This document shows positions 1 to 64,000 of a stretch of DNA of 64,000 nucleotides, one piece after another. Position 1 is the first letter of the stretch. Each line of letters opens with the position of its first letter. The translations under genes and the position numbers were made by a program. Source of the stretch: Eledone cirrhosa (taxonomy: Eukaryota). The stretch covers positions 1,302,001-1,366,000 of the forward strand of contig OZ024748.1 of assembly GCA_964016885.1 (NCBI GenBank), given 5' to 3'. The notes below the pieces were generated by a model. The model saw nothing but the letters and a program-made list of their open reading frames with translations. It did no database searches and was not told the DNA's origin.

Positions 1-3000
1 TCTCAGACGTTTTGAACTGTCTGACAGGTATCGACTGGATCACCCGAATGTGCCAATGTGGACATGGACAAACCGCATCGGGTCATCCAGATCGTATCTC
101 GATAGGGTATTCTGCAGAGAACTAGATAAGGCTAGTATAAGTTGTCCACAATTTAAAATAGTCGACTACACAGACCACAAATTTGTGATCTGTGAGATCG
201 ACATAGAGAGACTTCATAGACAAGGGCCTGGTTACTGGAAGCTGAACGCATCTTTCCTGACGCGCAAAGCCTACAGAGACTGGATTAGCGTATTAGTTAA
301 GCGGGCGTTGACGGGAGCGGTCGTCAACAACAGGTGGTGGTTCGCCCTGAAAAGGGCAATTAAAGTAGAGTCGATTAGGTTTAGCAAAGGAGTAGTGATA
401 GAGGAAAATAGAGTAGAGGGAGAGCTAGTCAGAAAGCTAGAAGAGGCGTTTAGGACAGGCATCGCAATCGACGTGCTTGCCGCAAGATTGGCACTCGACC
501 AATTCTTCAACGCAAAACACGAAGGCTTCGTTGTCAGAGCTAGAGCGCGTGCTCTGAAACACGAGGGGACAAAAGCCGTCCAATGGGCCCGGGTGGCAGA
601 AGCGCGACGTGGCAACAAAGCCACAATTCGGTCTTTGTCTGACCAAAACGGGTGCGTGATGCTCGAACCCGAGCGGATGTGAGAAGCTTTTCAGCAGCAC
701 TTTGCTGAACTGTTCGGGAGCGGCGGCGGCCCGGATCGGGGCATGGACTTCAGTGCATACCTCGACGGACTGCCTCGGCTCTCGATGACCGCAGCACAGT
801 GTTGCGAAAAGCCAATAACAGCCAGTGAAATACGGGAAGCGATGGCTAACTGCACAAGGGGTAAATCGCCAGGTTTGGATGGTCTGCCCTACGAGCATTA
901 TGCATTTATGCCAGACTTGTTCGGTGACCTCTTGCAGACGTCTACTGCAACTGGCAGCAGAACGGGAGCATTCCCAGTTTTGTGAGCCGGGGAGCAGTGG
1001 CACTGCTGAGAAAAGACCCGAACAAGGGGGATGTTATCGATAATTTCAGGCCCATAACCCTGCTAAACGCAGAGTTCAAGATTTTGGTCAAGGTGTTAGC
1101 AACGAGGTTGGCGCTTGTCGTCAAGGGTCTGGTGGGAGAGGCGCAGACATGCGCCATTCCGGACAGATCCATACACGACAAGCTCCACCTCATGCGATAC
1201 ATCATAGAGAGAGTGGTTAAGGAACCTGGCACGGGTGGGGCCCTGATCAACTTGGATCAATCCAAAGCATTCGATAGGATCGACCATCGGTACCTGGCGG
1301 CTGTCCTCGAGGCAACCGGTTTCGGGCCCGTTTTCAGGGGTTGGATCGCAGCAATGTACAGTGACATCTGCTCAGTTGTGAGGGTGAACTGTCACCTGTC
1401 GCAGCCGTTCAGCATCATGCGCTCAGTCCGCCAGAGTTGTCCCCTCTCGTCCCTCTTGTACGTATTGGCTCTCGAGCAGTTACTGCACAAACTGGGGCGA
1501 TGAGGGGCGTCCCACGTGAACTAGGATGCGGGAAATCCGAGTCGGCTTACGCCGACGACGTCACCTTGGTGGTGTCGAGCACCAGACACGTCCAGATGCT
1601 CGGCACCGCTCTCAAGGAATACGAAGCGGTGACAGGAGCAAAGATAAACCAGGAAAAGTCGGTGGGCTTGCAGCTCGGCTCCTGGAGAGGCAAGTCCATG
1701 CCGTCCGACAGCGTCGTGGGACGTTGGACGGACGGACCGGTTAAATTGCTCGGGGTCTGGTTCGGACCGGACCTCTAGATGTAGAAAAACTGGAACGAGG
1801 TGACGAGCAGGGTGGCCTCCCTCACCCAGAAATGGGCCGAGAGGAAGCTGTTCCTGAAAGGCCGGGCGGAGGTAGCGAATGCGTACATCGCATCCGTGAT
1901 CTGCTACCGCCTCACCGTCGTCCCTTGCTCCAGACAAACTCTCACCAAAATGGAGCGCCTCCTCTTCCGCTTTTTGTGGAAGGGACGCGCTCCCATGGTC
2001 AGACGATCCATCTGCTGTCAACACCCGTTGCGTGGAGGACTGGGCATGCCATTGCTGATGATGCGCAAACATGCGCTGAGGCTGCAACATCTCTGGTGCT
2101 TCCTTGACGGTGAACAGGTGTGGTCGCCGTTCGCCAGGCATGTTTTCCCACAGCTCGTCTCCTTGACGAAGCTGCAGTCCTGGGTCAAAAAAAGACCGAG
2201 GGATAGCGCTTGGAAACTGGAATGTCTCCAGGCGTTCACTGCCCTCTGCCAGCTGGGTACCAGTATCGGTGGAACATCCACCTCGGCGTTCTATAGAGGA
2301 CTAGTGGAGGAGAAGAGCTACGACATTCTCGGAGAGATCCTGGGCGTCGAAGAAGATCAGCAGTTTGCTCTCTTCCGGAGAACTTTCAGCCCAGGGCCTA
2401 TGGATAACTTCCAAAAATCCCTGGCCTGGCAGTGCTACCGGGGAGCGCTGCTGGTTCGAGATAAGTTCTACAGGCACGGAAGTGCCGTCAGCCGAGCCTG
2501 TCCGAGATGCGCGCAGAGCGACGAAACCGTCGTGCACGCACTCGTTCAGTGCCCGAGCATTGCTGACTTGTGGAGCTATGTCGAACAGTTGCTGTCGCGT
2601 GTAGGATTGATCCGGTTATCGACTGAGTCCATTTTGCATATGGTCTCGCCGTCTTCCTTCGAGGAGGAAGGGCAGGCGGATTTCATCTGCCTGGTGGCCA
2701 TGGCGAAAGAGATTGTGTGGTGGACAAGGTTAAAAGGGTTAAAGACAGACACTTTCCTCTTCGGCGAATCCCTAATTAACTTTTTCAAGTTTCACTTGAA
2801 GAGGAAAATCAGGGTGGAGAGGCAAGTGTTGCCTTCTAGCAAGTTTGTTGAAAGGTGGGTGAATGTAGCTAGAATGGTCCGAGTGAACGGGACCGCTCTG
2901 AATATACGTCTGTAGTTTGAGAAATGGAAAAATTGAGAGAGGGCACTTGCCCTGGTGGTCAGGGTGGCCGTGGTCTTTTGTGTGGTTTTCGCCACGGGTA

Positions 3001-3062
3001 ACCCTCGGAGGTTTCCCCCCTATTGGGGAATTTTTCATTGTTTCAATTTTCATTTTTATTGT
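1..3062 (+). mobile_element. L1/Tx1-clade LINE ORF2 relic (endonuclease tail, RT, C-terminal Zn finger, partial 3' UTR); disrupted
   Basis: ORF pieces 50-682, 743-985, 982-1503, 1437-1778, 1800-2915 carry SYLDRVF, TDHKFV, GPGYWKLN, GKSPGLDGLPYE, NFRPITLLNAEFKIL, LDQSKAFDRIDH, AYADDVT and CPRC..ETVVHALVQC; several stops/frameshifts; runs off the left edge. Confidence 0.93.
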
Positions 3063-3079
3063 TTATATATATATATATC

Positions 3080-3700
3080 TTTCTGTGCGAAAGAATGTCA
3101 TCTCGTTACTACCTCCCCATGAGACACGATGGGATAGCTAGAACCATCTGGAAAGCACTTCGGAAAACAAAATTAACAACAAACGAGGAAGAATATATTG
3201 AGACAGATGGCACTAAGGAATACTGGTGGAACCTGAAAATAAAAACTGCCACCAAATTAAAGCACAACCGGCCTGATATTGTAGTTTGGGACCCCACATT
3301 GAAAACGTGTTCTGTTGAGATCAGCTGCCCACTTTATGTAAACGTTGTCAGAAAAATACAGGAGAAGGAGGACATCTACGGACCATTGATGAGGAGTTTG
3401 CAAATCCAGTATCCAAGATACACCTTTAGCTTCATACCCATCATTATTGGAGCTACGGGTTATATACCAACCCGTTTGGACCAAAGTATGACTGAACTTG
3501 GATTTGCGGACAAAGAGCGCAGCTCCCTAATTCATAGTCTACAAATGGCTGCGATAGCTGGCACCTTCAAAATTTGCAAAACATTCTTGCGATTCAAGGG
3601 ATGACAATTTCTTTTCTTTTACAACCTTGACACCAGGAAGGTGGCCGGTCAAAAAAATATACTCGAAATTAAGAGAAAGAGATAACATACATACATACAT
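3080..3700 (+). mobile_element. 3' fragment of an RLE-type non-LTR retrotransposon, copy 1
   Basis: RHD, NRPDIVVWD, EISCP, K..Y motifs of the restriction-like endonuclease; stop at 3604; short 3' UTR ending in (ACAT)n. Confidence 0.85.
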
Positions 3701-3861
3701 ATATGCTTGCAATAAATAGCTGTTTATCTGTTTTACTTAAGTAGCTGCAGGTGATATATACTGCTGATAAGTACAGCAGTTATCTACCTTGATAACACCT
3801 GTGACATGATCTTCGTTATGTTTGATAACTACAGAATCTACATCCACAATGAGATAAAGCC

Positions 3862-5036
3862 GGTCAACTTGACACATTGCTACAGAGCATACTTGTCAAC
3901 TTGGCCTATTGCTACAGAACATACTTGTCACCCTGGCACATTGCTACAGAATATACTTGTCACCTTGGCACATTGCTACAGAACATACTTGTCACCTTGG
4001 CACATTGCTACTGAATATACTTGTCACCCTGGCACATTGCTACAGAATATACTTGTCACCTTGGCACATTGCTACAGAACATACTTGTCACCTTGGCACA
4101 TTGCTACAGAACATACTTGTCACCCTGGCACATTGCTACAGAACATACTTGTCACCTTGGCACATTGCTACAGAAGCTACGAGTCACCTTGGCACATGGC
4201 TACAGAAGCTACTTGTCAACTTGGCACATTGCTATAGAAGCTACTAGTCACATTGGTACATTGCTATAGAACATACTTGTCAACTAGGCACATTGCTACA
4301 GAAGCTACTAGTCAACTTAGCACATTACTACAGAAGCTACTAGTCACCTTGGCACATTGTTGCAGAAGCTATTATTCACCTTGGTACATTGCTACAGAAG
4401 CTGTTAGTCAATTTGGCACATTGCTACAGAAGCTATTAGCCACCTTGGTATATTGCTACAGAAGCTACTAGTCACATTGGCACATTGCTATAGAACATAC
4501 TTGTCAACTTGGCACATTTCTACAGAAGCTACAAGTCAACTTGGCACATTGCTACAGAAGCTACTAGTCAACTTAGCACATTACTACAGAAGCTACTAGT
4601 CACCTTGGTACATTGCTACAGAAGCTATTAGTCACCTTGGTACATTGCTACAGAAGCTATTTGTCAACTTGGCACATTGCTACAGAAGCTACTAGTCACC
4701 TTGGCACATTGCTACAGACGCTACTAGTCACCTTGGCACATTGCTACAGAAGCTATTAGTCATCTTGGCACATTGCTACAGAAGCTATTAGCCACCTTGG
4801 TACATTGCTACAGAAGCTACTAGTCACGATTGGCACATTGCTACAGAAGCTATTAGTCATCTTGGAACATTGCTACAGAAGCTACTAGTCACCTTGGCAC
4901 ATTGCTACAGAAGCTACTAGTCACCTTGGCATATTGCTACAGAAGCTACTAGTCACCTTGGCACATTGCTACAGAAGCTATTAGTCAACTTTGCACATTG
5001 CTACAGAAGCTATTAGCCACCTTGGTACATTGCTAC
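3862..5036. repeat. 32-bp minisatellite, array 1 (~36 units)
   Basis: unit CTTGGCACATTGCTACAGAA(CATACTT/GCTACTA)GTCAC; period 32 read directly (CACC at 3961 and 3993). Confidence 0.97.
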
Positions 5037-6478
5037 CGGGGAGCGCTGCTTGTTCGAGATAAGTTCTACAGGCACGGAAGTGCCGTCAGCCGAGCCTGTC
5101 CGAGATGCGCGCAGATCGACGAAACCGTCGTGCACGCACTCGTTCAGTGCCCGAGCATTGCTGACTTGTGGAGCTATGTCGAACAGTTGCTGTCGCGTGT
5201 AGGATTGATCCGGTTATCGACTGAGTCCATTTTGCATATGGTCTCGCCGTCTTCCTTCGAGGAGGAAGGGCAGGCGGTTTTCATCTGCCTGGTGGCCATG
5301 GCGAAAGAGATTGTGTGGTGGACAAGGTTAAAAGGGTTAAAGACAGACACTTTCCTCTTCGGCGAATCCCTAATTAACTTTTTCAAGTTTCACTTGAAGA
5401 TGAAAATCAGGGTGGAGAGGCAAGTGTTGCCTTCTAGCAAGTTTGTTGAAAGGTGGGTGAATGTAGCTAGAATGGTCCGAGTGAATATACGTCTGTAGAG
5501 TGAATATACGTCTGAATATACGTCTGTAGTTTGAGAAATGGAAAAATTGAGAGAGGGCACTTGCCCTGGTGGTCAGGGTGGCCGTGGTCTTTTGTGTGGT
5601 TTTCGCCACGGGTAACCCTCGGAGGTTTCCCCCCTATTGGGGAATTTTTCATTGTTTCAATTTTCATTTTTATTGTTTATATATATATATATCTTTCTGT
5701 GCGAAAGAATGTCATCTCGTTACTACCTCCCCATGAGACACGATGGGATAGCTAGAACCATCTGGAAAGCACTTCGGAAAACAAAATTAACAACAAACGA
5801 GGAAGAATATATTGAGACAGATGGCACTAAGGAATACTGGTGGAACCTGAAAATAAAAACTGCCACCAAATTAAAGCACAACCGGCCTGATATTGTTGTT
5901 TGGGACCACACATTGAAAACGTGTTCTGTTGTGGAGATCAGCTGCCCACTTTATGTAAACGTTGTCAGAAAAATACAGGAGAAGGAGGACATCTACGGAC
6001 CATTGATGAGGAGTTTGCAAATCCAGTATTCAAGATACACCTTTAGCTTCATACCCATCATTATTGGAGCTACGGGTTATATACCAACCCGTTTGGACCA
6101 AAGTATGACTGAACTTGGATTTGCGGACAAAGAGTGCAGCTCCCTAATTCATAGTCTACAAATGGCTGCGATAGCTGGCACCTTCAAAATTTGCAAAACA
6201 TTCTTGCGATTCAAGGGATGACAATTTCTTTTCTTTTACAACCTTGCCACCAGGAAGGTGGCCGGTCAAAAAAATATACTCGAAATTAAGAGAAAGAGAT
6301 AACATACATACATACATATATGCTTGCAATAAATAGCTGTTTATCTGTTTTACTTAAGTAGCTGCAGGTGATATATACTGCTGATAAGTACAGCAGTTAT
6401 CTACCTTGATAACACCTGTGACATGATCTTCGTTATGTGTGATAACTACAGAATCTACATCCACAATGAGATAAAGCC
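5031..6478 (+). repeat. Tandem duplicate of 2433-3861 (Tx1 3' end, RLE fragment copy 2, spacer)
   Basis: near-identical sequence; ORFs 4998-5498 and 5637-6221 repeat the end of 1800-2915 and 3023-3604. Confidence 0.97.
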
Positions 6479-8471
6479 GGTCACCTTGACACATTGCTAC
6501 AGAGCATACTTGTCAACTTGGCCTATTGCTACAGAACATACTTGTCACCCTGGCACATTGCTACAGAATATACTTGTCACCTTGGCACATTGCTACAGAA
6601 CATACTTGTCAACTTGGCACATTGCTACAGAATAAACTTGTCACCCTGGCACATTGCTACAGAATATACTTGTCACCTTGGCCTATTGCTACAGAACATA
6701 CTTGTCAACTTGGCACATTGCTACAGAACATACTTGTCAACTTGGCCTATTACTACAGAACATACTTGTCAACTTGGCCTATTGCTACAGAACATACTTG
6801 TCACCTTGGCACATTGCTACAGAACATACTTGTCACCCTGGCACATTGCTACAGAACATACTTGTCACCCTGGCACATTGCTACAGAATATACTTGTCAC
6901 CTTGGTACATTGCTACAGAGCATACTTGTCAACTTGGCACATTGCTACAGAACATACTTGTCACCTTGGCACATTGCTACAGAACATACTTGTCACCTTG
7001 GCACATTGCTACAGAACATACTTGTCACCCTGGCACATTGCTACAGAATATACTTGTCACCTTGGCATATTGCTACAGAACATACTTTTCACCTTGGCAC
7101 ATTGCTACAGAAGCTACGAGTCACCTTGGCACATGGCTACAGAAGCTACTTGTCAACTTGGCACATTGCTACAGAAGCTACTAATCACATTGGCACATTG
7201 CTATAGAACATACTTGTCAACTTGGCACATTGCTACAGAAGCTACAAGTCAACTTGGCACATTGCTACAGAAGCTACTAGTCAACTTAGCACATTACTAC
7301 AGAAGCTACTAGTCACCTTGGCACATTGCTACAGAAGCTATTATTCACCTTGGTACATTGCTACAGAAGCTATTAGTCAATTTGGCACATTGCTACAGAA
7401 GCTACTAGTCACCTTGGCACATTGCTACAGAAGCTACTAGTCACCTTGACACATTGCTACAGAAGCTATTAGTCAACTTGGCACATTGCTACAGAAGCTA
7501 TTAGCCACCTTGGTACATTGCTACAGAAGCTACTAGTCACATTGGCACATTGCTATAGAACATACTTGTCAACTTGGCACATTTCTACAGAAGCTATAAG
7601 TCAACTTGGCACATTGCTACAGAAGCTATAAGTCAACTTGGCACATTGCTACAGAAGCTACTAGTCAACTTAGCACATTACTACAGAAGCTACTAGTCAC
7701 CTTGGTACATTGCTACAGAAGCTATTAGTCACCTTGGTACATTGCTACAGAAGCTATTAGTCAACTTGGCACATTGCTACAGAAGCTACTAGTCACCTTG
7801 GCACATTGCTACAGACGCTACTAGTCACCTTGGCACATTGCTACAGAAGCTATTAGTCATCTTGGCACATTGCTACAGAAGCTATTAGCCACCTTGGTAC
7901 ATTGCTGCAGAAGCTACTAGTCACCATTGGCACATTGCTACAGAAGCTATTACTCATCTTGGAACATTGCTACATAAGCTACTAGTCACCTTGGCACGTT
8001 GCTACAGAAGCTACTAGTCACCTTGGCACATTGCTACAGAAGCTACTAGTCACCTTGGCACATTGCTACAGAAGCTATTAGTCAACTTGGCACATTGCTA
8101 CAGAAGCTATTAGCCACATTGGTACATTGCTACAGAAGCTACTAGTCACCTTGGCACATTGCTACAGAAGCTATTAGTCAACTTGGCACATTGCTACAGA
8201 AGCTATTTGTCAACTTGGCACATTGCTACAGAAGCTACTAGTCACCTTGGCACATTGCTACAGAAGCTATTAGTCAACTTGGCACATTGCTACAGAAGCT
8301 ATTAGTCAACTTGGCACATTGCTATAGAAGCTACTAGTCAACTTGGCACATTGCTACAGAAGCTACTAGTCACCTTGGCACATTGCTAGAGAAGCTACTA
8401 GTCACCTTGGCACATTGCTACAGAAGCTACTAGTCAACTTGGCACATTGCTACAGAAGCTACTAGTCACCT
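6479..8471. repeat. 32-bp minisatellite, array 2 (~62 units)
   Basis: same unit and same order of unit variants as array 1, but longer. Confidence 0.97.
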
Positions 8472-8792
8472 TCCTCTGTATCTCTTTCTCACTTGTATTT
8501 TCTCATTCTCTCTCCTTCTCTGGAACAAATCTGCTATATTCAGACCTGATGAAGAAATGTGCTCCTTCAGGTCTAACAAAATGCGTTAGAAACGCCGTAT
8601 GTCAATACGGTGCTCCTACAAATCTCTAAGGAGTTATGGAACCATACATTAACCCATTCCCTACCGCATTACTAATGAAAGGCACGGCCTGTGGTTTTCA
8701 AATAATTCTAGAAAATAATCACGAATGTCATGATATTTAGTAATATATATAAGCTTCTCGTTATTAAGTTGGTGTTTAGAACAACAAAAGAC

Positions 8793-9100
8793 CTTCTTCT
8801 TCTTCTTCTTCTTCTTCTTCTTCTTCTTCTTCTTCGCCCACTTAGTCCTGGGAGGGTCGTGAGGGAAGAGTCCTCAAACACTCGCTCTGGCAGGTCCTGT
8901 CAGAAGCAACCGTCTCCAATTTATCCAGCTGGGTCCACAAGCAAGACCAGCCAGGCTCATAGATGTTATCCATCTTGCTCGGATTCTACCTCTGGATCTT
9001 CTGCCTATTGGTTTTGCCCGTAAAATCTGTCCAGTGATTCTTTCCTGAGACATTCTAACCTCATGTCCATAGTATCAGAGCTGTGATCTCTCAACCCTAT
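8793..9100 (-). mobile_element. RTE-clade LINE 3' end with (AAG)n tail
   Basis: minus-strand translation RMSQERITGQILRAKPIGRRSRGRIRARW resembles the RTE C-terminal motif; (CTT)n at 8793-8834. Confidence 0.65.
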
Positions 9101-9174
9101 CCCTATATATTTAAATATATATAGAGAGAGAGTGGGTGGAAGAGAGAGATATTTGAAAGACAAGAACAAAGAGA

Positions 9175-9846
9175 TAAGGTGTGTATGTGTGTGTTTGTGT
9201 CTGTGTGTATGTCTATATATAAGTGTTAGTGTGTGTGTGTGTGTGTGTACGTGTGTGTGCGTGTACGTGTGTGTGTGCGTGTACGTGTGTGTGTGTGCGT
9301 GTACGTGTGTGTGTGCGTGTACGTGTGTGTGTGCGTGTACGTGTGTGTGTGCGTGTATGTACTTGAGTTTAAACAGCACAATTTTAAGTAGTTTGACAAA
9401 TATTCGTCCAACACACATTTATAAGAGTATACATATACATATAGATGTATACTTACATACATACATGCATACATACGTACGTACGTACGTACGTACGTAC
9501 GTACGTACATACATACATACATACATACATACATACATACATACATACATACATACGTAGGTATACATACATAAATAGATATACATACATACATACATAC
9601 ATACATACATACATACATACATACATACATACATACATACACACATAAATAGATATACATACATACATATATATATATACATTCATACATACGTACATAT
9701 GTACATACATACATACATAGATACACATACATACATACATAGATATACATACATAGACATACATACATACATACATACATACATACATACATACATACAT
9801 ACATACATACATACATACATACATACATACATACATACATACATAC
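9175..9846. repeat. compound microsatellite (GT)n/(ACGT)n/(ACAT)n
   Basis: direct reading. Confidence 0.97.
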
Positions 9847-10043
9847 GAAATACTTGTACGCAAGTAAGACAATCGGGTGCTAATGCATGCGTACACACAC
9901 AGCTCTCGTCCCACACCGTCGTTGACCAGCTGTCGAAGTAGTTCGGCTAGAAACCCAGCCACCTGTATAGTTTTATTACTTATGTGTTCCCTCGTTGAAG
10001 TTATTATCAAGCAATATTATAAATAGTTATAATTACTTCGAAC

Positions 10044-10229
10044 ATGTTGTATTGGAAATATTACCTGAAAGCTACCGTTTGGCTCTGCCTAATCAGTATA
10101 GCGTTCTCTGGTGATCCTGAAGCTTGGTTGCTTAGCTATGGTACAAATCTTATTAATATGACTAATGAAAATGTAGAAGCGGATTGGAAGTTCCAGGTTG
10201 ATATGACTCCAGAAAAACAGCAAGCTAAG
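10044..10229 (+). CDS. ACE: ACE-like (peptidase M2) first coding exon, variant A: signal peptide + N-terminal lid helix, 62 aa
   Basis: MLYWKYYLKATVWLCLISIAFSGDPEAWLLSYGTNLINMTNENVEADWKFQVDMTPEKQQAK; hydrophobic leader; aligns without gaps to recalled human ACE2 1-62 (L29, A46, W48, T55, E57, Q60 identical; W/F28, Y/F32, F/Y50 similar); phase-0 donor AAG|GTAGGA. Confidence 0.78.
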
Positions 10230-10245
10230 GTAGGAAGAAATAATA

Positions 10246-10672
10246 ATTGTTTCTACTTTAGGCACAAAGCCAGCAATTTTTTTTTTTGGGGGGGGGGGGG
10301 TCGATTAAATCGACTCAGTGCATTACTGGTACTTTATTTTATCGACCCCGTAACGATTAAAAGCAAAGTTAACCTCGGCGGGATTTGAACTCAGAACGTA
10401 AATACTGCTACGCATTCGTCCGATGCCCTAACGATTCTGCCATTCCAGCCCCTAATAATGGTTTCTTATATAGGCACAAGGCCAGCAATTTTGGGGGAGA
10501 GGAAAGTCGGTTAACTCGACCCCAGTGCATTACTGGTACTTTATTTTATCGACCCCCGTAACGATGAAAGGCAAAGTTAACCTTGGCGGAATTTGAACTT
10601 AGAACGTTAAGGGCCGAAACTATGTGCTACAAAGTATGTTGTCCGTTCTACCGATTCTGCCAATCCACCGCC
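10246..10672 (-). mobile_element. two adjacent tRNA-derived SINEs (family 1)
   Basis: reverse complement has A-box TGGCAGAATCG(G/T) and B-box (G/A)AGTTCAAAT, then the family core TTTGC(C)TTT(C/A)ATCGTTACGGGGTCGATAAAATAAAGTACCAG. Confidence 0.85.
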
Positions 10673-10711
10673 CATAATAATAATAATAAAAATAATAACA
10701 ATAATAATAAT

Positions 10712-11222
10712 GATTTCATTTATTAGCCACAAGGGCCGACATGTAGGGGACAATACAAAGACAGGGACAGTGGGGGTTTACAATAAGGTCGAGTAAAAGT
10801 GCACAATGGCAAGACTAATTTAACAATGAAAATATAAAAATATAAAATAAACTATGCAAAATATAACAAAATAAATTCCCCGATAGGGGGTGGACGACCC
10901 TGGGGTGATTCGGGTACCCCACCAATCCTGAACCACCCTGCGCTTCTAGGGCACCCAGTAGAGCACCCCTCTCCTCAAGTTAGCCAGCCTATAGGTGCAT
11001 GGTCAGAGTAGGCCCATTCACACGAGTCATTCTCGCCACATTCACCCACCTTTTAGCAAATGTACGGGGGGGGCAGCACTTCTCTCTCCACCCTCACCCT
11101 CCTTTCCAGGTGAAACTTGAAGAAGTTGATGAGGGATTGGCCGAAGAGAAAAGTGTCTGTCTTTAGTCCTTTCAACCTGGTCCACCATATAATCTCTTTC
11201 GCAACTGCCACCAGACAGAGGA
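10712..11222 (-). mobile_element. 5'-truncated Tx1 LINE 3' end inserted in (AAT)n
   Basis: minus translation LCLVAVAKEIIWWTRLKGLKTDTFLFGQSLINFFKFHL..VNVARMTRVNGP matches the end of ORF 1800-2915; terminus TGGCTAATAAA shared with the copy at 33011. Confidence 0.88.
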
Positions 11223-11236
11223 AATAATAATGATAA

Positions 11237-11540
11237 TAGTTTCTGATTTAGGCACAAGGGCAACAATGTATGGGAGAGGGGGGAGAAGAAAGTTGGTTAC
11301 ATCGACCCCAGTATGTGACAGGTATTTTATTGACTCTGGAAGTATGAAAGGCAAAGTTGACCTCGGTGGAATTTGAACTCAGAACGTAAAACGTCATCAC
11401 TAATATAGTGATGACAAAAATGTTCTGGTGGCTAGAGATTGGATGATTAAATGGACCCAATAGTTAGATAGTATTTTCTTTTGTCGACCCTGAAAGAATA
11501 AAATACCAGGTAGACTGCGGTGGATTTGAACTAAGGACCT
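11237..11540 (-). mobile_element. SINE family 1 copies (one partial, one degraded)
   Basis: GGCACAAGG..TCGACCCCAGT..GAAAGGCAAAGTTGACCTCGGTGGAATTTGAACTCAGAAC. Confidence 0.75.
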
Positions 11541-11807
11541 TTACTACATCGTTTCTGACATAGGTACATGAGGAGGAAGGTTTTACTCCAGAGATGAGGG
11601 ACCTGCGGCCTTCTATGCATTTTGCGCGGCCTTTTGAAAGAATCAAACATTTCCAAAAAATTTTTAATTTTCAATTTTCATTAATATGTTTTTGCCTATC
11701 TATTATTTTGATTTAAATCATAAGATGAACCAAAGAGTAATAAAAAAACACTTCATTGAAATAATCCACACTGACTGACAGCCAGAATTTTTAAAATTAG
11801 TAGATCA

Positions 11808-12020
11808 CTAGCAGAATGGCCCGGCGTTGCTCGGAGAGATCGCTAAATCACCTAATGCGGTCCCTAAGGCTTTGAAAATTTGAAATATGTTTTGCTCAAA
11901 ACACTCACAGGACCATAAGTATTACATGTGTAAAGTTTGAAAAGAATCGGTTGGGTGGTTCTCGAGTTTTAGTGATCGGACATATAGACAGACAGACATT
12001 CTCTGTTTTAGATATATAGA
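11808..12020 (-). mobile_element. non-autonomous Helitron-like element
   Basis: minus strand A|TCTATATATC...CCGAGCAACGCCGGG hairpin...CTAG|T; internal (GTCT)n. Confidence 0.8.
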
Positions 12021-12142
12021 TAAGGCCATTTCTGCACATTTTGCACTCATGGTTTTGTTCTAATGCGATTCTAGACCGTACATTAAATTCCCAATTGACT
12101 TCGTTTTTTTTTTCCAGATAATTAGTACATAGTAATTGTGAA

Positions 12143-12470
12143 AACGCATGGTTTAGTAGTTAGAACATCGGGCTTACAATCGTGAGGTTCTGGGTTCGAT
12201 TCTCAGACTGGGCTTTGCATTATGTTCTTGAGCAAGACACTTGATTTCATATTGCTCCAGTTTTCTCAGCTGTAAAAATGAGTTGCGATGTCACTGGTGT
12301 CAAGCTGCATCAGCCATTGCCTCTCCCTTGGACAACATCGGTGGCGTGCAGAGGGGGAGGCTGGTATGCATGGCTGACTGCTGGTCTTCCTCAAACAACT
12401 TTGCCTGAACTTTTCCCTCTGAAGGGAACTTTCTAGGTGCAAATCCCATGGTCATTCGTGGCAAAAGGGT
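12143..12470 (+). mobile_element. tRNA-derived SINE (family 2)
   Basis: A-box-like TGGTTTAGTAGTTAG, B-box GGTTCGATTC, then TTCTTGAGCAAGACACTT core; related copies at 17240-17485, 35820-36100, 46283-46350, 47145-47390. Confidence 0.8.
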
Positions 12471-15400
12471 GTCATTACTTTTTACCAGGGGGCGGACGAC
12501 CAAAGCAAAAGGGTGTCATTACTTTTTACCAGGGGGCGGACAACCAAAGCAAAAGGGTGTCATTACTTTTTACCAGGGGGCGGACAACCAAAGCAAAAGG
12601 GTGTCATTACTTTTTACCAGGGGGCGGACGACCAAAGCAAAAGGGTGTCATTACTTTTTACCAGGGGGCGGACAACCAAAGCAAAAGGGTGTCATTACTT
12701 TTTACCAGGGGGCGGACAACCAAAGCAAAAGGGTGTCATTACTTTTTACCAGGGGGCGGACAACCAAAGCAAAAGGGTGTCATTACTTTTTACCAGGGGG
12801 CGGACGACCAAAGCAAAAGGGTGTCATTACTTTTTACCAGGGGGCGGACAACCAAAGCAAAAGGGTGTCATTACTTTTTACCAGGGGGCGGACGACTAAA
12901 GCAAAAGGGTGTCATTACTTTTTACCAGGGGGCGGACAACCAAAGCAAAAGGGTGTCATTACTTTTTACCAGGGGGCGGACGACCAAAGCAAAAGGGTGT
13001 CATTACTTTTTACCAGGGGGCGGACAACCAAAGCAAAAGGCTGTCATTACTTTTTACCAGGGGGCGGACGACCAAAGCAAAAGGGTGTCATTACTTTTTA
13101 CCAGGGGGCGGACAACCAAAGCAAAAGGCTGTCATTACTTTTTACCAGGGGGCGGACGACTAAAGCAAAAGGCTGTCATTACTTTTTACCAGGGGGCGGA
13201 CAACCAAAGCAAAAGGGTGTCATTACTTTTTACCAGGGGGCGGACGACCAAAGCAAAAGGGTGTCATTACTTTTTACCAGGGGGCGGACAACCAAAGCAA
13301 AAGGCTGTCATTACTTTTTACCAGGGGGCGGACGACCAAAGCAAAAGGGTGTCATTACTTTTTACCAGGGGGCGGACAACCAAAGCAAAAGGGTGTCATT
13401 ACTTTTTACCAGGGGGCGGACGACTAAAGCAAAAGGCTGTCATTACTTTTTACCAGGGGGCGGACAACCAAAGCAAAAGGGTGTCATTACTTTTTACCAG
13501 GGGGCGGACGACCAAAGCAAAAGGGTGTCATTACTTTTTACCAGGGGGCGGACGACTAAAGCAAAAGGCTGTCATTACTTTTTACCAGGGGGCGGACGAC
13601 TAAAGCAAAAGGCTGTCATTACTTTTTACCAGGGGGCGGACAACCAAAGCAAAAGGGTGTCATTACTTTTTACCAGGGGGCGGACGACCAAAGCAAAAGG
13701 GTGTCATTACTTTTTACCAGGGGGCGGACAACCAAAGCAAAAGGCTGTCATTACTTTTTACCAGGGGGCGGACGACCAAAGCAAAAGGGTGTCATTACTT
13801 TTTACCAGGGGGCGGACAACCAAAGCAAAAGGGTGTCATTACTTTTTACCAGGGGGCGGACAACCAAAGCAAAAGGGTGTCATTACTTTTTACCAGGGGG
13901 CGGACGACTAAAGCAAAAGGCTGTCATTACTTTTTACCAGGGGGCGGACAACCAAAGCAAAAGGGTGTCATTACTTTTTACCAGGGGGCGGACGACCAAA
14001 GCAAAAGGGTGTCATTACTTTTTACCAGGGGGCGGACGACTAAAGCAAAAGGCTGTCATTACTTTTTACCAGGGGGCGGACAACCAAAGCAAAAGGGTGT
14101 CATTACTTTTTACCAGGGGGCGGACGACTAAAGCAAAAGGCTGTCATTACTTTTTACCAGGGGGCGGACAACCAAAGCAAAAGGGTGTCATTACTTTTTA
14201 CCAGGGGGCGGACGACCAAAGCAAAAGGGTGTCATTACTTTTTACCAGGGGGCGGACGACTAAAGCAAAAGGCTGTCATTACTTTTTACCAGGGGGCGGA
14301 CAACCAAAGCAAAAGGGTGTCATTACTTTTTACCAGGGGGCGGACAACCAAAGCAAAAGGGTGTCATTACTTTTTACCAGGGGGCGGACGACTAAAGCAA
14401 AAGGCTGTCATTACTTTTTACCAGGGGGCGGACAACCAAAGCAAAAGGGTGTCATTACTTTTTACCAGGGGGCGGACGACCAAAGCAAAAGGGTGTCATT
14501 ACTTTTTACCAGGGGGCGGACGACTAAAGCAAAAGGCTGTCATTACTTTTTACCAGGGGGCGGACGACTAAAGCAAAAGGCTGTCATTACTTTTTACCAG
14601 GGGGCGGACAACCAAAGCAAAAGGGTGTCATTACTTTTTACCAGGGGGCGGACGACCAAAGCAAAAGGGTGTCATTACTTTTTACCAGGGGGCGGACAAC
14701 CAAAGCAAAAGGCTGTCATTACTTTTTACCAGGGGGCGGACGACCAAAGCAAAAGGGTGTCATTACTTTTTACCAGGGGGCGGACAACCAAAGCAAAAGG
14801 GTGTCATTACTTTTTACCAGGGGGCGGACAACCAAAGCAAAAGGGTGTCATTACTTTTTACCAGGGGGCGGACGACTAAAGCAAAAGGCTGTCATTACTT
14901 TTTACCAGGGGGCGGACAACCAAAGCAAAAGGGTGTCATTACTTTTTACCAGGGGGCGGACGACCAAAGCAAAAGGGTGTCATTACTTTTTACCAGGGGG
15001 CGGACGACTAAAGCAAAAGGCTGTCATTACTTTTTACCAGGGGGCGGACAACCAAAGCAAAAGGGTGTCATTACTTTTTACCAGGGGGCGGACGACTAAA
15101 GCAAAAGGCTGTCATTACTTTTTACCAGGGGGCGGACAACCAAAGCAAAAGGGTGTCATTACTTTTTACCAGGGGGCGGACGACCAAAGCAAAAGGGTGT
15201 CATTACTTTTTACCAGGGGGCGGACGACTAAAGCAAAAGGCTGTCATTACTTTTTACCAGGGGGCGGACAACCAAAGCAAAAGGGTGTCATTACTTTTTA
15301 CCAGGGGGCGGACGACTAAAGCAAAAGGCTGTCATTACTTTTTACCAGGGGGCGGACGACTAAAGCAAAAGGCTGTCATTACTTTTTACCAGGGGGCGGA

Positions 15401-16076
15401 CAACCAAAGCAAAAGGGTGTCATTACTTTTTACCAGGGGGCGGACGACTAAAGCAAAAGGCTGTCATTACTTTTTACCAGGGGGCGGACAACCAAAGCAA
15501 AAGGGTGTCATTACTTTTTACCAGGGGGCGGACGACCAAAGCAAAAGGGTGTCATTACTTTTTACCAGGGGGCGGACGACTAAAGCAAAAGGCTGTCATT
15601 ACTTTTTACCAGGGGGCGGACAACCAAAGCAAAAGGGTGTCATTACTTTTTACCAGGGGGCGGACGACCAAAGCAAAAGGGTGTCATTACTTTTTACCAG
15701 GGGGCGGACGACTAAAGCAAAAGGCTGTCATTACTTTTTACCAGGGGGCGGACAACCAAAGCAAAAGGGTGTCATTACTTTTTACCAGGGGGCGGACGAC
15801 CAAAGCAAAAGGGTGTCATTACTTTTTACCAGGGGGCGGACGACTAAAGCAAAAGGGTGTCATTACTTTTTACCAGGGGGCGGACGACCAAAGCAAAAGG
15901 GTGTCATTACTTTTTACCAGGGGGCGGACGACCAAAGCAAAAGGGTGTCATTACTTTTTACTAGGGGGCGGACGACCAAAGCAAAAGGGTGTCATTACTT
16001 TTTACCAGGGGGCGGACGACCAAAGCAAAAGGGTGTCATTACTTTTTACCAGGGGGCAGACGACTAAAGCAAAAGC
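12461..16076. repeat. 44-bp minisatellite (~82 units) with three dimorphic positions
   Basis: unit GCAAAAGG(G/C)TGTCATTACTTTTTACCAGGGGGCGGAC(A/G)AC(C/T)AAA; contiguous units, no spacers. Confidence 0.98.
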
Positions 16077-16261
16077 ACATTTTTTTTTGTCCGCTCCCTT
16101 CCAAATAAAATTGCCTCAGAAATGTTACCTTAATCAATTTTTGCTGTCTGAAGAAATCACGATGTTTATCGTCATTGAAATAAAGTAAGGAGTGCAGGAC
16201 TGCGTCCAGAATATATTTTTTTACCCCGTTTGTAAAATAAGTTGGATTACTTTGAATAAAT

Positions 16262-16447
16262 AATTGTTTCTACTTTTGGCACAAGGCCAGCAATTACCCA
16301 GTGCATTACTGGTACTTTATTTTATCGACCCCGTAAGGATGAAAGGCAAAGTTAATCTCGGTGGGATTTGAACTCAGATCATACAGGGAGGTAACTCTAT
16401 GCGTCAAAGCATGGCGTCCGACCCTCTACCGATACTGCCAATCCACT
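16262..16447 (-). mobile_element. SINE family 1
   Basis: same A/B boxes and core as the other copies. Confidence 0.85.
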
Positions 16448-17136
16448 TGAATAAATAATGTATCTACTAAATTTCGTGGCTATTGATTAAATATATTTTA
16501 TAGCTTATTTAAAGATTCACTTCTTTAACATTTTAAATGGCAACACTTCCGGTTAGCGGCCGTTACATTATAACACTTATAAAAAAAACCGCATATATTT
16601 CCGTCGCTAATTTTCTCCTAATGCAGTTTATATATAATATCGACTTTTTTTTAAATGTATCATGGATTACTTTACTGATTACAGAAGACGGTGTAACATA
16701 GACTTCGTTCAATTTCTGTGTATATTGTCAATTACGATTTTATTTGATGTATCATATCTACATGTATATATATTTGTGTATAATGTCAATATACACACTA
16801 CACATGCTAGCAGAAAACCACCCAAAGGGTGGTTTTCTGCTAGTATAGATAACGGCTCAAATATTTTCATCTTTATTAATATACTCCGTCACCCCTGTCA
16901 TTGGGAATATGGCGTTGAGTGCTAGAAGTGAATTGCATCCTTGTACATCCTTGTATATAGTGAAAGAATGAAGAGTAACATGGTTGGCTGTACAACAAGG
17001 GGCTTTATTTCAGGTATATTAACAATTTTTTCATTGATCAGGTGAGTCTAGAGGCCGCTAATCGCTCGAAGTTGCGTCACTCGATCTCCATTACATTATA
17101 CCTATAACATATTACCTATAACGATAACTTGTTATC

Positions 17137-17233
<97 letters not shown>

Positions 17234-17239
17234 TCTAAA

Positions 17240-17485
17240 GTCTGTCTTAAGCCAGAAGGCTCATTTGGCCGGGGCTTATCTCGGCTTCATGGCGTGAAGC
17301 GACTGAGAGCACAAGACTTCCCCCTGGACAGGACACCAGTCCATCGCAGGGTTAAACCCCCAGCTATTGCTGGTACTCATTTTCAGCTGAGTAAACTGGA
17401 GCAACGTGAAATAAAGTGTCTTGCTCAAGGAAACAACACATCACCCGGTCCGAGAATTAAACTCACAACCTTTCGATTGCAAGCC
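17240..17485 (-). mobile_element. SINE family 2
   Basis: near-identical to 47145-47390; AAGTGTCTTGCTCAAGG core. Confidence 0.8.
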
Positions 17486-17592
17486 TAATATATATATATA
17501 TATATTGTTTTTGTGTGTGTTGAACACACACAAAAACAAGATGGCGTAGGTCAGAACAAAGGAGAGGCACAAAACAAAGAAAAGAATCCCCA

Positions 17593-17635
17593 GTCACTGA
17601 AGAGGTCACAGAATGTGTGACGAAAGAACTTTGAC
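17593..17635 (+). ncRNA. minimal hammerhead-like motif in an interspersed repeat (inverted copy at 47100-47142)
   Basis: GTCA-CTGAAGA-G-GTCAC..GTGAC-GAAA-GAAC-TT-TGAC; stem I only 4 bp, one extra G at the base of stem II. Confidence 0.5.
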
Positions 17636-17879
17636 AATATATGAACAACCGTCCGGTTGTGGAACCAACCAGCCAACCGGAAATTTATAAATTTCTTCAA
17701 TTTATAAATTTCTTAAATTTCTTAAATTTATAAATTTAATTTCTAATAAATTGGTGTAAAAGCACTGGTGCGTGTGTTTCTTATTGGCAACATGACCCTC
17801 CCAAAGTATAACAATATATATATATATATATAAATATATATTATATATAACGGCGATGAATTAGTTTTGCGAGGTTTTT

Positions 17880-17925
17880 GATACTACTACTACTACTACT
17901 ACTGCTGCTGCTGCTACTACTACCA

Positions 17926-17957
<32 letters not shown>

Positions 17958-18221
17958 TTACTACTACTACTACCACCACACCACTACTACTACTATTACT
18001 ACTACTACTACTAGTACTACTACTACCACTACCACCACCACACCACCACAGTGAGTGTGTTCTGTTATTGATTCTGGCAATAGTATTACACAAATATGAC
18101 CCTCGCCAAGTATAATATATACTGGCAATAGTATTAACAAGTGGATATCTCATCAGGATTGAAGTCTCAAGTCTCAAGGCTGTTCTCAAGAGCAACAAAC
18201 AGCTACTTGCTACTATTACTA

Positions 18222-18265
<44 letters not shown>

Positions 18266-18393
18266 ACTACTACTACTACCACACCACTACTACTACTACT
18301 GCTGCTGCTGCTACTACTATCACACCACTACTACTACTAATACTACTACTATTACTACTACTACTACTACTGCTGCTACTACTACTACTATCA

Positions 18394-18435
<42 letters not shown>

Positions 18436-18486
18436 AACACCACTACTACTACTACTACTACTACTACAACACCACTACTACTACAA

Positions 18487-18530
<44 letters not shown>

Positions 18531-18584
18531 ATACTGCTGCTACTACTAATACTACTACTACTGCTGCTACTACTACTACTACCA

Positions 18585-18654
<70 letters not shown>

Positions 18655-18673
18655 ACTACTACTACTACTACCA

Positions 18674-18704
<31 letters not shown>

Positions 18705-19275
18705 GCTGCTGCTGCTACTACTATCACACCACTACTACTACTAATACTACTACTATTACTACTACTACTACTACTACTACAACACCACTACTACTACAAC
18801 ACCACTACTACTACTACTACTACTACTAATACTACTGCTGCTACTACTACTACTACCACACCACTACTACTACTACTACTACTGCTGCTGCTACTACTAC
18901 TACTACCACACCACTACTACTACTGCTACTACTACTACTAATACTACTGCTACTACTACTACTACTAATACTACTGCTACTACTACTACTACTACTAGTA
19001 CTGCTACCACACCACTACTACTACTACTACCACACCACTACTACTACTACTACTGCTACTACTACTACCACACCACTACTACTACTACTACTATGGCTAC
19101 TACTACTACAACTACTACTACTACCACACCACTACTACTACTACTACCACACTACTACTACCACTACCACCACACCACTACTACTACTAGTACTACTACC
19201 ACTACCACTACCACCACCACCACACCACCACTGCTACTACCACCACCACCACTACTACTGTTACTACTACTACTA
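17880..19275. repeat. (CTA)n/(CTG)n/(CCA)n compound trinucleotide repeat
   Basis: direct reading; short interspersed fragment at ~18050-18205. Confidence 0.96.
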
Positions 19276-19326
19276 GACGCTAACACAATTCCTGACATCT
19301 TATCCTGTGAGGAATTTAATTAAAAT

Positions 19327-19515
19327 AATTGTTTCTACTTTTGGCACAAGGCCAGCAATTATTCCAGTGTATTACTGGTACTTTATTTTATCGACCCCGT
19401 AAGGATGAAAGGCAAAGTTAACCTCGGCGGGATTTGAACTCAGATCATAAAGGGAGGTAACTCTATGCTTCAAAGCATGGCGTCCGACCCTTACCGATAC
19501 TGCCAATCCACCGCC
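19327..19515 (-). mobile_element. SINE family 1
   Basis: full head and core on the reverse strand. Confidence 0.87.
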
Positions 19516-19617
19516 CGGAATTTAATTAAAATAATCCCAATTTAACAGTCAGCGATAAGAGAGAAAATATGTTAGCAGACTATAACTGATTGGAACACTA
19601 CAAAACATATATATCCC

Positions 19618-19686
<69 letters not shown>

Positions 19687-19746
19687 TGTATATGTATGTG
19701 TGTGTGCGTGTGTGTATATAGGCAAATAAATACATATATATTTATT

Positions 19747-19787
<41 letters not shown>

Positions 19788-19858
19788 AGCTTCCAACCGT
19801 TAAGGTTGTCTTTTTTCAGGGTATGTCAATATTTATTTATAAAACTAATCTGCATTGT

Positions 19859-19922
19859 ATTTTATCTGATGAAAGCGCACCATAATTTGCCTTGGTGGCC
19901 CGTGAAATATGTATAATAAAAT
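19859..19922 (+). ncRNA. minimal hammerhead-like motif (better-paired inverted copy at 54404-54466)
   Basis: ATTTTAT-CTGATGA-AAGCGCACCA..TGGTG..-GAAA-TATGTA-TA-ATAAAAT. Confidence 0.55.
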
Positions 19923-20054
19923 AAATATGGTTTTATAAATATAGTTTCCATTTATTAATATATTGTGTATTTACTCCACTATATTGTTGAGTGCTTTATA
20001 TCAGTTATAAAAATGTTTAAGCTTGTTGAATCCCAACAAATTAAATATAACCTC

Positions 20055-20098
<44 letters not shown>

Positions 20099-20146
20099 AA
20101 TATTTATGTATATACTTGCCTACATTCACACACACACACACACACA

Positions 20147-20248
<102 letters not shown>

Positions 20249-20280
20249 TGTGAGTGTAGGCAAGTATATACATAAATATT

Positions 20281-20313
<33 letters not shown>

Positions 20314-20388
20314 ATATATATATATATATTTGCCTTTATATTTATATATATATGCATATATATGTATATATTTGCCTATATATTATAA

Positions 20389-20440
<52 letters not shown>

Positions 20441-21260
20441 TGGGTCCTATATTTATCATTATTTTGCTTTCCATGCCCTTGAAAAATCCCATTCAGGGGG
20501 AAATGTACGTAGGCGCACTATTATATAAACATGTTTTAACGGTTTTAAACTCTTTGTATTCATTTCCTTTATATATATATATAATGAAAATCGGTCGTAA
20601 GGTGTAGCAAATGGCGAAATGTTGAGTGAAATCGTATGGAATATGTGAGAGGTGGAAAAAATCGTATTTTGAAGAGTTAAACGGCTGCCACGCCGTCCCT
20701 GAACAAAAAATGCAAAGTGTATATTTATAAGTTGTGCAATGATAGCTTCTAGTATAAAAGTTGAACCAAATAAATTGATTTATGGGGGAGGTGGAGCCGA
20801 AGTTTCGAATTTGAACGAAATCGGTTGAAAAATGTGGGAGCTAAAGCAGAAAAGGCGGAAATTTGAGCGAAAAGGTGGTATTTTCGAATATTTAAGCGGC
20901 TTCCACGCCGTTTCTGAACAAAAAGTCCAAAATGTAAAGCCACTTTAAGACGTGAAATAATCAGATCTAGCGTAGTGTAAAATTTGAACAAAGTAGGTTG
21001 ATTAATGTGGGAGCTAGAGCCGAAAAAGTGGAAATTTGAGTCTAAAAGTGGTATTTTTGAATATTTAAGCGGCTGCCACACCGTCCCTGAACAACAAATG
21101 CAAAATATAAAGCCATTACAGGATGTGCAATGATAAATTCTATTTTGCTTTAAAATTTGAACGAAATCGGTGGCAAAATGAGGGAGCTAGAGCCAAAAAT
21201 CCAGTTACTAAGATCAACACCTTTTCATCAAATCACATTATTTTACCTACCCAAGCAACG

Positions 21261-21345
<85 letters not shown>

Positions 21346-21387
21346 CGTAGGCAAATATATACATAAATATTTGTGTGTGTATATATA

Positions 21388-21884
21388 TGTACAGCCACCG
21401 GAAATAACATCTGTCAAATATACAGCGCCATCTACCTGTTAGCTAGCTACCTCAACGGAAAACAAAAGAACCCTTAAAAGCTACCAGAATAAAAGCCTAC
21501 ACAGCGGCTAAACATCAAACGATTATTTCTGTATAAATAGAGTGGTTCCAAACACTTCATCAGTCGACATTTGGCAGAGTCAGCCCGCGTATCATTGTTC
21601 CTCGCCTCTGCCACGCTTTGTCACTCACACGCCTTGTACCTCGTATCGTCGCTTCATGTGAAAATAAATAGCTGATCGAATTTACATCTCGCCTTGCTTC
21701 GTCCTTTCAACTTGTGCTTTCGTCTGTCCATCCTCAACAGTTCTTTTAAGGGCTATATGCGACAACAGTCCTTTTAAGGGCTATCTTCAGATCTGATCAG
21801 ACCGCATGCGATAACAGTCCTTCTAAGGGCTATTCTCGGATATGATCAGAAGTAGTGACCAGACTGACTAACCACGTCGCTACA
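21388..21884 (+). mobile_element. probable solo LTR inserted in (AT)n
   Basis: TGTA...TACA termini, ~497 bp, TATAAATA at ~21532, AATAAA at ~21663; TSD not resolvable within (AT)n. Confidence 0.65.
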
Positions 21885-22130
21885 TATATATATATAATTA
21901 TGTGTATATATTTATAGGCATATATATATGCATATATATATATTTGCCTTTATATTTATATATATATATGCATATATATGTATATATTTGCCTATATATT
22001 ATAATATATATACAAACAAATATATATACAAATAAATATATATGTATTTATTTGCCTATATACACACACGCGCGCACACATGCACACGCACACACACACA
22101 CATACATATATATATATCGCGCACACACAC

Positions 22131-22174
<44 letters not shown>

Positions 22175-22211
22175 GTAAATATATACATAAATATTTATGT
22201 GTATGTATATA

Positions 22212-22767
22212 TCTTTATATATATAAAAGCGAGGATATGTGTGTGTCTGTGTACAACTTGGCATGTATAAGGCTTTCACAATTACCAACTGTATTTGACC
22301 AAATGTTCTGTACATGTTGCACAGGTCGCTAAGATTGTTACATCACAAACATTTTTCAAATCGACCCACGTTGAGCAATAAAAAATCGATAGCAAAATTA
22401 TCGGTAGAAAAATTGATGTAAGGGAGATAACAAACTTTATTGACAATCCTTATAAAAAAAGGGAGATAACCTTTTCACCAAATATGCCCCGTTTTTGTAC
22501 TTTAGCAAAACTGCCTGTTTTTTTTACAGATTTGCAACGTGTATTGTCTTTAAAAATTTGTATAACTACATCCTGTTCAGTGTTTTCCTTCATTATCAGC
22601 ATATTTTTATGTGTACAAAGATTGCACTAAATATTCGTTTGCATTAATTATTGAAGACATCTGCTTATTTTGACAGGTTGTGGTCAAATAATGTTCTTCT
22701 TTTACTTCCTAGCTGAATATTCTTAGCATAATTTCAAACCCCGAGCAACGCCGGGTAAATCTGCTAG
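22212..22767 (+). mobile_element. non-autonomous Helitron-like element
   Basis: A|TCTTTATATATATAAAA...CCCGAGCAACGCCGGG...CTAG|T; a second 5' end follows at 22780-~23090 and shares inverted sequence with ~21090-21200. Confidence 0.8.
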
Positions 22768-23368
22768 TATATATATATATCTGTATATATATAAAATTAA
22801 GTGTGTGTGTGTCTGTGTATTACCTATAGGGGCCTACATCTTACGACCGATTTTCATGAATCTTTAGGCTCATAGATTAATCATCGGGGAGTGTTTTCTA
22901 TATATCAGCGTATCGTTATTTTTTTCATTCCGGGCTCATTCAGCAGATAAAAATCGTTCACCTTTTTTTAGGTATCGAAAATAAGATTTTTGGCTCTAGC
23001 TCCCTGATTTTGCCACCGATTTCGTTCAAATTTTAAAGCAAAATAGTATTTATCATTGCACATCCTGTAATGGGTTTATATTTTGCATATATATATTCCC
23101 ACACACGATGTTAAATATGCAACACAAGTATATATTATATGTAGCTCCCTCTCTCCCACTATCTCTCCTTTCTTTCTCTCCCTCTCTTTAACGGATGCAA
23201 TCGGAATGTGCAGCTAAGCACTCAATAAAGTGTTTTCCGTTAGAGTAATAACATTACGTTTAGACAGCTTTGCAAATTGAAGATTGCGACCGGTAAGCCA
23301 ACCGCAGGGACCACAGCAACGAGAAAACTGACTCAGGATAATTTGACAAATATATAATAATAATACTG

Positions 23369-23550
23369 GGATTGGCAGTATCGGTAGAGGGTCGGACACC
23401 ATGCTTACCAGCATAGTTATGTCCTTTTATGGTCTGAGTTCAAATCCTGCCGAGGTTAACTTTGCCTTTCATCCTTACGGGATCGATAAAATAAAGTACC
23501 AGTAATGTACTGGGTAATTGCTGGCCTTGTGCCAAAAGTAGAAACAATTA
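23369..23550 (+). mobile_element. SINE family 1
   Basis: TGGCAGTATCGG A-box, GAGTTCAAATC B-box, core. Confidence 0.87.
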
Positions 23551-24067
23551 TTTATACTTATATATACACTATATATAATTATAAACAAGAAATGTCAGTA
23601 ATTCATTACCACCTTATTACCTGTAAGAAAAATAGCTCAATGTAAATACATCAGATGTTTTACAGAGCCCGAATATAAGTTACAGAATAATCAAAACTAT
23701 GTTCAAAACATTTTATTGCTGACAATCGTTTCTTCCAAACTTTCGTTTGGAGTCATCGGAGCACTAGCAAAGTTTAGACATATAATTAACCTCCTATTCC
23801 ACAGAACAATTGTAAAGGTACGTAGATATTAGTGTTGTATATATATATATGTGTGTGTAAATATATATGTACATATATATGTATATATATATGTACATCT
23901 ATATACGTGTGTGTGTGTATATATCTATATATATAGATATATTTTTTAAAACATAAACATATATATATGCATATATACAAGCACACAAGTATGTCAATTG
24001 ATAGAGTATTTAGCCTTAAAAGCAAACAGTTTTATATTAACAACCCAACATTATATTTTTTTATATT

Positions 24068-24252
24068 GGTGGATTGGCAGTATCGGTAGAGGGTCAGACG
24101 CCATGCTTTCCAGCATAGTTACGTCCCTTTACGATCTGAGTTCAAATCCCTCCGAGGTTGACTTTGCCTTTCATCCTTGCGGGGTCGATAAAATAAAGTA
24201 CCAGTAATGCACTGGGTAATTGCTGGCCTTGTGCCTAAAGTAGAAACAATTA
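24068..24252 (+). mobile_element. SINE family 1
   Basis: same A/B boxes and core. Confidence 0.87.
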
Positions 24253-24542
24253 TATTTTTTTATATTTCAATAAAATATTAACTCACATAAACAAGATTTA
24301 ATAATCTCTTCTTTATTTGTTGTTCTTCTTGTTTTTACTAGTCGCAATATCTCGTTTCTTGATTTTTTTTTTTTTTTGCGGGGGGTTGTATTTTCTTCAT
24401 CTTGTTGTTGTACGAAGATCGTTTTCAACGAAAACAAGTTTTGTTTGTAATGTGAATAGCGAGTTGCTGCGTATTTCGAGATTATTTACACATCTGAAGA
24501 ATGTCCGCCCATGGATTATATGACCATATCTGTGAACACACT

Positions 24543-24620
<78 letters not shown>

Positions 24621-24641
24621 TATATACATATATATATATAC

Positions 24642-24675
<34 letters not shown>

Positions 24676-24870
24676 TGTTATACTTGGGGAGGGTCATATT
24701 TGTGTAATATTGCCAGAATTAATAACAGAACACACTCACTATATATATGTATGTAAAAGGTAAACAGGAATAACAACACAATCGGTACAGTATATGGAAG
24801 GAATATATTAGGGTAACGCTTAATATAGCAGGAAGATGGTCTTATCGTTTCGGACGCTAGTCCTTCAAAC

Positions 24871-24971
<101 letters not shown>

Positions 24972-25125
24972 GTTCAAGAGTAACTTAAAGAGTAACTTAA
25001 AGAGTAACTTAAAGAGTAACTTAAAGAGTAACTTAAAGAGTAACTTAAAGAGAGAGATGGAGATAGGAGAGGAGAGATTGGTGAATTAGTTAGAAGCCAA
25101 AGCGTAAAGGCATGTGCTCAATGTG

Positions 25126-25172
<47 letters not shown>

Positions 25173-25633
25173 CACACACAGTTCAAGAGTAACTTAAAGA
25201 GTAACTTAAAGAGTAACTTAAAGAGAGAGATGGAGATAGGAGAGGAGAGATTGGTGAATTAGTTAGAAGCCAAAGCGTAAAGGCATGTGCTCAATGTGCA
25301 ATATGCAGTAGAAAGCAGCTAGGTGGGTGGGTGGGTTCATGCAGAAGTTAGGTGCGCAGAGCTGGAAATATTCATTAGTTAAGCAAAACAAGACCACAAA
25401 TTTCACAAGGAAGACATTATTAAAAGATTGTCAACATATTTTAGTTTGATCTAAGGAATGTAGAGAATAATAATAATATTAATAATAATAATGTCTGTTT
25501 ACAATTGTTTCGCTACTCCATATAATATTTCTGGATCAGATGACTATATATCATTATTGATCTGGTTCAGTTGAAAATAATTAACATATTTAAAAACAGA
25601 GCGGCTCATCGGAACTTCAAAGGGATATAAACT

Positions 25634-25687
<54 letters not shown>

Positions 25688-25689
<2 letters not shown>

Positions 25690-26554
25690 TATGTATACGT
25701 ACATACATATATGAATACAGACGTACAGTAGTATGTATATATATATATACATGCACACATATATATATATGTGCGTATGAATTCACCGAACATTTATTAT
25801 AATGCTCGGTGTGTTTGTAAACAAACATACCGAATTAGGCCGTACAGTGTCTAGCAACCAGCGTTGCTCATTTGTTCAACACTGACAAAGGAACACTGTA
25901 CTAGTTTCAAGCTTATTAGCTATCGTCAGCAACGTATACCTTCCTGCCAGATGATTGAACGTCTGAAAGTATATACTTTCCTTATGCATATTAACGGCTG
26001 AGCAGCCTAATTTGCATATCGAGTGAGTTAATCGGCCGGGGTACCGAAAAGGATAAACGGAAAAAATGAAACGAAATTTCATTTCTCACTCTTAGTACGG
26101 CTGTTACTTAAATATAAGTATGTATACTTACATACATATATGTATACAGGCGTACAGTCACTCGATATGCAAATTAGGTTGCTCAGCCGTTAATATGCAT
26201 AAGGAAAGTATATACTTTCAGACGTTCAATCATCTGGCAGGAAGGTATACGTTGCTGACGATAGCTAATAAGCTTGAAACTAGTACAGTGTTCCTTTGTC
26301 AGTGTTGAACAAATGAGCAACGCTGGTTGCTAGACACTGTACGGCTTAATTCGGGATGTTTGTTTACAAACACACCGAGCATTATAATAAATGTTCGGTG
26401 AATCCATACGTACATATATATATGTGTGCATGTATGTATATATATATATATACATACTACTGTACGTCTGTATACATATATGTATGTACGTATACATACT
26501 TATATTTAAGTAACAGCCGTACTAAGAGTGAGAAATGAAATTTCGTTTCATTTT

Positions 26555-26560
<6 letters not shown>
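25688..26560. mobile_element. rearranged/inverted copies of unclassified interspersed repeat family Y in (AT)n
   Basis: ~25690-26025 is the reverse complement of ~26160-26500; same family at 36830-37300 and 55110-55815. Confidence 0.75.
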
Positions 26561-26621
<61 letters not shown>

Positions 26622-27596
26622 CAGAATACAGTGCAGAAACCCCATTAAAAGCAGGAGATGGCCGCCTTGAAAAAACATTGACCTGAGACAACAACAACAA
26701 CAACATTTCTATAAACAGCATAAAAGAAACATTTTTTTTAGAATACACAAAAAAAACAAGATTTTTTAAAAATTACATAATAATAAAATAAGTGGGAGTA
26801 TGGGGTGGGGTAAGGACTAAAGCACTCCACCTCGCCTCATTCGGTAGTTTTCCTTTTAACCTAGATTGTTGAAGAAACCCGTTGTTGTTTTCTATGAACT
26901 AATTGAAACGCTGAAGACAAAATGATCCATTATTTAAACATGTGTATATGTATATGTGTATATCTGTGTATGTGTGTATCTATATGTGTATATGTATATG
27001 TGTATGTATGTATATGTGTATATGTGTATATGTGTATATGTGTGTATCTATATGTGTATGTGTGTATGTATATGTGTATATGTGTGTATCTATATGTACA
27101 TTTGTGTATGTTTATGTGTATGTGTCTATCTATATATGTGTATGTATGTATGCACGTATGTAGGTATGTGTATATATATGTGTGTGTGTGTGTTTGTGGA
27201 AGTATGCATGTATGTAGAAATATATGTATGCATGTATGTAGGGATGTGTGTGTATGTATGTATATATATATATGTGTGTGTGTGTGCGTATGTGTGTAGG
27301 TATGTCTGTATTTGAACCTCCGTCAATTTCGACGATGAATGTTATACATTCTTCCTTCTTCCATATTTATTCTTGTCCTTTATCCCAATTAGAGTTTAAC
27401 TATTACATAAAGTTGATCTACTTGTATCTCTGAGAATGGGAGTTCATATCCTAAGAGCAACTTATGGGACTAAATACCAAAGTGGCGGTTCTGTATGCAG
27501 GAAGTCTGTAAAATATCGACAACTTAATACTGTGCACATGATCAGGCTGTGCTTCTGAAATTGAGATCTTTTTATTATTTTGTGAGATTCAAGAGC

Positions 27597-27815
27597 AGCG
27601 GATTGGCAGTATCGGTAGAGGGTCAGACGCCATGCTTTGCAGCATAGAGTTACGTCCCTTTATGATCTGAGTTCAAATCCAGCCGAGGTTAACTTTACCT
27701 TTCATCCCTACAGGGTCGATAAAACAAAGTATCAGTCAAGCACTGGGGTCGATTTAATCGACTTTCCGCTTCCCTCTAAAATTGCTGGCCTTGTGCCAAA
27801 AATAGAAACCATTAT
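27597..27815 (+). mobile_element. SINE family 1
   Basis: same A/B boxes and core. Confidence 0.85.
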
Positions 27816-28224
27816 TTTGTCAGAGTCAGTAGCTGGGTATCTAGTAACCTAGGTTAACCCTAAATTGTCTAACCCCCTCCCCCCCCTAATCCCAGTTATG
27901 TGCCCTATTCTCAAAAATAAAATAAAAGCTGACGAATCTCATTTTTGACATTTCTAACCTCTGACTACACTAGGAGAATTATTAAGCCTACATTTTACAC
28001 TACACTTCCAACTGTCATCTAACGCCACATTATGGAACTGGTCAAAATACGATACGGTCCTCTCCACCGCTCTAGATATTTCCACAACGCTGCTAGGCGG
28101 CAAAGATGTTTAGTGATTTAGTATCTATTGGTCACAGGATATTATGTAATTAATTTAATCCTAGAAATTTGTTTATAACTTTGATCCTTTCGCGTTCAGT
28201 ACTGGGCCTTTCTGGTGGTGGGGT

Positions 28225-28400
28225 CGTCATCATCATCCGGCGGCGACCTCACCCGAAATGGACTCAACAATTGATCTCCATGTGTGTCTGTCGTTCATTG
28301 CCGTTGCCAAGTCGTGGATTTCAATACCAGAATCTCTGGAGATGCCATCGGGGTAGGAGAGCTTGTGCCCCCTGTTGTTAGTGACTGCTTGTGGTTTCCA
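28225..28400 (-). mobile_element. RTE-like LINE extreme 3' end
   Basis: LSYPDGISRDSGIEIHDLATAMNDRHTWRSIV followed by a short (GAT)n tail. Confidence 0.6.
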
Positions 28401-28716
28401 AAGCACTAATGGGAACACAGCCTCGTGTCGTAAGCGGCTGCGTAATAGGTGTTAATAGTAGCGCCAATACCGATTGAGATTCTAGATTAGCCATCATTCC
28501 TGGTTGCAATGTTGTAACGGCTGATAGCGAACAAATTGCCGGTTTTTGTTGAAATAAATGAAAGGTTTAAAAGGAAGAATGTTATGTAAAGACAATATCG
28601 AAAAACAATAAATAAATTAAGCACATACTTCAAACTGCATTACACACACTCACATACAATTACACACACACAAACACACACGCACACACACAAACACACA
28701 CACACACAAACACACA

Positions 28717-28818
<102 letters not shown>

Positions 28819-28842
28819 AGCATTATGTTATACACACACGGC

Positions 28843-29027
28843 GCGGTGGATGGCAGTATCGGTAGAGGGTCGGACGCCATGCTTTCCAGCATAGTTACGT
28901 CCCTTTACGATCTGAGTTCAAATCCCGCCGAGGTTGACTTTGCCTTTCATCCTTGCGGGGTCGATAAAATAAAGTACCAGTAATGCACTAGGTAATTGCT
29001 GGCCTTGTGCCTAAAGTAGAAACAATT
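28843..29027 (+). mobile_element. SINE family 1
   Basis: same A/B boxes and core. Confidence 0.87.
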
Positions 29028-29064
29028 ATGTTATACACACACATATATATTGTGTGTGTACACC

Positions 29065-29575
29065 CCACCACCACACCACCACCACACCACAACACCACCA
29101 TCATCACACCACCACCACACCACCATCATCCCCACCACAACACCACTAACACCATCACACCACCACCACACCACCACCAGCACCAACACCAACAACACCA
29201 TCACCACCACCACCACTACACCACCACACCAACATCACCACCACCACCACCACCAATATTACCACCACCAACACCACCAACACCACCACCAACATCACCA
29301 ACAACACCACCAACAACAACAACACCACCAACACACCACCACCACACCACCTGCCACCACCACCACCACCACTGCCACCAGCACTACCACCACCACCACC
29401 ACCACCACCTACACCACCACCACCACCACCACCGCCACTAGTACTACCACCACCGCCACCACCACCACCAACACCACCACCTACACCACCACCACCACCG
29501 CCACCAGTACCACCACCACCACCACCACCGCCACCAGTACTACCACCACCACCACCACCACCGCCACCACCACTA
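29065..29575. repeat. (CAC)n-rich low-complexity repeat
   Basis: direct reading. Confidence 0.95.
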
Positions 29576-29729
29576 TCTCTATAAACAACAACTTAAGTAT
29601 CTCCTATATAAAGCTGTAATAGTTATATAATGTAACACAATTCACTTGGATAACTGCAGCAGCAGCACCAGACTTGCATTACACTGCACCAGACTTGCAT
29701 TAGCCTGCGCTACACTTGCACCACCGTTG

Positions 29730-30048
29730 CACTTACACTAGACTACACTACACTACAGTAGACTACACTAACACTACACTTACACTAGACTGCACAACTC
29801 TAGCACTACACTTCACTAACACTTAGCGTCACATTAGACTACACTTAAACAACACTTAGCGTTACATTAGGCTACACTTAAACAACACTTATTGCCACAT
29901 TAGGCTACACTTAAACAACACTTAGCGTTACATTAGACTACACTTAAACAACACTTAACGTTACATTAGACTACACTTAAACAACACTTATTGCCACATT
30001 AGGCTACACTTAAACAACACTTAGCGTTACATTAGACTACACTAAACC
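29730..30048. repeat. CACTA-rich tract grading into a ~33-bp minisatellite
   Basis: unit TTAG(A/G)CTACACTTAAACAACACTTA(GCGTT/TTGCC)ACA, about 6-7 copies. Confidence 0.85.
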
Positions 30049-30073
30049 GTACACCAAACACCAAACTCTCGAC

Positions 30074-30105
30074 TATAAATATTATATCCGGATAAGCCGT
30101 CATTC
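30074..30105 (+). promoter_or_regulatory. candidate TATA + Initiator core promoter for ACE exon variant B
   Basis: TATAAAT at 30074-30080; TCATTC (matches Inr TCAKTY) with its A at 30102, 28 nt downstream; ATG 113 nt further on. Confidence 0.4.
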
Positions 30106-30139
30106 AGATCGCGTGTCTAGAGTAAAACAATATCGGTAG

Positions 30140-30190
<51 letters not shown>

Positions 30191-30214
30191 GGTTCTAAAA
30201 AGGTTTTTAAAAAA

Positions 30215-30406
30215 ATGTTTTCGACACCAAACGTGTTAGCGTTGTCTCTGTTATATTTGGTAGACCTTTCAGGATTAACTTATGCTGTGAATCAGGAAAA
30301 ATGGTTGGAAGAGTACGCTGAGAAATTTTCCAATTCCTACATTTCTTTTATACATGCCTTGTGGAATTTTCAGGTGGACATCACAAACGACAGCCAAGAG
30401 AAAATG
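30215..30406 (+). CDS. ACE: ACE-like (peptidase M2) first coding exon, variant B, 64 aa
   Basis: MFSTPNVLALSLLYLVDLSGLTYAVNQEKWLEEYAEKFSNSYISFIHALWNFQVDITNDSQEKM; AAAAATG start; phase-0 donor ATG|GTAAAC; WL..Y and A.W.F..D.T spacing identical to variant A. Confidence 0.8.
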
Positions 30407-31358
30407 GTAAACTACCTTTTGTTTTTGAGTTAATTTTGGTTTTGTTGGTTTGTTTTCTGTTGTTTTTGTTTTTTGTTTTGTTCGTTTGTTTGTTTGATGG
30501 ATTTAATTGCAGCTCCATCACAAACACCAACATCACCATCACCACCATCACACTCACCAACACCAACACGACCATCACCACCACCACCAACATCACCATC
30601 GCCACCACCAACACAACTCGGATTCTACACACACACTCATACATATATATATATATATATGAGTGTTAAACATTTTCATATATATATATATGTATATATA
30701 TGTATATATGGTGGCTGCCAACTCGTTTTCGAGTACGGCCACTCCTTTATATCCATGTAGGAGAACCCCTACCGATGCGCTGAACAAGTGTGACTTTTTA
30801 GTCCAGCCAGCGACTTGAAAACTCTGGTACAAACACTACACTTGTGACAATTATTGACACATAGTGCTGGGCCCATGGTACCATGTGACGACAAGTGCAG
30901 AGAGATCTCCAGATATAAAGCAATGCCTGTGCCGTGAAGCTTTTATAGTGAGCAAAGGCACTGCACAAAACCAGTCCCACTCTCTTAACCAAGATGATAT
31001 TTACCAAAAAGAAGAACAAGTCAACATCATTGGATACCATCAGGGTTGCAGGTGTTATATCAGAGTTTTCCTTCTCCTAGAATTCTGCCTTGACAAAGGC
31101 TAAGGGGTCATCTCTCCCGGTGATTTTGGATGGCCATTGACTCTTACGAGCTCCTTTGCCCTTTGACAGGTTTTGTTTTTAGTCCTGCAGGATGTCCAAA
31201 GTCACCCTCCTCACCAAGAAACCTTGGTGGGGTTGCCAGTTTAGTCGCCAACGACCCGACCATGAGACAGGTTGTACTGGGATACATGTTACCAGTAGCA
31301 CCAACTGGTGACCTGACATATATGTATATATACATATATATATACACACACACACATT

Positions 31359-31400
<42 letters not shown>

Positions 31401-31437
31401 AATATGTATACACACACATATATATGTATATATATAT

Positions 31438-32045
31438 CAATTTTGAGAATATGTTGGTTGTTTACCGACACCTCAATATGCAGATTGGAGCACTCGACGA
31501 AGTGCGCAGGTTGGTTTGGTTACTCCGGAGTAATGTAAAATAAAATAATTAAGTCAAATATTTAAAATTTGGCTTCGTTTATGAAAGATGTACTGCTATA
31601 TATATTTCAGTGACAGCCATCATTGGCTGTGACCTCTTCAGGCAGTCCGAATTGGTGTGGTAGAGACAGGTTCACATGTTGTTAAAGTGTTTTACTCCGT
31701 CAATACTCCGATATGTCCAGCTCCTAGTTGGGTTGTTATTTCTCTGAGGAACTGGAATCATATGAATTCGAACAAACGAATTTCGGTATCATAGGACACT
31801 CTCTCCTCCCATTGGTCAGTTGTGAGAATATTCCTCAGTCAAAAGACTATAGAAATTTTTTTCTGAGGCAAGACAATCTTTTGTGGTTGTTTTTGTTAAG
31901 TGCAGCTGACCTCCTCCCTTGTGTTTATAGGTGTTAGGGGGTTAGCTGGCAGGTCAGCCTTAGTTCTACTGATGCTGTCTTTAGAAGAATGAGTGTATGT
32001 TGGTTGGCATCAATCCTACCACCCTTTCGCGTGGTGGGGGTGCCA
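31438..32045 (-). mobile_element. Penelope-like/retrozyme-like repeat carrying a hammerhead (31592-31646)
   Basis: same family at 48378-48649 + 49586-49685, 49840-49905, 52125-52592; minus strand ACTGC-CTGAAGA..GAAA-TATATA-TA-GCAGT. Confidence 0.65.
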
Positions 32046-32335
32046 AACAGATGATGAAATAAGATAAAGTAAAATGAAGAAATAAAATATAAATAAAAAA
32101 ATAATAATAATAAAATAAGATAAGATACAAAAAAGGATGAAGAATAACATGGTTAGCTGTACAACCTATATAGGAATTACCGCGAACTCGCTGCCTAACT
32201 ATGGAAACATCTTGTTGAGTCAAACAAAGCCGTACGTTAAAACTATCCACGACGTAGAGTACTCACAACCTCTAACTGGATTACCTATAACGATAACTTG
32301 TTACCCGTTACCCCATATATATATATGTGAGAAGA

Positions 32336-32419
32336 ACCCTCTGACGAAATTTTCCTTCTCAATGGTGTTCCGCGTGGATTATCCATTTATTTTGAGACTT
32401 GAAACCGCGCGATAAGGGT
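32336..32419 (+). ncRNA. degenerate hammerhead-like motif
   Basis: ACCCT-CTGACGA-[irregular stem II]-GAAA-CCGCGCGA-TA-AGGGT; near-palindromic stem III. Confidence 0.45.
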
Positions 32420-32487
32420 AAATATAGTAAGTACAGTAAACCTTTTAAATTTTATTTTAAAACTTTTTGTCTATTTGCTAAACCTTG

Positions 32488-32530
<43 letters not shown>

Positions 32531-33010
32531 AGAGGGTGTAACGTGGAGTTACTATAGGTTCACCCGGGTAAGCACTCGATGTTTACGTTCACTTCTGTGT
32601 CGAGATGTAGAGATAGACAGAGTGTAGTATAATATAATAAAACAAGGACGAGTAGTTACATTTTCTCATTACCATTAGTCGGGCTAGATCGATACAGATG
32701 GAACATTGAGCTGATCAGTGGCAAAACGCGCGTCAAGAATCACTTCACTTGTAGTTCTAAACAATTTAATTTAATTTTATAATTTGGTTTTGTAGATCTA
32801 GTAAGTTCTTTGTTAACTTCGGTGGGAAGATTTTTAAAGATTCCTGGTTAACTTCCTCGTATTCGTCGGTGGCGATTGTCAAACTGAGATCAGGTTGTGT
32901 TGTGATGTGTGACTCTATATATAAGAGATTTGGATATGTTTGGGGGTTAAGGTGGTGTTAATGAGTGTGGGAGTGAAGGAGTGTTGATGAAGATATATAT
33001 ATATATAGAT

Positions 33011-34189
33011 ATGTTTCTTTATTAGCCACAGGGGCACAAGAGAAGGGGACAAATACAAAGGGGGAAGTTTACATACAATAAAAACGTGTAAAATATTATC
33101 ACAAATGTAATTTAAAAATTAGTCGATTTTCCCCAATAGGGGGAGACATTTCATATGGGTAACACATACCCCCGAAAAAAATGTGCAACCCTCATCTTCA
33201 GGAGTTCGAAGAGTTTGTACTCCTTTCCTCTCCTCCTCTTTTTCCTCAACCTACAGGCTGATATAGAGAGAAGGCCCATTCACTCGGGCCATTCTCGCCA
33301 CTTTCACCCACCTTTCATAAAACTTGCTTGGGTACAGCACCTCTCTCTCCATCCTGATTCTTCTTCCAAAGTGGTATTTGAAAAAAAGAATCAGTTGTTG
33401 GCCGGAGAGAAAGGTGTCTGGCCTCAGCCCTTTCAACCTTGTCCACCATACAACCTCTTTCGCCATAGCTATCACACAAAGGAAAACCGCCTCTCCTTCG
33501 TTTTTGAAGGAGGGTGGCGGTTTAATCATGACAATGGACTCAGTGGTCAACCGGATTGATCCCACCCGCGACAATAGTCGTTCTACATACCCCCACAGGT
33601 CGGTGACGCCCGGGCAGTGTATGAATGCGTGCGCGACAGTTTCTTCGTCTCGCACGCACCTCGGATAGATCTTTTTTGCAGGGTCCCTGCCGGGGCGCCC
33701 ATGTCTGTAGAGCTTGTCTCGAACTGGTAGAGCTCCTCGGTAGCACTGCCAGGCCAGGGACTTTGGGAAGTTTCCCATCGGTTCCGGGCGGAAGGTCCTA
33801 CCGAACAGACTGGCCAGTTCGTCTTCCTCTACGCCCAGAGTTTCACCGAGCACGTCGTCGCACTTGCTGCGGATCAACCCTCTATAGAATGACGAAGTGG
33901 GGGTCTCCACTGATCGCCGGGTCCGCCTGCCAGAGGGCTGTGAGCGCCTGAGCACATTCGATGTGCCAGTTGCCCATTTTCCTCGGTCTTTGCTTGACCC
34001 AGGACTGCAGCTCGGTCAGCGAGACGAGTCGTGGGAAGGCTCGCCTCACGAATGGGGCCCACACCGGTTGTCCGGTGAGGAATACGTAGAGGTGCCGCAG
34101 CCTGAGCGCGTATTTGCGCATCGTCAGCCAGGGCAGCCCCAGCCCTCCGTTGGAAGGGCGCTGGCAGCAGATGGATCTTCTCACCAAAG

Positions 34190-34190
<1 letters not shown>
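33011..34190 (-). mobile_element. 5'-truncated Tx1 LINE, related subfamily
   Basis: ORFs 33882-34187 and 33251-33955 are homologous to 1800-2915 (VRRSICCQ, SLAWQCYRGALPVRDKLYRHG, AKEVVWWTRLKG); 3' AATAAA; 5' end abuts (GATA)n. Confidence 0.92.
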
Positions 34191-34233
<43 letters not shown>

Positions 34234-34619
34234 TGTATGTGTGTGTGTGTGCGTGTGTGTGTGTGTGTCTGTGTGTGATTTAATAATTCCCTGATTACAA
34301 CATTATACTCTCGGACCCTTATAATATGTGGGGTTGGAATAAGTGGGGGTCGGGGGAGGAAATCGGTAATCTTTCTAAGTTGTCTCCGTTGATTTTTTTA
34401 AAATCCAGAATTAGTCGTTTAGTTTACATATTGAGACACCCCCCCCCCCCCCCCCCCAACCATCCTATTTATTTTATAACGTATAGGATTTCTAGTAATG
34501 TACTTTATTTTTTTGTCATGTATAATGTCTTTTTAATGTCTAAAGAAAATTAATTGTCACAGGAATGCTACCACTTAAAATAAAATTTCGTCGGAGATAG
34601 ATTAGCAAAATTTAATAAG

Positions 34620-34980
34620 CCACCCATCCACACCACATCCCTTCTACATCCTGACTGAGCCCTGTCTCGACAACTCTCACTTTGAAGCCAATGTGAGGGA
34701 GAGAAACTTTACATCCGCGTGGATCATTTCGGTAGAAGAAAAGGGTGGGAGTGCCTTTGTCCTCTTTTACATCAGAGGAAAATGACATTCTCCAATGGCT
34801 ACTATAAATCAATTTCTGTGTACTACAAAACCAATGATTTGACAGTAGTTGGGCTCTATAGGCCAACCCAAACGCCCCTTACTGTGCTTCAAAGAATTCC
34901 TCAACATCATTAAGAGTTTTATACAGCAGCGCCCACTCTGGTAATATACTAAAGATGAATGGCTTTAACTTCCCCTGTAA
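34620..34980 (+). pseudogene. degraded APE endonuclease fragment of a CR1/L2-like LINE
   Basis: across frames: ILTEPCL, KGGSAFV, VVGLYRP, GFNFP. Confidence 0.5.
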
Positions 34981-35722
34981 TAATTTGTCTACAAACTGTT
35001 CGAAACCAGTTATTTCCAACTCAACGCCCTATAAAGTAGAAGCAGTAGAATCACGTTTCTACATTAACCACTTCAGTGGCGTAGACGAGATAACTCGTCC
35101 TAACATATTTCAATTCTTTTCCAAAAATTCATAACTTCAAAATTATGAAATCGTTTCCAAAAGTTCATAACTTCAAAGCTAGATGGGGTTACTAGTTTAT
35201 TGATGTGACGTTTGTCAATCATTCAGATATGTGTTGTTAATAAATGTTTGTTTAGAAAAATAGTCATTTTACTAAAACAAACAAAAAAACCGGAACAGCA
35301 ACTGTAGCTGTTTAAAAAATACGCGGCAGTCAACAGGTTAAGGATGTGTTTATCTTGTTCCAACTTGTTGCTCGCACAAACAAGATGTCACAAAATCTTT
35401 TGGGGATTTAGTGTTTAGTAACACTATAAGTCGTGTTATGGGATCATCTGCGATTCTAGATGGCAGAATGTCGAGATGCTACCTCAAAACATTTGCGTCC
35501 ACCACATGTAAATCTCTTAGGAATTTTGGCAGCTTGGGATCCTTGAGACCCAGGGTATTGCATTACCTGGTATTTATATGTATTTCTCTCTCTCTCTCCT
35601 TTTCTTTCTCTCTCTCCCTCTCTTTCTCTCTCTCTCTCTCCCTCCCTCCCTCCTCTCTCTCCATCCTCTCTCTCTCCCTTCTCTCTCCTTTTCTTTCTCT
35701 CTCTCTCTCCCTCCTCTTTCTC

Positions 35723-35760
<38 letters not shown>

Positions 35761-35769
35761 TCTTTCTTA

Positions 35770-35803
<34 letters not shown>

Positions 35804-36658
35804 TTATATGTGTATGGGTTGTTTGGCTTATGATCGTAAGGTCGTGAGTTCAACTGAAGACTGCGCATTGTACCCTTGAGCAAGACACTTTATTTCAGAT
35901 TGCTTTAGTCCACACCGCTATAATAGAAAGGGCCAATGCTTGTACGGCTGTTTAACCCTATGATCTAAGTCAAGGGTAGAGACGTCTGTGAAACGCTGAG
36001 CCACTTACACGTTAGTTTCACGAGCATGTTGTTCTGTTTGCCATAATGACTGGAACAGTCATCGTCAAAACCGACTGAGGTCCAACAGATAAGTAGAGAA
36101 GGGGCGGGAGGTAAGTAAAGGGAGTGTAGTGAAATGAAGGTAGGGGAGTGGATTGGGGAGACGATGTACAGCAATTTCAAATTGATGTCAATAAAATGTC
36201 AAATGAACAGGGGTCAAACATTGTCAAATGTCAACAGCTCTCTCTCTCTCTCTCTTACTCCCTCTCTCTCTCTTACTCTTTCTCTTACTCTCTCTCTCTC
36301 TCTCTTACTCTCTCTCTCTCTCACCACACCCATACTCCCCCTCTCTCTCTCTCTCTCTCGCCTCACCCTTAGTCTCCCCCTCTCCCCCCCCATAAACACT
36401 CACACACAGGTAAACACATACACAGCTACACACACACACACACACACACAGGTACACACACACACACACGCAGGTACACACATACAGGTACACACACTCA
36501 CACACATACACATACAGGTACACACACACACCCACAAACAGCTACACACACACACTCTTTCCCCTACTAGTGACACTTGTTTGTCAAATCTACATGTTGG
36601 TGACAAGTGTACATAACTTAGCTTATTATATATACATTATTATTATTATATATACAAT

Positions 36659-36775
36659 GGCGGTGGATGGCAGTATCGGTAGAGGGTCGGACGCCATACT
36701 TTCCAGCATATTTACGTCCCTTTACGATCTGAGTTCAAATCCCGCCGAGGTTGACTTTGCCTTTCATCCTTACGG
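36659..36775 (+). mobile_element. SINE family 1, 3'-truncated
   Basis: A/B boxes and start of core. Confidence 0.82.
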
Positions 36776-37298
36776 ACACACACATGTATATATAATAAGC
36801 TAAGTTTATTTTTATAGAATTATATATATACACGTACATACATATATGTATACATTATATATGTACACGTACATACATATATGTATACAGACGTACAGTA
36901 GTATGTATATATATATACATACATGCACACATATATATATGATATATATGTACGTATGGATTCACCGAACATTTATTATAATGCTCGGTGTGTTTGTAAA
37001 CAAACATCCCGTATTAAGCCGTAGTGTCTAGCAACCATCGTTGCTCGTTTGTTCAACACTGGGCAACGATGGTTGCTAGACACTACGGCTTAATACGGGA
37101 TGTTTGTTTACAAACACACCAAGCATTATAATAAATGTTCGGTGAATCCATACGTACATATATATATGTGTGCATGTATGTATATATATATACATACTAC
37201 TGTACGTCTGTATACATATATGTATGTACGTGTACATACTTATATTTAAGTAACAGCCGTACTAAGAGTGGGAAATGAAATTTCGTTTCATTTTTTCC

Positions 37299-37375
<77 letters not shown>

Positions 37376-37729
37376 ATAAACCAGATAAGATAATTATTTC
37401 ATTTACCAGTGCAAACTTGACTGTCACCACAGAATCTGAACCTGAAGATTGCGAAAGCATGGAAGTACTTGTTCAATTAACACTTAACATTTAATATTCT
37501 ACCATACTATTTCATTCTAATACCATTATAAATGTTAAAGGATTGTAAATAAAACGAGTAAATCAGACAAAGTTGGAATTCCTTTTATTAATATAATCTT
37601 CTATACACAATCATACACACCCGTGTATATTTATCTATATATATATATACGTATATATATATATATGTCCCAAGGCTCTGATACCATCAACACTATAAAC
37701 ACACAGCTGGCATATCTAAGAACTGACTA

Positions 37730-37785
37730 ACTGCCTGATGAGGTCATAGCCACTCAATGGCTATCATCGAAATATATATAGCAGT
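37730..37785 (+). ncRNA. minimal type I hammerhead ribozyme motif
   Basis: ACTGC-CTGATGA-GGTCATAGCC(ACTCAAT)GGCTATCATC-GAAA-TATATA-TA-GCAGT; complete core, stems I and II pair. Confidence 0.7.
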
Positions 37786-37977
37786 AAATAAAGGATTATG
37801 AGTTCATGCAATTGACTTATGTTTCGTCACTATTATAACTCCGGAACTTATATCTTCGTTGAGTGCTCCCTATCCGCATACTGAAGAACTGTGTTTTACC
37901 AACACTTACTTTCTTGCTTACCCCATGCTCCACACCTTGTTGAGCGCTTCATACAGTAGCGGACCGCATAAAAATGA

Positions 37978-38009
<32 letters not shown>

Positions 38010-38324
38010 ATACACACTCATACACACCCGTGTATATTTATCTATATATATATATACGTATATATATATACGTATATATATATATATATGTCCCAAGGCT
38101 CTGATACCATCAACACTATAAACACACAGATGGCATATATATATGCATATATATATATATGTTTGTGTGTGTTTGTATTTCAAATGTGTTATATACAACC
38201 CCACCCAGCTATGTTCAACAGACCTAAACTAAACAAGACACAGACTAAACACGAGACACATCTGTTGTCATATTAAACTTGACATCACACACTTTATATG
38301 GATTAGTATATACTTGGAGAACTC

Positions 38325-38968
38325 ATACTACAGCACACTACACTACACTATACTATACTACATCACACTACAACACACTACACTACACCACACTACACTA
38401 CAGCACACTACACTACACTATACTATACTACATCACACTACAACACACTACATTACAACACACTACACTACACCACGCTATACTACACCACACTACACTA
38501 TACTATACTACACTACACTATACTACAGCACACTACACCACACCACACTACAGCACACTACACTATACTACACCACACTACACTACGGCACACTACCCTA
38601 TACTACAGCACACTACACTACACTACACCACACTCCAGCACACTACCCTATACTACAGCACACTACACTACACTACAGCACACTACACTACACTACACCA
38701 CACTCCAGCACACTACCCTATACTACAGCACACTACACTACACTACACCACACTCCAGCACACTACCCTATACTACAGCACACTACACTACACTACACCA
38801 CACTCCAGCACACTACCCTATACTACAGCACACTACACTACACTACACCACATTACACTATACTACACCACACTATACTACAGCACACTACACTATAATA
38901 CTGCACACTACACCACACCACACTACAGCACACTACACCACAGTACACTACACCACACTACACTATAC
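38325..38968. repeat. (CACTA)-type pentanucleotide satellite
   Basis: direct reading. Confidence 0.95.
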
Positions 38969-40200
38969 AACAGCTTTGTGTTATTGGAATCTGACGCAGT
39001 TTATATCTCATCAGCCTTCTCACTCCACCACTGATCCTTCGCCTAACACGTGATTTCACATCCTTGAGTTCCTTATGCAACATATTCTTCTCCTGTGGTT
39101 TTGCCGTCAAGTAGCGTGACAGAGCACGCCTCTTATCAGCCAACAAGTCTTCTATATGTTCATCATTCTCATTAAACCAGTCTCGATGTTTTCTCTGCAC
39201 CAACCCCAGAACACGCCTGCCTACATCATAAACCGACTTTTTAAGGGTCGGCCAATCCTCACCAAGATCTGCAACCTGCATCTCTTCTCTCAATGTCCTC
39301 TTCACATTTTTATCCCTAAGACGAGCAGCATTCAATCTTCTGGGCAGGGTAACACCAGGAGCCCGGATTTTACGTTTAGTGATTAGTTTCACTTTTGCGC
39401 GTACCAGGCGGTGGTCCGTCCAGCACTCAGCTCCACAAAGAGCACGAACACACTGCACATCCTGTCTGTCACGCATCCTGACTAGGACATAGTCCAAAAG
39501 ATGCCATTCCTTAGATGCAGGATGCATCCATGTGGTCTTGAATTTGTTCTTTTGTTGGAACATGGTGTTGGTAACACACAGATCCAGCTCCTCAGACATC
39601 TGCAGCAGGAACATACCATTGTTGTTACACTTTCCCACCCCATGCCTTCCAATTACATTCCATGTGTTAAACTCCCTACCCACTCTAGCATTAAAGTCAC
39701 CAAGCACGATGACTTTGTCTGCCTGAGGGATATTTCTTAAAACACCTTTCAAGGCATGGTAAAAGGACACCTTTTCCTCATCGACAGAACTCATAGTGGG
39801 AGCATACACACTCACCAGGGTAGCATATCTTCCCTTGTCCAGCGGAACTCTCATGGACATAAGACGCTCACTAATCCCTACTGGAAATTCTTCTAATTCA
39901 TCCACAAGAACACTCTTAACAGCAAATGCTACCCTAGCCTCTCTTCTGGTTCCTTCATCTCTTCCTTTCCAGAAGAATGTATATTCTCCACAAAATTCTG
40001 AAAGATGACCATCTCCAGCTAACCTCAGATAAAGCTACGATATCAAGATCGTAACGTCGAAGCTCCTTTGCAACAAGAGCGGTCCTTCGTTCAGGACGCT
40101 CTAAGGAATCCCTGTCAAGCAGCGTCCGTACGTTCCAGCAGCCAAGACTAAATGCCTTGTTTGGCTCTATTACAGTGGCACGATGACGAGCGGGCCCAGG
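38965..40200 (-). mobile_element. RTE (BovB-like) LINE 5' part: endonuclease domain only
   Basis: GCWNVRTLLD..RPERRTALVAKEL..IVALSE, SVYAPTM, LGDFNARVG, TTWMHP..WHLLDYVLVR, CWTDHRLV; frameshift near 40020; no RT present. Confidence 0.92.
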
Positions 40201-40336
40201 CTGTGATAACCTGGGGCCCCTGCCCTTATTGCCAATTATCTCTTTTGTTCCAGAACCCTTATTACCAATTATCTCTTTTATATTGTTTTGGAACATCATT
40301 GAATTGGGGGGAAAAAAAAGTAATAATAATAGTAAC

Positions 40337-40373
<37 letters not shown>

Positions 40374-40408
40374 GTTCTGGAACAAAAGAGATAATAATAA
40401 TAATACTT

Positions 40409-43400
40409 GTTCTGGAACAAAAGAGATAATTGGCAATAAGGATCAGATCAAGCTAGTAGCACAAAGTCAGCGAAGGGAAAATGAAGCATGTGTCAGTGAA
40501 AACGAGGTAAACTGTAACACTTCGAATCCCAGAGTTGGGGCGGAATCACTGGCAACAGAACAAATTAAAGAAAGGAGCGAAAAAGTGGAGGGAGTGCATG
40601 CTCAGGATGAAACTCCAAATGAAAATAATGAGATCGTAAATGATAAAGAAATGAATGAGAATGAACTTGCCAACTTGAAGGATGAAATTATGATCGAATG
40701 GATGAAAATGAAAGAATCTGACATGGGGGAACGAGACACCCTCCCTAAGATCCAGAACTCCAAACAGAACCAAAAGATAATACACAAGACTAACATAATT
40801 CTCAAAAACATTATCATCACAAACAAAATAAACATTACTGACTTAAATCATCTCTATTATGCATCGGCTAAAGTCACCACTCACTTATGTGGAGTGAAGA
40901 TGAAAAAACAAAGGAATTCCCACAAGAAATCTACTTGGCAAGATAACATCAATCGCCAAATAAACCTTCTCCGATCTGACATAGAAATTTTAACAAACTA
41001 TAAAGTAGGTGAACATGTTAAACAAACTAAACTTAGAAAATTGAAAAAAAAGTACAGTATAAGATCAACATGTGACATAGACATGCTGATAGAAACAATC
41101 AAGCAAAAAGTGTCGGCCAAAGCTGCTCGTATAAGGCGCTTTGAAAAACGATCTAGATTCTATAAGGACAATAATATGTTCAAAAACAACCAAAGAAACT
41201 TCTACAGAAAAATTGGTAAGTCAACAATAACTGCTAAATCAATACCACCCAAGGAGGAAGTGCAAGAATTCTGGGAAAAGATCTGGGCCGAAGAAAAAGT
41301 TCATAACATACATGCCCCATGGATAGACAGACAAATGAAAGAAACAGCTCACCTTGAAGAACAAACATGGGAAAATATAACAGTTGAACAGCTGCGCTTG
41401 GCTCTAAGAAAAACCAGCAAATGGAAATCCCCAGGAAAAGACAAAATACAAAACTTTTGGATAAATGCCTTCACAGAGTCTCATGAGCTGTTAGCCCAAC
41501 TTTACAATGAAATAGTTAAGGAGCCAGAAAAGATACCATCATGGCTAGTTAACGGCATTACATTCCTGCTACCGAAGAATGATGAGACAAACAATCCCAA
41601 AAATTACAGACCGATAACCTGCTTGACCACAATGTATAAAATTTTAACATCAGTCCTAACTGAATACACATATGACCACCTGATAACAAATGACCTATTT
41701 CCCATTGAGCAGAAAGGGTGTAAACGAGGCTCATATGGCTGTAAGGATCAGCTTCTGGTTAACAAAATGATACTGGAAGATTGTCATAATAGACACAAAA
41801 ATCTATCGATTGCTTGGATAGATTATAAAAAAGCATTTGATAGTTTGCCACACAGTTGGATTGAAAAATGTTTAGAGATTTTCAAAATATCCCCCGTTGT
41901 CAGGAGGTTTTTGTCATTCAATATGAGGACATGGAGAACGACACTCCTTTTGAATAGTGAAACAAAATCACTGGAAGCTGGAGAAGTTAACATTAATTGT
42001 GGAATTTTTCAGGGTGACTCTTTATCACCGCTTTTATTCTGCATCGCACTTATACCATTAAGTAAAATGCTCAATGAAACAAAACATGGATATAGAGTCT
42101 ATGACAAAACCATTAATCACCTGTTCTACATGGATGACCTGAAACTATTCGCAAAAAATGATGAACAATTGCAAGGGCTATTATCCACTGTGAAGCAGTT
42201 CAGTGATGACATTAAAATGGAGTTTGGACTGGATAAATGCGCCAGAGGAAAGCTGCTGAAGAGTTCAGACATTAATCTTGATCGGGGGAACGTGATAAGA
42301 GAGCTTGATCAAGAACAAACTTACAAATATCTAGGTGTTTGTGAAGGAGACGGAATCAAGCACTCGACAATGAGGGAAAGGATAAGGAAGGAATGTTACC
42401 GCAGAGTCAGAGCAATCTTAAGAACGGAATTGAATGCAAGGAATAGGATCGATGCCATAAACACGCTTGCCATACCAGTAGTAACCTATAGTTACAATGT
42501 CATCAACTGGTCAAGCACAGAGATCCGTAGGCTCGATACAAAAATCCGAAAATTCTTAACCATGCACAGAATGCATCACCCTAAGGCAGACATAGATAGA
42601 ATATATCTCCCTAGGAAAGAAGGAGGACGTGGGTTAATCCAGTTAGACATTGCGTTGAAAACTGCTATCTAAGGGAATCACATGATTGGATGATCAAACT
42701 CGTTTTGAAACACGAAAGCACCAAAAGATCATATTCCATTACAAAAGATGCACAAAGATACAGTAATGGACTACAAATTTCAGAAGTCCCATTTACTGCT
42801 GAAATGGAAAACACAGAAAAAGCAAAGCAGGTAAAAGTAACTGCAAAGAAAGAACTGCTACAGAAACTGGCTAAGAAATGGCAAGAAAAGCCTCTGTATG
42901 GAAAATACCCAGAGCGAGCTAACAATCCTGATGTTGACAAAACTTTAACCCATCAGTGGTTGGCATCCTCTGGACTGAAATCGGAGACTGAAGGACTGAT
43001 TATATCCGCACAAGATCAGTGTCTGCCAACAAAAAATTACCATGCCAACATAATAAAAAATGGGTGCAGCCCATTATGCCGTGTATGCAAAAAACAACCA
43101 GAGACCATTGACCATATAATTTCAATGTGCAGTCCTATAGCTCCAACCGAATACCTAAACAGGCATGACAGAGCTGCACAATACATACATTGGATAATGT
43201 GTAAGCATTTTGACCTGCCCCATCAAAAGAATTGGTGGGAGCATCAACCACCTCCCATACTTGAAAAAGATCACATCTCAATCTTGTGGAACTTTAGCAT
43301 CCAAACAGACCGAAAAATAGATGCAAATAGACCTGATATAATATTGAAGGACTTTCAAAGAAGGGTATGCCTGCTAATTGATATGTCTGTTCCAATAGAC

Positions 43401-43806
43401 AAGAATGTATCTATAAAAACATTTGAAAAATTGAGCAAGTATAAGGACCTGGAGATAGAAATTGGAAAAATGTGGAAATTGAGAACTAAAACAATACCAG
43501 TGGTTGTAGGCGCTCTGGGAATGATACCTAAGGGGTCTAACGACTACTTATCGCAAATCCCAGGAAACCCGCGTATAGGAGAAATACAAAAGATAGTACT
43601 AATGGGAACTGCCCATATACTAAGGAAGATCCTGTCAATATAAGTACATCACAAGTCTAAACACTAAGGATGCATGTGTGAATATGTGTGTTCTTTCTTG
43701 AACATGGCGGACCTTGTTGTCTCTTGAGGTCACTGGTTGTGACTTGGTGATAACTCGTATAAACATAAAGCAAGATAAATGCAAATAATAATAATAATAA
43801 TAATAA
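40409..43806 (+). mobile_element. R4/Dong-like RLE non-LTR retrotransposon, RT + Zn knuckle + RLE, one frameshift near 42670
   Basis: WKSPGKD, NYRPITCL, WIDYKKAFDS, GIFQGDSLSPLLF, HLFYMDDLKLF; CRVC..ETIDHIISMC, RHD, RPDII, IDMSVP, EKLSKYKDL; (AAT)n on both sides; frame stays open upstream of 40585. Confidence 0.93.
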
Positions 43807-44360
43807 ATCTGGAACGCACTTCGGAAAACAAAATTAACAACAAACGAGGAAGAATATATTGAGACAGATGGCACTAAGGAATACTGGTGGAACCTGAAAA
43901 TAAAAACTGCCACCAAATTAAAGCGCAACCGGCCTGATATTGTTGTTTGGGACCACACATTGAAAACGTGTTCTGTTGTGGAGATCAGTGCCCACTTGTG
44001 GTAAACGTTGTCAGAAAAATACAGAAGGAGGAGGACATCTACGGACCATTGATGAGGAGTTTGCAAATCCAGTATCCAAGATACACCTTTAGCTTCATAC
44101 CCATCATTATTGGAGCTACGGGTTATTTACCATCCCGCTTGGACCAAAGTATAACTGAACTTGGATTTGCGGACAAAGAGCGCAGCTCCCTAATTCATAG
44201 TCTACAAATGGCTGCGATAGCTGGCACCTTCAAAATTTGCAAAACATTCTTACGATTCAAGGGATGACAATTTCTTTTCTTTTACAGCCTTGTCACCAGG
44301 AAGGTGGCCGGTCAAAAAAATATACTCGAAATTAAGAGAGAGATAACATACATACATACA
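43807..44360 (+). mobile_element. RLE 3' fragment, copy 3 (same family as 3080-3700), frameshifted
   Basis: near-identical to 3147-3700; different downstream flank. Confidence 0.9.
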
Positions 44361-44929
44361 CACATACATACACATATACATACACATATACATACACATA
44401 TACACATATAGACCCGCAAACACTGACACGCACACTCAATAGTTTTTTCACTCTTTCTCACACATACACACGCCCCCCGCCCCCCTCTATCTCTCTCTTT
44501 CTTTTTCTCACAAACAATAACTTTCTTTCGCGGACTCTCCCTCTCTCTCACTCTTTCCCTCCCTCTCGCTCTCTCTTTCTCTCCCTCTCACAAACACACA
44601 CACACACAATAACTTTCTTTCGCGCACTCTCCACCGCCTCTCTCTTCTCCTCTCTCTCTCTCTCTCTGCCGCTTTTCTCTTCCTCTCTCTCTCTCTCTTT
44701 CTTTCCCCCTCTTTCGCTCTCTCATAGACACGCTCATATTCTCAATAACTATCTCCGTCCTTACCTCACACGCTAACTCTCTCTCTCCCTCCCTCACACA
44801 CACACTAACTCTCTCCCTCCCTCATATACTAACTCTCTCTCTCTCTCTCCCTCCCACACACACACTAACTCTCTCTCTCTCTCCCTCCCACACACGATCT
44901 CTCCTGGACAATCATCATTAATCTAAAGT

Positions 44930-45121
44930 ATGATCTCCCCAACGAAAGTCTTATGTGTGAGTCTGCTGTGTGTAGTAAACGTTTCCCTACTAACGTCTGC
45001 TGGAGAGGTGGAGAAATGGTTGGAGAAATTCGCTGAGGAGTTTACAGAAGCCTGTACAGAGTTTAGTGTCGCCTCCTGGGTTTACACCACCGACATGACA
45101 GACGATCATCAAAAGAAAATG
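44930..45121 (+). CDS. ACE: ACE-like (peptidase M2) first coding exon, variant C, 64 aa
   Basis: MISPTKVLCVSLLCVVNVSLLTSAGEVEKWLEKFAEEFTEACTEFSVASWVYTTDMTDDHQKKM; ASWVYTTDMT compares with ACE2 ASWNYNTNIT; phase-0 donor ATG|GTAAAA; 29/64 identical to variant B without gaps. Confidence 0.83.
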
Positions 45122-45234
45122 GTAAAAAAACACGTTTTTGTAACTTTTTGTTGTTGTTGGTGTTGTTATTGTTGTTTTTGTTTTGTTTTTTCGTTAGTTT
45201 ATTGTTTTTGTTTTGTTTTTATTATCATATTATC

Positions 45235-46020
45235 TCCACCGCTACTATCGCCACCACCACCACTATCTTCACCGTCTCTATCTCCACCACCACCACCACC
45301 ACCACCACCACTATCACCACCACCACCACTACCACTATCTCCAACACCACTATCACTATCTCCACACCACCACCACCCCTATCACTATCTCCACCACCAC
45401 CACCATCCCTATCACTATCTCCACCACCACCACCACCCCTATCACCACCACCACCACCACCACTACCCCTATCACTATCCCCACAACACCACCCCCACCA
45501 TCACCCCTATCACTATCTCCACAACACCACCACCACCACCACCCCTATCACTATCTCCACAACACCCCCCACCACCACCACCCCTATCACTATCTCCACA
45601 ACACCACCACCACCACCACCCCTATCACTATCTCCACAACACCCCCCACCACCACCACCCCTATCACTATCTCCACAACACCACCACCCCTATCACTATC
45701 ACTATCTCCACAACACCACCACCACCACCCCTATCACTATCTCCACACCACCACCACCACCACCCCTATCACTATCTCCACACCACCACCACCACCACCC
45801 CTATCACTATCTCCACAACACCACCACCACCACCCCTATCACTATCTCCACACCACCACCACCACCACCCCTATCACTATCTCCACAACACCCCCCACCA
45901 CCACCACCCCTATCACTATCTCCACAACACCCCCCACCACCACCACCCCTATCACTATCTCCACAACACCACCACCACCACCCCTATCACTATCTCCACA
46001 CCACCACCACCACCACCATT
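45235..46020. repeat. CAC-rich minisatellite (CCCTATCACTATCTCCAC(A)ACACCACCACC)n
   Basis: direct reading. Confidence 0.93.
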
Positions 46021-46823
46021 ATATCACTGCCATCATTCGAGGCGGGAGTAGTTGAAAGTCAAAACATGTAATTTTCTGCAAGTAAGCGAAACAATTTACA
46101 AAATATGGCCTATGTAGTAACAAACACTGGCTTAGTTCTTTTTCTTTCTATTTTGGAAGGGTGGGGTGTCTTTGTTCAGGATTGGTTTGTTTGTTGTTGT
46201 TTTTAGGGGGAGGGTTTCTCTTTGCTTTGCTTTGTTTTGTTGTTTTGTTTTGTTTTATTTGGTGGGGGTTTGTTTTGTTTGGGTGAGTTCCATTCCCAGA
46301 CCTGGCGATGCGTTATGTCCTTGAGCAAGACACTTTATTTCACGTTGCTCCTTCTACCTTGAGTTGCGGCCGATAGATAGTATTAGCAACCGGAAAGACC
46401 AACGGAAACATTGTTTCCTCGGTCCGATTTGACGAAAGTCGATCGATCCTTTTGTTTGGGTTTGGTTTGTTTGTCTATTTGTTTTAGGGTGGGCGTGGGG
46501 TTCTCTTTTATTGTGGTCAGCGCAAAAAGTGTCTAAAACTAGGTTCAGTTCGGTTTGCCAAGTTGAAATTATTTTATTTGGGGAAAAGGGGGAGCATAAC
46601 TGAGGAAATAAATAGCCAGTATATAAATACCCCAGAAACGGCGATCCCCACCTTTCACAGTTGAGCGACTTACAGCAAGCAGGCCATCTACTCTGAGGAG
46701 TTTTCAATTGAAATCCCACTGCACCTATCTAGGTACCTCTAGAGTTCGATTCAGCTCTCTCTCTCCCACTCTGTCCTTGAACACTCCTTCCACTCTCTTT
46801 ACCAATCGCAAGAGGCAATGTAG

Positions 46824-46867
<44 letters not shown>

Positions 46868-47144
46868 TATTTCGTTTCTGAATTTGTTTAGCAAGATTCT
46901 TTATCTGAAAACGTGTGTTGAAATCGATATTGTTATACTTTGGGAGGGTCATGTTGCCAATAAGAAGCACACGCACCAGTCGTTTCACTTCAATTTATTA
47001 TAAATTTTATAAATTTTATAAATATAAATTTTATAAATATAAATTTTATAAATTTCCGGTTGGTTGGTTGGTTCCACAACTGGATGGTGTTTATATATTG
47101 TCAAAGTTCTTTCGTCACACATTCTGTGACCTCTTCAGTGACTT

Positions 47145-47390
47145 TGGCCGGTGCTTATCCCGGTTTCATGGCGTGAAGCGACTGAGAGCACAAGACTTCC
47201 CCCTGGACAGGACACCAGTCCATCGCAGGGTTAAACCTCCAGCTATTGCTGTTACTCATTTTTAGCTGAGTATACTGGAACAACGTGAAATGAAGGGTCT
47301 TGCTCAAGAACACAACACGCAGCCCAGGAATCGAACCCACGACATTATGATCGTAAGTCCAACACTCTTACCACTAGGCCACGTGCCTCC
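47145..47390 (-). mobile_element. SINE family 2
   Basis: minus strand GGAGGCACGTGGCCTAGTGGTAAG A-box and GGTTCGATTCC B-box. Confidence 0.87.
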
Positions 47391-47449
47391 GTGTGTGTGT
47401 GTGTGTGTGTATACACATATATATATATATATATATATATGAATGTATA

Positions 47450-47725
<276 letters not shown>

Positions 47726-47892
47726 TATATATATATATATATATGTATGTATATATATATATATGTGTGTGTGTGTGTACCAGGAGGAGAACTGACAAGG
47801 CAAAGTCCTTAATTGTCATCAGATGTGGGGTATCTATTTACAATTCTGTCCATTGTGAGTTCAAATCCTACATCCCTGTATCCGGTCATAAT

Positions 47893-48093
47893 AATGGTTT
47901 CTTATATAAACACAAGGCCAGCAGTTTTGAGTGAGGGGAAAGTCGATTAAATCGACCCAGTGCGTGACTGGTATTTTATTTTATCGACCCCGTAAGGATG
48001 AAAGGCAAAGTTAACCTCGGCGGGATTTGAACTCAGATCATAAAGGGCAGTAACTCTATGCTACAAAGCCTCGCGTCCGACCCTCTACCGATA
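47893..48093 (-). mobile_element. SINE family 1
   Basis: core and B-box on the reverse strand. Confidence 0.85.
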
Positions 48094-48347
48094 CATAATA
48101 AACGGTAACATAAACGGACAGGAGTTCCCTATTTACTACGACACCCATGTAAGCTCCTATGGAATGTCACCTCATACAATTCTAGTTAAACCTGTACAGG
48201 TGTGAACCATAACAACATCGCACGGCATTGTTTTATCTAGAAAACCAGGTATGCATCAAATAGTTATAAAGCAACTATTTTTGTGGGAAAATGTTTATTC
48301 TATGATTCTATTACGAGTTTCAGCCGACAGATTGAGGCCATGCTTGT

Positions 48348-48383
<36 letters not shown>

Positions 48384-48536
48384 ATTAAGTCAAATATTTA
48401 AAATTTGGCTTCGTTTATGAAAGATTTCCAGTTCCTCAGAGAAATAACAACCCAACCAGGAGCTGGACATATCGGAGTATTGACGGAGTAAAACACTTTA
48501 ACAACATGTGTACCTGTCTCTACCACACCAATTCGG

Positions 48537-48591
48537 ACTGCCTGAAGAGGTCACAGCCAATGATGGCTGTCACAGAAATATATATAGCAGT
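48537..48591 (+). ncRNA. minimal hammerhead motif (stem II closing pair mismatched)
   Basis: ACTGC-CTGAAGA-GGTCACAGCC..GGCTGTCACA-GAAA-TATATA-TA-GCAGT. Confidence 0.6.
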
Positions 48592-48649
48592 ACATCTTTC
48601 ATAATCGAAGCCAAATTTTAAATATTTGACTTAATTATTTTATTTTACA

Positions 48650-49585
48650 CTAGCAGTAAAGCCCGGCGTTGCTCGGGGTCGCTCAGTAGCTGTGTTAAAG
48701 TTACAATGTTAAGTTTCTTTCTTGGCTTAAAAACTGTAGTGTCTACTGTGCAGACTTGCATGTGGTGTTTTTGATTAATATTCCCTCAACCAACAATATG
48801 CCTTATGAAGTTAAGAAAACATAACGATAACCCGAATGTTATAACAAAAGAGGATGCTGGGGATAGAAACTGCACTGGTTATTTATTAACAAAGATCGAA
48901 AATGTAAACACTGCAACGCAGAGAAAAACATTAGCGTAACCAAATTATCAGTTATGTCTGTCTGCACGCCTATATCACCTCTCTGCACGACTGTCTGTCT
49001 GCACGCCTATATCACCTCTCTGCACGACTGTCTGTCTGCACGCCTATATCACCTCTCTGCACGACTATATCACCTCTCTGCACGACTATCTGTCTGCACG
49101 CGTATATCACCTCTCTGCACGACTGTCTGTCTGCACGACTGTCTGTCTGCACGCCTAACGACGAAATATTTGCTTGTTTTACGTAGTCTTTAAATAGACT
49201 TGTTTTCAAGTAAAAATATTGTTTTAAAATGCTTTTAAATGGAAATGAAGCAAAACGGAAGCTTAGTGTTCGAACTGATGAATTTTGCAGGTCAATATTT
49301 TGCTGGCTCGACAACTGTTAAAGCCAGCGTAATTTTTTACGTAAGACGCTCAATGTAAACAGAACAAAGGGAAATAACTGATAACTTACGCTCAAAAATC
49401 GATACATTATATTCGATTTCGTCACATAGGGTGGGTCAATTTGAAATTTTTTTTTTTCCGATATCTTCGCTAGGGCTCAATGTACAAGTATAGCAATTTC
49501 GGTGCAATTCCGTGAGAGATTCTAAGAGGAGATGTGTGCCAACAATCGATAGACAGACAGACAACCACAGTTTTATATATATAGA
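48650..49585 (-). mobile_element. non-autonomous Helitron nested in the hammerhead repeat
   Basis: 5' TC, 3' CTAG, subterminal hairpin; removal restores TTTTACA|TTACTCCGG as in uninterrupted copies (no TSD, AT target); internal tandem repeat 48955-49155. Confidence 0.88.
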
Positions 49586-49683
49586 TTACTCCGGAGTAAC
49601 CAAACCAACCTGCGCACTTCGTCGAGTGCTCCAATCTGCATACTGAGGTGTCGGTAAACAACCAACATATTCTCAAAATTATT

Positions 49684-49716
<33 letters not shown>

Positions 49717-49808
49717 ATGTGTGTGCGTGAGTATATGTGTGTCTCTGCGTGTATATATATATATATATATATACACGCACAGACACACATATACTCACGC
49801 ACACACAT

Positions 49809-49839
<31 letters not shown>

Positions 49840-50169
49840 AATAATTTTGAGAATATGTTGGTTGTTTACCGACACCTCAGTATGCAGATTGGAGCACTCG
49901 ACGAATATATATATACACGCACAGACACACATATACTCACACACACACACACACAGAGACACACACATATACTCATACACACACACATATATATATATAA
50001 GCAAGTATTGCACCAAGAAAAATAAAACGTTGGCGTGAAGAGATTAGGAATTGATTTGCTTTAACATATGTTTCTGTGTTCATTCTAAATGTCTACATAT
50101 CCTGACTACAATATATATTGTTCAATCATATGCAGAACTTAATTATCAATTACACTTCATCAGAAAAAG

Positions 50170-50245
<76 letters not shown>

Positions 50246-50399
50246 TGAGAAACATGCGCACACACCCAAATTCTCTCACCTTACCAAAGATAATAGTGAA
50301 GTACTACTCTGTAATCACATTTATATATATATATATGTGTGTGTCTGTAAATATATATTATGTATATAGATATTATGTATATATTTATAGATATACATA

Positions 50400-50441
<42 letters not shown>

Positions 50442-50503
50442 GATAAATTTGACGAAAAGCTGAAATCATAGCCCTTTCACAATGATTGAAACTAAACTTA
50501 AAT

Positions 50504-51450
50504 GAATATTTGAAGGAGAGTTTGGGTGGTGTTTCTAGCCTCTCAAATGACCACCAAATACCACATCTCTCGTCTTAGGTAAATATGATTTGAAGGGGAG
50601 TTTGGCTGGTGTTTCTAGCCTCTCAAATGACCACCAAATACCACATCTCTCGCCTTAGGTAAATATGATTTGAAGGGGAGTTTAGATGGTGTTTCTAGCC
50701 TCTTAAATAACCACCAAATACCACATCTCTCGCCTTAGGTAAATATGATTTGAAGGGGAGTTTGGCTGGTGTTTCTAGCCTCTCAAATGACCACCAAATA
50801 CCACATCTCTCGCCTTAGGTAAATATGATTTGAAGGGGAGTTTGGCTGGTGTTTCTAGCCTCTCAAATGACCACCAAATACCACATCTCTCGCCTTAGGT
50901 AAATATGATTTGAAGGGGAGTTTGGCTGGTGTTTCTAGCCTCTCAAATGACCACCAAATACCACATCTCTCGCCTTAGGTAAATATGATTTGAAGAGGAG
51001 TTTGGCTGGTGTTTCTAGCCTCTCAAATGACCACCAAATACCACATCTCTCGCCTTAGGTAAATATGATTTGAAGGGGAGTTTGGCTGGTGTTTCTAGCC
51101 TCTCAAATGACCACCAAATACCACATCTCTCGCCTTAGGTAAATATGATTTGAAGGGGAGTTTGGCTGGTGTTTCTAGCCTCTCAAATGACCACCAAATA
51201 CCACATCTCTCGCCTTAGGTAAATATGATTTGAAGGGGAGTTTGGCTGGTGTTTCTAGCCTCTCAAATGACCACCAAATACCACATATCTCGTCTTAGGT
51301 AAATATGATTTGAAGGGGAGTTTGGCTGGTGTTTCTAGCCTCTCAAATGACCACCAAATACCACATCTCTCGCCTTAGGTAAATATGATTTGAAGGGGAG
51401 TTTGGCTGGTGTTTCTAGCCTCTCAAATGACCACCAAATACCACATCTCT
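50504..51450. repeat. 80-bp tandem repeat (~12 units)
   Basis: AAATATGATTTGAAGGGGAGTTTGGCTGGTGTTTCTAGCC... recurring at 50581, 50661, 50741, 50821. Confidence 0.97.
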
Positions 51451-51650
51451 CCTTGCTGTCATTAAAATGTTGTTTATGTATCTTGGATTTGTTTTCAAAT
51501 GTCACAAGGGAAAAACATTGAAATGTGTACGGATGTGTAAATATGAAATAATGAAATCATTGTGTATAAACACACACACACACTCACACACACACACTCA
51601 CACACACACACCACGCACGCACACACACACACACACACCACGCACGCACT

Positions 51651-51736
<86 letters not shown>

Positions 51737-52029
51737 CACCTACCCATGTACCCCTCACACAACTATATATATGGAAAAGGACTCACCATAGATAGAGAAA
51801 GGGAGAAGGTAAAACCACACACGCCATCATCACCATCGCATTCTTTCAAATAAAATACATAACTACTTTTCAAAATGTTAAATAATAGTATTTAATGGTG
51901 AAACTATTTAGTTTTGTTTTAAAATGGATTCTCTCCCTTTGCTTTTGATTTGTGCTTGTGTTAGCTTATTAAATATGATTGTTTGCTTTACAATGAAACA
52001 TGCAATTTTGACGACCTATCTAACGATTA

Positions 52030-52119
<90 letters not shown>

Positions 52120-52124
52120 TTTAG

Positions 52125-52592
52125 TATATGTTGGTTGTTTACCGACACCTCAATATGCAGATTGGAGCACTCGACGAAGTGCGCAGGTTGGTTTGGTTAC
52201 TCCGGAGTAATGTAAAATAAAATAATTAAGTCAAATATTTAAAATTTGGCTTCGTTTATTAAAGGTGTACTGCTATATATATTTCGGTGACAGCCTTCAT
52301 TGGCTGTGACCTCTTCAGGCAGTCCGAATTGGTGTGGTAGAGACAGCTACACATGTTGTTAAAGTGTTTTACTCCGTCAATACTCCGATATGTCCAGCTC
52401 CTGGTTGGGTTGTTATTTCTCTGAGGAACTGGGATTCCAGTTCCTCAACATGTGTAGCTGTCTCTACCACACCAATTCGGACTGCCTGAAGAGGTCACAG
52501 CCAACGATGGCTGTCACCGAAATATATATAGCAGTACACCTTTAATAAACGAAGCCAAATTTTAAATATTAGACTTAATTATTTTATTTTAT
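52125..52592. mobile_element. fold-back copy of the hammerhead repeat with two inverted hammerheads (52269-52323 minus, 52481-52535 plus)
   Basis: both motifs have the full core and a G-C closing pair before GAAA; ~52445-52590 is the reverse complement of ~52215-52358. Confidence 0.72.
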
Positions 52593-52601
52593 ATCTCTCT
52601 T

Positions 52602-52679
<78 letters not shown>

Positions 52680-53070
52680 CATACATACATAATAAACAAC
52701 ACAATATAATTATTTCATTACCGAAATTCAATAAAAGTAAGGATTACTATGACCATTATTTATTTATACAACGCTACGGGCGTTTCAATGCGGCTAGAGT
52801 ATCCTGTCTATTTGAGGAGGAGAAAACTGGATATTATCAGTAAGTTATTTAGTCCCCTATGGGTACTCTACTCAAACAGTATCTCTTCAGGGAATATATA
52901 TATAATAAAAAATAACAATAAATTGATTAATATCATAAGACAAATTATCAAGAATAATATAAGATTCAAAGCAAGGTGCATTAAAAAAACATGGAATTAT
53001 ATTTTTATAAGTGTAAAGCATAAGCTTGGATATGTTTTTAAGACATGCAAAAATAGAGATTGATCATTGC

Positions 53071-53101
<31 letters not shown>

Positions 53102-53958
53102 ACTCCACAAGCATGTTAAAATATGTAAAATGTGTTAATAGGTTATAACAAGGATTGTTAAAGAGGTTTTCTTTTTTAGGGTATATAGCAGTGCGTTCCG
53201 TTATTTACCATAGAAAGATTTCACACACATACTCATTACTTGTTCCAGCAGATGTCCTCTTTGTCTCTCTGAGAAATATAACATTCTAATACAATCATTT
53301 GCAGTTTTGAACAAATGTCGGATTTGTTGTATTATCACAAATACTACCAAAGCTATACATTTTTGAATGTCTGAATGTCCAAATACTGACTAGTTTCTTT
53401 TTGACATTATAGATTTATTTTCCTTTAAAAGTAGTCATGGAATAAAACACAAAACATTCAAATGTTCGTGGAGTATAAAACTCTATTAACAGTAGCGGAC
53501 TTCTGTTGCTTCACTGCGTTCTAAAGTATTAAAGATGTAAATGGAACATGTGTTTCCTTTGTCATGTGAATAGTAGGACCCAACGGAGAGAGGTTCACAC
53601 ACACACATATATATACACACAAAACACACATACACACACAAATATACACACACACTACTACGCCTTAATTATTCTATTTACAAGTGACATGTTTTCGCAC
53701 ATGAATTGTAAAAACAAAACATAAGATCAAATACACATATATATATATATAAATATACATACACATACATATATATATATGTGTCTGTATGTGTGTATGT
53801 ACGTCTGTATGTGTATACATATGTATATACATACTCTTTTACCTGTTCCAGCTATCCGGCTAAGACCATAGTGGCGCATATGTGTGTGTTTGTGTATGTG
53901 TTCGTATGAGTATATATCTGTATATATATATGCCTGTGTGGTTTGTGTGTGTACGTAT

Positions 53959-54038
<80 letters not shown>

Positions 54039-54267
54039 ATATATATATATATTCTCAGCATATATCATCATCATCATCATCAACATGTTTAACGTCCATC
54101 TTCCACGCTAGCATGGGTTAGACGGGAGTTGTCCCATTTTGAGGCAAGGTTGGTCGGGTGACCGTGTCACGCTCATATAGGACTATCTGGCAGGTTTTCT
54201 ACGGCTGGGTGCCCTTCCTAACACCAACCACATTTACAGTCTGGACTGGGAACTTTTTACCATGTCA

Positions 54268-54364
<97 letters not shown>

Positions 54365-54640
54365 ATATTAACAAATGGAAACTATATTTATAAAACCATA
54401 TTTATTTCATTATACATATTTCAAAGACACCAAAGCAAATTATGGTGCGCTTTCATCAGATAAAATATAATATAGATCAGTTTTATAAACAAATATTGAC
54501 ATACCCTTAAAGAATGCGACCATGTCGGTTGGAAGCTCCCGGATATATATATATATATTTATATTTATATATATATATATATATAAATGTAAGTATGTAT
54601 GTATACGTACATACATATATGTATACAGACGTACAGTAGC

Positions 54641-54689
<49 letters not shown>

Positions 54690-54690
<1 letters not shown>

Positions 54691-55055
54691 CGAAGGAAAT
54701 GTGGTAAGGAACCAGGTGGACCATAACGCACCAAAGTACTCAATACTTGATGTAGTAGAGTGGGTAATAGGAACCAGTAAGACCCCGACAGCTGAGCTCA
54801 AGCCGTTTCGACGGCTAATTCTGGACTAAATGAAAATTTATCCTGGTATTTAAATAGCCGATCTTCTCAAGGGGTAATTCCATATATGGTCAAAGTGATT
54901 GTCAAAAATCAGTACTGATTTTTGACAATCACTTTGACCATATATGGAATTACCCCTTGAGAAGATCGGCTATTTAAATACCAGGATAAATTTTCATTTA
55001 GTCCAGAATTAGCCGTCGAAACGGCTTGAGCTCAGCTGTCGGGGTCTTACTGGTT

Positions 55056-55060
<5 letters not shown>
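54690..55060. mobile_element. repeat family X with a 294-bp spacerless palindrome (54767-55060)
   Basis: centre CAGT|ACTG at 54913/54914; family also at 56780-56980, 62018-62190, 62565-62605. Confidence 0.85.
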
Positions 55061-55121
<61 letters not shown>

Positions 55122-55811
55122 CATACAGGCACACATATATATATGTACGTATCAGTTTAGCGAATATTTATTATAACATTCGCTTTGTTCGTTTGTAAAC
55201 AAACGGACAGCCTGATTTATGCCGTACGGTGTTAAGGCAACCACGTCACCTTTTTATTCAACACTGACACATATGTATGTACGTATACATACATACTTAC
55301 ATTTAAGTAAGTGCCGTACTAAGAGTGAGAAATGAAATTTCGTTTCATTCTATTCCAATTTATCGTTTTCGGTGCGCCTGGCCGACTGAACTCACTCGAT
55401 ATGCAAATTAGGCTGCTCAGCCGTTAATTTTCATAAGGAAAGTATATACTTTCGAACGTTCAGCCATCTGGCAGAAGGGTATACGGTGCTGACGATAGCT
55501 AACAAGCTTGAAACTAGTACATCGTTCCTGTGTCAGTGTTGAACAAAAAGGTGACGAAGTTGCCTTAACACCGTACGGCATAAATTCAGGCTGTCCGTTT
55601 GTTTACAAACGAACAAAGCGAATGTTATAATAAATATTCGCTAAACTGATACGTACATATATATATATGTGTGCCTGTATGTATATATATATATATATAC
55701 ATGCTACTGTACGTCTGTATACATATATGTATGTACGTATACATACATACTTACATTTAAATAAGTGCCGTATTAAGAGTGAGAAATGAAATTTCGTTTC
55801 ATTCTATTCTA

Positions 55812-55854
<43 letters not shown>

Positions 55855-55863
<9 letters not shown>

Positions 55864-56720
55864 ATATGGGTGAGTAGAATACTGCTGGTTGCACATGGAT
55901 AACATGTTATAAAATGAGTCCCTCATCAGTGATTTACCAAACGATCATGGGTATTTCATCGCATTAAAAATCATATACCTCACGTTGGAGCGATAATAAC
56001 TAAAATAAGTTATTAGGACAAAAGAAACGTGTAAAGCGAGTGAGACAAGTAAACAACACAGGGGGAAGCTAACCGAAGATGGAAATAAACACAAGCAACA
56101 TAGTTATTCTTTCAGCATAAGCTGTGTGAATATATGAGCGAGTCAAGAAAACAGACCTTTCGCTAGTGAATCCGGTGTTAGAAAGAATGAAAACCGTTTT
56201 CCCAGCGAACGGGAGGAAGAAAGAAGGGAGAAACAGGGACTGAGTGAGTGGGAGTGCGAGGAAGAGGTCAGTAGAGAGAAAGAGTTAACTGACCTGGCAG
56301 AGGGGACGAAAGAAAGTAAGAGAGTAAGAGAGAACGAGGGAGCAGTAAGAGTGTAAGAGAGAAACACAGAATTGCAGTTTGGGTAAATATATGAAAATAT
56401 GGGTGAGTAGAATACTGCTGGTTGCACATGGATAACATGTTATAAAATGAGTCCCTCATCAGTGATTTACCAAACGATCATGGGTATTTCATCGCATTAA
56501 AAATCATATACCTCACGTTGGAGCGATAATAACTAAAATAAGTTATTAGGACAAAAGAAACGCGTAAAGCGAGTGAGACAAGTAAACAACACAGGGTGAA
56601 GCTAACCGAAGATGGAAATAAACACAAGCAACATAGTTATTCTTTCAGCATAAGCTGTGTGAATATATGAGCGAGTCAAGAAAACAGACCTTTCGCTAGT
56701 GAATCCGGTGTTAGAAAGAA

Positions 56721-56723
<3 letters not shown>
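55855..56723. repeat. ~336-bp direct repeats 533 bp apart, embedded in (AT)n
   Basis: 55855-56190 is nearly identical to 56388-56723. Confidence 0.9.
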
Positions 56724-56780
<57 letters not shown>

Positions 56781-57404
56781 CGGAGGAAATGTGGTAAGGA
56801 ACCAGGTGGACCATAACGCACTAAAGTACTCAATACTTAAGGTAGTAGAGTGGGTAATAGGAACGAGTAGGACCCCGACGGCTGAGCTCAAGCCGTGTCG
56901 ACGGCTAATTCTGGACTAAAATAGTCCAGAATTAGCCGTCGAAACGGCTTGAGCTCAGCCGTCGGGGTCCTACTCGTTCATATATATATATATATATATA
57001 TATATTCTCAGCATATATAGTGTATTTAAAAATAAAAGGAAAGCACAAACGGGGGGCAATCCCTTCATCAGCTCTCTGCTGGCGATCACAAGACATTTCA
57101 ACGCATTAAAGACAATATGTCTAACTCCAGTGCGTCACTAACTTGTGGAGGTTATTGGGGCACGAAAAAAAGGAGAGAGAGAAAAAATGAAACAAAAGGG
57201 AATAAAGGAAAAAAAACGCAAAGAACATACCGAAAAGAAGGGGGGGAGGAGAAGCACATGTATGTAAGTAACTTTACACATGTAATACTTATGTTTCAGG
57301 GAGTGTTCTGTGCAAAGAAAAATTCAAACTTTCAATGCCCTAGGGACCACAATAGGCGATTTAGCGATCTCTCTCTATAATTCTTAGTCTTTCTCTTTTT
57401 AGAT

Positions 57405-58024
57405 AGATATATACATATAACGTCGCGCCCTTATAATATCTGTCTGTATGTCTGCTGTCTGCATTACGTCATTTCCCTGAGGATGTGTGTGTGTGTGAGT
57501 TTGAATCCCTAAAACTCGAGAAGTACCCAACCGACCTTTTTCAAACTTTACATGTGTATTACTTATATTTCAGGGAGTGTTATGCACATTAAAAAATTCA
57601 ACTTTACGTCAGACTGATTTCCTTTAAATTATAACTATGTATTAGTCAGTCTCTTCTTCCTATCGTGAGCAAAGAAAATCCAACTTTTTTATGGGCTAAG
57701 GCCCGCATTAGGTGAAAAACTTCATTTTTTCACCTTTTTAGGGCTTTTTTGAGGTGTTACGTCTAGCCGATTTTCCCGAAATTTCAAGGCATATTATGCA
57801 CATAAAAAAAATTCATTTTCTTGATCCCCTAGGGCCTGCATTGGGTGAAAACCTGCATTTTTCCTGCTTCATCGAGGAAAATCTTAAAGATTATCCAGCC
57901 ATCAGAGTATTCGGTTTATTTTCTTTACATATTGTCCAGGCATACAGTTTTTCCACGATATGGTCTATTGGCGGCCCGCGTTCCAAAATACCTTATCCCG
58001 TGCAACGCCGGGTACCACTGCTAG
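57405..58024 (+). mobile_element. Helitron-like element (3' end clear, 5' end approximate)
   Basis: CCCGTGCAACGCCGGG hairpin then CTAG|T. Confidence 0.6.
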
Positions 58025-58399
58025 TGATATATATATATATATATATATATATGTTTGAATTTAAAATTGTCCCAAGTCAGTTAAATGCTGAGAAATAGAT
58101 ATAAATCTATATTGAGAGAAAGACTGGGACAATTCAGGCATGTCATTGATATATAGTCATGAGTGTGTCTCTCTTTCTTTGTTATGTCTCTCTATCATCA
58201 TCATCATCGTCGTCGTCATCATCATCATCATCGTTTAACGTCTATTTTCCACCCTAGCATTGGTTAGACTGGTTTGTCCCATTTAGAGGCTAGTTGGGTC
58301 GGGTGACTCAATGTAATTCAAGTATAAAAGATATATATATATATATATATATATGTCTCACTCAATGTAATTCAAGTATAAAAGATATATAAAAGATAT

Positions 58400-59034
58400 A
58401 TATCATCATCATCATCATCGTTTAACGTCCCTGTTCCATGCTTGCATGGGTTTGGACGGGGGTTTTCCCACTTGAGGCGAGAGTGGTTGTCTTGCTCGCA
58501 TAGGACTGTCTGGCGGGTTTTCTACAGCTGGATGCCCTTCCTAACACCAACCACATTTACAGTGTGGGACTGGGAGGTTTTTACTGTGTTGCCTACACGG
58601 CCACATTACAGCGTGGACTGTGTGTTTTTTGTCGTGACACCTACACGATCTCATTTGTTTCGGCCTGGATGTTGTGGCACCAACATAACTTTGCATTGAA
58701 GGGGGTGGTGTGGATGGGGTGGGACGGGGGTGTATTTTGTTAGAGATGCCTACTGACTAGTACGTTTTACTTTGTATTTAGGTAAGGCGGGTCTTCTCTG
58801 TTACTGAGTACCGTCAAAGGTCTCTGTCCAGTGACATTGTCTTGGAGAGGTGTAAGTGTGTGAGGTCGGAATTTATCAGCTCGTCCCAGGTTTTCCTGGG
58901 TTTGCCTACTCCGTGGCTACCGTCTATCTTTATTGCCCTGCACTTTGATATACAGCTGTCGTCTTTCATGCGCATCACGTGACCATACCAACGTAGCCTT
59001 CTCTCGAGTAAACAACATCTGATCCCTCTTATTA

Positions 59035-59035
<1 letters not shown>
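58400..59035 (-). mobile_element. RTE-clade LINE 3' end with 3' UTR and (GAT)n tail
   Basis: [28 protein letters not shown]; UTR-only copies at 54063-54270, 58195-58310 and 60988-61245. Confidence 0.85.
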
Positions 59036-60905
<1,870 letters not shown>

Positions 60906-61214
60906 GAGTGAGTATGTTTTTTTGTGAATGTGTCTGTTGATTTTTGGCATATAGTTGATTAGTTTAAGAGAAGTTCGAAGATAATTGGTAGGTGTCACGA
61001 CAAAAAACACACAGTCCACGCTGTAATGTGGCCGTGTAGGCAACACGGTAAAAACCTCCCAGACCCACACTGTAAATGTGGTTGGTGTTAGGAAGGGTAT
61101 CCAACTGTAGAAAACCTGCCAGACAGTCCTATACGAGCAAGACAATCACTCTTGCCTCAAGTGGGACTACCCCCGTCCAAACCCATGCAAGCGTGGAACA
61201 CGGACGTTAAACGT

Positions 61215-61245
<31 letters not shown>

Positions 61246-62691
61246 ATGCACTCAGTATTTTGAATCTGTCTACAGAATTCTCTAAACCTTTGTCACTTAG
61301 TAGAACCTTAATGATTTTAGCTTTTAAAGAATCTCCCTTTTCTTTAATTCTATCTACCATGACTGACCCCCCACTGATCTTATAGACATCTGTTAGCTTA
61401 AGAGAAACTTAATGACAAGGAATGGTATGCCATCCGGAACCTGTTCATAGAATTCTGTCTGCCTTTGTTACTCTAAAAACATAAATAAATAAAAATAAAC
61501 TATAGCTTTGTAGAATTAGCTTTTAATGTATTCCCTTTTCTATCAACCAATGACCTACACCCATCCCACTCCCCACCATCTCCTACCACTTGTAGAGACC
61601 TATAAATACCATTTTTATTTTTTGATACCCAGATTCCTGATGATTTCTAAAGAATGAAACAGTTCTAGTCCTGTAGAATCTCATCTATATTAAAACTTTT
61701 ATACTCTGCTATGTATTGAGTACCTTACTTACTGTGGTTACCTCCGATTCAACCCGGAATAACGTATATATATATATATATATACTTGAATTGTTATGGC
61801 TCTGAATAAAGTCTATTGAGCTAGTTTATTGAGAAGCACAAAAATTAAACATACTCACTATGTTTTGATTCTTCACATTTATTATCATTAACATTTAACT
61901 TTGCCTTTCATCCTTACGGGGTCGATAAAATAAAGTAGTAGTAATGTACTGGGTATTTGCTTGCCTTGTGCCTAAAATAGAAACAATTAACATTATATAT
62001 ATATATATATATATATATAGGAAAAGAGTGAGGACCCCAACAGCTGAGCTCCGGCCGTTTTGACAGCTAACAGCCGGAGCTCAACCGTCGGGGTCCTGAC
62101 TCTTTTCCTATTACCCACTTTACTACCCTAAGTATTGAGTACTCTGGTGCGTTATGGTCCATCTGGTTTATTACCACCCTTTCTTTGTTTTATATATATA
62201 TGTGTGTGTGTGTGTGTGTGCTTAAAATAAACAGAAATAACAACACAATAGGTACATTATATGGAAGGAATATATTAGTTTAACACTTGAAATAGCAGGA
62301 AGGGGGTCTTAACGTTTCGGGCGCTAGTCCTTCATTAGAAGAAAGAATGAGAAATTAAAAAGATTGAAGGGACGGGTAGGGCAGAATCGGAAAAAATGTT
62401 TTTAGAGAAAAATAACAGGTCCGTTCATGCCGCCATCTCTTGGAAAATTGTTGATGTTGGCGTATATATATATCAGGATGGATTCAGTTTGAAACTGGTT
62501 AGGCCATTACTCACCAGTATACTCGATACTTGGTATAACAGAGTATGGTTATCTCATAAAGAGTCAGGACCCCAACAGCTGAGCTCTTGCCGTTTCAACA
62601 GCTAGTTCAAGAATGTCTTTGACAATAATATCTGGCCAATAAGTCTACATAAGTCTTTTTTTCTGTTGGTATTTCATAATGAGGCAGCGAA

Positions 62692-63970
62692 TTGTCAGAG
62701 TGGTTAGAACGTCAGATAGAATGGCAGAGTGGTTAGAACGTCAGATAGAATGGCAGAGTGGTTAGGACGTCAGATAGAATGGCAGAGTGGTTAGGACGTC
62801 AGATAGAATGGCAGAGTGGTTAGGACGTCAGATAGAATGGCAGAGTGGTTAGAACGTCAGATAGAATGGCAGAGTGGTTAGGACGTCAGATAGAATGGCA
62901 GAGTGGTTAGGACGTCAAATAGAATGGCAGAGTGGTTAGAACGTCGGATAGAATGGCAGAGTGGTTAGAACGTCGGATAGAATGGCAGAGTGGTTAGAAC
63001 GTCAGATAGAATGGCAGAGTGGTTAGAACGTTGGATAGAATGGCAGAGTGGTTAGGACGTCAGATAGAATGGTAGAGTGGTTAGAACGTCAGATAGAATG
63101 GCAGAGTGGTTAGGACGTCAGATAGAATGGTAGAGTGGTTAGAACGTTGGATAGAATGGCAGAGTGGTTAGGACGTCAGATAGAATGGTAGAGTGGTTAG
63201 GACGTCAGATAGAATGGCAGAGAGGTTAGAACGTTGTATAGAATGGCAGAGTGGTTAGGACGTCAGATAGAATGGTAGAGTGGTTAGAACGTCAGATAGA
63301 ATGGCAGAGTGGTTAGGACGTCAGATAGAATGGCAGGGAGGTTAGAACGTTGAATAGAATGGCAGAGTGGTTAGGACGTCAGATAGAATGGTAGAGTGGT
63401 TAGGACGTCAGATAGAATGGCAGAGAGGTTAGAACGTTGTATAGAATGGCAGAGTGGTTAGGACGTCAGATAGAATGGTAGAGTGGTTAGAACGTCAGAT
63501 AGAATGGCAGAGTGGTTAGAACGTCAGATAGAATGGCAGAGTGGTTAGGACGTCAGATAGAATGGTAGAGTGGTTAGAACGTCAGATAGAATGGCAGAGT
63601 GGTTAGGACGTCAGATAGAATGGTAGAGTGGTTAGAACGTCAGATAGAATGGCAGAGAGGTTAGGACGTCAGATAGAATGGTAGAGTGGTTAGAACGTCA
63701 GATAGAATGGCAGAGAGGTTAGGACGTCAGATAGAATGGCAGAGTGGTTAGAACGTCAGATAGAATGGTAGAGTGGTTAGAACGTCAGATAGAATGGCAG
63801 AGAGGTTAGGACGTCAGATAGAATGGCAGAGTGGTTAGAACGTCAGATAGAATGGCAGAGTGGTTAGGACGTCAGATAGAATGGCAGATAGGTTAGGACG
63901 TCAGATAGAATGGCAGAGTGGTTAGAACGTCAGATAGAATGGCAGAGTGGTTAGAACGTCAGATAGAATG
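62692..63970 (+). repeat. 29-bp minisatellite (~44 units) built from a SINE/tRNA A-box head
   Basis: unit TGG(C/T)AGAG(T/A)GGTTAG(A/G)ACGTCAGATAGAA; followed by ...CTCTCTGAGT, the apparent start of a B-box at the window edge. Confidence 0.93.
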
Positions 63971-64000
63971 CTTTGTGTTATTCGTTCCAGCTCTCTGAGT

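Follow-up and report, generated by a model that had tools for sequence, protein, structure and literature searches.

Three homologous first coding exons lie in tandem ahead of a single ACE-like peptidase body in Eledone cirrhosa and are probably alternative first exons of one gene

The window, which is the whole stretch of 64,000 nucleotides at G000:C8:1302001-1366000 (contig OZ024748.1 of Eledone cirrhosa), was analysed together with its flanks as a region of 264 kb (C8:1162001-1426000). Three exons on the plus strand of the window, named A (10044-10229), B (30215-30406) and C (44930-45121), were each found to be a first coding exon with an ATG, a hydrophobic leader, the lid helix of an angiotensin-converting enzyme (ACE) and a phase-0 GT donor. 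The positions, start codons and open frames (62, 64 and 64 codons) given in a preliminary description of this DNA, as well as the donors at 10230, 30407 and 45122, were all verified, and so was the identity of B and C at 29 of 64 residues (45.3% over 64 residues). The lid parts of A, B and C could be aligned without gaps, as had been claimed for their common motif. By hydropathy alone, the hydrophobic core of each leader reached Kyte-Doolittle values of 2.6-3.2. The variable segment consisted of a predicted signal peptide and one helix, ~40 mature residues out of ~605. The term "variable lid" was therefore only partly appropriate: all three exons carry lid sequence, but what varies is the first lid helix and not the whole lid. 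No N was present anywhere in the 264 kb, and hence no assembly gap that could point to an artefact was found across the locus.

The rest of the gene was found just outside the window. The intron following exon C runs from 45122 to 64000 and for 530 bases beyond the window end on the plus strand, and the constant body starts 531 bases beyond that end. This constant region comprised exons 2-13 (12 exons, 1701 coding nt) on the plus strand at C8:1366531-1395296, with all 11 internal introns being of the GT-AG type. Exon 2 begins in phase 0, and joining it to A, B and C gave full open reading frames of 628, 630 and 630 aa, respectively, each of which retained HEMGH and the downstream Glu. The claim that the three exons share one downstream body was thus confirmed, in that there was a single ACE body and all three were in phase with its exon 2. 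Exon 8 carries HEMGH, and exon 9 contributes the third zinc ligand, the Glu of a GFHEAVG motif spanning exons 8-9; the ACE zinc ligand set is described in PMC12531861. All nine matches to Peptidase_M2 (PF01401) on C8 were above the cut-off and covered model positions 128-581; exons 2-3 were assigned by reading frame and RNA, the Pfam matches starting at model position 128. Exon 11 was aligned to human ACE with an E-value of 3e-16, and the K, H and Y of the K-x-H and PY segment, which we take to be the pocket for the substrate C-terminus, were kept. A hydrophobic C-terminal tail of ~17 residues, read from hydropathy, is a candidate transmembrane or GPI anchor. Judged by its domain and motifs, the gene is a single-domain ACE-like peptidase of family M2. 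It was also observed that exon 2 (L018:531-695) has a cluster of four N-glycosylation sequons in a stretch of 15 residues, a short way past the variable helix. Each isoform has 11 sequons, one of which is isoform-specific; that of C sits in the leader.

The view that the peptides of A, B and C are ACE lid segments was borne out by profile, genome and PDB matches. Exon C matched Peptidase_M2 of Pfam at model positions 4-44 with an E-value of 0.0011, below the cut-off, and exons A and B singly gave no Pfam match; the M2 profile check proposed earlier for the peptides was therefore weakly positive for C, under the cut-off, and negative for A and B. Likewise, exon C alone matched ACE2 chains in the PDB and aligned to ACE2 up to residue 62, which is presumably where the first coding exon of human ACE2 ends. 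No ACE chain in the PDB was matched by A alone or by B alone; with the three combined, ACE chains were matched with a best E-value of 2e-4. When a foreign ACE first-exon peptide (P0004) was searched against the 3.0-Gb genome, all three candidates that matched were B, C and A, with E-values of 7.6e-4, 0.059 and 1.46, respectively. Because this search returned just these three exons, their likeness to ACE first exons should not be due to chance. A profile from which A, B and C had been left out picked up exactly these three exons in the 264 kb, with E-values from 1.7e-7 to 3.9e-12, and no other site at E ≤ 1. This test was partly circular, as an A/B/C profile had originally been used to find four of the five profile members. 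The expectation that more variants might lie outside the window was not supported, as none was found by profile searches in C8:1162001-1426000. A weak match at C8:1246194 was considered as a fourth exon and rejected, as it had no leader or motif and was lost with wider profiles.

Searching proteins with an A/B/C profile gave four short foreign first-exon peptides, which were unnamed and belonged to clusters of 1-2 members. The codon after the aligned donor was Val in all four, read from peptide sequences only, which suggests an ancestral intron at the donor position. A, B and C themselves were absent from the protein collection searched, and no full-length relative or annotated isoform was found among the 6, 34 and 6 candidates scored in three protein searches. 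A metagenome scan with exon B gave 599 pattern matches, none of which was confirmed, and the ESM Atlas with exon A gave no match at 0.9; an ACE cluster that came fourth at 0.78 was regarded as a lead only. In the tree of eight lid segments, A was the most divergent and had a long branch, and none of the five inner branches was supported, so that it settles neither a single origin of A, B and C nor their order. At the nucleotide level, 30377-30617 (B) and 45092-45332 (C) were ~71% identical over 247 aligned nt covering the exon end and the intron start. This collinear match is a possible trace of the duplication of B and C; apart from it, the flanks of A, B and C had mainly dispersed repeats in common.

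No second body was found for these exons. By tblastn and blastn, there was no second copy of any constant exon in the 264 kb, and nothing left over from exons 2-13 was detected between A and C. Within the window itself, tblastn detected no HExxH or other ACE exon, in agreement with the preliminary description, and its statement that these are not three complete genes was upheld by the lack of a full ACE exon set between the three first exons. In the whole genome, the Peptidase_M2 search gave 17 exon-sized matches among the 24 candidates scored, nine on C8 and eight on C4; among the best candidates scored, the HEMGH exon had two genome matches and exon 2 had one. Hence two ACE bodies, on C8 and C4, were found among the candidates scored. 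The paralogue at G000:C4:349967854-350033406 (L041, L042, L053-L058) was also a single-domain ACE with HEMGH; only one lid exon was found in 110 kb upstream of it, and its leader is apparently on a separate exon ~0.9 kb upstream. With one body and no extra constant exons, C8 has three lids for one body.

Exon 2 was present in four sequencing runs of one study, none of which was recorded as RNA. Three runs continued unspliced through exon 2, whereas the contig of the fourth, X1, matched exon 2 only and was then spliced. X1 is termed RNA-like here solely since its contig is spliced, and it represents one sample with no tissue stated. Contig 8 of X1, with a length of 2085 nt, read from the end of C into exon 2 and on to the start of exon 3. 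Its length corresponds to a 350 nt front end, the 1701 coding nt of the constant region and a further 34 nt, which end in an (AT)n microsatellite after the stop, and this fits the whole gene model. In this one sample, no A or B form was seen; there was a single unbranched contig with C, suggesting that C was the main form in X1. Since contigs drop minor forms, the missing A and B forms neither show nor exclude their use. Of the proposal that the first exons are spliced to a common body, the junction of C and exon 2 was thus seen in RNA, and those of A and B were not seen in X1. The objection that only the last exon might be transcribed may still hold, the single RNA-like run having given just C in contigs that drop minor forms. 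There were no variant letters over exon 2 in the four runs.

A candidate promoter was found before exon B, where a TATA box (30074-30080, plus strand) was followed by an Inr-like element (30100-30105). The spacing of 28 nt was canonical, and the 5' UTR up to the ATG of B would be ~113 nt long. With consensus patterns for TATA and Inr, five non-microsatellite pairs were found on the plus strand of the 264 kb, and by simple arithmetic the chance of one pair falling within 300 nt of any of the three ATGs was ~0.02. No TATA+Inr pair was found before A or C. The motif is not specific, as shown by a comparable pair at 21532 that is followed by no ACE exon. This pair, a textbook TATA+Inr at 21532-21567, has no coding exon behind it; an exon was sought there and rejected, there being no ACE-like frame, and the pair is possibly a transposon promoter or belongs to a non-coding first exon. 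A LINE-type element with a 765-aa reverse transcriptase frame was observed on the plus strand at 40375-43640, ending ~1.3 kb before C, and it might have affected the promoter of C.

The donors of A, B and C scored 9.4, 5.6 and 4.4, respectively, that of C being in use, and the 11 constant donors ranged from 1.9 to 10.7. The best acceptor-like sites within 200 nt before the three ATGs scored -0.4, 2.0 and 0.5, compared with a median of ~5.5 for the real acceptors; the site before B was at least as good as 3 of the 12 real acceptors, and the sites before A and C equalled or exceeded 2-3 of the 12. For the 39 lid codons, rough estimates of dN among A, B and C were 0.46-0.96, and dS ranged from 1.8 to saturation. 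At the degenerate codons where B and C have the same residue, however, only 3 of 14 differed, and with 39 codons only, the B-C pair may be younger than a dS of 1.8 implies. At nine structural lid positions picked by us from ACE alignments, both A and B kept all nine family-type residues. In a neutral simulation with our own simple mutation model, the frame and the nine residues survived in 1-6% of runs at 0.1 substitutions per site, in 9-22% at 0.05 and in 39-54% at 0.02. As the frames and residues are intact despite the high dS and the low neutral survival, A and B would have been under constraint during almost the whole of their existence. Silencing as recent as 0.02-0.05 substitutions per site would frequently go unseen, with 9-54% of simulated runs still intact.

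The reading we favour, with a probability of roughly 0.6, is that A, B and C are promoter-chosen first exons of one single-domain ACE-like gene, in the manner of GCNT2 and UGT1. An ancestral first coding exon, with the signal peptide, the first lid helix and a phase-0 intron, would have been duplicated twice in tandem. Its own promoter would start each copy, and each copy would be spliced to the same exon 2, bypassing the downstream copies, which lack a strong acceptor. The products of 628, 630 and 630 aa would have an identical catalytic body and a different first lid helix. Beyond the observed anatomy, frame compatibility, single body and splice from C through exon 2 to exon 3, we infer the current use of A and B from their intact frames, kept family residues and normal donors and from the TATA+Inr before B; separate promoters and tissue or stage specificity would likewise follow from this model rather than from direct observation.

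It is also conceivable, though unlikely, that only C, or C and one other exon, is used now, and that A and/or B are working first exons that were recently silenced. The RNA showed the C form only. A is the most divergent copy; its branch is long, its helix has the smallest hydrophobic moment among the three exons (0.23), and no promoter motif stands out before it. The frames, ATGs, donors and all nine chosen residues are nevertheless intact in both A and B, so that the neutral interval must be short for both, and B has its TATA+Inr. A smaller probability was given to an arrangement in which the three isoforms are all made but selected by splicing, A, B and C being mutually exclusive exons that follow a common non-coding leader exon. 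The 158 nt upstream of the ATG of C in the RNA contig, known by length alone, would leave room for such an exon, an AG lies one base before this ATG, and the counts of real acceptors that score no better than the sites before B (3 of 12) and before A and C (2-3 of 12) could be taken in its favour; on the other hand, the acceptor-like sites are poor beside the median of real acceptors (-0.4, 2.0 and 0.5 vs ~5.5), B has a TATA+Inr of its own, and in PMC8373072 homologous N-terminal swaps are ascribed to alternative promoters.

Slightly less probable still is that A and B have no connection to this body, being either leftovers of an array of ACE genes, the bodies of which have disappeared or been mis-assembled, or the heads of short secreted products with other exons. 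Small unrelated exons could have escaped the ORF scan, which considered stop-free frames of at least 100 aa. Against this stand the absence of N in the 264 kb and of any exon 2-13 remnant between A and C, the two bodies found genome-wide, the lack of variant letters over exon 2 in four runs, and the retention of the lid residues, which would not be expected of orphan exons. If A and B were silent, a corrected gene model and two recent relic exons would remain.

Under the favoured reading of promoter-chosen first exons, the variable exon contributes the leader and, of the three lid helices that PMC12025037 describes for ACE, the first. The lid of human ACE can open and close above the catalytic cleft, with its residues 59, 62, 66 and 70 in contact with inhibitors and peptides (PMC12531861, PMC12025037); Asn66 and Asn70 are in the S1 subsite (PMC12025037, Table 3), and Trp59, Tyr62 and Asn66 touch ligands at the non-prime exosite (PMC12531861). 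Aligned via human ACE, the equivalents of cACE positions 59/62/66/70 were T/N/D/Q in A, Y/F/L/Q in B and C/F/S/T in C. The cavity-lining positions would thus be polar or acidic in A, bulky and hydrophobic in B, and small in C. Because these S1 subsite and non-prime exosite positions differ among A, B and C, the isoforms may differ in peptide preference, for which the odds are about even if the rest holds. The four positions also vary among unrelated ACEs, and the differences need not be adaptive; the array may mainly provide separate expression control. The full proposal, that the three exons are active from tissue-specific promoters and that the swap of the lid helix yields three ACEs with different peptide preferences, is accordingly tentative and somewhat doubtful as a whole.

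The layout itself is of a known kind, represented by GCNT2, UGT1 and tandem duplications of 5' coding sequence, and for ACE it is apparently unreported. According to PMC1885805, tandem homologous first exons stand ahead of one constant exon set in both GCNT2 and UGT1, and the three first exons of GCNT2 are driven by individual promoters and spliced independently. A, B and C are similar in being tandem homologous first coding exons with a common phase ahead of one constant set. In GCNT2 and UGT1, however, a large domain comes from the variable exon and the splicing has been demonstrated, whereas here this exon encodes a signal peptide and one helix; one of three splice junctions was seen (C, in one RNA-like run), and one of three exons has a promoter motif (B, as a motif only). 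Moreover, those two systems are vertebrate, and here the family is peptidase M2 and the host is an invertebrate. Human tandem duplications of 5' coding sequence, which are used via alternative promoters and reach at least three copies in some genes (PMC8373072), likewise give homologous alternative N-termini from duplicated first coding exons, and neither angiotensin nor ACE2 occurs in the main text of that paper. Somatic and germinal ACE of mammals arise from alternative promoters of one gene with different N-termini (PMC1925091), but these forms have two domains and one domain with a unique N-terminal region, respectively, and no homologous lid-helix swap. The present gene resembles single-domain ACE and ACE2 (PF01401) in its domain, zinc motif, lid, leader and hydrophobic tail; the C4 paralogue, in contrast, has one lid exon and apparently a separate leader exon. 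Chelicerate sDscam genes reportedly have tandem 5' variable cassettes, which makes them a similar case in an invertebrate, but they are adhesion receptors with many cassettes and not an enzyme. In the literature searched, whose coverage left out most subscription papers, no report of an ACE gene with duplicated first exons was found, and the available text of a bioRxiv preprint on cephalopod venom mentions ACE once, for captopril; its supplements may list this gene.

If the favoured reading is true, this would be a variable-first-exon gene for an enzyme outside vertebrates, and ACE would have been diversified here by exon duplication and not by gene duplication, with just two ACE genes found in the genome. 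Natural ACEs differ in lid and body together, whereas three lids on one body would isolate the contribution of the lid. The locus would then offer a naturally occurring test of the part that the lid plays in ACE specificity, which three constructs could address.

For the rest of the window and its neighbours, long high-complexity stop-free frames of at least 100 aa were scanned, covering 91 of 129 candidates in the region and 41 of 42 in the window, where the frame of A itself was excluded. Twelve of the 41 window ORFs had Pfam matches (eight to retroelement domains, three from a tandem repeat and one weak match to a zinc-finger), and no M2 domain was present among the 41. The remark that only repeats lie between and after the exons agreed with these matches, which were derived from retroelements or repeats save for the weak zinc-finger match. 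A minisatellite with a 44-bp unit and 82 copies (96% matches) occupies 12461-16075 of the window, and it contains open frames of up to 500 aa with spurious Pfam matches. Downstream of the ACE gene, an F-box/LRR gene was observed on the minus strand (L021:713-1558 and 4106-5038), its nearest frame lying ~1.4 kb past the ACE stop in a tail-to-tail arrangement. On the other side, 15 kb before exon A, an exon-like frame on the plus strand (L024:4819-5232; C8:1296819-1297232) with a glycine-rich transmembrane helix, a basic tail and no Pfam match is probably the end of an upstream gene. A further gene was observed on the minus strand at L035:2198-9329; it has three or more Ig-domain exons as well as a signal peptide.

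Follow-up and report, generated by a model that had tools for sequence, protein, structure and literature searches.

The stretch of DNA analysed here, called the window, comprises 64,000 nucleotides of an Eledone cirrhosa contig (G000:C8:1302001-1366000, from a searched genome of 3.0 Gb). It holds three intact exons, A, B and C, each of which runs from an ATG to a phase-0 GT donor and encodes a hydrophobic leader followed by ACE lid helix 1. All three lie on the forward strand: exon A at 10044..10229 (62 codons, donor at 10230), exon B at 30215..30406 (64 codons, donor at 30407) and exon C at 44930..45121 (64 codons, donor at 45122). The intron behind exon C fills 45122..64000 and continues on the same strand to a shared exon 2, which starts 531 bases past the window end (G000:C8:1366531-1366695) and has a phase-0 acceptor, lid helix 2 and four sequons. 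Exons 3-13, which include HEMGH and GFHEAVG, follow on the forward strand up to about C8:1395300. A profile built from 60 ACE domains and run over all six frames of C8:1152001-1416000 (264 kb without N gaps) picked up only the three lid-1 exons plus a single series of 12 others, in order, stretching from 1366531 to about 1395300; the same search found no ACE-like or decayed ACE exon between A, B and C. Exon 2 is single copy in the genome search, where PF01401 gave two ACE bodies in all, on C8 and on C4, and genome searches with A and with B returned no further copies.

Judged by its sequence, the gene on C8 is a single peptidase M2 (ACE) body, having both a PF01401 match and an HEXXH motif with the downstream glutamate. 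Nine of its exons score above the PF01401 cut-off and span profile positions 128-581, while the matches of exon C, at positions 4-44, and of exon 2, at 46-92, stay under that cut-off. The zinc motif, HHEMGH, is in the exon at C8:1383464, and the downstream glutamate, within GFHEAVGD, is in the exon at C8:1386935. The best identities to the zinc-motif exon reach 83-85%, gastropod ACEs included, among the 120 of 796 matches listed. Two other protein searches carry little weight: one with the three-exon alignment gave 418 candidates, none of which scored, and one with a single body exon gave 6, none of which matched. An ESM Atlas search with exon B gave no usable match.

Some other features of the two ACE genes can be mentioned here. 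Exon 3 (G000:C8:1376587-1376674) lacks Cys at the places of the KVC...C loop pair of human and mollusc ACE domains, and the first conserved disulfide of ACE thus appears to have been lost from the C8 gene. The last exon (G000:C8:1395037-1395300) ends in a hydrophobic stretch with the stop codon directly after it, which suggests either a membrane anchor without a tail or a GPI signal. The second ACE gene (G000:C4:349968850) has a single lid-1 exon within the 130 kb searched upstream; since the open frame of this exon contains no in-frame ATG, its leader is probably encoded on a separate exon. Three tandem M2 domains (about 1800 aa) are found in many bivalve and gastropod ACEs, and both ACE genes here appear to be single-domain.

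The evidence for splicing comes from a contig of run X4, whose run type is not on record and which was taken as RNA because the contig is spliced. The contig (2085 nt, depth 192) covers exon 2 exactly, and its loose ends correspond to 30 bases on either side: those just ahead of the final G of exon C and those that open exon 3. The contig therefore links the end of C with exon 2, and exon 2 with exon 3, and shows that C is spliced into the ACE gene. An exon-2 junction is documented for C only; run X4 lists no junction for A or B, which does not show that they are absent. The contig has 349 letters ahead of exon 2, about 158 of them beyond the coding part of C, ahead of the ATG in the transcript. 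A non-coding exon may thus precede exon C, which would make C an internal cassette. We found no strong splice acceptor near any of the three ATGs. Upstream of exon B, a TATA-like box and an initiator-like TCATTC (30074..30105, forward strand) make a possible, though weak, core promoter: this pattern has 10 matches in the window, two of them with TATAAA on the forward strand, and among the three exons its spacing is found before B only. Being homologous exons with a start codon and a same-phase donor, placed 5' of one constant region, A and B are likely alternative starts of the gene, and each of the three exons would then have a separate promoter.

It could be argued that only C is used today, and that A and B are relics, either orphan first exons or the remains of paralogues with deleted bodies, which lost their function recently. 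C is indeed nearest to the body and the only exon shown to be spliced, and the introns from A and from B to exon 2 would measure about 54 kb and about 34 kb, crossing the donors of other exons on the way. But A and B have kept the ATG, the open frame, the hydrophobic leader and the GT despite near-saturated synonymous divergence, they retain the W/L/A/W/T residues conserved in the family, and the profile search shows no decayed ACE exons between the lid-1 exons. The rates of change point the same way. For B and C, pS is 0.62 against a pN of 0.34 (p = 0.0008); the corresponding values are 0.73 and 0.47 for A and B (p = 0.019), and 0.87 and 0.55 for A and C (p = 0.007). In substitution-only simulations on B, the ATG, the open frame and the GT were all kept in 0.3% of the runs at 0.65 substitutions per site, and in 6% at 0.2. 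Since neutral retention is this rare, B has probably been constrained for most of its history, and the same logic holds for A. This evidence for constraint leaves room for a recent loss, and for selection on single sites. On balance, we regard the relic explanation as unlikely.

The account we favour, and hold to be somewhat probable as a whole, is that three homologous, intact first exons stand on one ACE body, that C is spliced to it with A and B as likely alternative starts, and that the divergence at residues 39-47 is ordinary variability. Its established elements are the anatomy, the C-to-exon-2 junction, a pN below pS, and the variability of the family. Old tandem duplications of the first coding exon would have given the three alternative starts; the synonymous sites of B and C, which are near saturation, suggest that these duplications are old. 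A, B and C have probably been retained mainly for their own promoters and leaders, that is, for regulation and leader choice. Transcription from any one start would let its phase-0 donor be spliced in frame to exon 2, and the cassettes further downstream would be skipped because there are no good acceptors near their ATGs. Meanwhile the residues would have drifted where the ACE family tolerates change. Behind both B and C (30407-30460 and 45122-45170), the intron opens with a T/G-rich stretch and goes on into ACC-type repeats, with 71% identity over 247 bases that take in part of the exon; this flank is consistent with a duplication of the exon plus its surroundings, and exon A does not have it. 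In a tree of 36 residues and 49 rows, which is too short to date A, B groups with C at a support of 82, and A, B and C group with two D-bearing mollusc domains at 76. Two other origins were considered and rejected. The exons are not collapsed whole-gene duplicates: copies as old as B and C would have stayed separate, there is but one exon 2, and the region is free of N gaps. Nor are they the remnants of a three-domain ACE, as each has its own ATG and hydrophobic leader.

The first-pass annotation of this sequence had drawn attention to residues 39-47 of B and C (30329-30355 and 45044-45070, both forward), where SNSYISFIH in B stands against TEACTEFSV in C and INMTNENVE is found in A. The reading itself is correct, with 8 of the 9 positions different between B and C, and A is likewise identical to either of the others at only 1 of 9. 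The annotation had gone on to describe the divergence as concentrated in this part, and here the numbers do not bear it out. B and C are identical at 29/64 positions over the exon, at 12/26 in the leader, 8/12 in residues 27-38, 1/9 in residues 39-47 and 8/17 in residues 48-64. A conserved leader, which had also been proposed, is not seen in these counts, since the leader is about as similar as the whole exon; only residues 27-38 are clearly better conserved. Nor is the clustering beyond chance (p = 0.52 by shuffling, or 0.29 for the mature part): a 9-residue window with at most one identity turns up in 52% of 100,000 shuffles of the 64-position match string, in 29% of the shuffles for residues 27-64, and in 37% when nucleotides are shuffled at the codon level.

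The same stretch is variable throughout the family. Our mollusc sample consisted of 45 ACE domains from 18 named non-cephalopod proteins, out of the 120 of 796 matches listed; it is biased to multi-domain proteins, and no cephalopod name is among the listed matches. In these 45 domains the mean column identity is 0.34 for residues 29-38, 0.15 for 39-47 and 0.42 for 48-64, and 39-47 is the least conserved of 28 windows. At most one identity in 39-47 is found in 580 of the 990 pairs of mollusc domains, in 16/37 of the pairs within one protein, and in 190/354 of the pairs matched to B and C for flanking identity. The family-weighted expectation at the distance of B and C is 2.3 identities, and the probability of at most one is 0.29. 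Taken together with the shuffling result, this low conservation means that the apparent hotspot is the normal profile of the family, and, as a reading of aligned sequences, the divergence at 39-47 is in line with how much this part of the ACE lid helix ordinarily varies. Positive selection is not indicated either, by a dN/dS above 1 or by divergence above the family background: between B and C this stretch has a pN of 0.57, which exceeds that of the remaining exon but is still below the pS of 0.82, a difference that is not significant and comes from 9 codons, which have low power and cannot exclude selection on single sites.

What did hold up is the structural premise of the annotation. By mapping positions through PDB alignments and the numbering of published papers, whereby residue n of B or C equals ACE2 n-2, cACE n+17 and nACE n-10, the variable helix is identified as lid helix 1, with residues at the non-prime exosite. 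Residues 42, 45 and 49 align with cACE Trp59, Tyr62 and Asn66, which, in the available part of one report, make contact with ciprofloxacin in an exosite that lies some 16.7 A away from the zinc (PMC12531861). Exon A has T/N/D at these positions, B has Y/F/L and C has C/F/S. Residue 42 is one of the differences between B and C inside 39-47, residue 45 is the single identity there, and residue 49 falls outside. One may thus ask whether A, B and C are live, isoform-specific lids that were selected for substrate or inhibitor selectivity at this exosite, much as the N- and C-domains of somatic ACE are specialised. A departs from the other exons at all three exosite positions, B and C differ from each other at two of them, and the exons are under constraint; in addition, the replacement of Trp59 by Leu32 in nACE is argued in the same partly available source to be decisive, helping to prevent ligand binding at the exosite (PMC12531861). 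The proposal that exon choice tunes selectivity is therefore partly upheld: the exosite mapping speaks for it, but the divergence pattern cannot serve as evidence, given the family background and the lack of any sign of positive selection. Selected lids seem to us unlikely. The mapping of 42, 45 and 49 onto the non-prime exosite in human ACE makes a modest effect on long substrates plausible, and if A and B are used, exon choice could, on sequence grounds, modulate long substrates or distal inhibitors. Under the favoured account of alternative starts, any such functional difference between the isoforms, including a shift in long-peptide handling, may be a side effect, reaching long ligands only and at most distally.

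A binding partner on the outer face of the helix was proposed as well, by analogy with ACE2, in which the equivalent helix (residues 21-53) is a main contact of coronavirus spikes according to the accessible text of PMC7642307. In this scenario the helix would diversify under binding by a pathogen or toxin, and the hydrophobic end of the last exon, which may leave the protein surface-anchored, would suit it. B and C differ at seven of the ten positions equivalent to the spike contacts named in the accessible text of PMC7642307, and at 9/17 of those elsewhere in the helix, so that the contact positions are no more divergent than their surroundings (p = 0.45). There is also no excess of dN/dS, and half of the contact positions lie in the part best conserved between B and C. 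We know of no ligand for any invertebrate ACE lid. The spike analogy finds no support in these comparisons, and selection by a pathogen or toxin is very improbable.

The glycosylation sites gave a mixed result. All three exons carry D at the equivalent of ACE2 Asn53, as had been noticed and as the alignment confirms: 10200-10202 in A, D55 at 30377-30379 in B and D55 at 45092-45094 in C, all forward. This position, nACE Asn45, cACE Asn72 and ACE2 Asn53, is a single glycan site conserved in all three human domains and needed for the folding of the N-domain, as stated in the available part of PMC7642307; the C8 gene is thus an ACE transcribed without a site reported to be necessary in the human N-domain. 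A D here is not the norm in our mollusc sample, an outcome in favour of the annotation, as N occupies the position in 43 of the 45 non-cephalopod domains and D in 2. Among 202 other domain rows there are 131 N, 61 D, 1 G and 9 gaps, and many of those with D belong to related teleost C-domains and to beetle domains. The lid-1 exon of the C4 gene has D at the sequon position too. Since D is common to all three exons, the C4 ACE and 61/202 other domains, it cannot separate the isoforms, and the suggestion that exon choice tunes glycosylation fails for the D substitution. The sequons, as potential sites, are real differences between the exons: A has N38-M-T (10155-10163, forward), B has N58-D-S (30386-30394, forward), and C has none in the predicted mature part, its one sequon, N17-V-S, being within the predicted leader. 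Among the mollusc domains, 1/45 has a sequon at 58. The four further sequons of the shared exon 2, one of which aligns by eye with cACE Asn109, also speak against tuning by exon choice. The extra Cys of C was confirmed as Cys42 (45053-45055); Cys is found at position 42 in 7/235 other domains. A disulfide partner for it in exon 2 is ruled out, as exon 2 has no Cys.

The architecture itself has a published precedent. In Anopheles gambiae, ESTs support two alternative first exons, AnoACE3A and AnoACE3B, both of which encode a leader and lid helix 1 (available part of PMC1325048). As in the C8 gene, homologous alternative first exons share the downstream exons of a single-domain ACE; the mosquito exons, however, lie within about 3 kb, reach into lid helix 2 and both keep the N-I-T sequon (PMC1325048), whereas the C8 gene has three exons over 35 kb, which end at the equivalent of ACE2 residue 62 and all carry D, and only one of which is shown to be spliced. 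Given the distance between the lineages, the two exon sets most likely arose independently. The lid-exon architecture is thus already published, and the three-exon mollusc gene is a further case. N-terminal swaps in general account for 40 of 236 human cases of tandem duplicated exon substitution in the available part of PMC9741552. The word 'exon' is absent from the accessible portion of PMC3235092, a paper on oyster ACE, and a search of the literature open without subscription, at the level of listings and abstract openings, found no cephalopod or mollusc ACE with alternative first exons.

Comparisons can be made further afield. The UGT1A and protocadherin clusters likewise place homologous alternative 5' exons on a constant body. 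In those clusters a whole substrate-binding or adhesive domain is swapped, whereas in the C8 gene only about 38 mature residues of a ~600-residue enzyme would be exchanged. The human ACE N- and C-domains and ACE2 (PF01401) align without gaps to lid helix 1, and the C8 body has their HEXXH and downstream E. Mammalian ACE uses alternative promoters, but these choose whole domains and not lid exons.

That all three exons are live, tissue-specific starts, giving one ACE three lids with different exosite residues, is a doubtful prospect. If it were true, a single-domain enzyme would acquire a range of substrates for which other molluscs rely on two or three domains in tandem, and, together with AnoACE3, lid swapping in ACE would have evolved repeatedly. 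The residue pattern alone matters little, being family background. The exon set is nevertheless a natural experiment of three lids on an identical catalytic core, which could be used to measure the share of lid helix 1 in long-peptide selectivity, a role that appears only as speculation in the available parts of the structural papers (PMC12531861, PMC7642307).

The window also contains other sequences, and the repeat content looks octopod-like. Of its 75 long frames, 13 were scanned; the clear matches are pieces of retroelements, and the remaining scanned frames are low-complexity or repeat-derived, with scattered matches or none. These non-LTR remains (RVT_1, endonuclease and zf-RVT) lie at 1785-2915 and 40375-43643 on the forward strand and at 33251-34015 and 38958-40034 on the reverse strand, and are thus placed before and between the lid-1 exons.
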